In this document: positions 1 through 64,000 of the stretch, piece after piece
How positions within the stretch are numbered: the stretch's first letter is position 1
Layout: each line of letters starts with the position of its first letter
Virus record (IMG/VR): IMGVR_UViG_3300007770_000007
Location: 13,336 to 77,335 of that record
From: a virus
Strand: one strand, 5' to 3'
Length of the DNA: 64,000 nt
Translations under genes and position numbers: made by a program
Notes under the pieces: model-generated
The model's database searches: none
Seen by the model: the letters and a program-made list of their open reading frames with translations, nothing else
Told to the model about the DNA's origin: nothing

Positions 1-237
1 CCGTTCCCCCACCTTGGCTATGCCTGTGACGACGTAGACAAAACCCACTCCCGGCTGAAGACTTTCTTCGTAGATTCTTCTGGGTTGGGGGGTCCGGGGG
101 AGCCAGCACTCACCACAGATGCCTTCAAGAAAGCCCTTGCGGAGCTTTTGGAGGCAGAAGGCCCTCTTCTCTTGGCTCTCGAAGAGGTAGGACAGTTTCA
201 AGTCTATGTAGCGGTATGGCGGGCCAATGGCGTTTGA
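1..237 (+). CDS. Hypothetical protein, 5'-truncated (…PFPHLGYACDD…FVDSSGLGGPGEPALT…EVGQFQVYVAVWRANGV*)
   Basis: Frame 1 is open from the window start to TGA at 235-237 and overlaps the dnaX start; not in the ORF track. Confidence 0.6.
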   Translation, partial: PFPHLGYACDDVDKTHSRLKTFFVDSSGLGGPGEPALTTDAFKKALAELLEAEGPLLLALEEVGQFQVYVAVWRANGV

Positions 238-1621
238 TACCAAGTATCGACCTCTCACCTATGACGAGGTGCTGGGACAGGACGCCACAGTAGAGGTCTT
301 GCGCCAGTTCGTGCGTGAGGGTCGGGGCTTCCACCAATCCTATGTATTCTGCGGGCAACACGGCTCTGGCAAGACCACCTTGGGTCGCATCCTGGCCCGC
401 TCACTCCTTTGCGAGAACCCCCAAGAAGGAGGGCCTTGCGACTCTTGCACCTCTTGCATCTCTATTCTGGAGAAGGGTGCTTCAGAATGCTTTGTCGAAC
501 TCGATGCTGCCACGAAGTCAGGCAAGGCTGACGTAGCCAAGATTGTAGAGGACATCGGATACGCCACCTTTAGCGGTAAGCGGTGCATTTACCTCTTTGA
601 CGAAGCACACCGGCTTTCCAAGCAGGCGCTCGATGCGCTGTTGAAGCCGATGGAGGATTGTGTCCAGGGGGTCGAGGACAAACAGTTGGTGTGCATCTTT
701 GCCACCACAGAGCCAGACAAGATGCGCTCTACTATCTTTTCTCGATGCGCCCCGGCCTTCGTCATCAGGCAGGTGAGTTCCAAGGCCATTGGGGAGCGAT
801 TGGCACAGGTCTGTTCCCAGGAAGGCTTGGAGTATGAGTTGCCTGCCTTGGAGCTTATCGCTGACCACAGCGAGAGCCATATTCGTGACGCCCTCAAGAT
901 GGTCGAGGGCGTTTCTATGGTGGGGCCTGTAACCACCGCTGCGGTTTCATCGTATCTTCGCCTGGACGCTAACCAGTTGGTGTGGGACCTTCTCCAGAGC
1001 ATCAAGGCTGACTTGCCGATGGCGTTGCTCTCAGCCAAGACCTTGTCCGATGAGGTTTCCCCCTCCGTAGCCTACGAGCGCATCGCGGCAGCCGCTCTTC
1101 TGGCTTATGAGACAACGCTGGGGGTGGGGAAAGTTCCTCGCTACTGGGACGAGGAACAAGTGGCGGCATTGGGGTCTTCTTTAGGAGAGGGCCTGTTGCC
1201 TATCGCAGAGGTTTTCGCGGCCCCTCCCCGTCGCCCCACAAGGCGTTCCCTTGTGCTTGACGTTGCCCGTTCGCATCACGGGACCGGGGTCTTTGTGGCA
1301 GCCCCCGGAATCACGCCTGCCGCACCCTCTACACAACGGGAAGACTTGTCACTGTCAAGGGTGGGTACTGTTGACAGACGTAAGGAGTCTGCTCGTGCTG
1401 CCCACACCACTAAATCAGGGGTTTTCGTTGATCCTCGTGCTGTTGGAAGCGGTACAGGGGTCGGCAAGCAGCCGGTTTCACGGGACAAACCGCCTACTAT
1501 CAACGATTCAAGCGCCGCTCTTGAGCCGCATGTTTTCCAGACCATCCTTCAAGTCCGTCTGGCAGAGTTGAGGCGGCAACGTGGCAGATTCTCGGGACGA
1601 AACAACATGGGTGGTTCTTGA
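227..1621 (+). CDS. dnaX: DNA polymerase III gamma/tau-like clamp loader subunit
   Basis: KYRP…EVLGQ N-terminus, Walker A GQHGSGKTT, Zn cluster C…CDSCTSC, ELDAA, Walker B DEAH, FATTEPDK, SRC motif. Confidence 0.93.
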   Translation: MAFDTKYRPLTYDEVLGQDATVEVLRQFVREGRGFHQSYVFCGQHGSGKTTLGRILARSLLCENPQEGGPCDSCTSCISILEKGASECFVELDAATKSGKADVAKIVEDIGYATFSGKRCIYLFDEAHRLSKQALDALLKPMEDCVQGVEDKQLVCIFATTEPDKMRSTIFSRCAPAFVIRQVSSKAIGERLAQVCSQEGLEYELPALELIADHSESHIRDALKMVEGVSMVGPVTTAAVSSYLRLDANQLVWDLLQSIKADLPMALLSAKTLSDEVSPSVAYERIAAAALLAYETTLGVGKVPRYWDEEQVAALGSSLGEGLLPIAEVFAAPPRRPTRRSLVLDVARSHHGTGVFVAAPGITPAAPSTQREDLSLSRVGTVDRRKESARAAHTTKSGVFVDPRAVGSGTGVGKQPVSRDKPPTINDSSAALEPHVFQTILQVRLAELRRQRGRFSGRNNMGGS

Positions 1622-2126
1622 ACTGACAAGGCTCGGGGAGCAGAAGGCAGAGGAGGGAGAGCTTCCTGTGCTGCTGCAAGACGCCCTGAATGTTGGAAAC
1701 GACTGGCCCGTGTTCGTTCCCTGCGTGGTCTACGAGCGTGACAACACGCGCATTGTCCTCAATATGATGGAGGGCTACGTTTTTGTCGCTGCCGGGTTAC
1801 CAGAGAGTACCTACATCGCTCTCGAACACGATTGCGCCTACATCCGTCAAGTGTTGTGTCACCACCAACAGGGTGGTGTGGCCGTTCTATCAACGATTCC
1901 TGATTCAAACCTTGACGAGATACGGGCCGGTCTTCGTAAAATGATCGCGGTGGAGATTGAAACGGGTATGCAGGTCGAGGTGGTGGACGGGCCATACGCG
2001 GGGTTGTCTGGAAACGTGGTAGAGCTTGAGGGGGACAATGCTCATGTCTACGTTGAGATGAGGTCCCTCAAGGCTATACGGTCCATTCCTCGCACCGTAC
2101 TTCGGCCTAAAACAGCAAACGGGTAG
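1581..2126 (+). CDS. NusG/RfaH-family transcription elongation/antitermination factor
   Basis: NGN-like N-terminus (WVVL…VFVP…GYVFV) and C-terminal KOW motif GMQVEVVDGPYAGLSGNV. Confidence 0.85.
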   Translation: MADSRDETTWVVLELTRLGEQKAEEGELPVLLQDALNVGNDWPVFVPCVVYERDNTRIVLNMMEGYVFVAAGLPESTYIALEHDCAYIRQVLCHHQQGGVAVLSTIPDSNLDEIRAGLRKMIAVEIETGMQVEVVDGPYAGLSGNVVELEGDNAHVYVEMRSLKAIRSIPRTVLRPKTANG

Positions 2127-2133
2127 GTGGCGA

Positions 2134-2748
2134 ATGTCGAGTAGTTATTGGTGCGGACATAAGATTTTAGATCCGCAAGACATGGAGCGTCAGTTCTCCA
2201 CGGAGGACAGTCTGGCTCACCTTGACTGCACCGGCACCGAGTACATGTCGGAGAGCCGCACCTCCCAGTTGGCCGAGGTTCGCGCCGTTCTCGACTCCAT
2301 CCCTCCCAGGGAAGCAGATTTCGTTGAACTGTATTTCTTCAAGCGGGTTCGGCAGACGGCTATCGCAGACATCTTCAATGTCTCACAGCCCACGGTCTGC
2401 TATCGGCTCCAGCGTGCAGCGGCCCGAATCAAGTATCTTTTGGGTCTTCCTGAACATGATTTGGGCGAGATGCGCGTGGAACTCTCGAAGGTTCTCGGTG
2501 ATCCGGTCGATGTTGACGTCATGATCGGGATGGTCGAGACCACTTGCCAGAGCGAGGTAGCCAAGAGGATGGGGGTTTCCCAAGGCTTTGTCCGTCATCG
2601 CTTCCTCCGCACAATCGCTGCTTTGGAGCAGATGCCGGGGATGGACGGGTACGTTGCTGTGTTCAAGCATGTGTCGGGGAACTTGAACATTCTTCGCGAG
2701 GTACAGCGGGCCAAGTGGTCTGAACCGGTGATTTACTTGGTTACCTGA
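2134..2748 (+). CDS. Sigma-70 region-4-like protein with two HTH motifs
   Basis: LDSIPPREADFVELYFF…QTAIADIFNVSQPTV…RLQRA and a second HTH QSEVAKRMGVSQGFVRHRF. Confidence 0.7.
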   Translation: MSSSYWCGHKILDPQDMERQFSTEDSLAHLDCTGTEYMSESRTSQLAEVRAVLDSIPPREADFVELYFFKRVRQTAIADIFNVSQPTVCYRLQRAAARIKYLLGLPEHDLGEMRVELSKVLGDPVDVDVMIGMVETTCQSEVAKRMGVSQGFVRHRFLRTIAALEQMPGMDGYVAVFKHVSGNLNILREVQRAKWSEPVIYLVT

Positions 2749-2809
2749 TCTCGGTGTTCCTCTTATTGAGCATGTCCCGTGAAGGGCGCGTTCCTTCGGA
2801 GGACAAGTT

Positions 2810-3124
2810 ATGCCGAAGTCAAAACCTTCTCACCGCCGCGTGGCTATGGCGAAGCGGCTGGCGCGAAGATGGATCAAGGCCAACGTGCGCCCCGAGTACC
2901 GGATCACCGTGTACATGGGTCCCAAGGGTCTTCGCAATCTTCCGGGACTCCTCCGTTCTTTCCGTGATGGCAAGATCAAGGTTGGATCTGTAGACCCTGT
3001 TCGCGATCTCGGAGTCAAAGCCGGGTTTGATCATGTTGAACTTTGGTCAGCTAACCGTGAAGGGCTTGTCGAGTTGGACGAGTGGCTTCAGGCGGTGGGC
3101 TGTGAAACAACTGGCGTTTGGTAG
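2810..3124 (+). CDS. Hypothetical protein (N-terminal basic helix RRVAMAKRLARRW)
   Basis: GGAGG RBS; downstream of a CGGTG-N7-TAT motif. Confidence 0.7.
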   Translation: MPKSKPSHRRVAMAKRLARRWIKANVRPEYRITVYMGPKGLRNLPGLLRSFRDGKIKVGSVDPVRDLGVKAGFDHVELWSANREGLVELDEWLQAVGCETTGVW

Positions 3125-3132
3125 GGGGGATC

Positions 3133-3561
3133 ATGGCTGCCGCATTGGTTCTTTCGGAGTTTAGTTACACGTCTGGGTCTGCTTCGGACCAGTACCTATT
3201 CACGGTCGTTTCCGACTCCCAAGGCAACCTTTCAGTGCGCGACATCCAGAATGCTTACGGCATGGTGGTAAGTCCGTACTCCCGTATCCCCAAATCCGTT
3301 GAAGACGACATTCATTCCGCAATCTCACAGGTGGAGGCGCTAATGGCTGCTACATCCGCAGTGAACGGCACTCTCACGTTCACTGATTCGCACGAAGAAA
3401 CCTTCACGTTTGTAGAGGCCATGACGGACGCGCACTACCGCGTCGTGCTTTCCAGTGACGCCTTTGTTCCGTTGCGGATTAGTGCCCAGACGACCACAAC
3501 TTTTACTGTCCAAGCCGGTGCCGACTTTTCAGGCACTGTGGGCTTCGACGTGTTCGTGTGA
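3133..3561 (+). CDS. Virion structural protein with C-terminal beta module
   Basis: ATG at 3133 after GGGGGA; Thr/Ser-rich; C-terminal module resembles that of 3570..5141. Confidence 0.6.
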   Translation: MAAALVLSEFSYTSGSASDQYLFTVVSDSQGNLSVRDIQNAYGMVVSPYSRIPKSVEDDIHSAISQVEALMAATSAVNGTLTFTDSHEETFTFVEAMTDAHYRVVLSSDAFVPLRISAQTTTTFTVQAGADFSGTVGFDVFV

Positions 3562-3569
3562 GGTAGAAG

Positions 3570-5141
3570 ATGGCTCAACCCCCTTGGCTTGTAGATGTTC
3601 TCCAGATTGAACCTGGGTCTGGAGACACCATCACCATTGACCGTGACTCCACTGACGGAGCCATGCAGTTTGTCGATGCGGTGGTCACGTCTGGTGTCCT
3701 GCTCCCGAATCTTGTTGGAATCCGTAACATCACGGGAGTCTTCGTCGTGGGCCGTGCCGGTGACGGCGCTGCTTATACAACGGTCCAGTCAGCGTTGGAT
3801 GCTATCCCTGCCTCTTCCACTGCTTTGGTGCCCTCCCTCGTCCTGGTGATGCCGGGGGTCTACACGGAAGATTTGACCCTTACGCGGGACGGCGTTTACA
3901 TCGTCGGTCTTGGCGGGGCCAAGCTGGTGAATCTTACAGGGACCCACACCCTGACCATCAAGGCTGAATCAACCTCGACCCCGCAGAACGTGCTGCTCAA
4001 GGGCTTGGAGATTGAGAACACCCATGCGGGAGATGCCTGCGTCTATGTTCTCGGGGCTGATACTTTCGCCTCTGGGACTGTCGATGTAGACAACGCACCG
4101 CTTACGGCAGGAGACACCATCACTGTGGGAGGCGTGGTTCTCACAGGAGTTTCTGGAACCCGGACCTCCGGTTCCGATGATTTCTCGGTCAACGGCGCTA
4201 CCACTGACATCATCGCTGCCGAGATTGCTGAAGCGGTCATGGATAGCGCGAACAGCTTCACTGATGTTGTGACCGCGACCTCTGCTCTGAACGTGGTGAC
4301 ATTCACCGCTGTAACGGCAGGCGTTACGGGCAACGCGATCACTTTGGCGGTATCCGTAGCAGTGCCGTTGGACTTGGTTCCCTCTGGCGCAACCCTGGCG
4401 GGAGGCGGTTCCTCCGGGAACCTTGTGGCAAACGGTGCTTTGACCATTGAGGATTGTGTCCTGGTTGCTTCAGGAGCGGGGTGCTTCCAGGTCAACGCAG
4501 ATACCGCGAACCATATTCGAGTGCGCGGTGGAACCTTCCGAGGTTCGGCTGCTACGTCCGTGTTTCAGGCATCCAATACGGCCCAGGTTTTGTTGGAAGG
4601 TGTCGAGTGGACAAATGATTTCCAACTCGCTTACGACAACACCCTGGATCAACCCAACGACACGACCTCCGAGTATCAGATTTTGAACTGTGGCCGTATC
4701 CATGACCTCTCTTGCAATCTGGTTGGTCTGGGTTCCCTCACTATTTCCAACTGCCCCGACATCAGCGTGCTGGCCCAGGATGGTGACCAAACCTTGGCTC
4801 TCAACAACTGTGTGGTGGGCGGGGCTACAACTCTTGGGACTACTACAGCAGCTACGTTCCGCAATACGGAACGAGGAACCCTGGCGATTTCTGGGGGGAC
4901 CCCTACCCTCGCAGAGTCCCGGATCATTGGATCCCAGGCGTTTGTTGCCTCGGCTTCCGAGACAATCACTTTCGACATCCCCCAGCCTGACGCGCTCTAC
5001 ACCGTTGTTTCAGAACAGCCAGGGGGAGGCGTCGTGGGGGTTCAGAACAAACTTGCTGCATCATTTGATTTGGCCGAGGTAGCAGGCCCCGCGACACCGA
5101 TAACCGCGACCGTCAACTACGTCGTGCTTCGAGATATTTAG
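3570..5141 (+). CDS. Fibre/spike-like structural protein
   Basis: YTTVQSALDA…VLVMPGVYTE (entry motif of beta-helix proteins), Gly/Thr/Ala-rich, sheath-like beta insertion. Confidence 0.6.
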   Translation: MAQPPWLVDVLQIEPGSGDTITIDRDSTDGAMQFVDAVVTSGVLLPNLVGIRNITGVFVVGRAGDGAAYTTVQSALDAIPASSTALVPSLVLVMPGVYTEDLTLTRDGVYIVGLGGAKLVNLTGTHTLTIKAESTSTPQNVLLKGLEIENTHAGDACVYVLGADTFASGTVDVDNAPLTAGDTITVGGVVLTGVSGTRTSGSDDFSVNGATTDIIAAEIAEAVMDSANSFTDVVTATSALNVVTFTAVTAGVTGNAITLAVSVAVPLDLVPSGATLAGGGSSGNLVANGALTIEDCVLVASGAGCFQVNADTANHIRVRGGTFRGSAATSVFQASNTAQVLLEGVEWTNDFQLAYDNTLDQPNDTTSEYQILNCGRIHDLSCNLVGLGSLTISNCPDISVLAQDGDQTLALNNCVVGGATTLGTTTAATFRNTERGTLAISGGTPTLAESRIIGSQAFVASASETITFDIPQPDALYTVVSEQPGGGVVGVQNKLAASFDLAEVAGPATPITATVNYVVLRDI

Positions 5142-5150
5142 AGGTAAGCC

Positions 5151-6152
5151 ATGAGCAACTTTTGGGACAATACAGGCATCTTCACCGGGACAATCCCGAG
5201 CGCCATTGACCGACACCTTTCCGAGAAGGTGTCAGGCCAGAGTTTTGATTCGGTGCGGGATCTCACGGATGTTTCCAGGGCGGCCAATGCGCTTCCTCTG
5301 AGCACTGAAGCAGGAACCAAGGTGTCCTTTACAGGCGGCCTTGGCGCGTACATGACTTACGAAAACCCGCCTCCAAAGGGTGCTATCGGTGAAGTTGTGA
5401 ACGTCAAATCAGCCAACGGTGACATCACCAATCATGACGGCAAAGTCTTCGTGCAGTGGGATGATGGTAAGTTTCGGGCCATTCATGCGGAACACTTGCG
5501 ATTGGCGAAACAGGGCAAGACCGCAAAGGATTTTGCCTCTATGGATACGGGGGAACTGGGCAAGGCGGTTGCAAAGAAGTTCCCCAAGGCATTCTTCAAC
5601 AAGAAGCAGCAGATGTGGGATCTCGGGGATGGTCGCATGGTCATGTTTGTCAAACACGGGGACAAGAACACCATTGATGTTTGGACTTCGGATAAACGCC
5701 CCAAGAAAATCAAAATGGACATCAGCATTGGCTCCGTGGGGGATGCTGTATCTGCGCTGAAGAAACACAAAGCCGCCTCTGATCTCAAGGCTGACTTCGA
5801 GAAGATCAAGGCCCTGGTCAAGAAGAAGCCTGACAGCAAGTTCTTGAAGGGCTTGCTGAAGCAGATGGCTGACAAGGGTTTCGCCCCTACTGACAAGCAA
5901 ATGGCCGTGGTGCAGAAGATCGAGAAAGAGATCGGGCAGATGGCCGAGATGCAGAAGGAACTGAAGTCGCTCGGCAAGGCGGCCAAGACGATCCGCGTGT
6001 CGAACTTGGGCAACCTCACGGATTTCCTCAAAGCTGCGGACGGGCATCTGGTCCACAAGAGCACCAATGATCTGTGGTCCGTGACCGCCGACGGTGAGGG
6101 TTTCCTTATTGAACGCCTCTTCGATGACGAAGGGCAACCCCTCAAGGGATGA
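5151..6152 (+). CDS. Hypothetical multi-module protein, candidate head-internal protein
   Basis: GAGG RBS; modules separated by KTAK, KAAS, KAAK motifs. Confidence 0.65.
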   Translation: MSNFWDNTGIFTGTIPSAIDRHLSEKVSGQSFDSVRDLTDVSRAANALPLSTEAGTKVSFTGGLGAYMTYENPPPKGAIGEVVNVKSANGDITNHDGKVFVQWDDGKFRAIHAEHLRLAKQGKTAKDFASMDTGELGKAVAKKFPKAFFNKKQQMWDLGDGRMVMFVKHGDKNTIDVWTSDKRPKKIKMDISIGSVGDAVSALKKHKAASDLKADFEKIKALVKKKPDSKFLKGLLKQMADKGFAPTDKQMAVVQKIEKEIGQMAEMQKELKSLGKAAKTIRVSNLGNLTDFLKAADGHLVHKSTNDLWSVTADGEGFLIERLFDDEGQPLKG

Positions 6153-6160
6153 GCCTTGTA

Positions 6161-6175
6161 CGGTAGAGCGCCTAT
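6161..6175 (+). promoter_or_regulatory. Class B (late-type) motif CGGTA-N7-TAT
   Basis: cggta-gagcgcc-tat; one of 18 intergenic copies. Confidence 0.7.
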
Positions 6176-6198
6176 TCTGTTCTGTTTCGTAGGAGAGT

Positions 6199-7455
6199 GT
6201 GCCCATGCGCCCTGACCCAGCACGCATCGCGAAAGCCCATACCCGCAAGCAGCGGCTTGGTGCGTCTGCTGACGGCCAGAAGACGGCTTCCATGTCCCGC
6301 ACTGCTGGTGAGGTTCGCTTCATCAAGGACCGTGGCGGTGACAAGAACGAGTGGGGTTGGGGAAGCCCTGGTCCCAGCGAGCGCCAAATCACGTCCGACT
6401 TCGTGTTTGATCCCAAGTACCTGAAGCCCCTGGCAACGACGATGCGCTCTGCGCTTATGGCTCTGGGCCATGTTTCGTCTGCTCACGACCGCTTTCTCAA
6501 GATCAAGAGCCGCGACGTTAGCCCTGACGGCAGCCTTGGCGGTAAGGGGTACATCCAGAAAGTTTCCGAGATGCGTCGGCAGTTGATGAACTGTTCCGAG
6601 GCCCTGTCTGCTTTCACCGACACCATCTATGACGAGATGGCAGCCCCTCACTGGGATCCTGCCGAGGACACTCTTGATCCGCGTGATCGGGATGAGGTTC
6701 GGGAGATCGTTGAGGAAGCCGAAGAAATCCGAGAGGACCCCACCGGCTGGGCCGACGAGGAAGAGGAAGACGAGTTCGGCAAGACCGCTGGTACTTTGTC
6801 CTATCGGGGGGACACCCCGCTCGATAAAGCGTATGCGATGACGGATCTTCTCATTGAGCTTGGAAAAGACCTCCCCACCGGATCTTCCCGAAGCCGGGAG
6901 TTCAAAGCAGTCAAGACTGCCCTCCGAAGCCTGGAGGGGTTTGTGAAGGGCATTGGTTCGGACACTCCAAGGCCACGCGCAGCCCAGACGGTTCGCCGCA
7001 AGACGGCTGCATGGGCAGGCATCGACTACATGCGCGGAGATGACCGCTGGACTCTTGGCAAGGCGGTTGAGAGCCGTCGTGTTCGAGTCCCTTCTGGTTA
7101 CGAGTTGGTTTCAGAGCCGGGAAAGGTCGTGCTTTTCAACTGGGGCGTCTTGGACGAGGGGGCCACCGCAGAGTTTCGATTCATGCCCGATGGCACGAAC
7201 ATTCAGTTCATTATCGACGGGTATAACGACAAGCGTTCGCCCGGTTTGGTTCGGCACAGGTGGGTCGGCAACCCTGTCGATGACGCGGTCCTTATTGAAA
7301 AGCATATCAAGAAGTACATGCCTGCACTTGTGAAAGCAGTCTCGGACGACGAGGAGGACCTTCTTCGAGAAATCGAGAGGCGTCAGCGCATGGCAGGAAT
7401 CCCCGGAAGCACCGCCCGTGTGCTTGCACGGTTTATGGAGGTGAACGGTGAGTAG
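6199..7455 (+). CDS. Hypothetical multi-module protein, candidate head-internal protein
   Basis: AGGAG RBS; PDPARIAKAH at N-terminus, KTAS/RTAG/KTAG/KTAA motifs, C-terminal ARVLARF. Confidence 0.7.
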   Translation: MPMRPDPARIAKAHTRKQRLGASADGQKTASMSRTAGEVRFIKDRGGDKNEWGWGSPGPSERQITSDFVFDPKYLKPLATTMRSALMALGHVSSAHDRFLKIKSRDVSPDGSLGGKGYIQKVSEMRRQLMNCSEALSAFTDTIYDEMAAPHWDPAEDTLDPRDRDEVREIVEEAEEIREDPTGWADEEEEDEFGKTAGTLSYRGDTPLDKAYAMTDLLIELGKDLPTGSSRSREFKAVKTALRSLEGFVKGIGSDTPRPRAAQTVRRKTAAWAGIDYMRGDDRWTLGKAVESRRVRVPSGYELVSEPGKVVLFNWGVLDEGATAEFRFMPDGTNIQFIIDGYNDKRSPGLVRHRWVGNPVDDAVLIEKHIKKYMPALVKAVSDDEEDLLREIERRQRMAGIPGSTARVLARFMEVNGE

Positions 7456-9610
7456 CGACAAGCCCCTCGATGTTTTGGGGGAGAGTCACCTTCCGGCTGA
7501 CCTCCTCACCCCTACCCTTGGCTCCAACTACGGTATGCCTGGGTTTGAGGACATGCACTACAACCAAGGCGTCCTTGAAGGCGTCCTGGATCCCGAGTTG
7601 ATGCCTCCTCCCGCGTTGCCTACTGGGCTGGAGCGCGTTGCTGAATCAGACATGGGCGTCCAGGAGATGATGAAGGAGGCCGAGTTGGCCGACCTGTCTT
7701 GGCTTGCCGATGCAGAACAAGACCCCGAGCGTCTCCCCCAGAACCCGGTTGATTTGGGAATCCCGGAACTTGAGGAAGCCTGGGGCGTTGATCGCCGCAC
7801 TAACGGTATCCAGGTGTTCTCTACGGATCTTGCCCACGCCAAGGCGTCGGCCCCTGACACGCGCCTCCCCATGAATGAACGCGACTTGTCGGACATTCTG
7901 GTTACGGCCATGCGGCGCTCTGCGGCTGGTGAGGACATCAGCCTGATCATCGAACAGTCCCGAATCGCCGCTGGCGTGGATGCAGATCGAATCGAGAAGG
8001 GGCTTTCCATTATCCGCAGCGAGCATGGTCTTGCAGGAAAGGTCTTTGTTCGTGCCGCCGCATACCCCTCTTATGAAAAGGGGAAGTACCGCGACGAGAT
8101 TCTGAAGGCCGCCAAGGGAGCCGAGTACATCCTTGTCTCGGGCCAGGACTTTGGTTCTACTCATATCCAGAACGGTCGCTGCACTGTAACGGGCAAGAAG
8201 GCCGTCCTTGAGGTTCCTTGGAGCAAGGCCCTGTCTCACTACAAGCCTTTGTTGCTTGCTACGGGGCATCGGGTAGCTACGGACGTTCCAGCAAAGGATG
8301 CCCTCCGGGCCGCCTTTCTTGCACCGACCTCGTTGCCGGTTGCACGCGGTGAGCGTCTTCCTCGTTACAAGGCTGTATGCGATACGGTTTCTTCTGAAGA
8401 GGCTGCGGCAAGCCTGAAGGCCGCCGACAACACTCCCACGGAAGTCCAGGTGACAGACGCCGTGTTGAATCGACGGCTTCAACTCTGGAAGCAGAGCAAT
8501 ATGATTGACTCTGACTTGGTTGAGCAGATTCAGGCTGCCGATCTGACGCCGAACCAGAAGTTGGCCCGTGCTCTCGATGCGGTGAACGCTCGTCGTAACG
8601 GGACCTCTGGTTTCACGGGTGCCCCTAACACCGCCGTTGAGGCGGCCCAGAAGCGCCAGCATCTCCGTCTTGTCCGTAAGGACCACGCCAAAGAGGCTTC
8701 TGAAGCACGGCTCCGAGAAATCGTCGCTTTCCGAAACTCCGATGATCTGGACCAGCGCATCGCAAAGGTCATTGAGAAGATCGAGCAGGGCGCACGCGGT
8801 TCTTACCTCAAGTCCTTTATCAACAAGGTGATTCCGCAGAAGTTTGCTGCTGAAGCAGTGCGTCGGCTGCGTCCAACATTGGAAAAGACCGGTGCCCTCG
8901 AAGAAGAGAGCAAGGCCGCTTCCTATGATGGTCATGTTTACGAACGTGCCCCCGAGGTGCGGGAGGCTGTGGAGCTTTCTGATAAGGACGCGGCGCTCGC
9001 CAAGGCTGCTTCTGATGGTGATGTTTCTGTTTCGGAGATCAAGGGTGTCCTCAAGTGGGCCTCTCGTCATATGTCCCAAGGGTCTGCCGGAAGTGAGCTT
9101 ACTGAACTGCTTCGTCATCGTTTCTCGAACCGGATCCTCAAGTCTGCTTCGGGATTGATTCAGAGTATTCGCGACACCCACGAGGGCGCTGCTGGATTTC
9201 TCTACGTTGACTCCGAAGCCTACATGGCTCCCACAGGGGTGAAAGGTTGCGAGACAGGTGCCCTTCGTCATCGATCCAACCAGCTACCTGCTGTCCTGGC
9301 CAGTTCCCGGTGCCAAGGGTGTACCCGAGTTTGCACACTTTCCTGCGGCACGCGGAAGTGCAGCACCTACAACAAGGTGCTTCTGGAGCGTTCGGACCTT
9401 CCCGGAGACATCAAGTCCATCAAGAAGGCCAACATCACCGGGGCAGACCAGACGGATGCGGAAGGTATTGCTTCCCTGTTCGGCGCTACCTATGACCCGG
9501 ATGAATACAACCTTCGCAGTGCGGATTTCGAGGACGAGGTAGAACTGGCCCCGCTCCCCGAAAACGAGAAGATTGGTGAAATCGTCTTGGGTGGCTTCCT
9601 GTGGGAGTGA
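7448..9610 (+). CDS. Large hypothetical protein (Cys-containing; candidate prohead core protein)
   Basis: 720-aa ORF coupled to its neighbours in the head gene block. Confidence 0.65.
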   Translation: MSSDKPLDVLGESHLPADLLTPTLGSNYGMPGFEDMHYNQGVLEGVLDPELMPPPALPTGLERVAESDMGVQEMMKEAELADLSWLADAEQDPERLPQNPVDLGIPELEEAWGVDRRTNGIQVFSTDLAHAKASAPDTRLPMNERDLSDILVTAMRRSAAGEDISLIIEQSRIAAGVDADRIEKGLSIIRSEHGLAGKVFVRAAAYPSYEKGKYRDEILKAAKGAEYILVSGQDFGSTHIQNGRCTVTGKKAVLEVPWSKALSHYKPLLLATGHRVATDVPAKDALRAAFLAPTSLPVARGERLPRYKAVCDTVSSEEAAASLKAADNTPTEVQVTDAVLNRRLQLWKQSNMIDSDLVEQIQAADLTPNQKLARALDAVNARRNGTSGFTGAPNTAVEAAQKRQHLRLVRKDHAKEASEARLREIVAFRNSDDLDQRIAKVIEKIEQGARGSYLKSFINKVIPQKFAAEAVRRLRPTLEKTGALEEESKAASYDGHVYERAPEVREAVELSDKDAALAKAASDGDVSVSEIKGVLKWASRHMSQGSAGSELTELLRHRFSNRILKSASGLIQSIRDTHEGAAGFLYVDSEAYMAPTGVKGCETGALRHRSNQLPAVLASSRCQGCTRVCTLSCGTRKCSTYNKVLLERSDLPGDIKSIKKANITGADQTDAEGIASLFGATYDPDEYNLRSADFEDEVELAPLPENEKIGEIVLGGFLWE

Positions 9611-9613
9611 CCT

Positions 9614-12600
9614 GTGGCTCCTCGTCACCCAAATCCTGAAGCGGTAGCGACACTGAAGCAGGCCGAGATGTCCACAGAGGCATCGGTGGCCTTGATGAAG
9701 TGGCTCTCCCGAGTCACCCGAAAGGCCGGGGTAGCGCAGCACGTCTACGTCGTCGGCGGTGCCGTCAGGAACTTCCTGCTTGAGAAGCCCATCAAGGACA
9801 TAGACATGGTGGTGGATTCTCTCGCACTGCGCGGGAATCGTGACGCCGCTTGGGTGGCGCAGCAGGTAGCCCGTGCAATCCCCGCCCCTACCAAGGTGTG
9901 GACCGATAGCCTGATGGTTTCTCATATCACTGTGGAGGGTCCTTGGAGCCTTGACGGCCATCAGATGGAGGGGGAGGAGATCGAGATCGTCAACGCTCGC
10001 TTGGAGGAGTACGCGGTTGACCCCCAGACAGGTGAGTACACCGGACACAAGCCGGAACGGGTCGAACCCACCACGATGGAGATCGACATTTCTCGCCGCG
10101 AGTTCACGTTCAATACATTGATGTGGACGCTGCTGTCGCTCGCCAATGGCCCTGACAAGGCCGAAATCATTGACCTCACGGGGTGTGGTCTAAAGGATCT
10201 AAAAAACCGCGAGATGCGCTGCCCTGGCGACCCCGACGAGACATTCGCGCAGGACCCCACCCGGATCATCCGCACCATCAAGTTCGCCTTCAAGTACGGC
10301 ATGAAGCTGCCGCCCGACGTGAAGGCAGCAGCTATCCGGCAGGCCAAGGGACTCAAACGCATCCCTTCCAAGACCCAGAGCATTCTTCAGAAGATTGTGT
10401 TGGATAACCCCCAATACAAGAAAGCCCTTGATGTCATGGATCGCCTTGGCGTGAACGCAGTCATCAAGGAGATAATGCTGGAGAACAAGCCCTTTCGGTC
10501 CTTTATGGAGAGCCACGCCAGAAAGAAGGGTGTTGCTTACATGCTTGATCTGATGGACGTGGGCATCCCTGTAGGCGCTCCAATCTCTTTCCTTGATGCA
10601 GCGCAGCAGAAGCGTTTTCGGGAAGTAACGTCTGTTATGGATCGTGACGCCGCTTTGGATTTTTTGGGTATGTTGCGCCAGACGGGCAGTGCCTTGGGAG
10701 GGGCTACCCTGGCTTTGGCGCAAGAGCACGGCTATCGACAAAACGAAATGCGGGATTTTTCACCCGTCTTGAATAGGGTTGTGCGGGACCTTCTCCTCGA
10801 AGATCCTTCTTTGGCGGCTTCTTCATCGAGGCTCGTTCAGCGGGTTCGTCGGGAACTGCCTCGTCAACTGCCCCGACGGGCAAGCTCTGCTTTGGTTTAC
10901 GGCACCCCTTCGGATGCCGACCGCGCAACTATGGAAGCCCCCACTCCCATATTTCCCCTCGCGTTCGAGGATTTTCACCTGATCCCGCCCCCCGACCAGG
11001 AGGAAACCCTTGAGGAGCTTCAAGACCTACGCGAACTCGCTGAAGAACAGCGCCCGGAAGCTGAAGAGTTCATCAAGGAGTCTGATGGGGAGATTCTCCA
11101 TCTCTTTGATCGTCTGTGGCGCGATCATGGTGTCCGAGTCGATAAGAGGTGGATGCGAGAGATGGTCAAACAGGCGAAAACCCACGTCGCCAAGCTGAAG
11201 TGGCACTTCAATCGCCCACGTCCATATCAGGTAGGGGACGCTATCGGACAGCCCTTCGAGGCACTTGCTTCAGAAACGGCCCACTCCCCTTCGTACCCAA
11301 GCGGTCATGCCATCCAAGCGTTCCTCTTGGGAGAGGCATCAAGCCGCCTGGACCCCGAACATGCGGCTGAATACTTTGATTTGGTTGACCAGATTGCGTG
11401 GGGTCGGGCGCAAGCAGGCTACCACTGGCCCAGTGACATCCTCTACGGCGTTGAAGTTGCTGACCATATGGCTGACTTCATGGATGTTCCCGAGGCTTGG
11501 AGTCCTCGCGTGGCGCGGATCATGGAGAGGAGGGCTTCACACGCCCTACAGAGGCATCGCTGGGCCAAGACGTTCACCGTCAACAAGGGCGATCCTATCT
11601 GGTACGGGAAGTATAAGAACAAGCGGGGGATCATTGATGGGTTCAGCACCAACGAGAAGGGTGACGTGATCATCACCGTCGAACAGGTGCCTAATCCAAC
11701 TGGCCGCAAGCAGCCCAAAGAGTTGAAGCTGTTCCGGGTGCGCCCCCGAGAGGTGGAGGAGGGCAAGGAGGCAAGCCCCCGTCGCGTCGTAGCCAAGTAC
11801 AAGAGCAAGAAAGAGGTGCCCAAAGCAGACGGCAGCGGGACCACCACTGTTTACGAGTACGGCCCTCGGCAGGTAGCCCAACGCCATAAAGAAAAGGCCA
11901 AGAGATTGGAGGGGTTGAAGGCATCCCTTTCTGATTTGAGGGGTCAGGTTTCGGAGGACATGGTGTCAGACGACCCGGAGACGAGGCTTACGGCTTTGGC
12001 GGTGGCGTTGCTCGACAAGACTTATGAGCGCGTGGGTAACGAGAAATCCGCTGATGATCGTGGCCATTTTGGAATCACGACCTTGCGGGTCAGCCACCTG
12101 GACCTGAAGGACAAGAAAGCCACCTTTGAGTACGTTGGCAAGAGCGGGGTGAAGCAGAAGAAGGTTGTGACGGACCCTCAAATCATTGAGGTTCTCAAAG
12201 CGGCAGTGGACGGAAAAGAGGGTGACGAGCGCATTCTGTGCGACGGCGATGATTGTCAGATTCGAGCGCGGCACGTCAACGGTTACCTCAAGCCGTTTGA
12301 CATCACGGCCAAGGATCTTCGGGGGCTACATGCCAATGAGGAGATGCGTGTTCGGTTGAAGGATGTTCGCAAGAAGGGCGAGAGCCTTCCCCGAGGTCGA
12401 AAAGACCGAGACAAGATCCTAAAGGCAGAGTTCAAGGAAGCATTGGAGGCGGTTGCAGAGGCGGTGGGGCATCAGGCATCCACGCTCCGGTCCCAGTACC
12501 TCGTGCCAGGGCTGGAGGACTTCTACATGAAGGACGGGACTGTTATTGATGATTTGGCCAAGGCTGCCTCTCTGGGTCGGGATGCAGGCTTTCGTTCGTG

Positions 12601-14755
12601 GCTCATGGGGATCGTCAGTAAGTCCACGGTGGTCAAGGCGATCTTTGAGTGGGGTGAGCAAAAGCTGGACGGCCCAGCGGATCTTCCAGGAGGGTTGGTT
12701 CCCGAGGGCTACATCTGGAAGATGGGCGGTAGTTGGTACGCCAGCATTGGAGATGGTTTCCGGGTCCAGAAATACAGGAGCGAGCGCGAAGCTACCCGAG
12801 GGGTTCGGTTCTCGCGTGTGGCTCATACGCTTCTCCTGAAGCAAGCCACGAAGTCTGAAGCAGAGCGTGAAGAGGAAGAGGCCCAGCGACTTGTGCGTAA
12901 GTCCCCCAAGAAAAAGCCGCCTCGGGTGGACCTGGAACGCCGTCATGTCGAGGATTCGGATTCCGAAAGGGATCCCGATAAAGAGCAAGATCGGAAGGAT
13001 ACGTCCCACAACTTCAAGGACATCGCCGCCTCGATGGCCGCTCGGCGTGTAGCTTTTCGGTACAGGAAGGCCGAGGAGTTTACGGAGCAAGAGTGGAAGA
13101 CGTATAAATCCAAGCACCCAGGGGCCAATAAGGACGACCACACGATCCGGTCAATAGGTGAGGACGACGAGGATGGGGGTGCGTCCGAGGATACCTGGGA
13201 AGAACTTTCCTCTGATGAGCAAATGGATCTCTTGGCAGAGGGCGCAGGGACCGAGTTTGGGAAGATTCAGGACGAATACCCCAACACCACGATCACTGAA
13301 GAAGACGTCCAGGACATGATGATGGAGCAAGCTGCGGAAGGGGTGGACCCTTTCAGCCCAGCAGCGGCCAAGGAACGCAAGGACCAGATCAAGAGCCAAG
13401 CGGCGATGGATTCGGCGTCCAACAACCTCGTCCTCCTTACCCAGTCTTTTGGAGGTGACGGGTCCGAGAAGGTTGAATCAGCCCTTCAAGGCTTGAAGGG
13501 TGATGACCGGGCAACATTCCTTGAATCATATGAGAAGGCGCAGGAAACCGCCAAGGCGCGGGACTCTGCGGTTCGAGGCGACCCTGCCGCCCGTAAAGAG
13601 TTGCTCACCCTTGCCGAAAGCCTTGATGCGGTTCTGGCCTCCATCAAGGACGGAAACCCAGGCGTGATGGGAGAGGTGCTGGCGCTATTCGAGTATGCCT
13701 CGAAGGTTCTGTTCAATCCTTCCCTCATAGACCCCGCCAACCCAGTCTCCGATAGCCAGGGTGTCGTGACGGGCGACGACCTCGCGAAGTCGAAAAAGCG
13801 CAGCGCAACTCATGCTGCGAATGCCTTTGAACGCTTCAAGGAGGCAAGCCCCGAGGAACGCGCCCATTCCCGTGAAGCACTCGCCCAGCAGTTGGAGGGT
13901 CTTCCTGACGGGTCTGCCGCGAAGGTGGAGCTTCAAGGTGTTGTTTCAGGACTGCTTGCCGCGTCAGCTTTGCATGACGGGGAAGAGGCTACTGGCGTCG
14001 GACCTACGATGCAGCTTCTCGTCAAAGCACTCGATAAGGCTGGGGCAGCAGGTCCCGATGGGGCCTTGTTTGCACCGGTTGGGGGCGACCTTTCCACTCC
14101 AGAGGCGCAGGAGGGCATCCGGGCCGCCCTCACTGACGTGCTTGACGAAGACTGGGGAAGTTTGGTCGAGGAGGATGACCCCATCTTCCCTATCGCGGAG
14201 TTGTTGAGTGATGAATCCGCTGATTTGGGGATGGAGGATAAGCAGTTTCTTCGCACAATCATTGCTGATTATTTGACGGATGAAATCACGGTGGTGGAAG
14301 AGGCGACTCGCGAGGATCATCAAAAGGATGAGCCTACTACGGGCGACGTGAAGCAGAGCTTGAAGGAGCGCCGGAAGAAGGACAAGTCTCGGATGACGTC
14401 TGCCCTTCGGGATGCGAAAGGTCAGTTCTTGGACCAATCCGCTATTGACGAGGCGCAGGGTTCTGGGGCGAAGCAGGATGACGAAGACGCCGATACTTCT
14501 GCCGAGTCCGAGGGTGCAGGGTCGGAAGACACAGAAGAAAAGAAGGAGGAGGGTGCAGAGCGGAAGAAGGGATTCTTCGCCGCCCTTCTTGATGCCATCT
14601 TCCCTGATTCGAGAAAGGATAAATGGCAAGCCATCGTTGAAGGCGACGAGCCTGAATCTTCGACGGAAAAGACAGCCCTTGATCGTTATGATTTGCAGCC
14701 GTGGGACACTTCCAAACTTCCAACGGGAAACTCTGTCCCGTTAGATGCGCGGTAA
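9614..14755 (+). CDS. 1713-aa polyprotein: CCA-adding/poly(A) polymerase-type nucleotidyltransferase + PAP2 phosphatase/haloperoxidase + small SH3-like domain + DNA topoisomerase IB + acidic unknown domains
   Basis: NTase: VVGGAVRN…KDIDMV, RREFTFN, QDPTRIIR. PAP2: KWHFNRPRP, PSYPSGH, RAQAGYHWPSD. Topo IB: ERVGN, FGITTLRVSH, GKSGV, TAKDLR, VGHQASTLRSQY. Confidence 0.88.
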   Translation: MAPRHPNPEAVATLKQAEMSTEASVALMKWLSRVTRKAGVAQHVYVVGGAVRNFLLEKPIKDIDMVVDSLALRGNRDAAWVAQQVARAIPAPTKVWTDSLMVSHITVEGPWSLDGHQMEGEEIEIVNARLEEYAVDPQTGEYTGHKPERVEPTTMEIDISRREFTFNTLMWTLLSLANGPDKAEIIDLTGCGLKDLKNREMRCPGDPDETFAQDPTRIIRTIKFAFKYGMKLPPDVKAAAIRQAKGLKRIPSKTQSILQKIVLDNPQYKKALDVMDRLGVNAVIKEIMLENKPFRSFMESHARKKGVAYMLDLMDVGIPVGAPISFLDAAQQKRFREVTSVMDRDAALDFLGMLRQTGSALGGATLALAQEHGYRQNEMRDFSPVLNRVVRDLLLEDPSLAASSSRLVQRVRRELPRQLPRRASSALVYGTPSDADRATMEAPTPIFPLAFEDFHLIPPPDQEETLEELQDLRELAEEQRPEAEEFIKESDGEILHLFDRLWRDHGVRVDKRWMREMVKQAKTHVAKLKWHFNRPRPYQVGDAIGQPFEALASETAHSPSYPSGHAIQAFLLGEASSRLDPEHAAEYFDLVDQIAWGRAQAGYHWPSDILYGVEVADHMADFMDVPEAWSPRVARIMERRASHALQRHRWAKTFTVNKGDPIWYGKYKNKRGIIDGFSTNEKGDVIITVEQVPNPTGRKQPKELKLFRVRPREVEEGKEASPRRVVAKYKSKKEVPKADGSGTTTVYEYGPRQVAQRHKEKAKRLEGLKASLSDLRGQVSEDMVSDDPETRLTALAVALLDKTYERVGNEKSADDRGHFGITTLRVSHLDLKDKKATFEYVGKSGVKQKKVVTDPQIIEVLKAAVDGKEGDERILCDGDDCQIRARHVNGYLKPFDITAKDLRGLHANEEMRVRLKDVRKKGESLPRGRKDRDKILKAEFKEALEAVAEAVGHQASTLRSQYLVPGLEDFYMKDGTVIDDLAKAASLGRDAGFRSWLMGIVSKSTVVKAIFEWGEQKLDGPADLPGGLVPEGYIWKMGGSWYASIGDGFRVQKYRSEREATRGVRFSRVAHTLLLKQATKSEAEREEEEAQRLVRKSPKKKPPRVDLERRHVEDSDSERDPDKEQDRKDTSHNFKDIAASMAARRVAFRYRKAEEFTEQEWKTYKSKHPGANKDDHTIRSIGEDDEDGGASEDTWEELSSDEQMDLLAEGAGTEFGKIQDEYPNTTITEEDVQDMMMEQAAEGVDPFSPAAAKERKDQIKSQAAMDSASNNLVLLTQSFGGDGSEKVESALQGLKGDDRATFLESYEKAQETAKARDSAVRGDPAARKELLTLAESLDAVLASIKDGNPGVMGEVLALFEYASKVLFNPSLIDPANPVSDSQGVVTGDDLAKSKKRSATHAANAFERFKEASPEERAHSREALAQQLEGLPDGSAAKVELQGVVSGLLAASALHDGEEATGVGPTMQLLVKALDKAGAAGPDGALFAPVGGDLSTPEAQEGIRAALTDVLDEDWGSLVEEDDPIFPIAELLSDESADLGMEDKQFLRTIIADYLTDEITVVEEATREDHQKDEPTTGDVKQSLKERRKKDKSRMTSALRDAKGQFLDQSAIDEAQGSGAKQDDEDADTSAESEGAGSEDTEEKKEEGAERKKGFFAALLDAIFPDSRKDKWQAIVEGDEPESSTEKTALDRYDLQPWDTSKLPTGNSVPLDAR

Positions 14756-14764
14756 CGTTCCTAT
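14750..14764 (+). promoter_or_regulatory. Class B motif upstream of the protease/scaffold operon
   Basis: cggta-acgttcc-tat. Confidence 0.7.
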
Positions 14765-14807
14765 ACCTTCACCCTATGAGCGAGACTTGTGCTCGTGGAA
14801 TCCCTGT

Positions 14808-14844
14808 CCTTACAGGACCCCCTTACAGGACCCCCTTACTGGAG
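14808..14844 (+). repeat. 13-bp tandem repeat in a 5' leader, running into the RBS
   Basis: ccttacaggaccc x2, then ccttactggag. Confidence 0.8.
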
Positions 14845-14851
14845 AATCGTC

Positions 14852-15913
14852 ATGGCCGACAACCTTACCCGGAGCGGGGCACGGGCCTTCACCGAGACCC
14901 TTGACCGTATCGCTACCGCCGTTCAACACAATGCAGCCCTTTTGGGCCTCCCCTCGAACATTGCCACCGACTTCGCCTTCCGCTGCGATTTGGTTAGCGA
15001 TGCGGTGGAGAAGCAAGCGGCGGCCAACTTCCCTTTGAAGCAAGCTGACTTCAACGCCGATGAGATTGGCGAAGAGGTTCCGGGTCCTTTGGTTGATGAT
15101 CCTCCCAATGCACAGATCGATGAACACTTCACCCAAGAGAAGTTCCACGAGCTTACCGAGATGGCAGACGCCGAAGAAGCCGCCGACAAGCTGGCTTCTC
15201 TGATGGAAGAGGCAGACCGCGTGATGGAAGCCGCGATGCCCACCATCAACGTCCAAGGATTCCGGGGCTTTACGGATCAGGTTCGCCGTTTAGACGAACT
15301 CTCCACCGAAATCGAGATGCTTGAAGCAGAGCTTGAGGCCGCCACCAGCGGCCTTTTGTCGCGCAAGAAGGATCTCGACAAGGAGATGAAGGCCGCCGTT
15401 GAGGTTCTCAAGAAAGACTACAAGGAGAATCTTTCGGCACAGGGCAACGTCATCATCGAGCGCAAGACCGCTCTGGTGGACGCCCAGGCAAGGTTGGCAG
15501 TCGTTGCTCGCAGGCGCACTCCGCAGAAGGTCCGGGATGAACTCCTGGCCGCTCTTGCCGAGGAGTACGGTGAGAGTATTCGTCAGCGCCTTCCTGAACT
15601 GGAGAACGCACTGCGCGAAGAAAAGAAGACTATGGCTGTCGCCTTCAAGGGATTCGAGCTTGAGATGCGTACCGCGTCCGTTGCTGACAAGAACGCTGGT
15701 GTCCTCGACAAGCTGGTTCGCTTCCGCGAATGGCTCGTTGGTGGCCTGAAGCGCATTGTCGGTATGGCAGAGCAGGCCACTCGTCTTTTCAAGGGCGTGG
15801 GCCGCAAGATGGAGAAGGACACCTCCATGTTCCTGCGGGAACTCGACCAGTTCGAGTCCGAGATGGGCAAGGCTGCCACCGAAGTCCACGGTTTCGATTT
15901 CTTTTCCGAGTAG
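14852..15913 (+). CDS. Coiled-coil hypothetical protein (candidate prohead core/internal protein)
   Basis: Likely start MADNLTRSG at 14852 after GGAG; KQAD, RTAS, KNAG, KAAT motifs. Confidence 0.7.
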   Translation: MADNLTRSGARAFTETLDRIATAVQHNAALLGLPSNIATDFAFRCDLVSDAVEKQAAANFPLKQADFNADEIGEEVPGPLVDDPPNAQIDEHFTQEKFHELTEMADAEEAADKLASLMEEADRVMEAAMPTINVQGFRGFTDQVRRLDELSTEIEMLEAELEAATSGLLSRKKDLDKEMKAAVEVLKKDYKENLSAQGNVIIERKTALVDAQARLAVVARRRTPQKVRDELLAALAEEYGESIRQRLPELENALREEKKTMAVAFKGFELEMRTASVADKNAGVLDKLVRFREWLVGGLKRIVGMAEQATRLFKGVGRKMEKDTSMFLRELDQFESEMGKAATEVHGFDFFSE

Positions 15914-15922
15914 GAGTCTCCG

Positions 15923-16489
15923 TTGAAGACCGGCACTAACAACGTCAACTGGCAAGAGAGAGCCACAGAGTTCTCTGTCGGTGATCTCGTGGGAATCTTC
16001 GGAGCCTACGAGTCTCAAGCAGGCCGCGTAACAGCGGTCTGGCCTGCTATTGGCATGATTGATGTTGAAATGCCTAACGGCAACAAGCGGTTCCCTGCGG
16101 AAGACCTCCAGCGTTACGACGGCAACGGTAACGCAGCCCCGCCTACCACAGACTCTGCTCCGGGAGGCCAGCCTACGGTTTCGGTTCCAGGAGGCCCTTA
16201 CGGTAAGAGCGCGTCTGCTGAAAGAGTTGCTGAAGCAGCCGTGCGTAGAGCTTTGTACTGGGCATCCACGGATCGTAAGTACAAGTTGACCCGCTCTGAA
16301 AAAGACGGTGGGGCTATCGGTTGTCCCAAGTGCAAGGAAGGCTCCCTCAAGCGAGCAATCTACAAGCGTAGGGACGGTGCCAGCGAGCGCCTGATGGGAT
16401 GTCCTGGGTGCATGTTTCTCATCAAGGAACTCGATATTGTGAACTTCCTTGGGGATAACGCTGAACTTGAAGTCGGAGAGGAGGGTTAG
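15923..16489 (+). CDS. Hypothetical protein with SH3-like N-terminus and C-terminal Zn ribbon
   Basis: FSVGDLV…GRVTAVW; CPKC…CPGC; KSASAERVAEA linker. Confidence 0.7.
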   Translation: MKTGTNNVNWQERATEFSVGDLVGIFGAYESQAGRVTAVWPAIGMIDVEMPNGNKRFPAEDLQRYDGNGNAAPPTTDSAPGGQPTVSVPGGPYGKSASAERVAEAAVRRALYWASTDRKYKLTRSEKDGGAIGCPKCKEGSLKRAIYKRRDGASERLMGCPGCMFLIKELDIVNFLGDNAELEVGEEG

Positions 16490-16491
16490 AC

Positions 16492-17904
16492 ATGGCTTTT
16501 GCCAAGTACGCCAAGGCGATGGTCCTCCATCCTCGTGTCAATGCTGCCTCTTGGGGCGGTATGCAGCGTACTGCGTCTTCTACCCCCACCCGCGACCTCT
16601 CCGCGCAAGCCACCACGATTCTCGGCACTCCTTTTAGCCCGGACCAGTACCTCCTTACCCACTGCACTATTGTGGGATCGGTTGAGGTAGAGAAGGTAGC
16701 GGGCGCGAAACTCGGGAACGTCAAGATCGGCAGCCGTACCATCAACCGTAAGTACGCCGACTACTACATCTCCCCTGAATCATCCGCGATGGTGAACAAC
16801 AACGGGGATTCCTGGAGCCGGGATGTCTTGCTGAAGTCTTACCGGACTTTCATCGGCTCCCACAACTTCCAGGAGCATGTCCAGATTGAGGAGCAGTCGA
16901 AGGGCCGCATCATTGATGCCGTAGCCCGTGACGTTGGCTCTTCGGTTTATATCGACATCCTCGTTGCCACTGACCGAAAGCACGCAGCACTTGTCCAGGA
17001 CATTGAATCCGGCAAGATTGCAACGCTCTCTATGGGCTGCACCACGGATTTCACCATCTGCACGAAGTGCGGTCATGTTGCCGCTGATGAGACTGAACTT
17101 TGCGACCATATTCGGTATGCGAAGCTCAACACTTTCATGGATGGCGGCGGCAAGAAGCGCGTGATTGCAGAGCTTTGCGGCCATCCCGACTACGATGAGA
17201 CGGGTGGCGTGACGTTTATCGAGGCGTCTTGGGTAGCGACCCCGGCCTTTTCCGGCGCTGTCATGCGGAACATTTTGAGTCCTGCGGAGGCCACCTCCCA
17301 GACCCAGAAGTTGGAACAGGTCCTCTCCGCGCCCCCAGAGGCATGGTCGCAGGACGCGATTGCGAAGGCAGCCTCTACGGTACGCGCCTTTGGTTTTGGC
17401 GAGGATGATGAAAAGCCCGCCGAAGAGGCACCCGCTGATTCAGGGAAGCCTTTCACTGACATCGAAGACCAAATCTACGACATGGTGAAGAAGCGCGTTC
17501 AAGAGCGCCTTCAGAAAGACATGGCTGATTCCAACGTGGAAGAGCAACTGGATAACCCAGGTCCTCCGTCCACTTGGCCCAACGACACCCTTCAAAAAGA
17601 GGGCAAGCTCCACCAGTACAAGACTGCTATTCAGACGGTTGTGCGGGTGGCGTCCTCTGACGTAGCCCTCGTTGACGGGGTTGCTGCGGTCAATGATTCC
17701 TACGGAGTCAAAGTTGCACGGGACATTTACCGTGCGGTTTTGGCTGCGGGAACCCCTTCGAGCCATCCTGACTTGAAGTCCTTTCTTGCTGCTCTTGGCT
17801 CCGCTACGGGTCGCAAGATGTCCTCTGCCGAAGTTCGGGTAGCAATCCGAGTCGGCTATCTGCTTTCCCGCCGGGCGAGCAAAACCACTCAATCCGTTAC
17901 CTGA
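16492..17904 (+). CDS. Prohead (capsid maturation) protease
   Basis: NNNGDSW, NFQEH…SKGRIIDA, LSMGC…ICTKCG…CDH, FIEASWVATPAF; lies before the scaffold and capsid genes. Confidence 0.8.
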   Translation: MAFAKYAKAMVLHPRVNAASWGGMQRTASSTPTRDLSAQATTILGTPFSPDQYLLTHCTIVGSVEVEKVAGAKLGNVKIGSRTINRKYADYYISPESSAMVNNNGDSWSRDVLLKSYRTFIGSHNFQEHVQIEEQSKGRIIDAVARDVGSSVYIDILVATDRKHAALVQDIESGKIATLSMGCTTDFTICTKCGHVAADETELCDHIRYAKLNTFMDGGGKKRVIAELCGHPDYDETGGVTFIEASWVATPAFSGAVMRNILSPAEATSQTQKLEQVLSAPPEAWSQDAIAKAASTVRAFGFGEDDEKPAEEAPADSGKPFTDIEDQIYDMVKKRVQERLQKDMADSNVEEQLDNPGPPSTWPNDTLQKEGKLHQYKTAIQTVVRVASSDVALVDGVAAVNDSYGVKVARDIYRAVLAAGTPSSHPDLKSFLAALGSATGRKMSSAEVRVAIRVGYLLSRRASKTTQSVT

Positions 17905-17923
17905 ATACACAAGGAGAATAGTC

Positions 17924-19246
17924 ATGAGTCGCGAACGAATGACCTGGACCGATGACAAGCAGGCTTCTGAAGCCCCTGCAACCCCGTCCGACAGCGAGGG
18001 AGCCGCAAGCCCCGCCGCCAAGGAAGACCCCGCACCAGAGGCTTATGCCAAGGGCGACACTGAAGAGTGGGCCGAAGGCAAGGACGAGTCTCCTGTGGTG
18101 GAAAGCGAAGCACCTGCTGTGCCCAGCGAGAGGCAGGCTGCTGCCATGCTTGAGCGCAAGGCTGCCAAGTGCATCCGTCTTGCAACTGCCATGCTTGGTG
18201 ATGGCGCTTCTGTAGAGGCCATCGAAGACCAAGCTCTCGCCTTTATGGATATGGACGACCGTGCCCTCCATTCTTCCCTTTCTCGCCTTGGCGAAGATGC
18301 AGAGAAGAAGAAAGAGGACGAGGAAGGCGCAGAGGCAGAGGCAGCAAAGACCATCCAAGAGGACAAGGAGCACGCTGCTGAAGCCAAGAAGGCCGATGAT
18401 TCTGCTGACGAGGCCATCGACAAGGATGATGCCAAGGCTGCTGAAGAGGATCTCGCCAAGGAAGCTACCGACAAGGAAGCTGTCGAGAACCGTCTTGCCA
18501 AGATCGAGGAAGCCTTGAGCATCCTTGTGGGAAAGAAGGCCGAGGATGACAGCGGCGACGAGGCTATGGACGACGACAAGAAGGCTTCGGGCCACTTGGA
18601 CGAAGACGAAGCCATGCTCGAAGCCATGCTTGCCGAGGAAGGCATGATGGAGAAGCCCGAGGCTATGGAAGACCCCGAGGCGATGCTTGAGGAGATGCTT
18701 GCTGAAGCAGAAGCCGAGGCTATGGCCGAGGAAGTTGCCGAGGCCATGTCCGCAGACCCCGGTGTTCCCGGTGAGGAAGCCCTCTACGAAGATGGCGAGT
18801 CGCATGATCCGGGCGACCATGATCCCGACGGCTTCGAGGAGTCGATGGTGGTGGACGAGGCTGTCATGATGGCAGATCCGGTTGTCGATGATCCGATGGG
18901 CGTCATGGCTCGCGACCTGGACGAAAAGGATAGCGAGATGCTCGCAGTTCTCTTCGGCAAGCAGGCTGACGACGATGACGACGAGGACAAGGACGAAAAG
19001 GAAGACCACGACGAGGGTGCCATCAAGGATGATGAGGACCACATCGAGTCCCTTGAGGAAGACAAGGACGAGGAAGAAAAGGACCTCAAGAAAGAGGAAA
19101 AGAAGGCGGCCCGTAAGCCCCAGCCTAAGAAGGCCAGCAAGGGCGCGAAGCGTCTTGGCGGTGTCTCCAAGTCGGCAGGCAACGAGGTCGGCAACCTTTC
19201 CCAGCTTTGGGAGTCTGCTCCCGACGTGAGCCGGTTCTTCAACTAA
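17924..19246 (+). CDS. Capsid scaffolding protein
   Basis: Highly acidic, Glu/Asp/Ala-rich; between protease and decoration/capsid genes; many K-x-A sites. Confidence 0.7.
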   Translation: MSRERMTWTDDKQASEAPATPSDSEGAASPAAKEDPAPEAYAKGDTEEWAEGKDESPVVESEAPAVPSERQAAAMLERKAAKCIRLATAMLGDGASVEAIEDQALAFMDMDDRALHSSLSRLGEDAEKKKEDEEGAEAEAAKTIQEDKEHAAEAKKADDSADEAIDKDDAKAAEEDLAKEATDKEAVENRLAKIEEALSILVGKKAEDDSGDEAMDDDKKASGHLDEDEAMLEAMLAEEGMMEKPEAMEDPEAMLEEMLAEAEAEAMAEEVAEAMSADPGVPGEEALYEDGESHDPGDHDPDGFEESMVVDEAVMMADPVVDDPMGVMARDLDEKDSEMLAVLFGKQADDDDDEDKDEKEDHDEGAIKDDEDHIESLEEDKDEEEKDLKKEEKKAARKPQPKKASKGAKRLGGVSKSAGNEVGNLSQLWESAPDVSRFFN

Positions 19247-19258
19247 TCCCAACCCTTT

Positions 19259-19294
19259 CCCCCAGGCGTGGAGGGCAACTTTCACGCCTGGGGG
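19259..19294 (+). terminator. Strong GC-rich hairpin after the scaffold gene (no clear U-tract)
   Basis: cccccaggcgtggag…tttcacgcctggggg. Confidence 0.5.
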
Positions 19295-19336
19295 GTCCAA
19301 GGTTTCTCCCTAACGGGACAAAAGGGACCTTCGGTT

Positions 19337-19351
19337 CAATAGATACTTGAT
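19337..19351 (+). promoter_or_regulatory. Class B motif variant upstream of decoration/capsid genes
   Basis: caata-gatactt-gat. Confidence 0.5.
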
Positions 19352-19458
19352 ACACCGTCTTATAGTTAGACGGTTTGCGTCTGGACTTGAAGGCATACGG
19401 CCCGAGAGTCTTTCATCACACCCCTTCCTGTAAACAGGGAGCACAGTCAGGAGAAATC

Positions 19459-20124
19459 ATGCCTTTGCTTGGACAGGCCAGCGGTGGGTGGACAGAGTCA
19501 TCTTCGGCACTTCGTATTCTCAACTTGGGAATCCGAAACTCCGTGGGCGTTCTTACGAACGACTCCTTCACCCAGACCAACCCGCCAGTAGTTACGGCCA
19601 CTTCAACTATCAGTACCAATGTTGACACCAGTGTTCTTGGTGCCCTCTCTGGTAGTATCGCGTACACTCGACCCGATCAGGGCGTCAACTTCATCGGCCC
19701 CAACGCCGAAGGTGTTGGTGCTGCGAACGAACTGTTCGTCTTGCCCCTCGGACTCTTCATCAACGACGCCGTAGGTAACGCCTATGAGAACACTCCCGGT
19801 CCTGCATCGGGCAAGGGTCCTTACGTCAGCGGTCAGGGAACTTATGCTTCCTCGCTGTTCGAGACCCAGTTCTTGGCCGCCTCTGGTGGTGGTGGTGCTG
19901 CTGGTGATGCAATCACCTGGACTACTGGAATGCGTATGATCGCTTCCCGTAACGGCTACCTCATGCCTCTCTGGGACATTGTCAACGGTGGCACCTTCGC
20001 CAACGCTGGTAACAGTTCCGATGTCGAGCATGGCCACGCCGCTGGAACCGAAACGATGATGGGTGTCCTCAAGATGCCTGCTGATGCAACCCAACCAGAG
20101 ATCGTTTTCGATCTCCGCGTCTGA
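19459..20124 (+). CDS. Head decoration/cement protein (putative)
   Basis: Start MPLLGQ after AGGAG; immediately upstream of the major capsid gene; Gly/Thr-rich. Confidence 0.6.
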   Translation: MPLLGQASGGWTESSSALRILNLGIRNSVGVLTNDSFTQTNPPVVTATSTISTNVDTSVLGALSGSIAYTRPDQGVNFIGPNAEGVGAANELFVLPLGLFINDAVGNAYENTPGPASGKGPYVSGQGTYASSLFETQFLAASGGGGAAGDAITWTTGMRMIASRNGYLMPLWDIVNGGTFANAGNSSDVEHGHAAGTETMMGVLKMPADATQPEIVFDLRV

Positions 20125-20139
20125 TAAGGAGTACACACA

Positions 20140-21012
20140 ATGTCAGTTGCAAACTCTGTGAAGCAGAAGCTGATCAGCGACTACATCGGTACTCCCCAGG
20201 GACGTGCCAAGCTCGCTGCATCAATGACTCAACCCCTGCGGCTTCGTCGCGACTACATGGCAGTGGGTCGTAAGACCTTCCTTGTCGAGCAGTTGCCCGA
20301 CGGTGCCCTGCCGATTTACGACAAAGATCCTGATGTTACGGCATATGTGGTCGGTGAAGAAGGTGAGAACATTCTTGCCATCACCAAGCCTCGCCGCGTC
20401 ATCTTTCCTTTGTTCGAGATCGCGTCCAACCCGGAGATCCCCCTGACCCAGATCAAGGAGCGTCGTTTCGACCTCATTGAGCGGGCACAGGATCTCGCCC
20501 GTGCCCAGATTCAGGCTGCTGAAGATGAGCGCGTGTTCGCCGTCCTTGACGCTATCGCAACCACTGGTTTCGACAGCATCGCTGGTGGTACGAACCCCGA
20601 CACCCCCGTTGTTGCACCGATTAGCGGAGCCGTCCTTGCTGACGCCTTCTCGCTCATCGAGCGCCACGACCTCCGGGTTGCTCGCGTGTTCATGAACGCT
20701 CGCGACTACGCTGACCTGCGTAAGTTTGGCCGGGACATCTTGGACATCGAAACGCAGCGCGAACTGCTGAAGACCGGCCTTATGGGCACCCTCTGGGGCG
20801 CACAGGTCATCGTCAGCCGCCTTGTCCCCGTGGGCACGGTGTATGTTTGCTGCGAGCCAGAGATGTTTGGACGTATCCCCGTCCGTACCGAACTGACCGT
20901 TCTTTCCGCAGACGATCCGAAGGCTCGCACCATCGGCTTCTCCTGCTTCGAGAACCTGGGTCTTGGTGCCTACAACCCCCGTGGTTTGGCCCGACTGACC
21001 ATCACTCGGTAG
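20140..21012 (+). CDS. Major capsid protein (HK97 fold)
   Basis: GRAKLAASM…PLRLRRDY…RK…VEQLPDGALPIYDKD…PLFEIASNP…IQAAED; strong AAGGAG RBS; protease-scaffold-decoration-MCP order. Confidence 0.85.
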   Translation: MSVANSVKQKLISDYIGTPQGRAKLAASMTQPLRLRRDYMAVGRKTFLVEQLPDGALPIYDKDPDVTAYVVGEEGENILAITKPRRVIFPLFEIASNPEIPLTQIKERRFDLIERAQDLARAQIQAAEDERVFAVLDAIATTGFDSIAGGTNPDTPVVAPISGAVLADAFSLIERHDLRVARVFMNARDYADLRKFGRDILDIETQRELLKTGLMGTLWGAQVIVSRLVPVGTVYVCCEPEMFGRIPVRTELTVLSADDPKARTIGFSCFENLGLGAYNPRGLARLTITR

Positions 21013-21034
21013 CATTTAGCCGGTGACGGCTTCT

Positions 21035-21076
21035 GAAACCCCCGGTTGGTTCGCCAATCGGGGGTTTCTTGCGTTT
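21035..21076 (+). terminator. Intrinsic terminator after the capsid gene
   Basis: gaaacccccggttgg-ttcg-ccaatcgggggtttc followed by ttgcgttt. Confidence 0.8.
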
Positions 21077-21077
21077 G

Positions 21078-21107
21078 GGGGGTTCCCGTTCTGACTGGCT
21101 GCCGTAA
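21078..21107 (+). promoter_or_regulatory. Class A promoter-like motif GGGGGTTCCC-N14-CCGTAA
   Basis: The same motif with the same 14-nt spacer occurs at 4 other intergenic sites. Confidence 0.7.
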
Positions 21108-21112
21108 AGAGT

Positions 21113-21282
21113 TCAAGAGGAGGGATGGGACACCCAGACTGATTCGACAAAGGTGGAGGGCGATCAAGACCCGTTGACCACTGCGCTACCCACAAGACCG
21201 AGCAGCGGCGAAACCTTGTCAGTCTAAACGCCATACGAGTACCGAGAGGTCCGGGACGAAAGTCTCGGGCCTCGTTTGCTTT
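21113..21282 (+). ncRNA. Candidate structured small RNA (~165 nt)
   Basis: Own promoter motif, no credible ORF, stems agactga/tcagtct and caaaggt/accttg, ends in a GAAA-tetraloop hairpin plus T-rich tail. Confidence 0.5.
21246..21282 (+). terminator. GAAA-tetraloop terminator hairpin
   Basis: gaggtccgggac-gaaa-gtctcgggcctc-gtttgcttt. Confidence 0.7.
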
Positions 21283-21289
21283 GGGGTGC

Positions 21290-21304
21290 CGGTAGAGTGT
21301 CGAT
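21290..21304 (+). promoter_or_regulatory. Class B motif
   Basis: cggta-gagtgtc-gat. Confidence 0.7.
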
Positions 21305-21337
21305 ACTCAATGGGAAGTAACCCTTCTGGAGACAGTC

Positions 21338-21943
21338 ATGTCTGATACCCCCGCCCGTCACCGCTTGATTCGCCTCGCCTCTACGTTGCCCAAGGGCAGC
21401 ACGGAGCGTGGAGAGATCCTCTCCATTCTTGCCGCTGACGCTGACCACCTGAAGAAGCACCAGTTCGACAGCGAGAACAACCCCAATCCCAAGGGGAATG
21501 ACAAGGACGGTGACGGCGAGACTAACGAGCCGAGTCCCGTGAAGGACAAGAAGGCTGCCCCTTGTGATGACGCCCCCGCTCCCTTCAAAGAGCAGTGCTT
21601 GAAGAAGGTTGAAGAAGGGAAGAAGAATGAGGACAAGAAGGAAGCCGGTGGTGGCTGCGACTCTCCCAAACTTCCCGACGCCCTGAAGGCACAGTGCAAG
21701 GAGAAGGAGAAGGAAGGCGACAAAGAGGCCAAGGAAAAGTACCCCTGGGATGATTGTATTGCCGATCAGATGAAGGAATACGGCAGCAAGGAAGTTGCTG
21801 AAAAGGTTTGCGGTAAGATCCGGGCCGAGAGCCAGGGCCTCAAGTCCGCTGCTGATTTCCGCAGAAGCCTGATTCGGATGGCTGCCGAGATGCCCAAGGG
21901 CGATGCTTCCCGTAAGAAGCTCCTCACACTTCTCAAGTCCTAA
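21338..21943 (+). CDS. Charged hypothetical protein with terminal repeats (candidate head-internal protein)
   Basis: RLIRLASTLPKGSTERGEILSIL at the N-terminus and SLIRMAAEMPKGDASRKKLLTLL at the C-terminus; paired Cys motifs. Confidence 0.7.
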   Translation: MSDTPARHRLIRLASTLPKGSTERGEILSILAADADHLKKHQFDSENNPNPKGNDKDGDGETNEPSPVKDKKAAPCDDAPAPFKEQCLKKVEEGKKNEDKKEAGGGCDSPKLPDALKAQCKEKEKEGDKEAKEKYPWDDCIADQMKEYGSKEVAEKVCGKIRAESQGLKSAADFRRSLIRMAAEMPKGDASRKKLLTLLKS

Positions 21944-22572
21944 TGATTCAGCCATCGCCTTCAAGAGTAGCTGCCCGTTATGCGGCATCCCCTCCCACGC
22001 TTCGGCAAGTGAAAGCCCTTTTGAGGCGCACGGGAATCGAAGGTGAGTTGTCAGGGCGTGGGCGCGATTGGTCCGTGGAGTTGCCTGATAGCCGCACTTC
22101 TGACGCCTTCCAGAAAGCCTACCAAAAGGCTTTTCGTGCTGGGGTTGGGGGTTACCGTACTGGCTACGGTGCCTGGGTTATGCGCCCAGGCTATGGCGCA
22201 GACCCCCATGACTTCAACGACCCTGCTTCCCGGCACCACTACGCCGCGCTCCCAGAGGAGCCTGTGGTCGGAGACATTCTCTATTCCAACTGGGGATATG
22301 ACCAGACCAACATCGACTACTACCAGATCATCAAGGCGACCCCAAAGCAGGTCGTCATAAAGCAGCTTCTCAAGAAGGTTGTGAGCACGGGCCGCACTGA
22401 TGAGAAGGTCATCCCCCTCAAGGGGAAGTTCGATCCAAGAGGGAAGGCTCTCCGTAGAAAGTGGCGTCCCGGCTACAGCGACGGCATTGCTGTGAGCATC
22501 AACTCCTACTCCAGCGCGTATAGTTGGGATGGTCGTCCTAAAAGCCAAACAATGGCCGGGTTCGGCCACTGA
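21943..22572 (+). CDS. Two-module hypothetical protein with N-terminal PSPSRVAARY
   Basis: Coupled ORF; second module VGDILYSNWGYDQTNIDYYQI. Confidence 0.7.
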   Translation: MIQPSPSRVAARYAASPPTLRQVKALLRRTGIEGELSGRGRDWSVELPDSRTSDAFQKAYQKAFRAGVGGYRTGYGAWVMRPGYGADPHDFNDPASRHHYAALPEEPVVGDILYSNWGYDQTNIDYYQIIKATPKQVVIKQLLKKVVSTGRTDEKVIPLKGKFDPRGKALRRKWRPGYSDGIAVSINSYSSAYSWDGRPKSQTMAGFGH

Positions 22573-22593
22573 AGACGATCTTCGCTGGGTAGT

Positions 22594-23229
22594 GTGAGCA
22601 CACTGGAGGGTGAGGTGCTCATAGCAGTTTCAGGGACTATCGGTGTCGGCAAATCCACTCTCTGCGCGAGGCTTGCTGGCGAGACCGGTTTTACCCTGAT
22701 TCCAGAGCCGGTGTCCACGAACCCCTACCTCGCTGACTTCTACATAGATCCGACGAGATGGGCCTTTACAGCCCAGATATTCATGATCACGGATCGCTTC
22801 CGTCGGCAGCAGGAGATCACTGATAGCAGTGAGGGCTATCTTTTGGATCGGTGTCTTCACGAGGATTGGGTATTTGCCCAAGTTCTCTACGAAATGGAAC
22901 ACCTGTCTGAACGAGAGTGGGAGACGTACAAAGGTCTTCACCGCTCTCTTATTGAGGTGGTCCCGGTTCCAGATGCCGTTGTCTACTTGCGGGTTCCCCC
23001 CGAGGAGGCTCTCCAGCGCATCGGTTCCAGAGGCAGAGCTTCCGAGATGGCGATTTCCTTGGACTACCTCTCCCATCTTCATCGCGTGTATGAGGAGTGG
23101 GCTACCCGTATGTCTACCATCACAAGGGTGGTCGCTATGGATTGGCGTTCCTACGGGGATGTAGCCGAGGTTGTTGGTCGTCTGCCTACACCAAAGAGGG
23201 CGGTATCCTCAAATCAGACGTTTTCATGA
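22594..23229 (+). CDS. Deoxynucleoside kinase
   Basis: IAVSGTIGVGKST P-loop, EPV…NPYLADFY, LLDR, PDAVVYL, RI.SRGR.SE, LDYL. Confidence 0.92.
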   Translation: MSTLEGEVLIAVSGTIGVGKSTLCARLAGETGFTLIPEPVSTNPYLADFYIDPTRWAFTAQIFMITDRFRRQQEITDSSEGYLLDRCLHEDWVFAQVLYEMEHLSEREWETYKGLHRSLIEVVPVPDAVVYLRVPPEEALQRIGSRGRASEMAISLDYLSHLHRVYEEWATRMSTITRVVAMDWRSYGDVAEVVGRLPTPKRAVSSNQTFS

Positions 23230-23947
23230 CTGTCCATTCCGGGTCCATGAACGGCTCGTACCCAAACATCTGAATCAGAGGTGCGTCGGCCTTCGCCACC
23301 CATTCTTTCATCTCATCGTCGTAGAGGGATTCCGGGTCTTTGATCCACGACGCGGGCCGGTGTGACGCACGGTTTTGGGGTGTCACACTCTGTACTTTCT
23401 CCAGGTCCTCGTTCAACACTTCCGCAAGCCCTTCGTAGAGGGTGGAGGTGTTGATGAAAAGGTCTGGGCGTGGAGGCTTGCCGTAACAGAACCGGAATGT
23501 CCAACTACACAGGCCCAGGCCAGCACCGAGGTAGTCTATCTCGGCTCCATAATGGCCGAGCGGGTCCGGGTCCCAGATAAGCGGGAAGGGGCGCGGGAGT
23601 TCTTCCAGGTCCAGGGGGTGGGTTGCCCCGAAGAGGAAGTCCTTGAACTCCGAGGATCCATTGCCCATTCTCCTGACGTTCTCTTGCTGCTGTTCCGACG
23701 GGTAGGCACTGGAGATGGCCATGTTGTAGAGGGAGGCGTACCAGGACCAGGGGTCTCGCACGCTCCCGACCAAAGCTCTTTTCGCCAGTGCCGAGGTAGG
23801 GATGTCAGAGGCCCTTCCGTGACGCCGCAAGCTGTTGATAACCCCAAGCCCTGGGGGTTGGAGTTGCTTCAACACACGGTAGACGGACATGCCCCCTGTC
23901 TTGGGCATATGCCAGTAAGCGATCTTGTCCGTGTAGAAGAGGGACAT
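23186..23947 (-). CDS. Sulfotransferase-family protein
   Basis: 5'-PSB motif HMPKTGGMS and 3'-PB motif VRDPWSWYASLY. Confidence 0.75.
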   Translation of the reverse strand: MSLFYTDKIAYWHMPKTGGMSVYRVLKQLQPPGLGVINSLRRHGRASDIPTSALAKRALVGSVRDPWSWYASLYNMAISSAYPSEQQQENVRRMGNGSSEFKDFLFGATHPLDLEELPRPFPLIWDPDPLGHYGAEIDYLGAGLGLCSWTFRFCYGKPPRPDLFINTSTLYEGLAEVLNEDLEKVQSVTPQNRASHRPASWIKDPESLYDDEMKEWVAKADAPLIQMFGYEPFMDPEWTVMKTSDLRIPPSLV

Positions 23948-24636
23948 CAGGAAGTGGGCCTGTCGGATCGATACCGTTCAACCAGAGCTTCTACTGGAGA
24001 TCCCTCTTCCCCTTCATCCCCGAAGAAATCATCCACGTCGAACTCGTCAGGTTCGTCGTTCTCTTCGTCTGATTCAGGAGCTACCCGGACACCATCCAGG
24101 ATGGCGTCTACCTCATCCATCTGGTCGAGCAGGTCTTCCCCTTCGTCGTCCCATTCCCCTTCGTCGTCCTTCTCTTCTTCTCCGTCCTGAAGTCCCTTGA
24201 GAATGGCGATGGTTTCCGGGTTGCCTGCAAGCACCTGCATCCTTGTCGCGAGGTCCAGACGGCTCACGTCGATCCCGTGGATGATTTCCGGCTCTGCTTC
24301 ACCGTCCTCTTCCTCTTCCTCATCTTCTGGTTCAGGAGCGGAAGCAACGTCATTGGCGACTTCATTTTCCTCCGCTACGAGTGCTGCTGCCACCTCCGTC
24401 CATGCCTGAAGTTGGCCTTGGAGTTGATCAGCACTGGATTGCAGTTGCTTGAAGTAGTCCTCCATCTGGCTGTCGAGGTTTTCCACAGCTTCCAGGATTC
24501 CCGCCTCCTTCATCAAGGCATCCCTCTTCTCTTTATGCTGTGCTTGCATAGCCTTCAGGGATTTGGGAAGCTCCTTCAGCTTCTCTTGCAGGGACACGAT
24601 GTTTTGAGAGGCGGTTTCCCGCAGGTTTGTGTTCAC
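23947..24636 (-). CDS. Acidic coiled-coil hypothetical protein
   Basis: Coupled ORF in the minus-strand operon. Confidence 0.6.
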   Translation of the reverse strand: MNTNLRETASQNIVSLQEKLKELPKSLKAMQAQHKEKRDALMKEAGILEAVENLDSQMEDYFKQLQSSADQLQGQLQAWTEVAAALVAEENEVANDVASAPEPEDEEEEEDGEAEPEIIHGIDVSRLDLATRMQVLAGNPETIAILKGLQDGEEEKDDEGEWDDEGEDLLDQMDEVDAILDGVRVAPESDEENDEPDEFDVDDFFGDEGEEGSPVEALVERYRSDRPTS

Positions 24637-24637
24637 G

Positions 24638-25672
24638 TCAGCACCTTCCGGTTTTGATGAACGATACCCGCAAGCCAGTGCTTGCGGTTCCTTCAGTTGC
24701 CTCTGTTATTCGTCCTTGGTCGTCAATGGTGACGACGGGGTTGGTGTAAGTCCCCGCCGTGACGCCTGTGTTTGCGAGGTCAAAGGTCTTTGTCCCCACC
24801 CCGTCTGTGATGTTGATGCCGGTCCCGCCCGTTAGCACGTTTGAAGCAGCCGACGTGATTCGGCCTTGGGCGTCTACCGTGACATCAGGGTTTTCGTAGG
24901 ATCCGGGAGTTACGGCAGTGTTTTCCAGGGAGACGGTGACGTTTGTACCGTCGTCCGTGATGTCGATGCCTGTGCCTTCTGCAAGCACACGGGCATTAGG
25001 AAGGTCAGCGTCAGCGGCCAGGGTGACGTACTGGGCATCGTCGGGTGCCCCCGCATCGCCCGCTGTCTTCCCGACATACCGGAATCCCACAATCCAGGGA
25101 TCAAACGTCGCAGCGACAATCCCTGTTAGAGCGAAGAAGTCTGCCGAGAAGAGGAGAAGCCCGTTGGCATAGTTGAAAGTCCACCCTACGGTCTTGTTGG
25201 CCCCAACTCCTGTGGTCCCTTCCGTGGTGGTGATGAGAACACCGCCAGCGTTTGGATCACCGTTGTACAACTGCATGGCGTATCCGTTGCTCGGAGCGCC
25301 AGACGCTTGGGGGACTAACTGTGGAAGCAGCCAGTTTCGGAGTTGTGCGGAGGAAGTATCCCCCGGCGTTTCGTAGGCTGCGTAGGTGGAGAAGTTGGTT
25401 CCCGGAACCAGGGTCATTTGGGTAGCGGACGCAGGGTCAGACAGGTCCTGAATCAGATCCGGGTTGGCCGCCGCGTTGGTTTGTGCCGTTGCGAGGTTCC
25501 CGGCCACCAACCCCTGGAGCCGAGGCATCTCCGTCCATACCTGTTCTGCGGCGAGAACAAAGGTGAAGGGGAAGAAGACCTCGTACCAAACACTATTGGG
25601 GTTGGCGTCAATAACCCCGGCCTGGAGAGCCTTGGCCGCGATGTTGATTCTTTCAAGTTGGCTGAATCCCAC
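24638..25672 (-). CDS. Fibre-like structural protein
   Basis: Twice-repeated GTGI.IT…L.NT.VT.G.Y.NP.VT.D.QGRIT.A fibre motif. Confidence 0.7.
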   Translation of the reverse strand: MGFSQLERINIAAKALQAGVIDANPNSVWYEVFFPFTFVLAAEQVWTEMPRLQGLVAGNLATAQTNAAANPDLIQDLSDPASATQMTLVPGTNFSTYAAYETPGDTSSAQLRNWLLPQLVPQASGAPSNGYAMQLYNGDPNAGGVLITTTEGTTGVGANKTVGWTFNYANGLLLFSADFFALTGIVAATFDPWIVGFRYVGKTAGDAGAPDDAQYVTLAADADLPNARVLAEGTGIDITDDGTNVTVSLENTAVTPGSYENPDVTVDAQGRITSAASNVLTGGTGINITDGVGTKTFDLANTGVTAGTYTNPVVTIDDQGRITEATEGTASTGLRVSFIKTGRC

Positions 25673-25998
25673 TACTCACCTCCTGTTTGGGCCATGTACT
25701 GCCCCAGGACAGGCATCACGTCGTTTTCTTCGAGCCGGTATACGGTTCGGGTGTGGATCCCGGTTTGCACAGACAAGGAGAAGTACCCCTCCTTGTACTT
25801 GGCTCTTACCGTTTGGGTTCCGACATAGAACACGGCGCGATCCCATAAGGCACGAGCTACATCACGGAAATCTCTGTCGGTAAGGGTTACCTCGTCTACA
25901 CGCCCTTCAGAAGTGGCGATGGACACCCTCACAGTGTTGACTTCATGGTCTCTGGTGATGTGGAAGGGTTGGGTGAATCGGGGCATTTTGGACCTCAA
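25672..25998 (-). CDS. Hypothetical protein
   Basis: Fills the gap between coupled minus-strand ORFs. Confidence 0.55.
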   Translation of the reverse strand: MRSKMPRFTQPFHITRDHEVNTVRVSIATSEGRVDEVTLTDRDFRDVARALWDRAVFYVGTQTVRAKYKEGYFSLSVQTGIHTRTVYRLEENDVMPVLGQYMAQTGGE

Positions 25999-28043
25999 AC
26001 GAAAGATACGACCAGGGAATCGACCATGATTCCAGGGTTGGCGATCTCGATCTCAATGTAGATGCCGTTCTCGCAAGAGAAGCCGCCGAAGGTGATGTTG
26101 ACTGTGTTTCCGCTGGAGGTCCCTTCTCGTATGTAGGAGCCGAGAACGGTAGCTCCGTCATCGAAGCTGGCGAAGTTGTACAAACCCCCATGTACACGGA
26201 GGGGGTTGGCTGTCGGTCCCGCACCCCCTCCTGTGGCAGAGGCTACACGCCTGACGTAGACCCGGAGATCCTCCGCAGCAAGGTCTGTGGTCGCATCCCC
26301 GAGGAAGGTTCCAGAGAAGTTCAGGGTCATCGAGGAGCGGTTTGTTCCTGCGGTGTCCACGAAGGTCCGGTAGTAGGAGACAGTTCCTCCCAAGGCGGTG
26401 TAGTCGGGGCCTCCCGTGGGGTTGTACACAGACCAATCCAGAATGGGGGCTTGGTTAGGGACTGACAGATTCCCATCACAAACTATCCCCTCTCCCCCCA
26501 CCAAAGTCGTGGTGCTGTTCCAGTTCCCGGCTGTCGCTCCCCCGTTGTAAGTGGAGTCCTGTCTCCGGTTCTCGTCATTGAAATACTCTGCGGTATCGGA
26601 ACTGGCAGTAGTGTGTGTGTCCACAACAAGAGCAAGAGAAGCACTCGCAGCAGCAGCCCCACTTCCCCAGGAGTCCGCTGCCACTGCCGAAGCAGCAACC
26701 GAGGAGCCGAGATAGCGGTATCCAGTTCCGCTGAACGCCCAGTCGGTCTTGGAGTAGGACACACCATCGGTGTTTTCATCATTGTTCCAACCAGCGAAAC
26801 TGGCAGCCCCATCCCCAAAAGGCGATTGACTCAATGTGGGCAACGTGCCCCCAACATTCGATGACGAGATGGTCAGGTTTCCCGTGGCGCGAGAGGTGTT
26901 GCGATTCAGTTGATCAATGCCCGTCACCTCCACAGTGAACTGGGAACTCGTGTCGTAATAAAGCACCCCGGACAAGTACCGGGTGGCCACCATCCCAGGA
27001 GTCTCACTCAGGGTACAAACCCCGCTGATGGAGGGGGTAGTGGGGTTGGCGTCAAGGAACACAGCAGCTTGAGTATAAGTATAAGGACCACTCCCATCCG
27101 TTGCCGAGTCTGGGGTCATCACCACCTCGACATGGTAGCGACCTCCCTCTAATCCTGCATTGGTGAGGATGGTTGAAGTGTCCACCCCCACTGACATGTT
27201 TGCCTTTTGGCGGGCAGGGTGGAAGGCGTCATCCACGCCATAGCCAGAAATTACTACAAAGAGGTTTCCCGAGCCAGAGGTGTGGGTGGCGTCACCTGTC
27301 AGAGAAGGGGTGGTGTAGGTTTCTAAGACTGAAACCCCATCCGCGTCATACATCGTCACCACAGCAGTCGCGTCTCCCCCAAATCCGGTGGTGTCCCCTG
27401 GCGTGGTGAATGTAATGTCATCTTGAAGTGTGGCTGGCTGGTCGGTCCCGGCCCAGCCTCCGGTTTTGAAGGGGGTCCCCTCTCCCCCATGTGGGGTGGA
27501 TATGTGGGCGGTGGTACGCGAGAGGCTTTCGGTGACCGACTGATTACCGTTATTACCGTCGGACGTGTCCCAGTGGCTACTGTATGAAGGGGGCGGGAGT
27601 GGCGGGATATAGACGGTAGCCACACCGCCCACGTCAAGAACTTCTACGTCCGCGCCTACAAAGTTGATGGTGGTGAAGGTTCCAAGAGAGACTCCTTCAT
27701 CCTCAATATCAACTCCAGCCCCCCCACCCCCCGACTCAAAACAGTCAACTCCTTCTTCTACGACCGCTAAAACCCCGGTGGCGGGGTCTTCTCCTTCCAT
27801 CACTCCGTAGAGCATGATCGAGGGGGTCAGTATCGCCGGGATGGTGACGGTGTATTTGTATCTTCCTGTGACCCCGGTGACGGCAGACATGGCTGTGCCT
27901 GCCACAACCACCCCTTGCCGGTTCCCTGAAGCATCGAAGTAGAAGACCTCAATGGAGGGGTTTAGGGGCGTGATCGGGTTCCCACTGCTGTCCAGGAACA
28001 GTGCGGTAAAGGTGAAGGGTTCCCCGATGATCCCTTTAGCCAT
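25995..28043 (-). CDS. Large Gly/Thr/Ser-rich virion structural protein
   Basis: N-terminal Ig/BppU-like segment, IEDEG…TTINFVG motif, AAGGAG RBS. Confidence 0.65.
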   Translation of the reverse strand: MAKGIIGEPFTFTALFLDSSGNPITPLNPSIEVFYFDASGNRQGVVVAGTAMSAVTGVTGRYKYTVTIPAILTPSIMLYGVMEGEDPATGVLAVVEEGVDCFESGGGGAGVDIEDEGVSLGTFTTINFVGADVEVLDVGGVATVYIPPLPPPSYSSHWDTSDGNNGNQSVTESLSRTTAHISTPHGGEGTPFKTGGWAGTDQPATLQDDITFTTPGDTTGFGGDATAVVTMYDADGVSVLETYTTPSLTGDATHTSGSGNLFVVISGYGVDDAFHPARQKANMSVGVDTSTILTNAGLEGGRYHVEVVMTPDSATDGSGPYTYTQAAVFLDANPTTPSISGVCTLSETPGMVATRYLSGVLYYDTSSQFTVEVTGIDQLNRNTSRATGNLTISSSNVGGTLPTLSQSPFGDGAASFAGWNNDENTDGVSYSKTDWAFSGTGYRYLGSSVAASAVAADSWGSGAAAASASLALVVDTHTTASSDTAEYFNDENRRQDSTYNGGATAGNWNSTTTLVGGEGIVCDGNLSVPNQAPILDWSVYNPTGGPDYTALGGTVSYYRTFVDTAGTNRSSMTLNFSGTFLGDATTDLAAEDLRVYVRRVASATGGGAGPTANPLRVHGGLYNFASFDDGATVLGSYIREGTSSGNTVNITFGGFSCENGIYIEIEIANPGIMVDSLVVSFV

Positions 28044-28046
28044 CGG

Positions 28047-28220
28047 TTACTCCTTTGGGAGTTCTCGGAGAAGCCACTCCCTCTTTTCAATCCACTCTTT
28101 TCCGTCCCACACCATTCCGTTCATTTCTTCACCGACCTTCGGTTCTGGAAGGTCCATAGGAAGAGGAAGCTGCACAACTCGCGGTGCGGCTACTGCTATG
28201 CCCGTTTTCGTGAACGCCAT
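28047..28220 (-). CDS. Small protein, 57 aa (MAFTKTGIAVAAPRVVQLPLP…WDGKEWI…)
   Basis: Not in the ORF track; AGGAG RBS; downstream of a class B motif; stop 3 nt before the next start. Confidence 0.6.
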   Translation of the reverse strand: MAFTKTGIAVAAPRVVQLPLPMDLPEPKVGEEMNGMVWDGKEWIEKREWLLRELPKE

Positions 28221-28245
28221 TCGGAACTCCTAAAACTTCTCGCTC

Positions 28246-28293
28246 ATAGACTACCAACCGGAGGGAAGTTCTGATTCTCGGTAGGGTCTTTAT
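28246..28293. promoter_or_regulatory. Divergent pair of class B motifs
   Basis: Minus 28246-28260 cggtt-ggtagtc-tat; plus 28279-28293 cggta-gggtctt-tat. Confidence 0.7.
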
Positions 28294-28426
28294 TCCTGAC
28301 CCTATGGGTGAGAGGGATGCCCGTGTGTGGCAACCACCTCGGGTTCGCGTTGTGCTTTTTTTGGGCTACTCCTTTTTGCGCTTTTCCCTCTGAACTGACC
28401 CCTTTTCCAACTTTTGGAGTTTCCCA

Positions 28427-30649
28427 ATGGCTGATTCCGTCAACTCACTTATCCGGCTCGAACAAGGTCTTACCAAGACCATCGGCGCTACCGACAATGT
28501 TCAAATCGGCGGTAACTTTCAATCTGCTAACCTCACCGCTACCGGTGGCCTCGATGTAACCGGCAACGCCCTCATCCAAGCCAACCTTACTGTCCTGGGT
28601 GACACCATTAGTGGTGGTCAACGCGACTTCATCGTTGAGGACAACTTCATTGACCTCAATAATGGCCAGCAGGGTGCCGATCAGTCGGGTGGTTTCACCT
28701 GCAACATCCGGGCAGCGCAGAGCGTAGACATCAATGCTGCCGGAACTGGCGCGACGTTCGTGGCTGCTGGTGCTGGTGGCGCTACCGTGAGCATCAACGG
28801 CTTCAACCCCAATGTTCTTGCTGCCGACGACATCATCGAGTTTTCCGGCTTCACGGGAGCCGCAGCAGGTAACAACGGCCTTTTCGCCGTCAAGTCAGTG
28901 GTAGACGCTTCTGCTGGTTTGATCACGATCTACACCGCTGCTGAAGTTGCTGCCGCAGTCAACATCCCCTTCTGCCAGACCGACTTCGTGGCAGGCACTG
29001 AAGACGCTGGCAGTCTTGGGTACGAACTCAAGCTGGCAGTCGCCGCTTTCACTGACGGCACCCTCACGGATGCAGCCGGTAACCCGATCACCCCCGCTGG
29101 TGCATTCGTTACCGCCTACTCTACTGACGCCAACGCCAAGGCCCCCGGTAACGCTGGTGCGATGGAGTACGAGGCGGCCCAGAACGTGTCCCTGCAGGAG
29201 GCATACCAAGCAGGCGCTGGAATCACCCTGGCCGACGCCGCTGGTGGTGGCGCGGGTGACATGATCATCAAGACTGATGACACCAACCCCAACCCGGCTG
29301 ACTTCAAGCTGAACAACGCCTCGAATCAGAACTACCTCTCAACGGGCACCCAAGGCACCCTTCTTACAGTCGGTTCTGGCACGAACGTCAAGACGGTCCT
29401 TGATGGTCAAATCGCAAGTGACATCACTTTCGCCACGGGAGCGGCTCGCAGCATCGGAGTCACGAGCGCAGCATTGACGATGTCCACGACCACTGCGGGC
29501 AAGCTCACTGTCAGTGGTGGTGCGGACATGCTCATCGACTCGGACGATGAGATGGCCATCAAGATGGAAGCCAGTGACAACAATGACAAGTCGTTGTTGC
29601 TGTCGGCCACGAACGCTGGAGCCGGTAACGGCTTCATCCAGATGGATGCCGACAAGCTCGGTGCAACCATCCTTGGCTCAGGCATTGCCGTTACTTCGAC
29701 TGGGAAGGTTTCTGTCTCTGGCTCCAACGGAGCCGCCGATGCCATGAAGCTCGAAGCAGCCAACGTCGGGAACAATGCGGGGATGCAGCTTCGCAGTGCG
29801 CTTGACATTGATGCCCAGTCCACCCACGGTGGTATTTCACTCGATGGTGTGACAGCAAGCAACCTCACCATCGCGGCAATCTCCGGGGTCGACCAGGACC
29901 TGACGCTTCGTGGAACCAATGGTGGCGCGGGTGACTCCAAGCTGGACGTTGATTTCACCCACGTCGCTATCGACTCCTCGGTGGGTGCCGTAGCCGTCAC
30001 AGGTGCCGTTGATGCTTCCGTCACTGCAACCACTGGCGCAGCCTCCGTGGTAGCCACGGCGGGCGCGGTAACGCTGACCGGGAAGGCCGACAGTGTCTGG
30101 GGCCTCTCCGGTGATTGTGGGGCAGCCGACAAGACGCTCACCATCCAGTCGGTCAACTCCAATGCCGGTGGCGCTAACTCGATGCTGCTGGAGTCAGACG
30201 TTGACGTCGTACTGCGGGCGGCATCGGGTGCTGTGATTGTTCAGCAGGGCCAGTACACCAACCAGACGGGTGCCCAGATCACCATCAACACGTTGGTCAC
30301 GGTGGACGCTTCTGGTGACCAACGTGTCAAGCCCGCAGACGCAGCCTCTATCGCTGGCGCTTCGGTGTTCGGCGCAGTGGTTGCCAACGCCAACAACACG
30401 AACCCTGTCCTCATCAGGACTTGTCCTGGAACCCCCTCCGCGATGATCGCCGGTTCCGGGGGCACTACCCGAGGCGAGGTTGTGTATCTGGGCAAGGGTG
30501 CCGATGCTGGAAAGGTTGTCATGCAAGGAAACCTCGGTACGGCATCCGGTGATGCTGTCCACCGGGTCGGCATCGCGATGGAGACCCAGGCCGCTGCCGC
30601 CGCTGTCGTCGTTCACTTCCTGCCGCAGTTCGTCGCTACCATTCCGTAG
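28427..30649 (+). CDS. Head/tail fibre-like protein with C-terminal capsid-cement-like domain
   Basis: Ala/Gly/Thr-rich, VEDNFIDLN, SLQEAYQAG; C-terminus resembles 31756..32181. Confidence 0.65.
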   Translation: MADSVNSLIRLEQGLTKTIGATDNVQIGGNFQSANLTATGGLDVTGNALIQANLTVLGDTISGGQRDFIVEDNFIDLNNGQQGADQSGGFTCNIRAAQSVDINAAGTGATFVAAGAGGATVSINGFNPNVLAADDIIEFSGFTGAAAGNNGLFAVKSVVDASAGLITIYTAAEVAAAVNIPFCQTDFVAGTEDAGSLGYELKLAVAAFTDGTLTDAAGNPITPAGAFVTAYSTDANAKAPGNAGAMEYEAAQNVSLQEAYQAGAGITLADAAGGGAGDMIIKTDDTNPNPADFKLNNASNQNYLSTGTQGTLLTVGSGTNVKTVLDGQIASDITFATGAARSIGVTSAALTMSTTTAGKLTVSGGADMLIDSDDEMAIKMEASDNNDKSLLLSATNAGAGNGFIQMDADKLGATILGSGIAVTSTGKVSVSGSNGAADAMKLEAANVGNNAGMQLRSALDIDAQSTHGGISLDGVTASNLTIAAISGVDQDLTLRGTNGGAGDSKLDVDFTHVAIDSSVGAVAVTGAVDASVTATTGAASVVATAGAVTLTGKADSVWGLSGDCGAADKTLTIQSVNSNAGGANSMLLESDVDVVLRAASGAVIVQQGQYTNQTGAQITINTLVTVDASGDQRVKPADAASIAGASVFGAVVANANNTNPVLIRTCPGTPSAMIAGSGGTTRGEVVYLGKGADAGKVVMQGNLGTASGDAVHRVGIAMETQAAAAAVVVHFLPQFVATIP

Positions 30650-30670
30650 CGATAGGCTTTAGCCTGATTC

Positions 30671-30706
30671 AAGGCCCGTTCGTCCTTCAAGGGGCGGGCG
30701 GGCCTT
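30671..30706 (+). terminator. Terminator-like hairpin
   Basis: aaggcccgttcgtcc-ttcaag-gggcgggcgggcctt. Confidence 0.65.
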
Positions 30707-30743
30707 GTCATTCATGGTGGGTATGATGCAACGAGGAAATGCT

Positions 30744-31106
30744 ATGGCCAAGAATGCCAAGAACTTTGAAACTCGGGTTCAGATGGGTCTGGGAGAGGCT
30801 ATCGAACGCCTCATCCGGGTAGATGCAGGAGCAGCGCAGGGGTACGGAGGTTCCCGAGCGGATCTCATGGAGGAGCGCAGGTTGATTGTCGAAGCCCTCA
30901 ACCAACAGTACAAGCTGGACCTCGGGTTTGACTGCAACATGGACGGGGTTCCCGACACCGTGGAAATCTTCATGCAGTCTGCCCAGACTTCGTGTTGCCG
31001 CATCCTCCCTATGGACGGCAAGAAAGTATCATCAGGACGCAAGTCAACACGCAAGAAGCCGCAGGCGGCTAAAAAGACCGCTCGTGGTACGCGGAAAAGG
31101 AAGTGA
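30744..31106 (+). CDS. Hypothetical protein with basic tail
   Basis: GAGG RBS before MAKNAKN. Confidence 0.6.
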   Translation: MAKNAKNFETRVQMGLGEAIERLIRVDAGAAQGYGGSRADLMEERRLIVEALNQQYKLDLGFDCNMDGVPDTVEIFMQSAQTSCCRILPMDGKKVSSGRKSTRKKPQAAKKTARGTRKRK

Positions 31107-31459
31107 TTATGTCGATTGAACAAGTGATTTTGGGACTCTTGGCTTCGTATGCGGTCTGCTTTGGGCTGGTGAACGATAAGGCTGCTCTGATCACCAACCC
31201 CTTGAAGAAGCTGCCTCTGTTTCGGGCCGAGGACGGGGAGAACACCTTCGGGCGTATGCTCCGTTGCCCTTACTGCACGGGGTTTCATGCGGGCTGGATC
31301 ACTTATCTTGTGGTTTCTGCTCCCGTTCTTCTCGGGGAGGGGGATCTGGACGCTCTCTCGTTGGTTTCCGAGGGTATCGTGTTCGCCTTCGCGTCTTGCG
31401 CCTTCTGCTACATCGCAGATGTCACCGCACAGTGGCTTGAAGAAACCGCGTCGTCTTGA
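31103..31459 (+). CDS. DUF1360-like membrane protein
   Basis: Hydrophobic segments and GRMLRCPYCTGFHAGW. Confidence 0.6.
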   Translation: MIMSIEQVILGLLASYAVCFGLVNDKAALITNPLKKLPLFRAEDGENTFGRMLRCPYCTGFHAGWITYLVVSAPVLLGEGDLDALSLVSEGIVFAFASCAFCYIADVTAQWLEETASS

Positions 31460-31471
31460 CCAGGAGCTTTC

Positions 31472-31756
31472 ATGTCCTCTTCCAAGAACATCCAATGCCC
31501 GGTTGAGGTGTCGGATGGGGATTCTTTTGGGGAATACGCTAACGCTATTCGCATCATCCCTGACAGCGGGGATGATGTCCTTTTGGATTTCTGCGTGTAT
31601 TCGGCACAGGACAACAAGGCGCGGGTAGTTAGCCGAGTTCGGTTGGCGGCCTCCATGCTCCAGGTGATTCGAGACAGGATCTCCCAAGACTTGACAGATA
31701 CGGTGCCCTCGTCCGAGGGGGTTTTCTTGATGCCTGCTTTGGGCGGCACGAACTAA
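31472..31756 (+). CDS. DUF3467-like small protein
   Basis: GEYANAIRI…VLLDF…VVSRVRL. Confidence 0.5.
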   Translation: MSSSKNIQCPVEVSDGDSFGEYANAIRIIPDSGDDVLLDFCVYSAQDNKARVVSRVRLAASMLQVIRDRISQDLTDTVPSSEGVFLMPALGGTN

Positions 31757-32181
31757 TGCCGATTGGAAGGGTTCCGTCAGCGAGTACCTCGGCTGGGTCT
31801 TTTGTGATCCCAGGTACGACTGCTAACGGGGCCATCCGGGCGGGCGCTGCGGTAGCGGTAGTCCTCGACGGCGTTGATGCAGTGGTCGAGGAGTGTTCAG
31901 CAACCTCGAACGGCAACACCTTTGCAGGTTTCGCCGCTAAAGCGGTGGCTGATGGAGAGGTTGTTGCGGTGGTCACGTTTCGAGGGTCCACCGTCACCCC
32001 CATTGTGGAAGGTGGCGGTTCTCTCACCACAGGTGATCTGGTTTTTCTTTCGGACACTTTGGGGGAGGTGGTTCACACCGCTCCTTCGGGTGCCGGTAGT
32101 GTGGTAGTTCCACTTGGGGTGGCGGTTTCTGCCACAGAGTTATTCATCAGTACCGATGCTCGGTACGGTATTAGTGTCTGA
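31756..32181 (+). CDS. DUF2190/capsid-cement-like protein
   Basis: AGFA…V…G…LTTGDLVFLS…G…P…V..LGVA pattern. Confidence 0.55.
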   Translation: MPIGRVPSASTSAGSFVIPGTTANGAIRAGAAVAVVLDGVDAVVEECSATSNGNTFAGFAAKAVADGEVVAVVTFRGSTVTPIVEGGGSLTTGDLVFLSDTLGEVVHTAPSGAGSVVVPLGVAVSATELFISTDARYGISV

Positions 32182-32200
32182 TATTTACGGAGGGCATGGC

Positions 32201-33157
32201 ATGATGGCAGCAGGTACGTTTGAGAAAGGGGATTTCAGGTCTTACAGGGCGATCACAAAGATTCACCTGGGAGCACTTGAGTTCGACATTCAGGAAGGCG
32301 AGACCGTTCTCTTCGACGGGACCACACTCAAACGTGGCGACGGGGAGGATGAAATCCACACTCTGCGTGCAGCTATCAAGGTGGGATGGCTTGTTCCTGA
32401 AGACTCCGAGGAAACCTCGTACACCCCCAAACCCGCTGACATCAAGATCCACGAAGCGGCCCCTACCAGTTCGGAAAGTCGAGAGGCTCGCGCCCCCCTC
32501 ACAATCCAGGATGAGGAGCGAGATGTAGGCACTGTTGCCAGTCGCGTCAGCACTGGCGCTCCCACAGGCGCGGTCGAGAAGGATGCAGACGACGCAGCCG
32601 TTGTGGGCCGTATGAAGAGGAGTGCCAAGTCCGGTCCCATTCGCATTGACGGGGAAGACCGCAAGGTGGTCAAGACCCTCGACAACGACTCTCGGGACAT
32701 TGTTGAGCCTGCCCGTGTGGCTACAGGGGACGTGGACGAAGCGATGGCAGGGGATGAGCTTGTGGACATCCTTCCTGATGCTGCGAACGCGGACGTTCCC
32801 CCCAAGGGCGTCTCCGGGGAAGGTCGGGGTGATGAGTCTGAACTACGCGCCAAGGCCGTTACTGCCAAGGGTTCCACTACTGTCGGCACTGCTGATGACG
32901 GTGAGGTGGTCGCCTCCATCGCCTCGAAGAAGGCACTTTCCGCAGACGGGCTTTCCCCTGAAATCATCGAAGCAAAACTTGAGGTAGTCCGTCAGTTTGT
33001 TCCGGGGTTCCAGTGGGACATGAACATGCAGTGGGCCAAGCGAGCCAAGCTGGCCGTGTCCAAGTACGGGGACAACCTTCCCGTCATCAACGCCATCCTC
33101 TCGATTGAGACAGAAGCGGTGCGGAAGGACATTATGAAGCGGCTCTACAAGGATTAG
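32201..33157 (+). CDS. Hypothetical protein
   Basis: Long ORF; GGAGG upstream of MMAAGTF. Confidence 0.65.
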   Translation: MMAAGTFEKGDFRSYRAITKIHLGALEFDIQEGETVLFDGTTLKRGDGEDEIHTLRAAIKVGWLVPEDSEETSYTPKPADIKIHEAAPTSSESREARAPLTIQDEERDVGTVASRVSTGAPTGAVEKDADDAAVVGRMKRSAKSGPIRIDGEDRKVVKTLDNDSRDIVEPARVATGDVDEAMAGDELVDILPDAANADVPPKGVSGEGRGDESELRAKAVTAKGSTTVGTADDGEVVASIASKKALSADGLSPEIIEAKLEVVRQFVPGFQWDMNMQWAKRAKLAVSKYGDNLPVINAILSIETEAVRKDIMKRLYKD

Positions 33158-33227
33158 GCTGCGGTACATTCCCGATAAAGCCCGGATGGTTGAGTGCCGT
33201 CTGGGCTTTATTGCTTCTGGAGGCTTT

Positions 33228-35036
33228 GTGCCGCGTCCATCCCCTGCTCGTGTAGCTGCCCGATATGCGGATTTGAACCCGCCGTTGGGCTATCCGGGCG
33301 GCCCGTGCCACGTCATGCAGCGCATCCGAGATGAGGTGAGGAACCCCAAACTCCAGGAGAAGCTCGTTGATTCAGTGGAAGACGGCGACAAGCTGTCTAA
33401 CCCTGAAGCAGCGGCCATCTATGATCTGGAAGTGGACCGTGGGGCTGGCAGGTTCAAGAAACTCCGCATCACTCCCCATGCCCAGTACCGGATGGACCAA
33501 CGGGGAATCATCGTCAACGAACTCCGCATCGCCCTCAAGTCTTTCCAGAAAGCATGGAACGATGACAAGTCTCGTCAGGGGTATCGCTGGCGTAACTGGG
33601 AAGAGGACATGGCAAGAGGCCAGCCGATTCGTTGGGAAGATCCCCAAATCAAGCTGGCGGTGGTGTTTACCGCCAACCGTGATGTCGCTACGCTTGTTAC
33701 CGCTTATTGGGAAGGGCAGCCTGACCCTCGTCCAGAGGATGAGGACTCCTGTTCGGTTCGGGTTGGCTTGAAGATTGCCCCTACGCCGGGGGTTCAGACT
33801 TATGTCACCGAAGACTCTGCGAAGGGGATTCCTCCCAGTAACGATAGCAGGGAGCCTGATTCAGCAGCCCCTCTTCCTGGAAGCGCCGTTCCTGGAGGGG
33901 CTGGTCGAGAAATCGGCAAGTTCGAGTACAACACTCCCGATTCGAGTTCGGACATAAAGCCTCGCACGTTGTCGGAGCCGGGAGAGCAGCGAGGCCATCC
34001 CACTAATGTCCTCGACAACTACATCACCCGACGCACCTTTACCTCTGCTCTTGTAGAGGCGTGGGAGGCAGGGCCTCCGGGTCCGAGGCGGCAACATCGC
34101 CAGAAGCCTGCGGAGCGCAGGCGGCAGAACCGGGAGGAGTACCGCCCCAACCGCATGATAAAGAGGCGCATGGCGCTGAAGCGGTATCACCAGTTCTGTA
34201 AGCGAAACCGTCAGTGCAAGATGAAAAGAGAGTTGTATAGGAAACACCCGCAGCGGTACAAGCGCAGAGCGCCGCGCTCGGTGAAGAAACTCCCCAGGCT
34301 TCTCAAAGAGGGCGGGGACATCATCCTTTACGATCAGTGGAACCCTGCCAACAACGAAATCAAACAGCCCGGTCCCGACGTGAACTATCGCGCAGAGGGT
34401 CCGACGACTTACGAGTTCAGGCCGGATGAGCGAGAGGGAGTTCCTCCAGGACACGCTCCTCCAAGTAACCAGACCGAAGATGTTCCTCCTGCTTCAAGCA
34501 GGGTCATTCCCGATGAGATGAAGGAAAACCTCCGGGACAACCTGACTTATGTGCAGGCGGCACCCAACTTGAGAGTGGCAGCTACCATAGGTCAAGTCCT
34601 CTCGAAGTGTGATTCCACGATCTTGAATCGCGCCAAAGCAGTCCGAATCAGCCCTTACCGGTTCAATCCGGCGAAGGGTTTTTGGAGCTTCAAGGCTGCC
34701 GGGAGCCAGGGCACCTACATTGTGCGTGTCAAGGGAGTCCGTCGAGGCAACGTGAAGAACTTGGACAAAGCCCAGATCAAAGTGTCTTGCTCTTGTCCTT
34801 TCTTTCGGTGGCAAGGACCAGAACACTGGGCCAAGCAAGGACAGTATCTTTACGGTCGTCCTGTAGGTACTGCCTCCAATCCCAAGGTCATGGACCCGAA
34901 AGGCCACCACGGAGCGTGCAAGCATGTAGTTGCTGCTTTGAGCAAGGCGAGGGGCTGGCGGTTCAGTTCTGAAGGCACCCTCTGGGACCAAGATGCAGTG
35001 GTTATCTTGGACGAGGATGCCCTGTTGAGTGGGTAA
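33228..35036 (+). CDS. Multi-module protein: N-terminal PSPARVAARY, DUF4258-like domain, Arg-rich segment, C-terminal SWIM Zn finger
   Basis: GTG start after GGAGG; ITPHAQYRMDQRGI; VSCSCPFF…GACKHVVAAL. Confidence 0.7.
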   Translation: MPRPSPARVAARYADLNPPLGYPGGPCHVMQRIRDEVRNPKLQEKLVDSVEDGDKLSNPEAAAIYDLEVDRGAGRFKKLRITPHAQYRMDQRGIIVNELRIALKSFQKAWNDDKSRQGYRWRNWEEDMARGQPIRWEDPQIKLAVVFTANRDVATLVTAYWEGQPDPRPEDEDSCSVRVGLKIAPTPGVQTYVTEDSAKGIPPSNDSREPDSAAPLPGSAVPGGAGREIGKFEYNTPDSSSDIKPRTLSEPGEQRGHPTNVLDNYITRRTFTSALVEAWEAGPPGPRRQHRQKPAERRRQNREEYRPNRMIKRRMALKRYHQFCKRNRQCKMKRELYRKHPQRYKRRAPRSVKKLPRLLKEGGDIILYDQWNPANNEIKQPGPDVNYRAEGPTTYEFRPDEREGVPPGHAPPSNQTEDVPPASSRVIPDEMKENLRDNLTYVQAAPNLRVAATIGQVLSKCDSTILNRAKAVRISPYRFNPAKGFWSFKAAGSQGTYIVRVKGVRRGNVKNLDKAQIKVSCSCPFFRWQGPEHWAKQGQYLYGRPVGTASNPKVMDPKGHHGACKHVVAALSKARGWRFSSEGTLWDQDAVVILDEDALLSG

Positions 35037-35058
35037 CGTAGGCATCAGGAGATGCTGG

Positions 35059-35445
35059 ATGCCTATTTACTCTTATCGGTGCGAGTCTGATCCCTGCCAG
35101 TGGGAGGGGGACGTGATGCGTCCTATCTCGCAGTGCAGCGATCCTTACCCCTGTCCCGATTGCACTGGGGAGACGAAAAAGCTCGTCACGCAGGTTGGGG
35201 TTATCTTCAAGGGTGATGGTTGGGCTACCAAGAATGGAAGAGTTGCCAAGCAGATGCGGGAGAAGAACCGCCGACTTGCCGGTAAAGAGAATGAGATGAA
35301 AAGAGATGCTCCGGGCATGACGCTTGCGCCCAATGTCGGAGGAGAGCGGGTGGATTCATGGTCGGACGCGACGAAGTTGGCGAAATCGAAGGGAAAGGAC
35401 ACCAGCGGCTACGAAAAGCTCGCCCGAAAGGAAAAGCAGAAGTAG
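35059..35445 (+). CDS. FmdB-family zinc-ribbon protein
   Basis: MPIYSYRC…C…CPDC…FKGDGW. Confidence 0.85.
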   Translation: MPIYSYRCESDPCQWEGDVMRPISQCSDPYPCPDCTGETKKLVTQVGVIFKGDGWATKNGRVAKQMREKNRRLAGKENEMKRDAPGMTLAPNVGGERVDSWSDATKLAKSKGKDTSGYEKLARKEKQK

Positions 35446-35687
35446 CGGCACACACAGCCCTCAAGGTGACGGCTGGGGTTTCCCTTTTCGTCATGATCTT
35501 GGGAGCCATCCTCGGGATCGTGGTGACCCGCTCGGCCAACCGAATCATGCGGAAGTTGGCAGGACAGTATGTACCTCCTGTCCCAGACCCCACCGTGGGG
35601 AAGCCTTCAGGTGACGTTATAGACGTTGATTTCGAGGAGAGCGTGCCCCGGTAGTTCGGCTATCACTTCACTTTGAGTGGAGGCTCA

Positions 35688-36407
35688 ATGGCTATCGCAC
35701 CCCGTCTTGTTGGTCGTCACGAAGGGATTGTAGACCTTGCTATTTCTAATCGTGCGTCGGCCTCTTCTTATCGTGTAAGTTCGGCAACAAGCCTCAATAA
35801 TGCCTATTTGACTACCGCGACTGCTCTGATGCAGGTCCCCAAGGGAGATAGTTGGCGTTCGCCTCGACTGGTCCGTAACGGCAAGAATCGTTGTGATGAG
35901 TCCAACATGGGGCTGACTCGAATCATGTATGACCCCAGCGATTATTCTGCGGCAGGCGGTGCGCCTCCTGGAGACGGGGTTACCCAGTACCTCATCACGG
36001 AAGAGTTTTACCCTGATGGGACCTCGACGTGGCTCGGAGGTGTTCTGGGAGCGGCTTCGGCTCCGGGCATCCTGGTCGTGCCCCCGCCTGATTTCTTCGC
36101 TACGGGCCGTGCTTCCTTGGTGTTGACGGGAACGGCCCCTGCTGTGGCTGCCCTGGCTTCAGGGTTCCCGCCCCCCACAGCGATGAAGATCGCCCTTCCT
36201 CGCTATGCCGATGCTGTTCAGATCCAGATCAGTACGGATGATGCTTTTGTTTCTTTCGGTCCTGGTCGCCAGGAAATCACTATCACCGCAGGAACTACTT
36301 GGGAGTTTGCAGAGCCGGGTGCGTCGGAGATTTATATTCGATGTGCTGCTGGTGACGCCGCAACTTTCCAGATGGTCTGCACCCTTGTCAACGGCCTCGA
36401 ATCGTAG
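35688..36407 (+). CDS. Putative virion structural protein
   Basis: GGAGG RBS; class B motif upstream. Confidence 0.6.
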   Translation: MAIAPRLVGRHEGIVDLAISNRASASSYRVSSATSLNNAYLTTATALMQVPKGDSWRSPRLVRNGKNRCDESNMGLTRIMYDPSDYSAAGGAPPGDGVTQYLITEEFYPDGTSTWLGGVLGAASAPGILVVPPPDFFATGRASLVLTGTAPAVAALASGFPPPTAMKIALPRYADAVQIQISTDDAFVSFGPGRQEITITAGTTWEFAEPGASEIYIRCAAGDAATFQMVCTLVNGLES

Positions 36408-36414
36408 AGGGCCT

Positions 36415-36429
36415 CGGTAGAGAGTCGAT
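36415..36429 (+). promoter_or_regulatory. Class B motif
   Basis: cggta-gagagtc-gat. Confidence 0.7.
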
Positions 36430-36478
36430 ACCCCAATCTTATTGAAGGTCCAACCCTCTTCCTTCTGGAGAAAACACA

Positions 36479-37171
36479 ATGCCCTATATCTGTAAGATCC
36501 GTACCGACTTCTCGGACGGCACCCTCCAGGTCCTCGACCTGTGGCCCAATGCTTCCCAGCGAAGCGCAATCTACGACCCTATCGCCCAGACCAAGTATCT
36601 GAAGCGTGGTGAGTTCACCGGCACTGGTCAGAATGCTGACAATGGCCGTCCCACGACCATCACCGCAACGGCTCACGCTACGGGGTACGACACCTACGGC
36701 CTCGCAGCCTACCTTTGCGATACTGTTGTGGATAGCGTGTCGGGTGTTGGAATCACGGCTGCTATCGCCAACATCGCGGCGGCAGGTGTTCGGGATAACG
36801 TCCTTGATGCGGGCGGTGTCATCAGTGATGCTTCGGTATCCACAGAACTCATCACAGCAGGCGCTGGGGTGGGCACCACCCTTCTCGGTGGCGGTCTGGC
36901 TACGGTAGCTGGTGTCCTCCAGATTTGTGCTGGCGGCTCCTACCTGCTTCCTGCTGGTTCGACAGAGACCCAAGCGGTCACCCTGATGGGTGACGGCGCG
37001 TTCCAGGCTGGAACCTACCGCTGGACCTACGACACGGGTGCCCTGAAGATCAGCTTTGGTGAGGGAGACCTCTCCGAGATGCTGGATGCAACTTTCGATC
37101 CGGTCGGTGATGGCACCACTGGTGCCGCTGTCGTCGTCTATGCAGACGACGGAACCGTTTACACTGGTTGA
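36479..37171 (+). CDS. Virion structural protein, paralog 1 of a tandem pair
   Basis: MPYICKIRTD…GTLQVLDLWPN; highly similar to the next gene. Confidence 0.75.
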   Translation: MPYICKIRTDFSDGTLQVLDLWPNASQRSAIYDPIAQTKYLKRGEFTGTGQNADNGRPTTITATAHATGYDTYGLAAYLCDTVVDSVSGVGITAAIANIAAAGVRDNVLDAGGVISDASVSTELITAGAGVGTTLLGGGLATVAGVLQICAGGSYLLPAGSTETQAVTLMGDGAFQAGTYRWTYDTGALKISFGEGDLSEMLDATFDPVGDGTTGAAVVVYADDGTVYTG

Positions 37172-37180
37172 GGAGAAACA

Positions 37181-37876
37181 ATGCCTTACGTTTGCATGAT
37201 TCGTACTGACATCGACAACGGGACGCTTCAGCTTCTCGACCTGTGGCCTAATACGTCGCAAGCTCATCCAGTGGGTCCTCACGGCCAGACGAAGTACGTC
37301 AACCGTGGTGAGTTCACTGGTGCTGGTCGGAACGCGGCTAATGGTCGTCCTACCACCCTGGCTGCTGCCGGAAACGTCACGCTCTATGACACCTACGGCC
37401 TCGCTGCGTACATCGCGGATAACGTGGGGTCCACCATCTCGGGCCTTACGGTTCCTGCGGCTATCGCCAACCTGATGGCAACAGCCATCATGAACCTGAT
37501 GGACACGGGCGCTGCTTTGGCTCTCGCTACCATCAACACCACTATGCAGGGTGTTGCAGGGGCGCAGGGAGATGAAACCCTTACCTCCGCAGGTGGAACG
37601 GGTTCCGTCGGCTCCCTTGCGGATGTTCTCCAGATTTGTGCGGGTGGGTCTTACCTGCTTCCCGCAGGATCCCCGGAGAACGTCACCACGGTAGGCTATG
37701 CCGCTGCGGGTGCGATGACGCCAAACTATTTCCGTCACTCTTATGATACGGGTGCTTTTGCTATCAGCTTTGCTGGTGGGGAACTCAATGAGTTGCTCGA
37801 CGCTACCTACTCTTACGAGGGAACAGCCGGGGCTGCTGTCTCTGTCCTTGCGGACGACGGAAGCGTTTACGCCTGA
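37181..37876 (+). CDS. Virion structural protein, paralog 2 of a tandem pair
   Basis: MPYVCMIRTD…GTLQLLDLWPN; shares VLQICAGGSYLLPAGS. Confidence 0.75.
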   Translation: MPYVCMIRTDIDNGTLQLLDLWPNTSQAHPVGPHGQTKYVNRGEFTGAGRNAANGRPTTLAAAGNVTLYDTYGLAAYIADNVGSTISGLTVPAAIANLMATAIMNLMDTGAALALATINTTMQGVAGAQGDETLTSAGGTGSVGSLADVLQICAGGSYLLPAGSPENVTTVGYAAAGAMTPNYFRHSYDTGAFAISFAGGELNELLDATYSYEGTAGAAVSVLADDGSVYA

Positions 37877-37935
37877 TTTCTCCGGGTAGAGTGCAGAGGG
37901 TTGGACCTTCTCTGCATCGCCCCCGATGCTTTAGG

Positions 37936-37971
37936 ACTCCGGGCAGGCCCTCCTGCCCGGAGTTTTCATTT
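37936..37971 (+). terminator. Intrinsic terminator
   Basis: actccgggcagg-ccct-cctgcccggagt-tttcattt. Confidence 0.85.
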
Positions 37972-37980
37972 GAGGATCGG

Positions 37981-38229
37981 ATGACAGAGCCGCAGACGCA
38001 CTACCGCACAAGCGACTTGTACTTTGCTGCGTATCTGAAAGTGGCTGCGGTCCCCTTTGTGGACACCTTTCGCGATGGCGGGCGCGTCTATTTCTTGTTC
38101 GAGGACCAGGGGTCTTCGATCATGCGGGAGTTGAAGCGTCAGTATTTCGCTGACGTGGCGAAGGTTCCCGCCATGTCTTTTGTGCAGGCGATTCGGCTGA
38201 TGAAGTCCATGACTTATGCCGACCGTTAG
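37981..38229 (+). CDS. DUF5659-like small protein
   Basis: MTEPQTHYRTSDLYFAAYL…GRVYFLF. Confidence 0.6.
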   Translation: MTEPQTHYRTSDLYFAAYLKVAAVPFVDTFRDGGRVYFLFEDQGSSIMRELKRQYFADVAKVPAMSFVQAIRLMKSMTYADR

Positions 38230-38263
38230 TTCCCTTATGGTTTGAGAATAGCGGAGGTTCGAC

Positions 38264-39157
38264 ATGGGCGTTGTATTCACACCAGGAGAAACCCTTGGTA
38301 GGAATGACCTCGACATCTTCTTGTCGAACTCTGCGGGCAATCCTACCAACGCCTTCGCTATCTCCTACGCCCTCTACTATGTAGACCCGGCCACTTGCGC
38401 CGAGGTTCTCATCGGAAGTGCAGGGCGAACCCCTGTGAACCCCGCAGTGGGCGAATACTACGCAAGCCTCCAGATCCCCCCGAATGCCACGCCCGGAGAC
38501 TACCGTATCCGCTGGCTTTTCAGGGAAACGGCGGCGTCTCCTGAAGAGGGCGCGGTCCAAGAGTTTGGTGTGGTGGATGCCGCTGTGACCACTGCTTCGA
38601 TTTACACGGACTGCATCCAGGACCTCATCACCAAGATGCGGTTCATGACGAGGGATAACGACCCGGATCGCAACTACCGTTTCATGCCACCAGAGGGAGA
38701 GGGCACCGTTGGTTGCTACAATCAGGTGTTCGGGTACATCTGGACTGACGAGGAGTTCGTTCAGTACCTGGAAATCGCCCTCTGGAAGTGGAACATGCAC
38801 CCCCCAGAGACGGAAGAGCTTTCCACTCTGGATAAGCTGTGCGCCAACAAAGCGGTGTGGAAAGCGGCGATCCTTTGGGGAGCGTTGGTGAACGCTGCCC
38901 AAGCCTTGGCATACAACTGGGTCGCCAACGAGTTTGACTACTCGATTGGGGGAATCTCTCTGTCTATTGAGAAATCCTCCAAGTACGAGTCCCTGAAGCA
39001 GAACGCCGAAGAGCAGTGGGACAAACTCACTGAAGCAAAGGTGAGGACCACAAAGTACATGCGTGGCTTGGCGCAACCCCGGTTTGGGCGCGGCGTCCGT
39101 TCTGCTTTTGGCCCCTACGTTGGGAGAGGGGTTCTGTCTCCCCGGAACTTCATTTAG
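38264..39157 (+). CDS. Neck/head-tail adaptor-like protein
   Basis: N-terminal Ig-like segment; C-terminal adaptor-like helices, FDYSIGGISLSI. Confidence 0.6.
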   Translation: MGVVFTPGETLGRNDLDIFLSNSAGNPTNAFAISYALYYVDPATCAEVLIGSAGRTPVNPAVGEYYASLQIPPNATPGDYRIRWLFRETAASPEEGAVQEFGVVDAAVTTASIYTDCIQDLITKMRFMTRDNDPDRNYRFMPPEGEGTVGCYNQVFGYIWTDEEFVQYLEIALWKWNMHPPETEELSTLDKLCANKAVWKAAILWGALVNAAQALAYNWVANEFDYSIGGISLSIEKSSKYESLKQNAEEQWDKLTEAKVRTTKYMRGLAQPRFGRGVRSAFGPYVGRGVLSPRNFI

Positions 39158-39164
39158 GACCTTC

Positions 39165-39416
39165 ATGGCAGACGAACCCACCAACTCCAAACCCATCGAC
39201 CTCATTCTTCAAATCAAGGGCCTCTTGCCCGTTCTTGCTGCGGTAGCCGCCATTGTGGGGTTCTACTACACCACGGAACATCGTCTGACGCGCCTTGAAG
39301 ATGACCTATCGGAGATGAGGGAGCGCGTCACCGAGCTTCAGGGTGAAGTCTCCACTGTCCGATCAGACATCAACAAGGTTGAGAAGCGGTATCGCCGCAA
39401 CCGGGACGAGGATTAG
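39165..39416 (+). CDS. Small TM + coiled-coil protein
   Basis: LLPVLAAVAAIVGFYY followed by heptads. Confidence 0.55.
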   Translation: MADEPTNSKPIDLILQIKGLLPVLAAVAAIVGFYYTTEHRLTRLEDDLSEMRERVTELQGEVSTVRSDINKVEKRYRRNRDED

Positions 39417-39823
39417 TCCTCTTTGGCCGCCTCTTTGGCCAGCTTCTTGGCTTCCTTGGCGATTTCCATGTCCCTGTAGTGGTCACGCATCTCGGATAGC
39501 CCCGTCCGTACATCCTCTGCCACCTGTTCCAGCTTGGCGTTTGATTCCTGCATCTGGGTGGCTATGGCGTGTTTGCAGTCAGCCATCATGTCGTGGCATT
39601 CCTTGGCCTCTTTGCGGTAAGCCTCGATGACTGAATCATAACGAAGCCGCATCTTCTCGATACGCCCTTCGTGGCCGCCTTCAATCTCTTTTAGCTGGCT
39701 CTGGAAACCTTCAATCAACTTGTCGAGACGGCCCTGCATCTTCATATGCTGCCATATGAGAAACCCGGCGAAGATGCCTAACGCCCCGAAGTCGAGAAGT
39801 TGGCTGATGAAGGAGTCGGTCAT
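39413..39823 (-). CDS. TM + coiled-coil protein (BhlA/holin-like)
   Basis: LLDFGALGIFAGFLIW N-terminal TM helix. Confidence 0.45.
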   Translation of the reverse strand: MTDSFISQLLDFGALGIFAGFLIWQHMKMQGRLDKLIEGFQSQLKEIEGGHEGRIEKMRLRYDSVIEAYRKEAKECHDMMADCKHAIATQMQESNAKLEQVAEDVRTGLSEMRDHYRDMEIAKEAKKLAKEAAKED

Positions 39824-39918
39824 TAGGGTCTCGCTAAACGTAGTGTCTCACTAAACTGGGAGACACTATTGACACTCCATTGGCCTACCTCCTGCCCTCC
39901 CTCCTGGAAGGGTGATTC

Positions 39919-40281
39919 CTATGTAGGGGAGGGGGGAGAATCCCCCTTTTTGGGGTCATCCGGGGGCTTCATCAGCTTTGACGCCGTGCCTTCAGGGGGA
40001 AGTCTGGAGGCTATGAGTTCGGGCAGTGTCAGGGAGCCAAGTGCGCTGGTCACTTCATTGAAAGCCCTTTTGTAGTCTGGCTCGAACCGTAGTTCTGTTT
40101 TCCCCTCGTGTCCGTGGATGGATTGGATGTCTCCGATACTGTCGTATAGGTTCACAGAGGGGTGTTCGGACGACCAGAACAAGGCCACTCGACCGTTGTC
40201 GGCCACGAAGCCTTGCGCGATTCGGCCTGTACCGCTCACCCCCGACTCGTCCTCCAAGCGGTGTAGATAAAAAACCTTCAA
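39919..40281 (-). CDS. Phage hypothetical protein
   Basis: FYLHRLEDESGVSGTGRIAQG…GRVALFW; GGAGG RBS. Confidence 0.65.
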   Translation of the reverse strand: MKVFYLHRLEDESGVSGTGRIAQGFVADNGRVALFWSSEHPSVNLYDSIGDIQSIHGHEGKTELRFEPDYKRAFNEVTSALGSLTLPELIASRLPPEGTASKLMKPPDDPKKGDSPPSPT

Positions 40282-40328
40282 GGGAATCCTCCCGATTCAT
40301 CGTTCGTAAAGCATTGTAGATAGGGAGG

Positions 40329-40559
40329 TCACCGTTTCAGGAAGCTCGCTGCGGTAGCCCATCCTTTGGAGGTCAGCCGCCTGGGTTCCCGCTTGGTCAC
40401 CCAGCCCTTGTTTATGGCGTGTTGCGTGTAGGGTTCGTCGGCACCCCCGATAACCGGGTGCATTGCGGGCGTCGTGCTTCTGATAAGAGCGTCCCCCCAC
40501 TTCACCAAAAGGGACCTTGTGTACTGGTCAATGAAGTTTTCTTCTGCCTTGGTACGCAT
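40329..40559 (-). CDS. Small hypothetical (winged-helix-like) protein
   Basis: AAGGAG RBS; KGWV…RLTSKGW. Confidence 0.55.
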   Translation of the reverse strand: MRTKAEENFIDQYTRSLLVKWGDALIRSTTPAMHPVIGGADEPYTQHAINKGWVTKREPRRLTSKGWATAASFLKR

Positions 40560-40642
40560 CGTCTCTCCTTGTGCGCGGTAACGTCCTTATCCCCGCTGAA
40601 TGATGTTAGGCGGGAAGCATCTCATGCAGGAGGATTCACAGC

Positions 40643-40942
40643 ATGGCAAAGCAGAGTACCCGCAAGAAGACCACGAAGACCGAGGCTCCCGAGGAGGGGG
40701 TTCTGGGAGATGTCTCTCCCCAGGTTCTTCATGGAGTTACAGCCCTTCGAGGCCAAACCAACAACCTCCTTACGGAAGTCGGACGTGTTGAAGTCCACAA
40801 GGACCGGCTTCTCAAGGAGATTTACCGCCTTGATGATGAGGCAACCCGTCTGCTCCAGCAAGAGGCAAAGCGGTTGGAGATCCCCGACGGGACTCCTTGG
40901 CGCATGACTCCTGAAGGAAAGGCTATGGTTGTAAAGGAGTAA
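40643..40942 (+). CDS. Small coiled-coil protein (fibre-chaperone-like)
   Basis: AGGAGG RBS; class B motif upstream. Confidence 0.6.
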   Translation: MAKQSTRKKTTKTEAPEEGVLGDVSPQVLHGVTALRGQTNNLLTEVGRVEVHKDRLLKEIYRLDDEATRLLQQEAKRLEIPDGTPWRMTPEGKAMVVKE

Positions 40943-40945
40943 GGT

Positions 40946-43084
40946 ATGGCGGCTGGCTGGGATCCAGCATCGGGTGAGTTTCCGTGGCCTCCCATGAACG
41001 GTACGGCGATGTCGGCCTTCACGGGTACGGATACCGATCTCCGTTGGGACGACCCTTCGGAGATCAGCACCGGCCCAGCCACGCCTACTACACGGGCTAC
41101 CGTGTCCGTTGCAGTCACAGGAACCCCCGCTGTCCTGACGGCAGCTACGGGTTCCATTGTGGTGTCTGGCTCCGTCACAGCGGGTGCGACCTTCTCTATT
41201 GCGGGGTACGTCGTCACGTCGGTGGCGGGTGCGCCCACAGCAGCCGATGAGTTCGACGGGTCTTCTGCGGACCCTGCCGTGGTTGCTGCCAACATCGCAA
41301 CAGCCATCAACACCGGAACGATAGGCGGCTGGGGCATTGTTGATGCTGTGGCTACCGGAGGGACCGTGGATCTGACTGCGGTGACTCCGGGTTCCGCAGG
41401 CAACGCAATCGACCTCTGGACTGGATCAAGCCTGTTCGGGATTTCTGGAGCCGCCCTCTGCGGAGGGGCTGAAGCAGCCACACTCACTATCGGGGATCAA
41501 GTTCTCACGGCTTCCTCTGATTCCAGGACGGTGGGAGGCATGGATTTCCAGGTCGGACCCAGCAACTTCGACACTGCCACTTCTATTGCCGATGCCATCA
41601 ATGATTCAGCCAACAACCTGGGGTTTGTGACGGCTTCTTTGGAGGGCAGCACTGATGAACTGCACCACCATTTCGGGGCCAGCGTAACCATCTCTGCTTT
41701 CCAGGACGGTTATCTGGGCGACGGCATCCAGATCGCCACGACCTCCAGTGCGTTTACCCTCTCTGATTCACAGACTACGGGAGGAAGCGGCACGCCGTGT
41801 CCTGGTAAGTCCAACACTATGTGGACCATTATCGGAGTGAACGTGTATCGCTCTGATACTGGGGAGAGAGGTCCTTACTTTAGAGTCAACCGAGTCCCGG
41901 TAGGCACTAACTTTTTTCGGGACCGTGCTGACCGCGTTGAAGTTTCCAATGAGGTTGTGTCGTGGGACGCCTCCTGGATTTACAAAGGGGACGCCCCAAA
42001 CGGGGTTCTCTGGCGTCTGACTACGAGGCAGACACCTATCGTGAAGGGTTCCGGTCCCTACCTTCCCGCAGACTCCCCCACCGACGTGACCGTTTATGTA
42101 GATGGCCGTCTGGCTCCGGTCGGACAGGTCTTTGGGCCTACCGGAGAGATTGACCTCGTTACAGCCAGCACTTGGGATGTCACCACTGAATCATGGGTGA
42201 GGCCCCCATTGCCCAAAGCAGATGGAACCTCTTCGGTGGTGGTGTCGTACACCTGGGGTCGCCGTGATTTGGTGGGGGACCTCGACAAGAAGGCCAAGGT
42301 TTTTTACCGGGTCACCACGGTCGCGGTGGACCCTTCAGGGGAAAGCCCTTCGGGTCTTGTAGAAACCCCTTTGGGGTACTCCGAACCCATCTCCCCTATG
42401 AACAGCGAGAAGCTGGACTACATCTGGAAAGAGGCGATTCGGAGGAATCGTTGGATTCTGGAGCAGGGCGGCGAGCGCGTGAAGCTGTTTATTCGCCGTG
42501 TAAGTGGGACAGCCTGCCGATGTTCGTGGGACCCTCGGTTGTTGGAGTACACAGAACAACCCCTGAACACTTGTGAAACCTGCTTCGGCACTGGCTACGA
42601 GGGAGGGTACGAGGGGCCGATTGATCTCATCATCGGGCCTGATGATGCGGAGCGTAGAGTGACCCAGACCGCTAATGGGCGCAGGCTTGAGCACAACTAT
42701 GAGGTTTGGACAGGCCCCAGCCCGATGATGTCGCAGCGGGATTTCATCGTGAAGCAGAACGGGGAGCGGTACTCAATCGGTCCAGTTCGTAGAACTGGAG
42801 TGCGGGGTGTCATTCTTCAACAGGCTTTTCAGATCGGATACCTGGATACCGGAGATATTCGATACAAGGTTCCTCTTGTCGGGCTGGAGGAGCTTACATG
42901 GCCCGAGACTCGCTACACGCGGCCAGAAGAAGCCCCTTGCGAGGACGCTCAACCGTACCCTGTCGGATTTGACTACCAAGCCACTCCAATGGGAACCGAA
43001 GTCCCGAAGATTGAGGATGGCCGTGAGCAACGAGGCCGCACCCCCGTGTGGGCCAACATCACCTACGGCGGTAAAGGATCCTGA
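40946..43084 (+). CDS. Neck/head-completion-like protein with N-terminal sheath-like beta repeats
   Basis: C-terminal GGERVKLF…C.C…C..CFGTGY.GGY…RDFIV…GERY. Confidence 0.6.
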   Translation: MAAGWDPASGEFPWPPMNGTAMSAFTGTDTDLRWDDPSEISTGPATPTTRATVSVAVTGTPAVLTAATGSIVVSGSVTAGATFSIAGYVVTSVAGAPTAADEFDGSSADPAVVAANIATAINTGTIGGWGIVDAVATGGTVDLTAVTPGSAGNAIDLWTGSSLFGISGAALCGGAEAATLTIGDQVLTASSDSRTVGGMDFQVGPSNFDTATSIADAINDSANNLGFVTASLEGSTDELHHHFGASVTISAFQDGYLGDGIQIATTSSAFTLSDSQTTGGSGTPCPGKSNTMWTIIGVNVYRSDTGERGPYFRVNRVPVGTNFFRDRADRVEVSNEVVSWDASWIYKGDAPNGVLWRLTTRQTPIVKGSGPYLPADSPTDVTVYVDGRLAPVGQVFGPTGEIDLVTASTWDVTTESWVRPPLPKADGTSSVVVSYTWGRRDLVGDLDKKAKVFYRVTTVAVDPSGESPSGLVETPLGYSEPISPMNSEKLDYIWKEAIRRNRWILEQGGERVKLFIRRVSGTACRCSWDPRLLEYTEQPLNTCETCFGTGYEGGYEGPIDLIIGPDDAERRVTQTANGRRLEHNYEVWTGPSPMMSQRDFIVKQNGERYSIGPVRRTGVRGVILQQAFQIGYLDTGDIRYKVPLVGLEELTWPETRYTRPEEAPCEDAQPYPVGFDYQATPMGTEVPKIEDGREQRGRTPVWANITYGGKGS

Positions 43085-43401
43085 TGGCCCGTTGTGGACG
43101 ATGCGGGCTATGGAATAAGTACCCGGACAGCCACCCGGAGAAGAAGTACGCTGGGGTCTGTATGTGGTATCAGATTCGCCTTGCCGACCATGATGTTTGG
43201 GAAGAACGGGAGTGTAAGGATTTCTTCGAGCGGATTCCGGGCCTGCACCCTTTCGACCATTTCAAGTACAAGATTCAGCGCGACAACCTGGGCGAAGCCT
43301 ATGAGCACGCACGACGAGCAAAGGCTATCTCATACGTCAGCATTTTCCTTTCCATCTCTGGGTTTGCTTTGGGCCTCTACAAAGCCTTTTGGGGGTCTTG
43401 A
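43084..43401 (+). CDS. Cys-rich small membrane protein
   Basis: CGRC…C…C plus C-terminal TM. Confidence 0.55.
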   Translation: MARCGRCGLWNKYPDSHPEKKYAGVCMWYQIRLADHDVWEERECKDFFERIPGLHPFDHFKYKIQRDNLGEAYEHARRAKAISYVSIFLSISGFALGLYKAFWGS

Positions 43402-43982
43402 TGGCAAGGTTGAAGGGCGTGTATGGAAAGCCTTGGAGCAAGCTGGTCGGGGAGAAGGTTGACCTCACCCCGGAGGTGATGAATCAGGTCGGTGTCATCA
43501 TCCTGGATAGCGTGAAGTCCGAGATCATCAAAGCAGCGGCTATGGCCCGAGGCGTTCGAGGGCGTGGGGAGCCGGTGCCCATCCCCAACACCAACGAGTT
43601 CAAGGATTCTTTCGAGTATTCCTTACGCGGCGCTCGCACCATCGAGATTTCGTCTGACTGGCCTTACGCGGAGGTGTGGGAGGAAGGAAAAGATCCCTAC
43701 CCTATGACATGGCTTACTGGCCGTGCTGCTGGAGCGGAACCGTTCCCCCAGCGTCCGGGTAAGGTGCAGTCGAGTAAGTACGCGGTGCCCATTGTCACCG
43801 CTACAGGAAAGGTGATTATTCGGTACGCCCCATTCACTACCCAAGATGCTTGGATCCATCCCGGTTTCGCCCGGTATGGGTTCCTCCAGAAAGGAATCAA
43901 GAAGGGAAGGTTGAAGGCAGCCGAGTACATCATCAAAGCAGCCGTTATCCCCCTTTTAGAACAATCGGACCCGTTGCTATGA
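43401..43982 (+). CDS. Putative virion morphogenesis/neck protein
   Basis: Position; WIHPG…FLQKGI C-terminus. Confidence 0.5.
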   Translation: MARLKGVYGKPWSKLVGEKVDLTPEVMNQVGVIILDSVKSEIIKAAAMARGVRGRGEPVPIPNTNEFKDSFEYSLRGARTIEISSDWPYAEVWEEGKDPYPMTWLTGRAAGAEPFPQRPGKVQSSKYAVPIVTATGKVIIRYAPFTTQDAWIHPGFARYGFLQKGIKKGRLKAAEYIIKAAVIPLLEQSDPLL

Positions 43983-44668
43983 CTTTGGAAGCCCGGATTG
44001 AGTCCCCACAGCCTGTCTATATTCAAGACTTGGGTGTGTGGGTTCGTCCAGGAACCCACACCTGGGTTCCCAAAGAGAAGGCCGATTCTTCCGCTTGCTT
44101 GGCTCAACTCATCCGTCTTGGGAAGGTGAGGGTATCGTTCAGAAAGAGGTGTAAGGTGTCCAAGGATCCCCCCAGACGACCACCAGCCATAGCTGGTGCG
44201 TTGAGCAGGCCCCGAAAGGCAGGGCTTCAGAAGCCTTTCGGCAAGCAGCAGCAAATCCAACAAGCTGCAAAAGAGGCGGGCATGACACCAGAACAGGTGG
44301 CAGACCTCGTCCAACAAGCCGCAGCAGCAGCCGCACAACAAGCCGCAGCAGCCGTTGTCGGGCAACTGAACACGGCTCCTGGAATCGCAGAGGTAGAGGA
44401 ACGCCTCCAGAGGACTATCGAAAACGCTCTCCAAAGCAGACCGGCTTCGCAAGGAGGCGGCTCGAACGCTGCTGGCCCACGCTCCGCTGGTCCTGATGAA
44501 CCCGTTTACATTCCCACGGGTATCGTTAGGGACGATTTGGACTCTGAAGTCCAAGTGCAGGCGTCAGAGTCCCAGTCCGGTGGATTGGATGCTGCTAACG
44601 AAGCCCTCCGGGCTTTGAGGCGTCGAAAAACACAAGAAGCGATGCGCGGCATCAAGAGTGAAGATTAG
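43979..44668 (+). CDS. Hypothetical protein with Gln/Ala-rich linker
   Basis: ATGA overlap with the previous gene; directly upstream of the actin-like gene. Confidence 0.6.
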   Translation: MTLEARIESPQPVYIQDLGVWVRPGTHTWVPKEKADSSACLAQLIRLGKVRVSFRKRCKVSKDPPRRPPAIAGALSRPRKAGLQKPFGKQQQIQQAAKEAGMTPEQVADLVQQAAAAAAQQAAAAVVGQLNTAPGIAEVEERLQRTIENALQSRPASQGGGSNAAGPRSAGPDEPVYIPTGIVRDDLDSEVQVQASESQSGGLDAANEALRALRRRKTQEAMRGIKSED

Positions 44669-44676
44669 GAGCTTTC

Positions 44677-45687
44677 ATGGCAACGAAGAAAACATTGGGT
44701 GTTGGTCTTGATGTCGGGACGATGAATCTGGTTTCTGCACGGCGAAAAGGCGGGGACAAGGTTGAGACTTCTCGGATGCGCGATGCTTTCCTGGACCTGG
44801 AATCAGGGGCCAAGAAGATGCTCAAACTTTCCGGTGTGAACTTCATCGACCGTGGGGAGGACGAAGGCATCATCGTTGTAGGTGACGCCGCCCTCGATAT
44901 GGCCAACGTGTTCGGGCGGGAAGCACGCCGCCCTCTTTCGCAAGGACTGATTGCAGCCGGGGAGAACGAGGCCCTCGATGTTTTGGGTGTCTTGGTCAAG
45001 AATGTCTTGGGCGAGCCTGCTGAAAAGAACGAGGTGTGTTTCTTCTCGGTCCCGGCAGCCCCCGTAGACGAGCAGCGTGATGTAGTTTATCACCGGGGTG
45101 TGTTTGAGCGCATTGTGACCGAGTGTGGGTTCGAGGCCGTTGCAAGCAACGAGGCTATGGCTATCATCTTCGCGGAGACTGCAAAGGAAGGCTTCTCGGG
45201 CCTCGGAATCAGCTTCGGTTCGGGAATGTGCAACCTTGCTTTGGCGATCAACGGTATCGAGGGGCTGTCTTTTTCCGTAGCCCGAGGCGGGGATTGGATT
45301 GATGAGGGAGCGGCCCGCGCAGTGGGTTCTACAAGGTCCCGCATCTGCGCTCTCAAGGAGAAGGGTATTGACCTGCTGAACCCGGAAGGCCGGGAGCAAG
45401 AAGCCATCGCTCTCTACTACAAGAGCCTGATTGAGTATTGCATCGACCAGACGGCCCGCGAGTTTGCCCGGATCAAGGATCGGTTCTCGCTGCCTTCAGC
45501 AATCCCTATCGTTGTCTCTGGCGGCACAAGCCTTGCCGAGAACTTCCTCCCTTTCTTCGAGAAGGTCTTCGAGCGGAAGCGTAAGCGTTTCCCAATCGAA
45601 GTCAGTGAGATTCGCCAAGCTGCGGATCCTCTCAACGCCGTTGCCCGTGGGCTTCTGATTCAGGCAATGCAGGAATACGAAGAGTGA
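44677..45687 (+). CDS. Actin-family (MreB/MamK/ParM-like) ATPase
   Basis: Phosphate-1 GLDVGTMN, connect-1 NEAMA, phosphate-2 ISFGSGMCN, adenosine VVSGGTS, connect-2 DPLNAVARG. Confidence 0.85.
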   Translation: MATKKTLGVGLDVGTMNLVSARRKGGDKVETSRMRDAFLDLESGAKKMLKLSGVNFIDRGEDEGIIVVGDAALDMANVFGREARRPLSQGLIAAGENEALDVLGVLVKNVLGEPAEKNEVCFFSVPAAPVDEQRDVVYHRGVFERIVTECGFEAVASNEAMAIIFAETAKEGFSGLGISFGSGMCNLALAINGIEGLSFSVARGGDWIDEGAARAVGSTRSRICALKEKGIDLLNPEGREQEAIALYYKSLIEYCIDQTAREFARIKDRFSLPSAIPIVVSGGTSLAENFLPFFEKVFERKRKRFPIEVSEIRQAADPLNAVARGLLIQAMQEYEE

Positions 45688-45968
45688 AACCACCCTGTGG
45701 TGTATCTGACATCAGAGCGAGCAGAGTCCGGGAAGGGGATCTTGTGCTCGTTGAGCTTTATGAGTGCTGCGATCTTGAAGAGATGGACGAGTTGCGCGAC
45801 TCGTTTGATGACCTCGCCCATGAAACGGGGGCAGCTTTTCTGGTTGTTCCCGAAAACTTGATCAAGAACATCAAGTCGATGAGCCTTTCGGAGATGGTCA
45901 CTCTCCAGACAGCCCTCGAAGAGCAGATAGAATCACAGGTACAGAGGGATACTATCGGAGAGGGGTAG
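45684..45968 (+). CDS. Hypothetical protein
   Basis: GTGA overlap with the actin-like gene. Confidence 0.55.
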   Translation: MKPPCGVSDIRASRVREGDLVLVELYECCDLEEMDELRDSFDDLAHETGAAFLVVPENLIKNIKSMSLSEMVTLQTALEEQIESQVQRDTIGEG

Positions 45969-46014
45969 ACGACCTGCACCAAAGGCGCAGGCCGACTACC
46001 GGAGGGTAAGAACC

Positions 46015-46221
46015 CTACTCTTCGCCAGAGTCGCCGCTCTCACCGGAGTCGCCGCTCTCGCCAGAGTCTCCAGACTCACCAGAGTCGCCGGAATCTCCAG
46101 CTTCCCCAGAATCTTCGGAACCAGAGTCAGAGTCGAGGCTACCGGAGTCGCCGGTATCCTCGTCCTTCCCACCACAAGCGATGAGGAAGGACACGAACAG
46201 GAAGTACATAAGGTTTTTCAT
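46015..46221 (-). CDS. Small lipoprotein with (GDSGES)n tail
   Basis: MKNLMYFLFVSFLIA-C lipobox; Gly/Asp/Ser/Glu repeats; GGAG RBS. Confidence 0.75.
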   Translation of the reverse strand: MKNLMYFLFVSFLIACGGKDEDTGDSGSLDSDSGSEDSGEAGDSGDSGESGDSGESGDSGESGDSGEE

Positions 46222-46259
46222 TTGGTCTCCTCGGGCATTGCCCATAGACACGACCCGCT

Positions 46260-46297
46260 ATCAGCGGTCTACCGAAGATGGTTGGTAGGGTGCCTAT
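46260..46297. promoter_or_regulatory. Divergent pair of class B motifs
   Basis: Minus 46260-46274 cggta-gaccgct-gat; plus 46283-46297 tggta-gggtgcc-tat. Confidence 0.7.
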
Positions 46298-46321
46298 CCA
46301 TCACGGAAGGTTGGAGGTCCC

Positions 46322-47551
46322 TTGTTTGTCAATCTCACAGAAGGAATCAGACGCAGGCTTCTCCAGGAGTTGCGTGAGTTCTGGTCCTACAATGCCAAGT
46401 ACAGAGACTCCCTGGTTCCCAACATCCAGGGGAAGTTCTCTTTCAAGGAAAGGCCACAGCAAGCAATCATCCTCAAGAATGCGTCGGCCAACCCGATGCA
46501 GCTTTCGGCTGACAACTACCAAGGCACGGTAGTCTCCTATTGCCATCTGACAGGGGTTTTCGACCAACCCGGATTGGCTATCGAGTGGGTTCGTGAAGAC
46601 GGCAGGGCCATCCGGGATAACGACGGGGTGTTTCCCTCTCCCCCCGGCATTTACTTCATCGAGATCCGAAAAGAAGAGGCCACTTTCCGTGGGGTGGTTG
46701 GCGAACATTTCGTGTTCTATGTAGACCCTCTCCTGGAAGTCTACGATGAAACACCCTCACCATTAGGCCCTCGGTTGTATGAGGTGTCGTCCCAAGCCTT
46801 CCATGCTGGCTCCCTGCGCGTGTTTGAGATGCCGGGAAGCCTTCCCCTGTATGAAGGCATCAACTACACCGCAGACGCAGCCACAGGCCAAATCACGCTC
46901 GCGGCTCCCTTGCGGAGAGGAACCTACCTCTCTGTGGATTATCGGTACGCGGGGACCACCGCAGGACCGTTTATCGCCCCCAGCAACATGTCAGACAATC
47001 AAGCGATTCCTGGAGTGGTGTTGGCGTTTGGCCGTAGCATCCAGGAGAACGACATTATGGCTGTGGTTGTCTCCTCACAGCGGGAAGATGCTGCCCTTGA
47101 GTATGGCGGCAGGTGGGAGATGAACCTTGATTTGGACATCATGGCAAGGGATGTCCACTCCCAAGCTGAAATCACTGACCGCACGGTGATGTATTTGCAC
47201 GGCATCCTTCGTAACCGCCTGTCTTCTGAAGGCATTGAAATCCAGACTGTCTCGATGGGCGGGGAAGCGGAGGAGGTCTACGATGAAACAGGTGATGACT
47301 ATTTCTATACGGCAAGCGTATCAGTGTCCCTGCTGACTGATTGGGCAATCCACGTTCCATTGGACCGTGCCCTGAGTAGGGTGATTCAGACCAGCGTGGA
47401 TAACGCTCAAGCCATGTCCGGGGTTTCCGACGACGACCTTGCTGAAGCAGGTTCGCCCAATGATTTGAAGTTGGTGCAGGACCTTCAGTTGGTGTCGTTG
47501 AGGGATCCCTGGTTCAAGGACCGGACGCGGGACTACGCTCTGATTCGGTAG
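46322..47551 (+). CDS. Tail completion/terminator-like structural protein
   Basis: Position; YTADAATGQITL…VDYRY; EYGGRWEMNLDLDI. Confidence 0.5.
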   Translation: MFVNLTEGIRRRLLQELREFWSYNAKYRDSLVPNIQGKFSFKERPQQAIILKNASANPMQLSADNYQGTVVSYCHLTGVFDQPGLAIEWVREDGRAIRDNDGVFPSPPGIYFIEIRKEEATFRGVVGEHFVFYVDPLLEVYDETPSPLGPRLYEVSSQAFHAGSLRVFEMPGSLPLYEGINYTADAATGQITLAAPLRRGTYLSVDYRYAGTTAGPFIAPSNMSDNQAIPGVVLAFGRSIQENDIMAVVVSSQREDAALEYGGRWEMNLDLDIMARDVHSQAEITDRTVMYLHGILRNRLSSEGIEIQTVSMGGEAEEVYDETGDDYFYTASVSVSLLTDWAIHVPLDRALSRVIQTSVDNAQAMSGVSDDDLAEAGSPNDLKLVQDLQLVSLRDPWFKDRTRDYALIR

Positions 47552-47588
47552 GTTCGCCTGCCACCAACTAAAAAGATCGGGAGAAACG

Positions 47589-48404
47589 ATGCCGTCTACT
47601 ATTCGTAAAGGGGACAAGGGGAGTGACGTGAAGTTGTGTCAGCAACTTCTTACGGAACATGGATACGCCACAGGGGCCGATGGAATCTTTGGTTCCGGCA
47701 CCGAGGCCAAGGTGATGCAGTTCCAGCGCGACAAGGGCTTGGGGGCTGACGGGATCGTTGGCAAGAACACCTGGAAAGCTCTTCAGGCAGATGTTGAAGC
47801 AGAAGCCAAGAAGGATCCTCCGGGACCGCTGCCTCCTGTGCTCGTACACCTCAAATCACTGGGCCACGAAATCATGTGGGAGGGGGACTTCCACTTGAAC
47901 CTGTTCGGTATTCGTTCGCCCAACCCCAAGAGCAACTCCTTCGATGATGCGATGGGGGTTGCGTACACCGAAAAGGGCCTTTGGAAAGTCCATTATTGGC
48001 CTGCGACTTGCGACCCAGGCACTTATTGGTTGGAGAACCCGAGCAACGTCAGGGGGACGGCCATTCTTGTTCCAGGCCAGTACCACGCCTGGAAGATTGA
48101 CTTGCACAATGGGAAGTACGAGGCGCTCTGTCAGCGAGCCGCGAAGGTCAAGGTGTACCGTGATTCAAACAAGGACGACATCCTGGATCACGACGTGGAC
48201 TCTGAAGCGACAGGCTACTTCGGGATAAACCTGCATAGATCCTCGACTTCCGGCGAATCGACCCAGGTAAATAAGTGGAGCGCCGGGTGCCAAGTTCATG
48301 CCCGCCTGGATGGATTCAACGAGATGATGTCTTTGGCCCACAAGCAGCGAGACTTGCTGGGGATCGACGTGTTCAGCTACACCTTGATGGATCAGTGGTG
48401 GTAG
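47589..48404 (+). CDS. Putative endolysin: peptidoglycan-binding domain + YkuD-like His/Cys catalytic domain
   Basis: IRKGDKGSDVK..Q…ADGIFG.GTE..V..FQ…ADGIVGKNTW; GINLH…WSAGCQV. Confidence 0.8.
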   Translation: MPSTIRKGDKGSDVKLCQQLLTEHGYATGADGIFGSGTEAKVMQFQRDKGLGADGIVGKNTWKALQADVEAEAKKDPPGPLPPVLVHLKSLGHEIMWEGDFHLNLFGIRSPNPKSNSFDDAMGVAYTEKGLWKVHYWPATCDPGTYWLENPSNVRGTAILVPGQYHAWKIDLHNGKYEALCQRAAKVKVYRDSNKDDILDHDVDSEATGYFGINLHRSSTSGESTQVNKWSAGCQVHARLDGFNEMMSLAHKQRDLLGIDVFSYTLMDQWW

Positions 48405-48438
48405 CCCTGCTTGGAGGCTTCGTGGGTAGGGTTTATCC

Positions 48439-48678
48439 ATGAAGCCTCCATCCAAAAAAGGTCATTGGGACAAAGACGACCTCGTTCGGGTACGGGTGAA
48501 CCTTCCTCGTCGTGAGTATGAGGAGTTGGAAGCCTTGGCTCGGGAAGAGGGCATCACCGTCACCGACGCTATTCGACGCGCCATCAAGATGGACGTGTAC
48601 CTCACCCACAAGACGCACGAAGGCTGCACGCTTCTGTTCGAGGATCGCAAGGGCCAGATGTACCGTGTGAAGCGGTAG
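48439..48678 (+). CDS. Ribbon-helix-helix (CopG-like) DNA-binding protein
   Basis: VRVRVNLP..EYEELEALA..EGITVTDAIRRAI. Confidence 0.75.
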   Translation: MKPPSKKGHWDKDDLVRVRVNLPRREYEELEALAREEGITVTDAIRRAIKMDVYLTHKTHEGCTLLFEDRKGQMYRVKR

Positions 48679-48686
48679 GTCGGCTT

Positions 48687-49028
48687 GTGTCTGATGTTCC
48701 CGAAACCCCTGCGGAGATACCTTCCCCTCAAGAGGAGCCGTATGCGGGGGCTGAAGTGGACCTCACCAGGGAAGGGCCGCAGTTAGAGTTTGCCGCACTC
48801 CAGGCTGACACCTATGACCCCAACCCCAAGAGGGAACAGGTACGGGGGACGATTGCGTGGTTCCTGTTGGGAATCCTGGCCTTCACCATCTTGTTCGCGT
48901 TCATGGCTGTTGCCCGTCAATGGACTGACTACGACAACATCAAGGACATGCTTGGCATCCTCCTGCCGCCCATCACGGGGTTGGTGGGTTCCGCTATCGG
49001 CTTCTACTTTGGCAGGGGCACCGACTAA
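48687..49028 (+). CDS. Two-TM membrane protein
   Basis: Two hydrophobic helices ending LVGSAIGFYFG. Confidence 0.65.
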   Translation: MSDVPETPAEIPSPQEEPYAGAEVDLTREGPQLEFAALQADTYDPNPKREQVRGTIAWFLLGILAFTILFAFMAVARQWTDYDNIKDMLGILLPPITGLVGSAIGFYFGRGTD

Positions 49029-51034
49029 TCAGGACGGCCTCCCAGCAGTTCCCAGATGTCATCCACCCCCACCACCTTCACACCGTACTGGCGTGCCTTC
49101 TGGGCCTTGCCAGAGGTGCTGTTGGGGTCCTTGCAGACAAGGAAGGCCAAGGACTTGCTGACACTGCTCTTCACGGACCCTCCCTGCTCCTCGATGGCTG
49201 CGGTGAGGCTTGGGTCACGGAAGCCTGTCATACAGACGCTCTTGCCTGTCAGAGCACCTGCGGCTTGCTTCTTGATGGTGACACCTGCCTTGAACAACTT
49301 CTCGATGAGAGGGGCCTTCTCACGGATGCCGACGTGGAACGCTGTTGCCTTGGTGTCCCCCATTCCGGGGATGCGGGCAAGAGCGTGTTCCGTGGCATGG
49401 AACATCATGTTGATGTTGTCCAGCCCCGCATCCACCAGCTTCTTCACCATTGACCGCCCCATAAGGTCGATCCCGAGGCTTCCTACGAAGACGTGGAGCG
49501 GCATGTCCTTCTTTGCATGGAGGTCATCGAGGAAGGGGCGTGCGTTCCCGCCGATACGTCGCCCGTCGATCTCCATCAGGGCTACATCAGCGAACCCCAG
49601 CGTGTAGAGGTCAGCAGGGTCCTTGATGACTCCTTGGTCGCACAGCCCTTCGATGGTGGTGTCTCCCCATCCGAGGACGCCTACCTTCTTTACCCATCGC
49701 TTCACGGCTCCTGCGGTCTGTGCAGCACAGCCGCCCTTGTTGGGGCACACAAGGTACTCTCCCACTGTGGCTGCTCCGCACCCACACACGGGGCAGGCAG
49801 TGGGCACGTCGAAGCACACCACCGAAGGGGGAGCAGCCTTTACCAGAGCTTCTACATACGGGATCACGTCATTCCGACGAGACACAAGGATGCGGTCGCC
49901 CATCGCCAAGGTTCGCGGGGCTGCGGTAGTCCCAAGGCGCTTGATATTGGCCACGTTGTGAAGGCTTGCCTGCTTTACCTGCGCCCCTGCGAGACTCACG
50001 GGGTCAAACTCTGCGACGGGAGTGATCCGGCCAGTGTTCCCCACCTGCCAACGGATGTTGTTCAGGGTGGTTTCCTGTGCCTCGTGGGGGAACTTGTAGG
50101 CGATGGAGCCTGCGGGCCTGTGGTTCTTCTCGCCCAGGCTCTCCCATTCATGCTTGTCGTTCATGATGAGGACGAGACCATCAATCTCATAATCCACCGA
50201 AGCACGGCTGGGGATGAGGTTCCCCGCTACTTGGGTCTGGAAACCAGTTGGGCTGATGTACTGCTGGTAGTAGTTCTCGATGTCATCGGCCCGGATACCG
50301 ACATTCTGCCAGTGGGGAGTCTCGAATCCGAGGGTCTTCAGTTCATCGAGTTCTTGGTCCTTGCGCTCGAAGGCAGCGTACCCTTGCTGGCACCAACCGT
50401 TGTCAGGGAAGCAGTCAAAGGCGATGATGGTCAGATGCTTGCACTTGCTGGGGTCAGACTGCCTCTTGGCGGTCCCTGAAGCAGTGTTCCGAGGGTTGGA
50501 TTCTCCGGGGAAGTGGGCTGCGAAGTCCGACTTCTTGCAGATAATCTCTCCACGCACGAACCCGCTCCAATCACTGGTGAGCGTGTTGGGGACCTTCATC
50601 AACTTGACGTTGCGGGTGATGTCTTCCCCGATGAGGCCATCCCCGCGAGTCACAGCTTGCTTCAGCTTGCCGTTTTCGTACCGAAGGCTGATGGAGATCC
50701 CATCCAGCTTCTCCGTGATGAGAACGTCCCGGCTCGTCAGTTGCGACGAAGGCATCCTCAACACGGACGCGCTGTGCCACGCCTTCATGTCGGATTCGTT
50801 CTGTGCCTTGTTCAACGACCCCATCGGGATGCGGTGAGGGGTCTTCTTCCACGCCGACACAGCAGGCGCACCAACCGTTGTGAAGAACGGGTTGTTCGGC
50901 ATTTCTTTACGAAGCTGTGCCTCTTTGGCGTCAAACTCCGCATCCGACATAGTGGGGGTGCCGTTGTAGTAGGCGTCCCGTGCGGCAGTGAGTTCCTGGG
51001 CAAGCGTTTGAGCTTGGGCATGGGTGATAGGCAT
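49025..51034 (-). CDS. ligA: NAD-dependent DNA ligase
   Basis: YYNG.P.MSDAEFD, EKLDG, TRGDG..GED.T, NPRN, DGLV, AYKF, GRITPV, Zn finger, HhH, BRCT. Confidence 0.96.
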   Translation of the reverse strand: MPITHAQAQTLAQELTAARDAYYNGTPTMSDAEFDAKEAQLRKEMPNNPFFTTVGAPAVSAWKKTPHRIPMGSLNKAQNESDMKAWHSASVLRMPSSQLTSRDVLITEKLDGISISLRYENGKLKQAVTRGDGLIGEDITRNVKLMKVPNTLTSDWSGFVRGEIICKKSDFAAHFPGESNPRNTASGTAKRQSDPSKCKHLTIIAFDCFPDNGWCQQGYAAFERKDQELDELKTLGFETPHWQNVGIRADDIENYYQQYISPTGFQTQVAGNLIPSRASVDYEIDGLVLIMNDKHEWESLGEKNHRPAGSIAYKFPHEAQETTLNNIRWQVGNTGRITPVAEFDPVSLAGAQVKQASLHNVANIKRLGTTAAPRTLAMGDRILVSRRNDVIPYVEALVKAAPPSVVCFDVPTACPVCGCGAATVGEYLVCPNKGGCAAQTAGAVKRWVKKVGVLGWGDTTIEGLCDQGVIKDPADLYTLGFADVALMEIDGRRIGGNARPFLDDLHAKKDMPLHVFVGSLGIDLMGRSMVKKLVDAGLDNINMMFHATEHALARIPGMGDTKATAFHVGIREKAPLIEKLFKAGVTIKKQAAGALTGKSVCMTGFRDPSLTAAIEEQGGSVKSSVSKSLAFLVCKDPNSTSGKAQKARQYGVKVVGVDDIWELLGGRPD

Positions 51035-51052
51035 AGGCCCTCCTTTCCCTCT

Positions 51053-51082
51053 CTACGATGACCCGAATGGAAGGGAACCCTC
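51053..51082 (-). promoter_or_regulatory. Class A promoter-like motif GAGGGTTCCC-N14-TCGTAG upstream of ligA
   Basis: Conserved motif and spacer. Confidence 0.65.
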
Positions 51083-51430
51083 CCAAATGTCAGCGAAAGG
51101 GGTCTGTACGCTCTCTCGATACCAGCTTTCCTTTGTGGGGACGGCTTCCCGTCCAAGGACTGCGGCCACAATCTCTGTCACCACGCTGGCATCGTGAACC
51201 TCAAGTCCTGACTTCTCCACGACGTAGGTGAAGTGGAGGACACCCCCGTTAGGGTTGATGATGAACGAGGTTGCTCTTGGGAAACCGCTCGCAGTAACCA
51301 GAACCATCCCCTTTCCCGTCCCTTGGAACTCTTGCTCCAGGTAGACAAGCACCACGTCATAGCGAGTCCCGTTGCCGGGTTCCCAGTTGACATGGATAGC
51401 GTGCGAGTCAGTTCGTGTTGGTGCTTTCAT
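51053..51430 (-). CDS. Hypothetical protein (MKAPTRT…WEPGNGTRY)
   Basis: Likely start at 51430 within the longer ORF. Confidence 0.5.
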   Translation of the reverse strand: MKAPTRTDSHAIHVNWEPGNGTRYDVVLVYLEQEFQGTGKGMVLVTASGFPRATSFIINPNGGVLHFTYVVEKSGLEVHDASVVTEIVAAVLGREAVPTKESWYRESVQTPFADIWEGSLPFGSS

Positions 51431-51626
51431 CAGTCTTCCTGGTGCAGATGCCTTCGTTGATGAGGTGCAAGGCAGTTCGTCCGAACCAGCCCTGGAGGTT
51501 CCAGGCGAGTCCGGTGTCGATGAGGTGTTGCCAAGCAGCAATCTCAATCTTTGTTCTCTCTTCGTCGGTCTTGCCGGGGTTCTCGACAAACCCTTCCGCG
51601 ATCCCGATGGCGTCGTAGTCGTTCAT
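51408..51626 (-). CDS. Small phage hypothetical protein
   Basis: AWQHLIDTGLAWNLQGWFGRTA..LI. Confidence 0.65.
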   Translation of the reverse strand: MNDYDAIGIAEGFVENPGKTDEERTKIEIAAWQHLIDTGLAWNLQGWFGRTALHLINEGICTRKTDESTNTN

Positions 51627-51743
51627 GCACTTGCCTTTAGCTTGCAGCGAATCCAAGCCCCCAGCAGCGGGAGGTTGGCGAGACTACCAAGTAGCAGCGC
51701 CCATTCACCGTGACATCCCATGAGGTGTTCCATGTCTTCTCCT

Positions 51744-51965
51744 TTAGAACGGAAGTACGTCGTCTTCGTCCCAGCAGATGGGAAGGGACTTGCCGTTTCC
51801 GGGGCTACCTCCCACCAACACCGAGGCGGCTGCCCAGGGTTCTATGGGAAGTTCAGCGGCCTCCAGGGCCTCCTCTTGCGCGACCTGTTCAGCCACGGCT
51901 TCGAGGGAGTCCACCCGAGCAAGCTCTGCGATTTGGTTGTCTGTGATAGGCATGGTGCCCTCCAT
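51744..51965 (-). CDS. Small hypothetical protein
   Basis: Directly downstream of a class A motif; GGAGG before MPITDN. Confidence 0.5.
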   Translation of the reverse strand: MEGTMPITDNQIAELARVDSLEAVAEQVAQEEALEAAELPIEPWAAASVLVGGSPGNGKSLPICWDEDDVLPF

Positions 51966-51972
51966 GAGTTCC

Positions 51973-52002
51973 TTACGATCTTTTGTTCGTTTGGGAACCC
52001 CC
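51973..52002 (-). promoter_or_regulatory. Class A promoter-like motif GGGGGTTCCC-N14-TCGTAA
   Basis: Conserved motif and spacer. Confidence 0.7.
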
Positions 52003-52030
52003 TCGGTAGGATTAGGGGGGAGGTTTTCCA

Positions 52031-52489
52031 GTGCCTTTGTATGAGTTCCAGTGCGATTCCTGTGGAGTACGCTTTGAAAAGTTGTTCCGTCGGATCGTGG
52101 ATGATCCCCAAGTGGACTGCGGGGAGTGCGGAAAGCGTGCTCGAAAAATGATGTCCGCGTGCAACCACACGTTTGCCCACACCCCTGTGGGTGGCCCTCG
52201 ACCCCAAAACACAGGGGTTCACTCCATCGACTACAACGCGGATCGTGTCATTGGACGGGATGCGGCGCGGCGTTGGGAGGAGATAGAGAAGACTCGTTCA
52301 TATAAACACAGCCTCGTTCGGGATGAGCGAAAGGCTGGGAGGGCCGTCAATCTGGAGCACGTTGTTCGGGATGAGCGCGTGGAAGGCAACTACCGGGTCA
52401 TGGATCAGAAAGAGGTGGGGACCGTGAATGAGCGCAGGAAGGTTGCCCATGACGCCTCCGCTGCAAAGGCTGGGAGCGATAAAGACTAA
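52031..52489 (+). CDS. FmdB-family zinc-ribbon protein
   Basis: MPLYEFQCDSCG..FE…CGECG. Confidence 0.85.
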   Translation: MPLYEFQCDSCGVRFEKLFRRIVDDPQVDCGECGKRARKMMSACNHTFAHTPVGGPRPQNTGVHSIDYNADRVIGRDAARRWEEIEKTRSYKHSLVRDERKAGRAVNLEHVVRDERVEGNYRVMDQKEVGTVNERRKVAHDASAAKAGSDKD

Positions 52490-52495
52490 AACCTC

Positions 52496-52510
52496 CGGTG
52501 GGCTTCCTAT
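52496..52510 (+). promoter_or_regulatory. Class B motif upstream of the sheath gene
   Basis: cggtg-ggcttcc-tat. Confidence 0.65.
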
Positions 52511-52641
52511 ATCCAGAGGCTTTTGCAGGGGCCTTCCCCTGCTCCTCCCATCCTGGGACGGTTGAATGTCTATTGGCACCGCTGTGCTGACACCTTCCTG
52601 AGTCGCGAGGCTTGGGCCGACTTATCTCGGAGGATAGACCC

Positions 52642-55600
52642 GTGGCATTTCCTGGAAGCATTTATGCACCCCCTGGCGTTTACACCCAGACCCTTTACGA
52701 AGATCCCAACGTGGGCTTGGCGGCTTCCGTCACCCTCCCCCTTCTCCTGGGTACTGGCTCCGAGACTTTGGTCCAGATGGGCCTTACTATGGTCCGTGGG
52801 AGTTCCTCTACGGTAGACCAGCGAATCGTCCAAGAGGATGAGACGGGTCGAGCGGTGGTCTCTATCTCTGATGCGGGGGCTGTTACTCACGGGTCCTTCG
52901 ACGGAAGCCTGGATCGACTTCAGGTTCGCCACTACCCCATCGTGAGCGGAGATGGAACCGGCACAACAGCCACGGATGCCGCCTCTGTCTCGGTCACGGT
53001 CAACGGGGACCCGGTGGTTGTTCTTGCGATCACAGGTGCCACGGGAATCCTTCGCCTCTCGGTCACCCCCGAGGCAACAGACGAAGTGAAGGTGACCTAC
53101 TACTTCAACCGTACTGACACCCTCATCACGGATACCCTGTCGGAACAGGTTTCTCCTAACGGCCCCGAAGTTATCGGCTCGGCCAGTGAGACCTACCAAA
53201 TCACTACGGGCGCTAACGATGAACTGAAGTTCCTCGTAGACAGCGAGACTGAAGTGGAGGTTACCCTCTCCGCTTCACCGGCTGCTGGGTGGTCGGCTGC
53301 CCAGATTTCTTCTTTCATCAACTCTGCTTCGAGCATCGCGGGAGCATCGTTGGCCGCCACCACTACGGTGGATAACTTCGGAAACACTGTCCTCCGTTTG
53401 ACTGCGGATCGGGACATTTATGTTGATTCGGGAAGTGCCAACACCACTCTGGGACTCACCGCAGGAACCGACACAGCCCGCAACAAGGTCTTCTACACCT
53501 TCCAGCGCCCCATTGTTGATGGGACCAATGAGGGTGTGGCTTCCACTGATCCCTCCGACGTTACGGTGAAGGTCGATAGCGTGCAGGTGATTCCGTCGGC
53601 TCTTGACGGCCAGACGGGTGCTGTCACCCTTCCTTTCGCTCCCGAGGCTGGTGCAGTTGTTACTTGCCAATACTACTTCAACAGTTGGCAGGACACCTTC
53701 GACTACCTTGCCCATCGGAATGTCACGGATGTTTTCCAGTGTGGCGTCACCGATGACCGCACCGATTGGATTGAGGGCGCTGACTTTGTTCTCGAAGACG
53801 ACCTCATCGTGTGGGGAAGCGCCGTCCTGGTTCGTGCGGGAGAGCACACTGCCGGGTCTACCTACCTGGACGGCACTCAGGTGTCGGGCACTCTTGTAGA
53901 TACTCGCCAGTATCTTGCTGAATGTTCCCCTGTGGTGGACACTTCCGGTACGCCTTCGGTTGAGAACCGGGTGGACTGGAGCCTGCCTCTGGTCCCGACC
54001 ACGGGTAACGGTCGGAGCACCCCCCTCGCGGCGAGCACTTTCGCTGAAATCTCCAATGGCCGCGTGGACCTTGCCACAAACCGCCCTGACCTTGTGTATG
54101 CCTACTGGGGATATGACATGCAGGACGCGCTGGATCGAGGTCGTGTGACAGTGACCAAGGTAGACGGCGAAGCTGGTCAGATGACATTGGAAGAGGCTGT
54201 TCCGGTTGGGGCAAGTGTCTGGGCTACCTTCTACTACAACACCCTTCAGGACCAGACCTACACGGTCACGGTTGCCTCGGAAGGCGGCTCTGGAGGCGGG
54301 ACATACACGCTTTTGGATGGTGCTGGAGCTTCTGTCTTTACCCCGCAGTTCACGGCCAAGTCGGCTGGGCTGGCGACAGTGACAATCCAGTTCCCCAGCG
54401 GTTCTGAAGCAACTCCTGATTGCCGCTTCGAGCCACCTTTTGTCCAGACCTCTTACACGGGACCTGTGGAGGAGGACATCACAATCACGTTCGCAGACCA
54501 GGATGCGACCCTGGCCAAGTACACGGTTCCGGGAAGCGCACCCTACTTCCTCATCAACAACGCCTCGGATCAGATGGACGTGGTGATTGACGGTGCCCCC
54601 ATCACAGGCGGCGAGGTTGACTTGGGCGACCCCACCGGCCACGGGACGGGCTTCGGCGCTACCATGACGGGTGATGAAATCACCTACACGGCTGCTTCGG
54701 GTGGAACTACTTTCGTCATTGATTCCACCAATGAGACGTTGGACCTCCAGGTTGACTCTACGGCGGCCACCGAAGGCGTCATCAACGCCCTTGCGAACCA
54801 GGGTGCTACCCAAACGGCTGCGGATTATTGCACCGCTATCAACCGGGCTTCCTTGGGTGATTTCGATACTTTCCAGGCTGGAAGTACCACGACCGCTCTG
54901 ATCCTCGGTGCAGGTTCCTCGGACGTAGACGACTACTATGTTGGCTGGCAGATCCGCATCACGAGTGATGGCGGCGCTACTGGCTGTCTGAACGAGGTGG
55001 CTACGGTCACGGCGTACACGGCAGCTACCCAGACAGCTACCGTTGCAGCCATCGCAGGTGCCCCGTCATTGGGCGACGACTACCATATCTACGATCCCGA
55101 CACCATTCCCTCGGTGAAGTCCACAACGCGCTTCCTTACCGGGTGGACAGTCGTGGTGAACGAGTACGACCAGCTTGACTTCACCTACACAGGGAACGTC
55201 ACTACGGGTGCTGGTGTCCTTTCGGCCACTCTTACCCCTGGTGCTTACGCGACATCGGCGGCGCTGGCCGCAGAGGTCGAAACCCAGATGAACACTGCTT
55301 TGGCGGCAGCAGGAACCATGTCGGACCCTGCTACTGCTGCCCAGGTAACTGTGCAGGCAGACACCAGCGGTTGCCTCCAGGTGTCGCTCATTGTTGATGC
55401 GACGGACACCTCCGGTGGTTTCCTGGAGTTCCTTGATTCTGCTGCTGGTGCAGCTACTGACTTCGCCATTCTTGCAGGGTTTGATGCGGATGCTGCCCCT
55501 CAAGGCGGCCAAGCCAAGCTCCTCAACTCGGAGATCGCTCGTCGTTTCACCATCGCGGCCCCCACCACGGGTGCCCTTCTCAATGACCGGATCATCCTGC

Positions 55601-57888
55601 GTAACCGTCTGGTTCCAGGACAAGGCGGCAGCGAAGACGGGCAGCAGGTTCTCGACCAGTGCTATCTGGAGGTTCTCGGAGGAACCGGAGCCACTCTTGC
55701 TGGCCTTCAGGCTGGAGAGAAGGCTTGGGCCGGTATTCGCGGAAGTGTGATGCAGCCCACTATGTCTTCCCAGATCGGGTTTGGGGGCGGTCAGGTCGCA
55801 GGTGTTGGAGATGCCTCTGACGGTATGCCTTCCATCACCTTCTTCGGTCCCGGAGGAACTACACCCCAGAACAACGAGTTCAAGCTCACTTGGGAAGGCA
55901 CCCCTCTTGCCATCACCCTTACCGATGTTGCGGGTAGCCCCATTGGAACGGCTGCTTCAGCGGATGTTCCCCTTGGACCTGCGAGCGTGGCCAACACGGT
56001 CATCAACCAGATTCAGACAGCTATGACGGCAGCGGGCCTCACTGGATTCGACCAGGAAGGCGCTGGTCTTCGGCTTCGCGGATCTGGCTCTACGGCTGCT
56101 TCCACCATCGTGATCGGTGACGGTAACGCCAACGATACCCTTGGGTTTGCCGAGGGCGACATGGCCGAAGTGACGCCGCTTCCCGCTGAAGTCCTTGTTT
56201 CAGGGCTGATGGCTAACAGCGACCCTGTTTCAGTGGCTGATTCAATCTTGGATTGGACTAATGGCGGTGGCGGCGCAGGCCAGTTCACGATGGTAGCTCT
56301 TGCCAAGACCGTCCAGAACGAGCTTGGTGCTGACTTCCTGTTCCTTCAGAGCATCGCGAATGGCGGTACACTCGGACTGGCTACCAGCGTCATCTTTGCA
56401 GACGCGGCTACAAACTCGGTCACTCGTCCCGGAACCGGCCTTGGAGTCGAGGCGGGTGACGGGAACACCGGAGAGGCAGCAGTCGAAGGGTTCTTCGTCA
56501 CTTCCTCGGATGCGATCAGCGGTTCCGGTACGGCAAACACTTCGATTCTCAACACCGGAGCGGGCCAGGATGGGACGGTGGGCGCTACTTACCGGGATGC
56601 GGTTACCGGGTTTACCTTTACTGTTCTGCCCCGTGAAGGGTCGGCGGCTTACCCCGCAACCGCAACCCTCACGTTCCAGGCCCGAAGCACTGTTACCACT
56701 GATTCCAACATCCCGGTCAACAGTATTCCCGGCATCGAACTCATGGTTGCCAACACCTCGGGCTGTGCCGTTGGAGATACTGCCGAAGTCCAGACCTATG
56801 AAAAGGGCGGCGAAAGCCCCGGCATCGGTGACGTGTACTACGTCAGCTACGAGTACACAAAGCAGGACTTCGAGACGAAGCTGTTTACGAAGCTCCAGTC
56901 TGTGGTCAACGCCTACGGTTCAATGAACCCCAACAACCCTGTTTCTCTTGCAGGCTACCTTTGCCTGCTCAACGGTGCTGTTGTGATGGGGGTGAAGCAG
57001 GTCCAGAAGGATGTTGATTCAGACAGCGATGGGGTCCTGGATAGTGCCTCTTACGCGAACTGGATTGCAGCGGTGGACGACGTGGAAGGGCAGGTTCCCG
57101 GTGGGGCTTACCCCAACATCCTGGTTCCTCTCAAGGGAGACAGCCTGGAGTTGTTCAACTACATGGCCAAGCACTGTGACATTCAGAGTTCCATCCGCTA
57201 CCGGGCAGAGCGTACCTGCCTCTCCGGTTTCGGGGCTGGTACTCAGTCACGGCAGGCGGGTGACTGGTCGCAGGCTATTGCCCGTACCCGACTTCGCCTT
57301 GTCTACCCCGACATTGTGACTCTCTCGATGTCACGGGCAGACGGCACCACTGATAGCTACCTTGTGGACGGAACCTACCTTGCAGCAGCACTGGCGGGTA
57401 ACCGGGCGGCATCGAGCATCGACGCGGCTACTCCTTGGACAAACACTCGCATCTTCGGCTTCGACACTTTGGGGCGTACCCAGGATGCCGTGGAGAAGAA
57501 CCAGACTGCGGTGAAGGGTATCAGCGTGATCGAACAGGCAGGAGCAATCCTGAAGGTTCGGCATGGCCTCACCACTGACATGTCAAACGTGCTGACCAAG
57601 ACCCCTACCGTGGTTACCATCGCGGATGAGGTGCAGCGGCAGGCACGGGCAACCTTGGACCGGTTCATCGGAGTCAAGTTCCTGAACGGGGTGACGAGTC
57701 AGATTGAGTCCCAGCTTGCGCTGACACTCAAGAACTTGGTCCAGCTTCAGATCATCGCGGCATACACTGGCGTTACGGCCAACACCGCCGAAGATGATCC
57801 GACAGTTGCAGAGGTGGAAGCCTTCTACCAGCCAGTCTTCCCGCTGCTCTACATTGTGGTGACCTTCAACCTGCGTAGCAGTCTGTAG
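52642..57888 (+). CDS. Contractile tail sheath protein, very large (~1750 aa)
   Basis: Likely GTG start after GGAGG; Y.PPGVY N-terminus; C-terminal RLVYP…VDG.YLAAALAG…VRHGLTT…FIG.K…Y.PVFPLLYI.VTF. Confidence 0.88.
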   Translation: MAFPGSIYAPPGVYTQTLYEDPNVGLAASVTLPLLLGTGSETLVQMGLTMVRGSSSTVDQRIVQEDETGRAVVSISDAGAVTHGSFDGSLDRLQVRHYPIVSGDGTGTTATDAASVSVTVNGDPVVVLAITGATGILRLSVTPEATDEVKVTYYFNRTDTLITDTLSEQVSPNGPEVIGSASETYQITTGANDELKFLVDSETEVEVTLSASPAAGWSAAQISSFINSASSIAGASLAATTTVDNFGNTVLRLTADRDIYVDSGSANTTLGLTAGTDTARNKVFYTFQRPIVDGTNEGVASTDPSDVTVKVDSVQVIPSALDGQTGAVTLPFAPEAGAVVTCQYYFNSWQDTFDYLAHRNVTDVFQCGVTDDRTDWIEGADFVLEDDLIVWGSAVLVRAGEHTAGSTYLDGTQVSGTLVDTRQYLAECSPVVDTSGTPSVENRVDWSLPLVPTTGNGRSTPLAASTFAEISNGRVDLATNRPDLVYAYWGYDMQDALDRGRVTVTKVDGEAGQMTLEEAVPVGASVWATFYYNTLQDQTYTVTVASEGGSGGGTYTLLDGAGASVFTPQFTAKSAGLATVTIQFPSGSEATPDCRFEPPFVQTSYTGPVEEDITITFADQDATLAKYTVPGSAPYFLINNASDQMDVVIDGAPITGGEVDLGDPTGHGTGFGATMTGDEITYTAASGGTTFVIDSTNETLDLQVDSTAATEGVINALANQGATQTAADYCTAINRASLGDFDTFQAGSTTTALILGAGSSDVDDYYVGWQIRITSDGGATGCLNEVATVTAYTAATQTATVAAIAGAPSLGDDYHIYDPDTIPSVKSTTRFLTGWTVVVNEYDQLDFTYTGNVTTGAGVLSATLTPGAYATSAALAAEVETQMNTALAAAGTMSDPATAAQVTVQADTSGCLQVSLIVDATDTSGGFLEFLDSAAGAATDFAILAGFDADAAPQGGQAKLLNSEIARRFTIAAPTTGALLNDRIILRNRLVPGQGGSEDGQQVLDQCYLEVLGGTGATLAGLQAGEKAWAGIRGSVMQPTMSSQIGFGGGQVAGVGDASDGMPSITFFGPGGTTPQNNEFKLTWEGTPLAITLTDVAGSPIGTAASADVPLGPASVANTVINQIQTAMTAAGLTGFDQEGAGLRLRGSGSTAASTIVIGDGNANDTLGFAEGDMAEVTPLPAEVLVSGLMANSDPVSVADSILDWTNGGGGAGQFTMVALAKTVQNELGADFLFLQSIANGGTLGLATSVIFADAATNSVTRPGTGLGVEAGDGNTGEAAVEGFFVTSSDAISGSGTANTSILNTGAGQDGTVGATYRDAVTGFTFTVLPREGSAAYPATATLTFQARSTVTTDSNIPVNSIPGIELMVANTSGCAVGDTAEVQTYEKGGESPGIGDVYYVSYEYTKQDFETKLFTKLQSVVNAYGSMNPNNPVSLAGYLCLLNGAVVMGVKQVQKDVDSDSDGVLDSASYANWIAAVDDVEGQVPGGAYPNILVPLKGDSLELFNYMAKHCDIQSSIRYRAERTCLSGFGAGTQSRQAGDWSQAIARTRLRLVYPDIVTLSMSRADGTTDSYLVDGTYLAAALAGNRAASSIDAATPWTNTRIFGFDTLGRTQDAVEKNQTAVKGISVIEQAGAILKVRHGLTTDMSNVLTKTPTVVTIADEVQRQARATLDRFIGVKFLNGVTSQIESQLALTLKNLVQLQIIAAYTGVTANTAEDDPTVAEVEAFYQPVFPLLYIVVTFNLRSSL

Positions 57889-57943
57889 TAAGGTAGGCGC
57901 ATCAACAGCCGACACCCGCCCCCCAGGTCCTCGGCTGTTCCCT

Positions 57944-57985
57944 GAAACCCCCAACCGGTCTCACTCCCGGTTGGGGGTTTCGTTA
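57944..57985 (+). terminator. Intrinsic terminator after the sheath gene
   Basis: gaaacccccaaccgg-tctcactc-ccggttgggggtttc; similar to the capsid gene terminator. Confidence 0.8.
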
Positions 57986-58092
57986 TATGTCGTATAAGGT
58001 TCGATGAGCGGAGGGAAGAATGTGTACACCCGTCGCCTTCTTGGACCGCTTCAGCGGGTACTATCCTTCAACCAACCGTCTTGGAGATAAAC

Positions 58093-58272
58093 ATGAGCCT
58101 CGTAGGGAAGCTGGAAGAAACCATCGCTGCATTGGAAGCCGCAAAGGCCGACGCGGAAAAGTTCGACAAGGGAATGACCGGAGCACCGGGAACCCGCGTG
58201 CGGAAAGTTGCTATGGACGCCAAGAAGTCTATGGATGACCTCCGAAAGTCCGTCTTGGACGGTAGAAAGTAA
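58093..58272 (+). CDS. Histone H1-like (Hc1-type) small nucleoid protein
   Basis: ADAEKFDKG…APGTRVRK..MD.KK….LRK.V pattern; GGAG RBS. Confidence 0.7.
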   Translation: MSLVGKLEETIAALEAAKADAEKFDKGMTGAPGTRVRKVAMDAKKSMDDLRKSVLDGRK

Positions 58273-58283
58273 GCCATAGAGGG

Positions 58284-58319
58284 GGTAAAAGTTTCCCCCT
58301 AAAGGCAAACTTTTACCTT
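58284..58319. terminator. Hairpin after the Hc1-like gene
   Basis: ggtaaaagttt…aaacttttacc. Confidence 0.55.
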
Positions 58320-58576
58320 TAGGGTTTCGGTAGACTCTCTCTTGTGATAGTTTTTACAAGAGGAGTCTGATGGCTGAAGTGCGTCAATGGATGGAAGACA
58401 GGAACCTCCGGTATTCCAATACGCAGGAGTTGTTCGCCTATTTGACGGTTCTCCTCTCCCGTAGACCTGATCGCGTACCTCCTTCCCTTCTGGTTTACGC
58501 CGTAGAACACCATCGCTTTTGGCCCGGTATCGAAGGCGAGCATTAGGCGATAAGCGTCCTATACCTTCAGGGTGGC

Positions 58577-58945
58577 ATGTCTTCTACCCCAACCCCATAT
58601 GTCTACAATGCTGAAGTGCTTTCCGTTTATGACGGAGACACTGTTACGGTCATGTTGGACATGGGGCTGGACGTTCAGAAGAAGGCCAAGTGCAGGCTGC
58701 TGGGCATAGACACCCCGGAACTTCGGACCAAATCAGCCAAGGAAAAGAAGCTGGGCTATGCAGCCCGTGATCGCCTGCGTGAACTCATCTTGGACAAGAC
58801 CATCACCCTCCAGTCCATGACGAAGCCTGACAAGTACGGTCGCTTGTTGGTGCGGATCTGGATCGAGGGCCTCTTCATCAATGACCTGTTGATTGATGAG
58901 GGCTTGGCCCGCGCTTACGATGGAGGGGAGCGTCAGCCCTGGTGA
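58577..58945 (+). CDS. Thermonuclease (SNase-like)
   Basis: VYDGDT, RLLGIDTPE, DKYGRLL, IN..L..EGLA..Y.G. Confidence 0.93.
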   Translation: MSSTPTPYVYNAEVLSVYDGDTVTVMLDMGLDVQKKAKCRLLGIDTPELRTKSAKEKKLGYAARDRLRELILDKTITLQSMTKPDKYGRLLVRIWIEGLFINDLLIDEGLARAYDGGERQPW

Positions 58946-59874
58946 TTCTTGGCTTCCCGCAGCTTGTCCCAAAGCACTTGAGATACCTCGACCAGTTGGG
59001 CGAGTCCCATGCGCTCTCCTCGGGGGGAACCCGCGATTCCAGCATGGCCTCCAGCTTCTTGACCCCACAGTTCTTGCACAATCTGGCAACAAGACACGCC
59101 AGGAACCGGGTCAGCCAGTGAGATGCTGATTGATCCCTGGACGGTGTTGAAGGAAGCAACACCGTCCAAAGAGACACCTTCAGGGTCCGTGTAGAGGTGG
59201 TTTGTGAAGGCTTCGGATACCCGAAGGCCAACGATTGCGGTCGCACCAGTTCCAAAGGTCTGGACCCAGGAGTTTGTGTTCAACTCTTGAGTAGCAGCTT
59301 GAAGAGCATCCCCTGCTGCCCGGAGTGCTGTGCCATCTCCAAACTCGTAAGAGGCTCCTGTGAGGATGGCTGTGATGGCTTCCCCTGCGAGGCGCATGAA
59401 CTCGCTCACGTCACTCACTTCATCGCGAGGCCAGTCACCCCGGCTGTCCCTCACAAACGCCCATACCGCATAAAAGGTAGGGGTGAGGGGGTGGTTGTCG
59501 GGGAGCTTGTGTGGCCCGTGGGTGTCTACGAACTCGGCTACATCCCAAAACTCATGGAACTCGTCTCCGAACACTTCGGGGTGCTGGCCACTGGCCCGCA
59601 TGACTCCTCCGATGGTGTCCAGATCGACATGGGACACGAGAACATGGTCCCACTTTCCGACCAGGGGGATGTTCTCGTCGTTGCACGGCGCAGGACGCCC
59701 GCCTTCCACAAGGTGCCGCCCTGCGAAGTCTCCTTGGGATTGGTGGTGTGCGGCTGTGTAAAGGGAACCTTCGGCCACAAAACTGCCGTACTCTGCTTCC
59801 ACAGAGAGGACTACATCCTTCTCCTGGGAGAAGGACCGGGCGAGGTCTGCGGTGGGTGCCAGAATAACTCTCAT
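58933..59874 (-). CDS. DHH-like phosphoesterase-fold protein
   Basis: SHVDLDTIGG, D.HG, C-terminal AGGHAGIAGSPR. Confidence 0.55.
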   Translation of the reverse strand: MRVILAPTADLARSFSQEKDVVLSVEAEYGSFVAEGSLYTAAHHQSQGDFAGRHLVEGGRPAPCNDENIPLVGKWDHVLVSHVDLDTIGGVMRASGQHPEVFGDEFHEFWDVAEFVDTHGPHKLPDNHPLTPTFYAVWAFVRDSRGDWPRDEVSDVSEFMRLAGEAITAILTGASYEFGDGTALRAAGDALQAATQELNTNSWVQTFGTGATAIVGLRVSEAFTNHLYTDPEGVSLDGVASFNTVQGSISISLADPVPGVSCCQIVQELWGQEAGGHAGIAGSPRGERMGLAQLVEVSQVLWDKLREAKNHQG

Positions 59875-59907
59875 AGACAGCCTCTCTTGGTTGGGCATTG
59901 AAGCTCT

Positions 59908-59937
59908 TTACGGGGTTGCCCTTATCAGGGAACCCTC
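59908..59937 (-). promoter_or_regulatory. Class A promoter-like motif GAGGGTTCCC-N14-CCGTAA
   Basis: Conserved motif and spacer. Confidence 0.7.
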
Positions 59938-60374
59938 CCCTTTTCGCCAAAGGCTTCTACATCGGCTTCGTAGTGCCGCCAAGCTGTAGCGTCAAACTTC
60001 CGAATCTCGGTTTCTGTTAGGTGCCCCTCTCGTACAGCACAGGCCAAGCAGAAGCTCTCCGTGTACTCCGTGGCTTCTATGACGTACTCGCGGTCTGTGC
60101 CCGCTGCCACGACCCTGGCCGGAACTTCCTGTACAACCTCTACCCAAAACCAAAGCCCGTCATTGGGGCATTCCCGGTACGGGCCATTGTCGGCATCACA
60201 ATCATCCCAATCACAATCAGGGTAGGAGGGGGTGTCCCACCCACCCGTGTGGGGGTTTGGGGTGCCCATGAGGTTTACGACCTTGATCTTGCCGTCTGCG
60301 GGAAGTGTGGCCACGCCCATGATGGTGTCTGCGAGTCCCATTAGCAGTCCCGCATCTTCATTTCTTCCTTCCAC
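59925..60374 (-). CDS. Cys-containing hypothetical protein
   Basis: ORF in the minus-strand cluster. Confidence 0.5.
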   Translation of the reverse strand: MEGRNEDAGLLMGLADTIMGVATLPADGKIKVVNLMGTPNPHTGGWDTPSYPDCDWDDCDADNGPYRECPNDGLWFWVEVVQEVPARVVAAGTDREYVIEATEYTESFCLACAVREGHLTETEIRKFDATAWRHYEADVEAFGEKGRVP

Positions 60375-61012
60375 TGATCCCAGAACTCACCTTCCTCTGC
60401 GGAGGGGTTGGACCCAGCCATCATGCGAGCAGTAGCAGCCCAGCTTCCGGCAGGAGGTGCAGAGGTGGCGGTGCCGTATGCGCGACGGCCAGAACGGCGG
60501 CGACGGCGGCGACGAGGTGCGGGGCGGTTCAGTTCCGCTTCCGTCATCCAGCAGAGGTCAGCACAGACAGCGTTGCCCTTCTTGGAGGTGAACTTGGGAG
60601 CGCCACAGGAGCAACGCTCCGATCCGCGACCCAGGCCATACACTTCACGCATCCGGCTGTGCATACGGTTCACGATGTCGCCCACAAGACCGACACGGTT
60701 GACCCGCTTATCTGCGGAGGCGATGCCACGTTCGCGGCCATCACGGGCCTTGTAGACGGCGCAGACGCGAATCGCGTCCTTACCGCAGGAACGAGCCATT
60801 CCGTCGCGGCTATCTACGGTGGTGTAGACCAGCACTCGAATACCCTCGGCACCAGCTACGGCACGGGCGTAAACGACTTCCTGGCAGCCTGCGATGGAGG
60901 TCTCCTCGAAACCGCACGCTTGCAGCTTCTGGACGATGGCGTAGGCAAGGTCCCGACGGCTACCCCTGTTGCGGGAATCATAAGCCTGGGATGCGAGGCG
61001 CTGGTCGTACAT
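60341..61012 (-). CDS. Hypothetical protein with Zn ribbon and Arg tract
   Basis: Start MYDQRL after GGGAG; R.CGKDAIRV; CSCGAP.F.SKKGN.VC. Confidence 0.65.
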   Translation of the reverse strand: MYDQRLASQAYDSRNRGSRRDLAYAIVQKLQACGFEETSIAGCQEVVYARAVAGAEGIRVLVYTTVDSRDGMARSCGKDAIRVCAVYKARDGRERGIASADKRVNRVGLVGDIVNRMHSRMREVYGLGRGSERCSCGAPKFTSKKGNAVCADLCWMTEAELNRPAPRRRRRRRSGRRAYGTATSAPPAGSWAATARMMAGSNPSAEEGEFWDQWKEEMKMRDC

Positions 61013-61034
61013 TTCATTCTCCCTGTTGAACCCT

Positions 61035-61064
61035 TTACGACTACTTCCTCCTGCGGGAACCCCC
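61035..61064 (-). promoter_or_regulatory. Class A promoter-like motif GGGGGTTCCC-N14-TCGTAA
   Basis: Conserved motif and spacer; back-to-back with a class B motif at 61073. Confidence 0.7.
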
Positions 61065-61131
61065 TTGGGTCTCAATAGGGTGTTTATGATGTAAGCTGTG
61101 TAGGTACTGCCGTGTCTACCAGGAGCTTCTA

Positions 61132-61905
61132 ATGAGCAATCACGATCTCGCACCCGCCAGTGGCCTTCAAGGCGACTCGTACATCTACAAGTTGGGCACC
61201 ACGCCTAACACTCGAACGGTTGTCAGCCAGAAGGTGCGTGTTCTTGCTCCTGCCTATGGCGGTGGAACTCTGCTGTATCAGATTGGTGTGCTTTCCAACT
61301 TTGCTCCGACCGAGAGCCGTACCATCGAGAATGTTCGAGGCATTGGTTTCGGGGACATGGTCGCGGAACTGGTGCCGGGAAACACGGAGCCGATGACGGC
61401 TTCCTGTGAACGGACGATGCTGTACCTTGCGAATCTTTGGCAGGCTACGGGCTTTGCTGGTGGTGTAAGCGGCCCGGTGCGGAGTCTGCGACACCACCGC
61501 TGGCCTTTTGATGTCAAGCAGCAGGTGGCTTTCAGTGTTGTCTCGGACCAGGACTGGGCGGGAGGCTGGTCTGACGCTGGAAACATCGGCGGTACTGGTT
61601 TCACAGGCGGTGTTGGAACCCAGAAGTATCCTGCGGTGACGACGAACGAAGAGTCGTTGCCTGCGGGCGGTGTTGGCAGCCACACAGTTCTCATCACTTA
61701 CTACGAAGGTTGCTGGTGGTCGGATTGGAACACCACGTTCCAGCGCGATACCGCAGTGGTGATGGAAAACGGTACGATCACCATCACTGATGTACACGAT
61801 GGGTCCAGTGTCTACGGTGAGTTCCTGGCCACGGGTAACGACCCGAGCATCGGTCAGTTCTCTTCGGCACGGTTCGGTACGACAGCCGAAGGCTTCGCGG
61901 AGTGA
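61132..61905 (+). CDS. Tail tube protein
   Basis: IGVLSNF.PTESR.IE.VRGIGFGD..AELVPG, ERTMLY, PFDVKQ, YEGCW..D, VME..TI. Confidence 0.8.
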   Translation: MSNHDLAPASGLQGDSYIYKLGTTPNTRTVVSQKVRVLAPAYGGGTLLYQIGVLSNFAPTESRTIENVRGIGFGDMVAELVPGNTEPMTASCERTMLYLANLWQATGFAGGVSGPVRSLRHHRWPFDVKQQVAFSVVSDQDWAGGWSDAGNIGGTGFTGGVGTQKYPAVTTNEESLPAGGVGSHTVLITYYEGCWWSDWNTTFQRDTAVVMENGTITITDVHDGSSVYGEFLATGNDPSIGQFSSARFGTTAEGFAE

Positions 61906-61970
61906 TACCGTCAGTAAGTTAGCCGGGTAGTATCTCCAGGGAAGCGTCGTGCTTTCATGGAGGTATCCCT

Positions 61971-63131
61971 GTGTCGATTGACCTTACTACTCTAAAAGAG
62001 GCCCTTGCCCCGCTGGCTCAAGTGGGGAAGGAAGAAATCTCCTTCGAGGTTGAAGGGGTCACTGTTCATCTTTGCCCCCTGCTTCCCCATGAGGAAGTGG
62101 AGGTTCAGCGATACTCTTCTTTGGTCCTCGAAGACACCCAAGAGACTGAAGGCAAGGACGCAGACGACTCGATGAGCCGTGCAGCCGCCTTGGACTACTT
62201 CGATAAGTTCCGCATCGAGGTCATCGCTTACGCCGTTGTCCAGGTCGGAAGCCTCGATCTTCGCGGGGTGGAGATGGTCGAAACCGGCGAGGTGTTGGAG
62301 AATGGCGTCAAGGTTCGAGTGAAGCGGCACGCAGCGATGCGCGATCTGATTCAGAACAACTGGTCACGGTCCATGATCACCGCAGTCTTCTCCCGTTACG
62401 GGGATTTGGTGGAGAGGTTGGCGATGGAGGCTGACAGCCTTACGGGGCGTGAGCCTCCCGACATGGACATTGAAATCCAGCGGGTTGAGAAACGCCTGAA
62501 GGAACTCCAGGAAGAGCGTGACAAGAGGGCCAAGGGCGATCCTAACGTCACCAATGAGCAGATCAGTGATTTGGTCCAGATGGGAGAGGATCGTCAACGG
62601 CGCTTGGCCCAGGCAGCAGAGGAGCACGCCCGTGCGAGATCCGGTGCCGGGAAGCCTGTGGCGGTGAAGACCCCACAAGGAACTGTTGACTTGGAACAGC
62701 AGGAAGCCATCCGACAGGCCGTAGAAGCAGGTAAGGTTGCCCCAACTGCCGCCCCCGCCCCATCGCCTGCCGCCTTTGTCCAGGAGAGCGAACACCCCCA
62801 AAGTTTTGAGGAGATGCGAAGCTCCTTCGAGGACGGGGAAGACCCGGAGGTTTTTGCCGCCGAAGAGGCTCGAATCATGGCAGCGCGTCGTGCAGCCGCG
62901 TCCCGTGCAGCCGCTCCTGACTACGGGGATGCTGTTGGTTCCGTCGCCCCTGGCCCGGAGGCGGTGGATCTTATGGGAGAAGCGAAGCCTGCGGGTCAAG
63001 TGAAAGGGGTTGACGCCTATCGCCTCCCGACTCAGGAAATGTCTCCCCGAGGTAGGGGTAAAAAGCCAGCCCCGAAAAAAGGAAAGGGGGTCGCTCCCGA
63101 GGTGAATCCGAACTTCAAGCCGAATGGGTAA
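61971..63131 (+). CDS. Tail assembly chaperone-like protein
   Basis: Follows the tube gene; acidic N-terminal domain plus low-complexity tail. Confidence 0.55.
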   Translation: MSIDLTTLKEALAPLAQVGKEEISFEVEGVTVHLCPLLPHEEVEVQRYSSLVLEDTQETEGKDADDSMSRAAALDYFDKFRIEVIAYAVVQVGSLDLRGVEMVETGEVLENGVKVRVKRHAAMRDLIQNNWSRSMITAVFSRYGDLVERLAMEADSLTGREPPDMDIEIQRVEKRLKELQEERDKRAKGDPNVTNEQISDLVQMGEDRQRRLAQAAEEHARARSGAGKPVAVKTPQGTVDLEQQEAIRQAVEAGKVAPTAAPAPSPAAFVQESEHPQSFEEMRSSFEDGEDPEVFAAEEARIMAARRAAASRAAAPDYGDAVGSVAPGPEAVDLMGEAKPAGQVKGVDAYRLPTQEMSPRGRGKKPAPKKGKGVAPEVNPNFKPNG

Positions 63132-63134
63132 GCG

Positions 63135-64000
63135 ATGTCCGAGGGCGCTCCTATTTCCCGTGAAGCACTCCTTCGGGAAGCGGCAGAAGAAGCACTCCAC
63201 CAAGAGGCGTACAGACGGCGGTTTTTATACAGAGATGTAGAACACTTGGTGGAGGAGGGTTTTCTCACCCACAACGTCGTGTTCAAGGAGGGTTGTGTGG
63301 TCACTCTTCGTTCCCTGACAGGGGATGATTTGAATGACCTTTTGAACTCCACTCATCCCACGATGCCTCTGATTTCGTTTTACCAGCGTTTCGTGGCCAA
63401 GGCCATCTACAAGGTGGACGGTTTGGATGTTACTGATTCAGCGGCTGCATACTGGGTTCGCCGCCTTTTTGTAAACTGCCTGCCTGCTCCTTACATCCAA
63501 GCGTTGCGGTATGTCGCGGAAGGGTTGGCCAAGAGGCAGGACCGGGCTGCCGCGATCACCGAGGCTTACTGCTACGAGCCTTATAGCCGCCAATCTTGGG
63601 CTATGTCTTCACAGGGGCAGTTCCTTACGGGGAGTAGGGGGTTTGTGCGCCGTCTGTGGATCGCCTACAACCAGCGGGAAGATGCCCGCCAGACAGCCGT
63701 TCAAGATTGGGAGCATACCAGGGCCATCGTGGGCGTCCAATCCTACAAGGCCGCCAAGAAGATGGGGGAGCAAGAGCGGAACATGTACCAGCGGGAGGAA
63801 GACCGCCGCAGGAGGCATATCGAGGCAACCGTCAACTTCATCATCCGGGGGCCAGAGGAAGAACGTCAAGAGGAGTACGTCGAGGTCAATGGTCAGCGGT
63901 TCCTGGTTCCAAAGGTCCGAGAGGCTACCTCCCTGGTTGATCTGGAAGCCGAACTCAATCGGTGGATTGCGGGAGAGAAGGATTTCCATGACGTTGTGGT
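63135..64000 (+). CDS. Hypothetical (second tail-chaperone-like) protein, 3'-truncated
   Basis: MSEGAPISRE…LYRDVEHLVEEGFLTH…LRSL; open to the window end; not in the ORF track. Confidence 0.7.
   Translation, partial: MSEGAPISREALLREAAEEALHQEAYRRRFLYRDVEHLVEEGFLTHNVVFKEGCVVTLRSLTGDDLNDLLNSTHPTMPLISFYQRFVAKAIYKVDGLDVTDSAAAYWVRRLFVNCLPAPYIQALRYVAEGLAKRQDRAAAITEAYCYEPYSRQSWAMSSQGQFLTGSRGFVRRLWIAYNQREDARQTAVQDWEHTRAIVGVQSYKAAKKMGEQERNMYQREEDRRRRHIEATVNFIIRGPEEERQEEYVEVNGQRFLVPKVREATSLVDLEAELNRWIAGEKDFHDVV

What the first reader, a model, noticed from the sequence alone, without database searches (positions are those of the whole stretch)
2810..35036. Candidate capsid cargo system: a shared 'RVAARY' helix plus K/R-x-A processing sites on many unrelated proteins
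Seen: a short basic amphipathic motif recurs at termini or inter-domain linkers of otherwise unrelated ORFs around the head genes. Examples: PSPSRVAARY (21943), PSPARVAARY (33228), PDPARIAKAH and TARVLARF (both ends of 6199), AKRLARRW (2810), SAERVAEAA (15923), and SPRVARIM, SPRRVVAKY, SRVAHTL, AARRVAFRY (linkers of the 9614 polyprotein). It is often next to K/R-x-A-[S/A/G/D/T] (KTAS, RTAG, RRAS, KEAS, KAAS, KQAT, KSAS). The same short motif marks the N-terminal segment of the prohead protease (RTAS), the end of its catalytic domain (KAAS) and the scaffold (KQAS, KKAS, KQAD, KSAG). A second repeat, LIR[LM]A..[LM]PKG…R..[IL]L.[IL]L, brackets 21338. Established: T4 internal proteins carry a capsid-targeting sequence removed by gp21, phiKZ gp175 cleaves many head proteins at a short motif, and encapsulins use cargo-loading peptides. 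Inference: a modular tag-and-cleave system that loads diverse enzymes into the prohead and releases them as separate domains for ejection.
Basis: partly seen in the sequence, partly recalled or inferred. Interest (0 to 1): 0.88.

Follow-up and report, generated by a model that had tools for sequence, protein, structure and literature searches.

The report
Portable head-loading tag on jumbo-phage proteins
A widespread group of uncultured giant phages puts one short peptide (…S-P-S-R-V-A-x-R-Y…) on the start, end or domain joints of dozens of unrelated enzymes. A second short motif (K/R-x-A-S) looks like the cutting site of the head protease. Together they most likely load enzymes into the capsid and cut them free, though no experiment shows this yet.

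Summary
The window is part of a phage-G-like jumbo phage (MCP 40% identical to phage G gp27). A 15-residue scoring matrix for [KRM]-x-[AP]-S-[AP]-x-R-V-A-x-R-[YFWH]-[AL] finds 106 copies in four related genomes, where about 3 are expected. They sit on 74 proteins in 41 unrelated groups: 8 copies on 6 proteins in this contig, 37 and 51 copies in two 290-kb relatives. Copies lie at N-termini (Arg at residue 7-9), at C-termini and at the joints of multi-enzyme "polyvalent" proteins. All synonymous codons are used, so selection acts on the peptide.

Only the S form of the "K/R-x-A" motif is enriched. It is enriched 10-fold in scaffold orthologues and 6-fold in protease orthologues, at three conserved inter-domain positions. 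It directly precedes 41% of C-terminal tags (2% in controls) but does not follow N-terminal tags.

My best reading (0.55) is a capsid-loading tag combined with a prohead-protease site, like T4's CTS/gp21 but with different sequences and a different phage lineage. The receptor, the packaging and the cleavage are all inferred.

The scan has noted analogous tags with other sequences in other jumbo phages.

The parts
2822..2872 (+). Tandem tag KPSHRRVAMAKRLARRW at the N-terminus of the 104-aa basic protein 2810-3124
   Evidence: Matrix scores 20.0 and 23.4. Conserved in G001 117393 and G003 272399. Coordinates.
6208..6240 (+). N-terminal tag RPDPARIAKAH of gene 6199-7455
   Evidence: Score 21.9. 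86 of 120 homologues carry it with Arg at residue 7-9. AF2 helix 7-20 followed by a disordered linker.
6280..6309 (+). KTAS...RTAG, candidate processing sites just before the conserved core (EVRF...) of the 6199 family
   Evidence: [KR][TV]AG-EVRF is present in nearly all homologues, 7-25 residues after the tag. The model has pLDDT below 50 for residues 26-47.
6778..6792 (+). GKTAG, second nearly invariant site at the C-terminal edge of the 6199-family core
   Evidence: K195 and A197 are at least 90% conserved and the consensus reads GKTAS. pLDDT is below 50 for residues 196-205.
7405..7434 (+). Weak C-terminal tag GSTARVLARF of 6199
   Evidence: Score 6.5, below threshold. Homologues have SADRVLARF or SSSRVAARF at the same place, and those pass. 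AF2 helix 405-415.
7448..9610 (+). 720-aa head-cluster protein rich in [KR]xAS (5 sites, nt 8690-9151)
   Evidence: 5 sites against 0.9 expected. The G002 orthologue has 9.
9614..14755 (+). 1713-aa polyvalent protein: CCA/polyA-type nucleotidyltransferase, PAP2 and topoisomerase IB domains plus an acidic tail. Tags at nt 11765-11800 (KEAS+PRRVVAKY) and 13037-13063 (AARRVAFRY). A weak tag plus RRAS at 11501-11539. Further sites at 10874-10885, 12560-12571 and 13838-13849.
   Evidence: Pfam domains at residues 44-202, 527-613 and 756-957. Tags and sites fall between them.
14789..15913 (+). 374-aa head-cluster protein with two [KR]xAS sites (15188-15199, 15668-15679)
   Evidence: 2 sites against 0.3 expected. 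Orthologues hold 62 against 34.9. A promoter-like box lies at 14750.
16205..16240 (+). KSAS + AERVAEAA, a site plus tag inside gene 15923-16489, just upstream of the protease
   Evidence: Score 20.9. Orthologues read PSRVAQAF and SARVANNY.
16492..17904 (+). Prohead protease (470 aa) with [KR]xAS at 16567-16578, 17365-17376, 17644-17655 and 17869-17880
   Evidence: phrog_18299. The fold matches T4 gp21 5JBL with Z 5.9. The first three sites are conserved in 15-18 of 25 orthologues. They lie in or next to low-pLDDT segments.
17924..19246 (+). Acidic scaffold-like protein (440 aa) with KQAS 17957-17968, KKAS 18578-18589 and KKAS 19127-19138
   Evidence: It lies between the protease and MCP genes. 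Only its ends are conserved. Orthologues hold 235 sites against 23.8 expected, most of them just before the conserved C-terminal peptide.
19375..20124 (+). 249-aa protein in the position of the phage G decoration gene; it has no [KR]xAS
   Evidence: 48-57% conserved. 0 sites against 3.7 expected over 40 orthologues, which is weak evidence. Gene order in phage G.
20140..21012 (+). Major capsid protein (HK97 fold), hyper-conserved; a candidate receptor
   Evidence: phrog_2522. Matches PDB 6WKK, phage G gp27, at E 2.6e-66. 89-92% identical across genomes whose other proteins are 25-62% identical.
21365..21430 (+). Second tag type, N-terminal copy (LIRLASTLPKGSTERGEILSIL) of gene 21338-21943
21869..21934 (+). 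Second tag type, C-terminal copy (LIRMAAEMPKGDASRKKLLTLL) of gene 21338-21943
21949..21981 (+). N-terminal tag QPSPSRVAARY of gene 21943-22572
   Evidence: Highest score in the window, 34.2. Coordinates.
33228..33266 (+). Probable true start (GTG 33228, with GGAGG 4 nt upstream) and N-terminal tag MPRPSPARVAARY of the 602-aa protein ending at 35036
   Evidence: DNA read. Score 33.1. This start puts the Arg at residue 8, as in the other N-terminal tags.
33162..33176 (+). CGGTA-N7-KAT promoter-like box. Others lie at 6161, 14750 and 21290, before tagged or head genes.
   Evidence: 10 matches in the window against 1.29 expected.

Best explanation
The window belongs to an abundant, uncultured clade of phage-G-related jumbo phages that uses two short peptide signals on its late proteins.

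Signal 1 has the consensus [KRM]-x-[AP]-S-[AP]-x-R-V-A-x-R-[YFWH]-[AL]. It is an N-capped amphipathic helix on a flexible linker. It occurs at the extreme N-terminus, at the C-terminus, or between modules of polyvalent enzyme proteins. I infer that it docks these proteins inside the assembling prohead. The receptor is unknown. The candidates are the hyper-conserved MCP inner face, the conserved ends of the scaffold, and the clade-specific C-terminal domain of the protease.

Signal 2, [KR]-x-A-S, is the probable cleavage motif of the gp21-fold prohead protease. It would cut the scaffold, trim the protease at three inter-domain positions, separate the modules of polyproteins, and detach C-terminal tags.

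The cargo is of the kind predicted to be injected with the DNA to counter host defences. It includes nucleotidyltransferase, PAP2, topoisomerase IB, ADP-ribosyltransferase, HAD, 2H RNA-repair and NUDIX-like domains.

Shown here: the motifs, their enrichment, their positions and their conservation. Inferred: docking, cleavage, packaging and ejection.
For: Tag enrichment and spread:
- About 100-fold enriched.
- 106 matrix hits on 74 proteins in 41 groups, where about 3 are expected by chance.
- 87 hits against 1 in shuffles in 80 further contigs.
- Also present in the published 485-kb phage LR745208.

The tag as a peptide signal:
- All synonymous codons are used at the motif positions.
- N-terminal copies have a fixed position, and the other copies lie at C-termini and inside multi-domain proteins.
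- Segments bounded by tags are separate genes in other genomes.
- In the 6199 family the tag is kept in 86 of 120 homologues while the linker varies from 7 to more than 60 residues.
- In the AF2 model the tags are isolated helices beside linkers with pLDDT below 50.

The cargo: it carries polyvalent-protein domains, a class predicted to be head-packaged (PMC5512222).

Link to the head:
- The protease of relatives carries the motif after its catalytic domain.
- Head-cluster genes 6199 and 15923 are tagged in all four genomes.
- Tagged genes share the CGGTA-N7-KAT box with head and tail genes.

The [KR]xAS site:
- Enriched 9.9x in scaffold orthologues and 6.1x in protease orthologues.
- Three positions in the protease are conserved.
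- It is enriched in Tunturi_5 gp332 and gp328 and in the tail of phage G gp19, phages that have a homologous protease.
- It ends within 4 residues upstream of 41% of C-terminal tags and 23% of internal tags, against 2% at control positions.
Against: - There are no virion proteomics, cleavage data or complex structures.
- No isolate of the clade is known.
- Tagged genes are spread over the genome, not only near the head genes.
- N-terminal tags have no adjacent cleavage site, so their release is unexplained.
- The matrix itself favours A-S at positions -4 and -3, so the adjacency statistic is partly circular.
- The orthologue counts for the scaffold and protease are not independent events.
- The absence of sites from the MCP (0 against 8.1 expected) amounts to a single observation.
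- Tunturi_5 has the same MCP and protease families but no tag in its head region.
Confidence: 0.55

Rival explanations
1. The RVA peptide is not a loading signal. It is an extended recognition or recruitment element (an exosite motif) for the prohead protease, marking where and what to process. Entry into the head would depend on something else.
For: The tag core R-V-A-[A/S] itself fits [KR]-x-A-[SA]. Protease autoprocessing sites read RVAS in 5-9 of 25 orthologues. Tags lie at module joints. The clade-specific C-terminal domain of the protease co-occurs with the tag.
Against: Position +3 of the tag is A or S in only about half of the copies. Scaffold sites lack the R-Y part. Cutting 9 residues off an N-terminus, or 10-15 off a C-terminus, has no evident purpose without a targeting role. 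The peptide is predicted helical, whereas protease substrates bind in extended form (my own knowledge).
Confidence: 0.15
2. The tag docks proteins to a hub outside the capsid. The hub could be a phage or host factor in the infected cell, such as a chaperone, the polymerase, a replication or assembly compartment, or a modifying enzyme acting on the conserved Ser.
For: Tagged genes are dispersed over 290-kb genomes. No receptor has been identified. A second, different tag (LIRLAS...) exists on another set of proteins, so more than one destination is possible.
Against: The head protease and the head-cluster families 6199 and 15923 carry the tag. The tag abuts the motif that is enriched in the scaffold and protease. 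The cargo domains are those of injected polyvalent proteins. Tagged genes share a promoter-like box with structural genes.
Confidence: 0.15
3. The motif is a linker or fusion scar that spread with a shuffling cassette and persists by descent, with no targeting or cleavage function of its own.
For: Several internal copies keep a Met at -6 or -7, like former start codons. Modules are shuffled at these points.
Against: The peptide is conserved between genomes of 38% and 62% GC with every synonymous codon in use. It is kept while the adjacent linkers vary freely in length and sequence. The flanking positions -4 to -2, +4 and +6 also carry information.
Confidence: 0.05

Closest known systems
Phage T4 capsid-targeting sequence (CTS) of IPI-III and Alt, removed by the prohead protease gp21
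   Same: A short shared peptide on unrelated proteins that end up inside the head. N-terminal copies are about 10 residues long. An ADP-ribosyltransferase is among the cargo. The protease has the gp21 fold (Z 5.9 to 5JBL). Cleavage motifs also riddle the scaffold.
   Different: The sequences are unrelated (S-P-x-R-V-A-x-R-Y rather than MKTYQEFIAE, which I quote from memory). The candidate cleavage motif is [KR]xAS, not (L/I)xE. Tags also occur at C-termini and between domains. N-terminal tags are not followed by a site. The lineage is phage-G-like with a 290-aa MCP, not T4-like.
Propeptide processing of head and ejection proteins in phiKZ-like giant phages (201phi2-1, SPN3US gp245)
   Same: Jumbo phages in which many head-internal proteins are cut by the prohead protease at a short motif (abstracts of PMC10052503 and PMC7411985).
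   Different: Those phages use S/A/G-x-E sites and long propeptides (my own knowledge). No short portable helix shared by dozens of proteins has been described for them. The MCP and protease lineages also differ.
Polyvalent proteins of phages and conjugative elements (Iyer et al. 2017, PMC5512222)
   Same: Multi-enzyme polypeptides (ART-PolyVal, HAD_SAK_1, 2H, nucleotidyltransferase) encoded among late genes and predicted to be packaged and injected.
   Different: That work proposes processing by embedded metallopeptidase domains and describes no linear tag. Here the joints carry a portable peptide plus a prohead-protease-like site, and single-domain proteins carry the same peptide.
Encapsulin cargo-loading peptides and domains, and microcompartment encapsulation peptides
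   Same: Short conserved motifs on flexible linkers, at either terminus, that bind the inner face of an HK97-fold shell (PMC10836720).
   Different: Those are cellular compartments without a portal, a protease or DNA. The motifs differ in sequence. Binding of this tag to the MCP is untested.

Membership tests
T4-type CTS / gp21 system | One short peptide shared by otherwise unrelated head-internal proteins, at the N-terminus | tested here: met
   N-terminal copies have Arg at residue 7-9 on many unrelated proteins. Whether these proteins are in the head is not known.
T4-type CTS / gp21 system | The CTS ends in the protease motif (L/I)-x-E and is cut off | tested here: not met
   The tags contain no L/I-x-E. 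A [KR]xA[SG] site within 30 residues downstream of N-terminal tags occurs in 16%, against 9% at control positions.
T4-type CTS / gp21 system | Prohead serine protease of the gp21/assemblin fold | tested here: inconclusive
   The best and only domain-wide match is T4 gp21 5JBL, with Z 5.9, rmsd 3.5 A and 123 residues aligned. Foldseek gives E 0.1. There is no Pfam hit.
T4-type CTS / gp21 system | Tagged proteins are found in proheads and virions and are ejected | not testable with these tools
   No isolate and no proteome of this clade is available.
Polyvalent proteins (Iyer et al. 2017) | Two or more effector-type domains in one polypeptide | tested here: met
   9614 carries PolyA_pol, PAP2 and Topoisom_I. 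Relatives carry PolyA_pol with HAD_SAK_1 and 2_5_RNA_ligase2, and ART-PolyVal.
Polyvalent proteins (Iyer et al. 2017) | Encoded among late or packaging genes of a phage | tested here: met
   9614-14755 lies 1.7 kb upstream of the protease-scaffold-MCP genes.
Polyvalent proteins (Iyer et al. 2017) | An embedded processing peptidase (MPTase) domain | tested here: inconclusive
   Pfam found none in the 20 or so tagged proteins scanned. One protein has Peptidase_C39_2. Remote homologues are not excluded.
Encapsulin cargo-loading peptide | An HK97-fold shell without portal, tail or genome packaging, with cargo encoded beside the shell gene | tested here: not met
   This is a tailed phage: homologues of the tail sheath, tail terminator and protease are present.
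Encapsulin cargo-loading peptide | The peptide binds a pocket on the inner face of the shell protein | not testable with these tools
   No complex prediction is available. The only hint is the 89-92% identity of the MCP.
phiKZ-like propeptide processing | Cleavage after S/A/G-x-E by a gp175/gp245-type protease | tested here: not met
   The motif enriched in the scaffold and protease here is [KR]xAS. The S/A/G-x-E consensus is from my own knowledge.

The most novel reading that the evidence does not exclude
A single docking pocket on the inner face of the major capsid protein reads the S-P-x-R-V-A-x-R-Y helix on about 10% of the phage's proteins. Because dozens of cargo proteins depend on that one pocket, both partners are frozen. 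This would explain why the MCP stays about 90% identical across genomes that differ from 38% to 62% GC and share only 25-60% identity elsewhere. It would be a phage counterpart of encapsulin cargo loading, and a simple code for packing chosen proteins into a jumbo capsid.
Probability: 0.25. Interest if true: 0.8.

Novelty: new variant of a known kind. Interest (0 to 1): 0.66.

Why it matters
How jumbo phages select the many non-structural proteins they carry in the head is known in detail only for T4. This result offers a short, explicit and testable address code, together with a candidate protease motif, for a very abundant environmental clade: 583 IMG/VR contigs carry its MCP. It allows the injected enzyme arsenal of that clade to be predicted from sequence alone. 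It also links polyvalent proteins to head maturation, and may explain an unusually frozen capsid protein. If the tag works when moved to another protein, it would be a tool for loading proteins into large capsids.

Tried and rejected
- Loose regular expressions over all six frames of the contig did not separate coding from non-coding frames. Only the extended motif and the related genomes gave a clear signal.
- Chance or composition: rejected.
- A DNA-level repeat or regulatory element: rejected, because every synonymous codon is used.
- A known domain covering the tag: Pfam and PHROGs gave nothing on the small tagged proteins.
- The broad K/R-x-A-[A/G/D/T] class: not enriched.
- A cleavage site after N-terminal tags: no general excess.
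- Clustering of tagged genes around the MCP: not seen, since hit density is similar genome-wide.
- The tag in Tunturi_5: absent from its head region. Phage G was scanned only for [KR]xAS in its head region, not for the tag.
- Foldseek on the protease model: no hit at E ≤ 0.001.
- Atlas look-up of 3570-5141: only weak beta-helix leads. The portal was not identified.
- Phage G virion proteomics (PMC12484599): a tryptic search only, so no cleavage-site information.
- Literature searches found no description of this motif.


Full report
WHAT THE WINDOW IS

The 64-kb window is part of a 77-kb virus contig. Its head module has these genes:
- a prohead protease at 16492-17904 (phrog_18299);
- a very acidic scaffold-like protein at 17924-19246;
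- a 249-aa protein at 19375-20124;
- a 290-aa HK97-fold major capsid protein (MCP) at 20140-21012 (phrog_2522).

The MCP is 40% identical to Bacillus phage G gp27, whose structure is solved as 6WKK (E 2.6e-66). It is 49% identical to the MCP of Tunturiibacter phage Tunturi_5 and 88% identical to that of the published 485-kb uncultured phage LR745208. In IMG/VR, 583 contigs encode this MCP; the 80 best kept are 89-100% identical, and some contigs reach 312 kb. I fetched three of them whole: G001 (288 kb, 62% GC), G002 (312 kb, terminal repeats, 38% GC) and G003 (297 kb, 60% GC). Tail sheath, tail terminator and other virion genes lie further along the window.

CHECKING THE OBSERVATION

In this contig alone the evidence is thin and post hoc: 5 matches to a fitted pattern, against 0.1 expected. 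The relatives settle the matter.
- S[APS].[RK][VI]A..[YFHW] occurs 17 times in G001 and 21 times in G003, against 0.14 and 0.08 in residue shuffles. It is almost absent from the non-coding frames.
- I refined a 15-position scoring matrix iteratively. With a threshold that lets about 3 shuffled hits through in 293,000 residues, it finds 106 copies: 8 here, 37 in G001, 10 in G002 and 51 in G003.
- The copies lie on 74 proteins. With the tags masked, these fall into 41 single-linkage groups.
- The 80 MCP-centred contigs give 87 hits, against 1 in shuffles.
- LR745208 has 9 hits in the 41 kb around its MCP.

The consensus is [KRM]-x-[AP]-S-[AP]-x-R-V-A-[AS]-R-[YFWH]-[AL]. The flanking positions carry information of their own. 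Arg, Val, Ala and Ser in the motif use all their synonymous codons within each genome. The peptide also survives a shift from 38% to 62% GC. Selection therefore acts on the protein, not on a DNA element.

Six window proteins pass the threshold: 2810 (tandem copy), 6199, 9614 (residues 724 and 1145), 15923, 21943 and 33186. Three quoted copies do not pass: TARVLARF, SPRVARIM and SRVAHTL. Homologues of 6199 show that the first of these is a true, decayed C-terminal tag.

ANATOMY OF THE TAG

N-terminal copies are stereotyped. They read M-x-x-P-S-x-x-R-V-A with the Arg at residue 7-9. A GGAGG lies 4 nt upstream of it and a promoter-like box lies at 33162.

C-terminal copies end 6-15 residues before the stop codon. 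Internal copies sit in large multi-domain proteins, up to five per protein.

Segments bounded by tags correspond to whole separate genes, or to protein ends, in other genomes. Several internal copies keep a Met at -6 or -7, like former start codons.

The 6199 family shows the behaviour of a tethered linear motif.
- Of 120 homologues, 86 keep the N-terminal tag and 36 have a C-terminal one.
- The spacer to the conserved core varies from 7 to more than 60 residues.
- The core (residues 37-194) is bracketed by the nearly invariant [KR][TV]AG-EVRF and GKTA[SG].
- In an AlphaFold2 model built on 52 sequences, the two tags are isolated helices (7-20 and 405-415). The core is confident. The segments holding the bracketing sites (26-47 and 196-205) have pLDDT below 50.

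WHAT IS TAGGED

Here, and in the relatives scanned, the tagged proteins carry these Pfam domains:
- PolyA_pol-type nucleotidyltransferase, PAP2 and topoisomerase IB;
- HAD_SAK_1 and 2_5_RNA_ligase2;
- ART-PolyVal (twice);
- Peptidase_C39_2;
- weak NUDIX and DUF4258 matches.

This is the domain repertoire of "polyvalent proteins". Iyer et al. predicted that these are packaged in phage heads and injected. That paper describes no linear tag (PMC5512222).

In the window, tags and [KR]xAS sites lie between the Pfam domains of the 1713-aa protein. The clamp loader, ligase, kinase, tail sheath and other tail proteins of the window are untagged.

A promoter-like box, CGGTA-N7-KAT, was noted by earlier readers of this genome. 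It is enriched (10 matches against 1.29 expected). It precedes the tagged genes 6199, 21338/21943 and 33228, and also the head gene 14789 and late-cluster genes at 35673 and 36479.

Tagged genes are nevertheless spread across the large genomes, not confined to the head cluster.

THE K/R-x-A MOTIF

[KR]xA[GDT] is not enriched. [KR]xAS is enriched about 2-fold against shuffles and 1.4-1.8-fold against a Markov expectation, in all four genomes.

The excess is concentrated.
- Scaffold orthologues hold 235 sites against 23.8 expected, mostly K-K-A-S just before the conserved C-terminal peptide.
- Protease orthologues hold 68 against 11.2.
- In the protease, three positions are conserved in 15-18 of 25 orthologues although the sequence around them varies: after the first ~28 residues, after the catalytic domain, and at the start of the C-terminal domain. 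The first two lie in low-confidence segments of the model.
- In the window the richest proteins are 7448 (5 against 0.9), the protease (4 against 0.5), the scaffold (3 against 0.5), 9614 (5 against 1.6) and 14789 (2 against 0.3).
- The MCP and the 19375 family have none. These orthologues are so alike that this amounts to one weak observation each.
- Tunturi_5 and phage G have a homologous protease. In Tunturi_5, gp332 (in the scaffold position) has 4 sites against 0.5 and gp328 ("DNA ejection protein") has 5 against 0.9. In phage G, the tail of protease gp19 has 2 against 0.24.

This is the pattern expected of a prohead-protease cleavage motif. No cleavage has been measured.

The protease catalytic domain has the fold of T4 gp21 only weakly: Z 5.9, rmsd 3.5 A, 123 residues aligned. 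It is the single domain-wide hit, and Foldseek gives E 0.1.

HOW THE TWO SIGNALS RELATE

A [KR]xA[SG] site ends within 4 residues upstream of 41% of C-terminal tags and 23% of internal tags, against 2% at random positions in the same proteins. Examples are RRAS-AS-RVALRF and KTAS-RVASRY. Part of this is circular, because the matrix itself rewards A-S at -4 and -3.

N-terminal tags prefer P at -4. They show no excess of sites downstream (16% against 9%). "Tag-and-cleave" therefore fits C-terminal and internal copies and the 6199 family, but not N-terminal tags in general.

Scaffold sites lack the R-Y part, and only about half of the tags have A or S at +3. The tag is therefore more than a cleavage site.

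MOST LIKELY MECHANISM AND RIVALS

I take the tag to be a docking helix that brings late-made enzymes into the assembling prohead. I take [KR]xAS to be where the protease then cuts the scaffold, itself, the polyprotein joints and the C-terminal tags. Confidence is 0.55.

The receptor is unknown. There are three candidates.
- The MCP. It is 89-92% identical between genomes whose other shared proteins are 25-62% identical, the protease 44-59% and the scaffold ends 37-49%.
- The conserved ends of the scaffold.
- The C-terminal helical domain of the protease. Tunturi_5 (287 aa) and phage G (300 aa) lack it, as Tunturi_5 lacks the tag in its head region.

The rivals are:
- a protease recruitment element without a loading role (0.15);
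- docking to a hub outside the capsid (0.15);
- a functionless fusion scar (0.05).

Chance and a DNA-level repeat are excluded.

COMPARISON AND NOVELTY

Functionally the closest system is the T4 CTS with gp21. The sequences, the candidate cleavage motif, the positional freedom of the tag and the phage lineage all differ. The defining (L/I)xE feature is not met, so this is not a member of that family.

It overlaps with polyvalent proteins in its cargo, and with encapsulin cargo-loading peptides in its logic (PMC10836720).

I found no description of this motif in the literature.

Earlier notes of this scan report analogous tags of other sequences, mostly in T4-like jumbo phages. Those are unchecked leads, not evidence. 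They suggest that the theme recurs.

I class this as a new variant of a known kind.

Noticed in passing
window 20140-21012: The MCP is 89-92% identical between genomes of 38%, 57%, 60% and 62% GC. Their other shared proteins are 25-62% identical. This is unusually strong constraint on a capsid protein.
   Followed up: partly
window 21365-21430 and 21869-21934; G001 and G003 (L098-L129): A second portable peptide of about 30 residues (...T-A-x-D-R-x-x-L-I-R-L-A-S-x-L-P-x-G-S-x-E-R-x-x-I-L) sits at the N- or C-termini of other, mostly different proteins: 2 copies here, 5 in G001, 11 in G003 and none in G002. It contains an R-L-A-S.
   Followed up: partly
window 6161, 14750, 21290, 28279, 33162, 35649, 36415, 40576 (+); 46260, 60771 (-): CGGTA-N7-KAT occurs 10 times against 1.29 expected, always just upstream of a gene start in the head, tail or tagged gene set. 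It is a likely late-promoter element.
   Followed up: partly
window 17600-17904: The protease has a C-terminal helical domain of about 100 residues (373-463) and an acidic linker. The homologous proteases of Tunturi_5 (287 aa) and phage G (300 aa) lack both.
   Followed up: partly
L047:4879-7671, L052:4978-7659; G002 173915-176743 (L090): In some relatives the 15923-like gene is fused to the protease gene, or forms the C-terminal part of a 942-aa protein. Gene fusion and fission are common in this head cluster.
   Followed up: no
G001 73840-80232, G003 190585-195144 and 170287-172839: Several internal tags in giant proteins keep a Met at position -6 or -7 (KMASASRVASRF, RMASSVRVALRF). These may be scars of gene fusion or internal translation starts.
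   Followed up: no
window 9614-14755 and 14789-15913: The 1713-aa protein 9614 and the neighbouring gene 14789 fall in one homology cluster with 69 proteins of related contigs, which suggests a shared or duplicated module.
   Followed up: no
window 3570-5141: A 523-aa protein, 52-58% conserved in the clade, with no family hit. The Atlas gives only weak beta-helix or tail-fibre-like leads (scores under 0.8). The portal gene of this phage was not identified.
   Followed up: partly
L130 (Tunturi_5 gp328, gp332) and L132 (phage G gp19): K-x-A-S is also over-represented in the scaffold-position protein and the 'DNA ejection protein' of Tunturi_5, and in the C-terminal tail of the phage G protease. 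The cleavage specificity may be older than the tag.
   Followed up: partly

Follow-up and report, generated by a model that had tools for sequence, protein, structure and literature searches.

Described systems and the fused phage protein

Conceptually, the closest known kind of protein to the one described here is the polyvalent proteins (Iyer et al. 2017, PMC5512222), which are encoded by phages and conjugative elements, are linked to genes for virion morphogenesis or fused to MuF or portal domains, and whose cargo has been tied by these authors to delivery with the virion. No type IB topoisomerase (Topo IB), CCA-type nucleotidyltransferase or PAP2 phosphatase is listed among the polyvalent domains in that study (PMC5512222). 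The protein of 1713 amino acids described here resembles the polyvalent proteins in that several unrelated enzyme domains, 3 in this case, are joined in a single phage-encoded chain of highly shuffled content, in the proposed logic of an enzyme kit delivered with the DNA, and apparently in a position near virion morphogenesis genes. It differs from them in lacking a MuF or portal fusion and the built-in metallopeptidase (MPTase/zincin) present in many members, and in having its own backbone (an SH3-like domain, Topo IB, a charged block called C1 and a helical domain), its own RVAxRY motif at the head of the modules, and in belonging to huge phages with phage-G-type capsids.

Similarities to the head-packaged Alt and IPI-III proteins of phage T4 were also noted, in that a short conserved peptide heads both the modules and the stand-alone cargo genes and a prohead protease gene is located nearby. 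Alt and the internal proteins, which are enzymes or anti-defence proteins, are packaged into the T4 head through an N-terminal capsid targeting peptide and are cut by the prohead protease gp21. They are small, single-function proteins without sequence similarity to the long chain studied here, for which the roles of tag and cleavage are putative. The topoisomerase is predicted to have the same fold, and has the same catalytic pentad, as the enzymes of variola and vaccinia virus and of Deinococcus radiodurans, and an encapsidated Topo IB has a functional precedent in the vaccinia enzyme, which is packaged in the virion core. Unlike the poxviral and bacterial enzymes, the topoisomerase studied here lies within a chain that holds several enzymes and is encoded by a tailed phage, with the SH3-like domain and an RVA tag before it and C1 after it. 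The stand-alone Topo I proteins of the cultured jumbo phages PaBG, Lu11, Motura and phiRSL1 are likewise encoded by large phages, have the tyrosine-recombinase fold and were recovered as a structural match in BFVD, but the identity over the catalytic core is only about 27% to 30%. These proteins have about 550 amino acids and no fused cargo, and their genes are described as genes of DNA topology, of an ordinary replication type, and do not lie in a head module (Iyer et al. 2021, PMC7824862). Finally, RNA repair systems (T4 Pnkp/Rnl; the 'Swiss Army Knife' proteins, Burroughs and Aravind 2016) similarly pair a phosphatase or phosphoesterase that heals the RNA end with an enzyme that restores or seals it, and HAD_SAK_1, 2H, cREC_REC, CPD and RNA ligase domains are carried by relatives of the protein studied here, whereas the protein itself contains a PAP2 phosphatase and no kinase or ligase, and includes a DNA topoisomerase together with a head-locus backbone. 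Searches of the open-access literature on Topo IB in huge phages and on polyvalent proteins gave no account of this architecture.

The gene was found in a stretch of 64,000 nucleotides from an IMG/VR viral record, here referred to as the window, which holds about 17% of the genome (approximately 450 kb) of an uncultured phage. The reading frame (positions 9614 to 14755 including the stop codon, plus strand) is intact and open over 5139 nucleotides, and starts with a GTG codon 3 nucleotides past the upstream stop and preceded by a GGGAG Shine-Dalgarno sequence. The protein is a true fusion, in which at least 5 modules are joined that occur as individual genes in related huge phages. Given a metagenomic contig, and modules that other phages encode separately, it would be conceivable that the frame is an assembly chimera or arose by a sequencing error through which several genes read as one, and a chimera had been named as a caveat in an earlier sequence-only reading of the window. 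We consider such an origin extremely improbable, in view of 2 full-length relatives with the same architecture in independent metagenomes, namely P0003 (1704 amino acids, 69% identity, from a different sample), in which the N-terminus is conserved from residue 4 on, and L008 (67% identity), in which the order NT-PAP2-SH3-Topo-C1-C3 is the same. Further arguments against it are the 7 member sequences of the P0002 cluster, the open frame with its level GC content along the entire gene, and the numerous other fused variants. With more than 170 long relatives, on contigs of up to 536 kb, the protein is neither an orphan nor a chimera but a member of a large family; the architecture, for which the earlier reading knew of no described example, is not unique, as shown by these relatives and by the conceptual kinship to the polyvalent proteins.

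Modules of the protein

Module 1 (amino acids 1 to 423; positions 9614 to 10882, plus strand) is a class-II CCA/poly(A)-type nucleotidyltransferase, as had been proposed for approximately the same segment (9614 to 10870). The Pfam PolyA_pol head domain PF01743 covered amino acids 44 to 202 (E-value 2.7e-14, 54 bits vs. a gathering cut-off of 23) and was followed by a helical body to about amino acid 420, for which the alignment with the CCA enzyme of Bacillus stearothermophilus reached residue 293, and the sequence matches in the PDB were to CCA- and A-adding tRNA enzymes (1miv, 4wby and 1vfg). The catalytic residues were intact: the motifs GGAVRN (48 to 53), DID (62 to 64), RREFT (161) and QDPTR (213 to 217) were identified, and G48, G49, R52, D62, D64, R161, R162, D214, R217 and R220 were invariant in 56 sequences. 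The domain is split at motif B by inteins in 4 relatives, and inteins usually occupy conserved sites of functional enzymes.

In class II nucleotidyltransferases, motifs B (RRD) and D (EDxxR) select the ribose and the C and A bases. The canonical aspartate of motif A was replaced by Asn53 in 54 of the 56 sequences and RRD of motif B by RRE (161 to 163; E163 in 55 of 56), both of which are clade-specific changes, while position 213 in motif D was D in 43 sequences, Q in 9 and E in 2. The substrate could differ from tRNA, because the motifs VRN, RRE and QDxxR depart from the canonical forms and no RNA- or tRNA-binding Pfam model matched the 1713-amino-acid protein. These observations would suit an alternative, compatible with packaging but in our view improbable, in which the cargo acts on nucleotide-based immune signalling or on host RNA rather than in tRNA repair; the phosphatase of module 2, like the NUDIX, InPase and 2H domains of relatives, would then destroy signalling nucleotides or their precursors, and the nucleotidyltransferase would add tails to RNAs of the host or the phage, modify them in other ways, or add nucleotides to a substrate other than tRNA. 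Against it stand the base-templating residues D214 and R217 of motif D, which are invariant as expected of a C- and A-adding enzyme, and the nature of the best PDB matches.

The second module (amino acids 424 to 642; positions 10883 to 11539, plus strand) is a PAP2 phosphatase that ends in an RVA tag, SPRVARIMERRAS (amino acids 630 to 642). The Pfam domain PF01569 was identified at amino acids 527 to 613 (1e-8, 35.5 bits vs. a gathering cut-off of 27.2) and the best match in the PDB was a class A acid phosphatase (7f18; amino acids 441 to 618, 3.4e-10). All 3 catalytic motifs were found where they had been reported: Kx6RP (K527, R534 and P535), PSGH (562 to 565) and Rx5Hx3D (R598, H604 and D608), although the first residue of motif 3 (SRx5Hx3D) is G instead of S. 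Across 29 sequences, R534, PSGH 562-565, R598, H604 and D608 were invariant. Neither the module (maximum KD19 of 0.56) nor the whole protein (1.27) contained a transmembrane segment, and by these sequence features the module is classified as the soluble acid-phosphatase type, as opposed to the membrane-embedded lipid-phosphatase type. Class A acid phosphatases are broad enzymes that act on many small phosphomonoesters, which would also fit an attack on signalling nucleotides; to our knowledge, PAP2 enzymes are not known as RNA-end phosphatases.

Module 3 (amino acids 651 to 717; positions 11564 to 11764, plus strand) begins with AKTFTVNKGDPIWYGKYKNK and was modelled by AlphaFold as a small SH3-like domain with 4 beta strands, as had been anticipated, at moderate confidence (pLDDT about 57 to 84). 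It was present in 70 of 119 relatives and was also encoded by stand-alone genes for 85 to 91 amino acids (L017:9974-10231 and L073:7634-7909). Module 4 (positions 11774 to 12568, plus strand) consists of the RVA-type tag SPRRVVAKYKSKK (amino acids 721 to 733) and the topoisomerase, which extends to amino acid 985. Topoisom_I PF01028 matched amino acids 756 to 957 (4e-29, 102 bits vs. a gathering cut-off of 23.7), and the pentad R806, K843, R903, H953 and Y962 was invariant or at least 90% conserved in an alignment of 35 sequences; the codon for Tyr962 is located at positions 12497 to 12499, exactly where the sequence-only reading had put the catalytic tyrosine. Sequence matches in the PDB were likewise to Topo IB. 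The model of this module (pLDDT above 90 for amino acids ~728 to 984) was matched by Foldseek to 3m4a (1.9e-10; an alignment of 311 columns with a chain of 304 residues) and to the variola enzyme 2h7g (4.1e-10), and is predicted to have the two-domain clamp fold of poxviral and bacterial TopIB.

The part beyond the topoisomerase had been characterized as acidic domains of unknown nature; these were found to comprise the charged block C1, a confidently predicted all-helical domain and an acidic tail. A variable segment (amino acids 986 to 1065) of low pLDDT, shared with few relatives, leads to a third RVA tag, FSRVAHTLLLKQA (amino acids 1066 to 1078; segment and tag together at positions 12569 to 12847, plus strand). 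C1 (amino acids 1078 to 1150, about 70 residues; positions 12845 to 13063, plus strand) has the form ATKS..EEEEAQRLVRKSPKKKPPRVDLERR..DPD..QDRKDTSHNFKD..RRVAFRY, with the family consensus ATK[ST]..E.EDEEAERLVRP.PKKKPPR.D..R...DPD...D.KD.S.N.K (HMM match of 7e-34 to the 1713-amino-acid protein), and is predicted to be mostly disordered. It was found in 114 of 119 relatives and in 546 clusters among 1.84 billion representatives (419 at E-values of 1e-10 or lower), and formed the N-terminus, from residue 1, of stand-alone proteins of 900 to 1300 amino acids that were otherwise very variable. No Pfam family matched C1, and no Pfam domain was detected in 8 of the stand-alone C1 proteins.

The helical domain (amino acids ~1229 to 1574, including block C3 at 1340 to 1520; positions 13298 to 14335, plus strand) was found in 58 to 73 relatives and was modelled by AF2 with a pLDDT of 84.8 and a pTM of 0.75. 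A phmmer search of the PDB gave no matches, the best hit in a fold search (VIA-align wide, Z of 6.7) was below the chance level of helical bundles, all E-values in BFVD were above 0.5, and the ESM Atlas gave no usable match. The acidic tail (amino acids 1575 to 1713; positions 14336 to 14752, plus strand) had low pLDDT and a YDLQPW motif near the end; an aromatic-x-PW motif was rejected as a family feature, since no more than 28 of 119 relatives have it.

Junctions and exchange of modules

All 5 junction peptides that had been pointed out earlier were present (RRAS 421, RRAS 639, KEAS 718, KAAS 983 and KQAT 1076), but the [KR]xA[ST]-type motif is by itself not distinctive, because the loose pattern [KRQE]xA[ST] occurred 12 times in the protein, 7 of which were inside domains. 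Other phages encode these modules individually within the same genomic slot, and the natural ends of the individual genes projected to amino acids 417 to 434 (stand-alone nucleotidyltransferase genes), 626/717, 711 to 724 (the N-terminal ends of 17 distinct stand-alone tag-Topo reading frames), 983 to 1004 or 1069 to 1070 (the ends of stand-alone Topo genes) and 1053 to 1074, thereby coinciding with the 5 flagged junctions.

Each module is headed by the short RVAxRY helix motif, which was observed 158 times in 120 family proteins as compared to 9.5 ± 3.1 times in shuffled sequences. It was located within the first 50 amino acids of 25 of 124 reading frames in the cargo slot and also headed the reading frames at 2810, 6199, 21943 and 33186 in the window, while this was the case for none of the homologs of the major capsid protein, protease and scaffold protein. 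An RVA-like peptide near the C-terminus of the protease was rejected as a cargo tag since it is part of the conserved C-terminal domain of the protease itself (GRxPSxAExRxLIRLGKLLSR).

The family backbone is made up of the SH3-like domain, Topo IB, C1 and the helical domain. The conserved core consists of Topo IB and the C-terminal part, and the nucleotidyltransferase and PAP2 do not belong to it. The enzymes at the N-terminal end can be exchanged, most of them being domains for RNA-end repair, and a search for homologs with other cargo on the same backbone, as had been suggested, was positive: 2H/LigT, HAD_SAK_1, cREC_REC, tRNA_lig_CPD and RNA ligase (RNA_ligase) domains were all found with the same Topo IB backbone, and relatives join the same nucleotidyltransferase and topoisomerase to each of them. 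The dedicated RNA-repair domains among them (RNA_ligase, HAD_SAK_1, cREC_REC and tRNA_lig_CPD) argue against immune signalling or host RNA as the target. Relatives also carry NUDIX, InPase and ART-PolyVal domains on this backbone, as well as ChaC and GNAT cargo, which are not RNA-repair enzymes and would be more in line with such a target, as would the suggestion by Iyer et al. (PMC5512222) that the polyvalent 2H domain more likely degrades 2'-5' or cyclic nucleotides than repairs RNA.

In LR745208.1, the closest complete relative and the only match of the backbone in a tblastn search of 50,697 phage records, a HAD_SAK_1 phosphatase is located directly before the topoisomerase, in the place taken by PAP2 here. 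PAP2 occurs together with 2H in P0012, P0013 and P0017, a pairing that fits a two-step route in which a cyclic phosphate is opened and the monoester then removed. The idea of RNA repair gains comparative support because PAP2 occupies the place of known RNA-end-healing phosphatases and phosphoesterases in relatives, in the same type of fusion with a CCA-type enzyme. A weak match to the RNA ligase family PF09414 in the window was to a NAD-dependent DNA ligase, and no tRNA genes were found within the window, which, at about 17% of the genome, says little about their absence from the phage.

Head locus and proposed delivery with the virion

The gene and the head genes, which are those of a huge phage of the phage-G type, are transcribed together, in a co-directional block in which the only strong terminators are located after the major capsid protein gene. 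It had been described as lying just upstream of the core and protease genes; a protease gene is indeed located 1.7 kb downstream, but 2 conserved genes intervene (positions 14789 to 16489, plus strand), one for a 374-amino-acid acidic coiled-coil-like protein, which had a homolog downstream on the same strand in 48 of 80 loci, and one for a 188-amino-acid protein with an SH3-like domain and a zinc ribbon, for which this was the case in 62. The prohead protease (470 amino acids; positions 16492 to 17904, plus strand; phrog_18299, 1.2e-14) is 46% identical to Tunturi_5 gp331 and 36% identical to phage G gp19, and was downstream on the same strand in 61 of the 80 loci. It is followed by a protein of 440 amino acids (positions 17924 to 19246, plus strand; homologs in 52 of 80 loci), for which a scaffold role is suggested by position and composition (31% Asp and Glu, pI of 4.2, basic C-terminal tail), and by a major capsid protein of the phage-G gp27 type (positions 20140 to 21012, plus strand; PDB 6wkk, 2.6e-66). 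The latter is 88% identical to its homolog in LR745208.1, 49% to Tunturi_5 and 40% to phage G, and was found downstream on the same strand in 43 of 80 loci, many of which were cut short. Phage G and Tunturi_5, which are cultured and have only the capsid protein and protease in common with this phage, contain no protein of the 1713-amino-acid type, and the paper on the phage G particle proteome does not mention a topoisomerase. The adjacent upstream gene, for 720 amino acids, is not designated a portal here, as searches of the PDB (with the single sequence and a profile of 11 sequences), Pfam, PHROGs, NCBIfam and the ESM Atlas gave no match, and hhalign gave none to phage G gp14. It was also noted that the product of a 523-amino-acid gene at positions 3570 to 5141 looks beta-helical (pectinesterase-like, E-value of 1.5e-4).

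Overall, the explanation towards which we lean is a packaged enzyme kit that is cut at the junctions and delivered with the DNA. The chain would be recruited into the prohead with the RVAxRY helices and/or the C1 block as address elements, and packaging of the protein in the capsid is, in our assessment, fairly probable. The chain would be cut at the module junctions, probably by the neighbouring prohead protease; we give processing an even chance, and fused proteins can also work uncleaved. The chain or its modules would then exit the capsid together with the DNA, and once inside the new host the phosphatase would strip 2' or 3' phosphates left by its tRNA-cutting defence nucleases, to be followed by restoration of the CCA end by the nucleotidyltransferase, a role in tRNA repair that we favour slightly for the 2 enzymes. 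Type IB topoisomerases require neither ATP nor Mg2+, and for this reason Topo IB could act as a swivel, by analogy with the encapsidated poxvirus enzyme, and release twist in the ~450-kb genome at packaging, ejection or first transcription. What the sequence-only reading had observed was confirmed, while its interpretation as a packaged and processed polyprotein was supported in part.

The position in the head module would equally suit a packaging-related role outside the virion, with the protein as a late cytoplasmic multi-enzyme in which Topo IB relaxes the concatemer ahead of the terminase, the nucleotidyltransferase and phosphatase maintain a usable pool of tRNAs at late stages of infection, and the tags are motifs of a cytoplasmic complex. 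In keeping with this, no MuF, portal or peptidase domain was detected in the protein (Pfam; peptidases at E-values of up to 1), and Topo I of cultured jumbo phages is considered an enzyme of DNA topology, which the 14 virion proteins that were identified for PaBG did not include. On the other hand, the cargo of the relatives overlaps that of the phage-type, virion-delivered polyvalent proteins (InPase, 2H and ART-PolyVal), enzymes for RNA repair and counter-defence would be most useful at entry, and a conserved N-terminal block on variable proteins of about 1000 amino acids, together with a common N-terminal tag on many proteins of the cargo slot, is more reminiscent of capsid-targeting peptides than of a cytoplasmic complex. 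We regard an unpackaged late enzyme as rather unlikely. Under the packaged-kit explanation, we tentatively suggest that phages of the phage-G capsid lineage have a dedicated, peptide-addressed loading of a Topo IB swivel, which works without ATP and Mg2+ and would be required to handle a half-megabase genome at packaging or ejection, and of swappable RNA-repair and counter-defence enzymes, either as one cut chain or as separate tagged genes, in which the RVAxRY helix and/or C1 may act like an encapsulin cargo-loading peptide.

If this is correct, the largest phages would bring a ready enzyme kit that is usable before any phage gene is expressed, consisting of an energy-free DNA swivel and means to reverse the damage that abortive-infection nucleases cause to tRNA. 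Action on RNA ends would be new for the PAP2 superfamily, and a Topo IB enclosed in the capsid of a tailed phage would be a parallel to the poxviruses and bear on how twist escapes when hundreds of kilobases are packed or ejected. An address tag common to fused modules and separate genes would represent a simple loading rule for very large capsids, by which foreign proteins could also be loaded. The C1-headed family, with its 546 unannotated clusters, constitutes a large group of proteins in the head modules of huge phages.

A multi-enzyme fusion with intact active-site residues

Sequence comparisons showed that the protein encoded by the ORF at 9614-14755 (+) is a genuine multi-enzyme fusion in which the active-site residues are intact. 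The window is 64 kb long and forms the 3' part of a 77,335-bp IMG/VR viral record with a CheckV completeness of 17%, which implies a genome size of about 450 kb. The ORF contained 1713 codons without interruption and started with a GTG, which followed the upstream gene's stop codon by 3 nt and a GGGAG sequence by 6 nt, and its N-terminal residues were kept in the closest homolog. Counting Pfam domains above the curated cut-offs, we identified a PolyA_pol head domain (aa 44-202), a PAP2 domain (aa 527-613), and a Topoisom_I domain (aa 756-957). The N-terminus was classified as a tRNA nucleotidyltransferase (NTase) in PHROGs. In sequence comparisons with solved structures, the NTase part matched CCA-adding and A-adding enzymes, aa 441-618 matched a class A acid phosphatase, and the topoisomerase part matched bacterial, archaeal, and eukaryotic Topo IB. 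All motifs listed in the sequence-only reading were recovered where they had been placed, including the catalytic tyrosine, Y962, the codon of which is at nt 12497.

The NTase residues G48, G49, R52, D62, D64, R161, R162, D214, R217, and R220 were invariant among 56 NTase domains of the family. The non-canonical residues N53 and E163 were themselves kept in 54 to 55 of the 56 domains, which argues that the NTase belongs to a distinct clade under selection and is not a decaying copy. In 4 relatives (proteins P0018, P0030, P0043, and P0055), an intein of ~450 residues with LAGLIDADG and splicing domains split the NTase at motif B (RRE-FT), corresponding to aa ~163-171 of the fusion protein; inteins are usually located at conserved sites of functional proteins. 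The PAP2 residues R534, P-S-G-H 562-565, R598, H604, and D608 were invariant in 29 modules. This module lacked a hydrophobic segment and is thus of the soluble acid-phosphatase type rather than a membrane lipid phosphatase. Across 35 sequences, the residues of the Topo IB pentad R806/K843/R903/H953/Y962 were either fully conserved or conserved to at least 90%, and the AlphaFold model of this part (pLDDT >90) gave the TopIB proteins of D. radiodurans and variola as top Foldseek matches.

A large family with exchangeable and separable modules

The fusion protein was shown by these comparisons to belong to a large family with shuffled domains. A word-indexed search yielded 172 long relatives, the best of which were located on contigs of up to 438 kb, and 172 related stretches on contigs of up to 536 kb were confirmed in IMG/VR. 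An assembly chimera was ruled out, since the module order was shared with a 1704-aa protein from a different sample (P0003, 69% identity) and with a 1708-aa protein from a related locus (L008, 67% identity).

When the segments were mapped onto 119 relatives, Topo IB and the charged block C1 (aa 1078-1150) were each found in 114, the SH3-like domain in 70, the helical block C3 in 58 to 73, the NTase in 55, and PAP2 in 28. Judged from this mapping, the backbone conserved in the family is formed by Topo IB, C1, the SH3-like domain, and C3, and is accompanied by variable NTase and PAP2 domains. The expectation that homologs might carry different cargo was borne out: the same type of backbone carried the RNA-related domains RNA_ligase, HAD_SAK_1, 2H/LigT, cREC_REC, and tRNA_lig_CPD, as well as NUDIX, InPase, ART-PolyVal, DUF5661, ChaC, and GNAT domains, a carbonic anhydrase, an AAT-type hydrolase, and inteins. 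In LR745208.1, the closest complete relative, the topoisomerase protein of 508 aa consisted of HAD_SAK_1, Topo IB, and the start of C1, which places a known RNA-repair phosphatase exactly at the position of PAP2. The PAP2 cargo and its exchange for HAD_SAK_1 relative to the nearest relative are particular to the window. It was also noted that the cargo slot of LR745208.1 had been invaded by 2 IS605 OrfB/TnpB genes and a GIY-YIG/NUMOD3 homing endonuclease gene (4054-5355 (+), 7523-8806 (-), and 14232-15092 (+) in that locus).

A search for independent ORFs in 80 related loci showed, from gene boundaries, that the modules split and fuse at defined junctions. Modules of the fusion protein occurred as independent ORFs in an unchanged cargo slot, including 17 distinct ORFs in which a short RVA-type peptide, or tag, preceded Topo IB (mostly ~350 aa), tagged SH3 genes of 85-91 aa, separate genes for C1-headed proteins, and stand-alone NTase genes, some of which were further divided. 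In these phages, separate genes encoded the head (aa 1-~263) and the helical body (aa ~247-420) of the NTase, as in the related loci L018 (5630-6406 and 7401-9212), L035 (3623-4387 and 5149-6177), and L084 (5980-8061 and 8089-8553). Projected on the fusion protein, the stand-alone gene ends fell at aa 417-434, 626/717, 711-724, 983-1004 or 1069-1070, and 1053-1074, and coincided with the 5 junction peptides flagged beforehand (RRAS 421, RRAS 639, KEAS 718, KAAS 983, and KQAT 1076). The motif [KR]xA[ST] itself is loose, with 12 matches of which 7 are within domains, so that the junction positions are supported by gene fission and not by the motif.

With a C1 profile, 546 clusters were retrieved from 1.84 billion representatives; E was <=1e-10 for 419, and C1 was mostly located at residue 1 of a protein of 900-1300 aa. 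These profile matches show, as a new finding, that a very large family of stand-alone proteins begins with C1; the fusion protein is the less common fused form. The stand-alone proteins began just 4-7 residues ahead of a conserved ATK(S/T/D), and no Pfam domains were detected in the 8 that were scanned. Most of C1 was predicted to be disordered in the AlphaFold model, suggesting that the block is a linear, conserved region for interactions. The residues at aa ~1229-1574 were confidently predicted to form an all-helical domain (pLDDT 84.8), for which no significant relative was found by structure or sequence in comparisons with the PDB, BFVD, and Atlas.

The head locus and the module-heading peptide

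The gene order in related loci showed that the position of the fusion gene in the head locus is conserved. The 188-aa gene and the gene for the prohead protease (16492-17904) were located downstream of the topoisomerase gene on the same strand in 61 to 62 of the 80 loci, followed by a scaffold-like gene in 52 and the major capsid protein (MCP) gene in 43, many loci being truncated. The MCP (20140-21012) matched gp27 of phage G (PDB 6wkk, 2.6e-66) and was 88% identical to that of LR745208.1, a 485-kb uncultured phage, 49% to that of Tunturiibacter phage Tunturi_5, and 40% to that of phage G; the protease core was common to all three. The 440-aa gene 3' of the protease is called scaffold-like because its composition, with 31% Asp+Glu and a basic tail, is typical of scaffolds. 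Only 2 strong intrinsic terminators were found between 5 and 21.5 kb, both after the MCP gene.

Several other features of the window were noted. The 188-aa protein (15923-16489 (+)) combined an N-terminal SH3-like region with a zinc ribbon of the form CPKC...CPGC and had a AERVAEAAVRRALYW peptide in its interior, and its gene was directly 5' of the prohead protease gene in 62 of the 80 loci. The terminators (21035-21068 and 21246-21273 (+)) flank a non-coding stretch of ~180 nt directly 3' of the MCP gene. A portal was not identified; the upstream 720-aa gene, conserved in 37 loci, gave no matches in the PDB, Pfam, PHROGs, NCBIfam, or ESM Atlas, or to gp14 of phage G. A 6-sequence profile of the 523-aa protein at 3570-5141 (+) weakly matched pectin methylesterase beta-helices (2ntb, E 1.5e-4), which makes it a candidate fibre or decoration protein of beta-helical fold heading the structural block. 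The 1758-aa protein at 52612-57888 (+) is unusually long for a sheath-related protein, with the last ~350 residues matching tail sheath (phrog_2839, 3e-28), and a NAD-dependent (LigA-type) DNA ligase with adenylation, OB, HhH, and BRCT domains is encoded at 49025-51034 (-).

Motif counts showed that a module-heading peptide is shared within the family. The pattern (A/S)(A/S)A-R-V-A-A-R-Y-L was found 158 times in 120 family proteins versus 9.5 +/- 3.1 times in shuffled sequences, the counts being non-independent events since the family members are related. It was placed ahead of the SH3-like domain, ahead of the topoisomerase domain, and at the end of C1. Of 124 cargo-slot ORFs, 25 had it in their first 50 residues, as did 20 of 836 unassigned ORFs. 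No homolog of the MCP, protease, scaffold-like, or upstream genes was headed by it, except for 2 of 15 homologs of the ORF at 6199.

The peptide also headed the window ORFs starting at 2810, 6199, 21943, and 33186. The 418-aa protein at 6199-7455 (+) carried an N-terminal RIA-type tag, PDPARIAKAH, and a C-terminal ARVLARFM peptide, and its homolog in LR745208.1 had SPSRVAGRML at the corresponding position. The 209-aa protein at 21943-22572 (+) carried SPSRVAARYA at aa 5-14, kept in 3 of 5 homologs, and the 616-aa protein at 33186-35036 (+) carried SPARVAARYA at aa 20-29 and matched DUF4258 weakly, at a level that did not reach the cut-off (E 8e-4). The latter two may be additional tagged cargo.

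Possible packaging and roles of the enzymes

No protein of this type was found in cultured phages by tblastn of the backbone against 50,697 phage records and by comparison with phage G and Tunturi_5, nor was a description of the backbone found in the open-access literature, where CCA enzymes are described as stand-alone proteins. The topoisomerase I of cultured jumbo phages is likewise stand-alone (PMC7824862). The 2H, InPase, and ART-PolyVal domains typical of phage-type polyvalent proteins recur in the relatives of the fusion protein, and Topo IB, CCA, and PAP2 domains are absent from the polyvalent proteins of the literature (PMC5512222).

T4 Alt and the internal proteins, together with phage-type polyvalent proteins, provide the analogy from which we infer that the fusion protein would be loaded into the prohead. 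The neighbouring prohead protease would cut the chain. The main rival explanation is that it acts as a late enzyme complex that is not packaged. The phosphatase and the CCA enzyme could together heal tRNA 3' ends; a second rival holds that the enzymes target immune nucleotides or other RNAs instead of tRNA ends. Topo IB works without ATP and without Mg2+. Alongside tRNA healing by the PAP2 and NTase modules, the Topo IB module would serve as a swivel.
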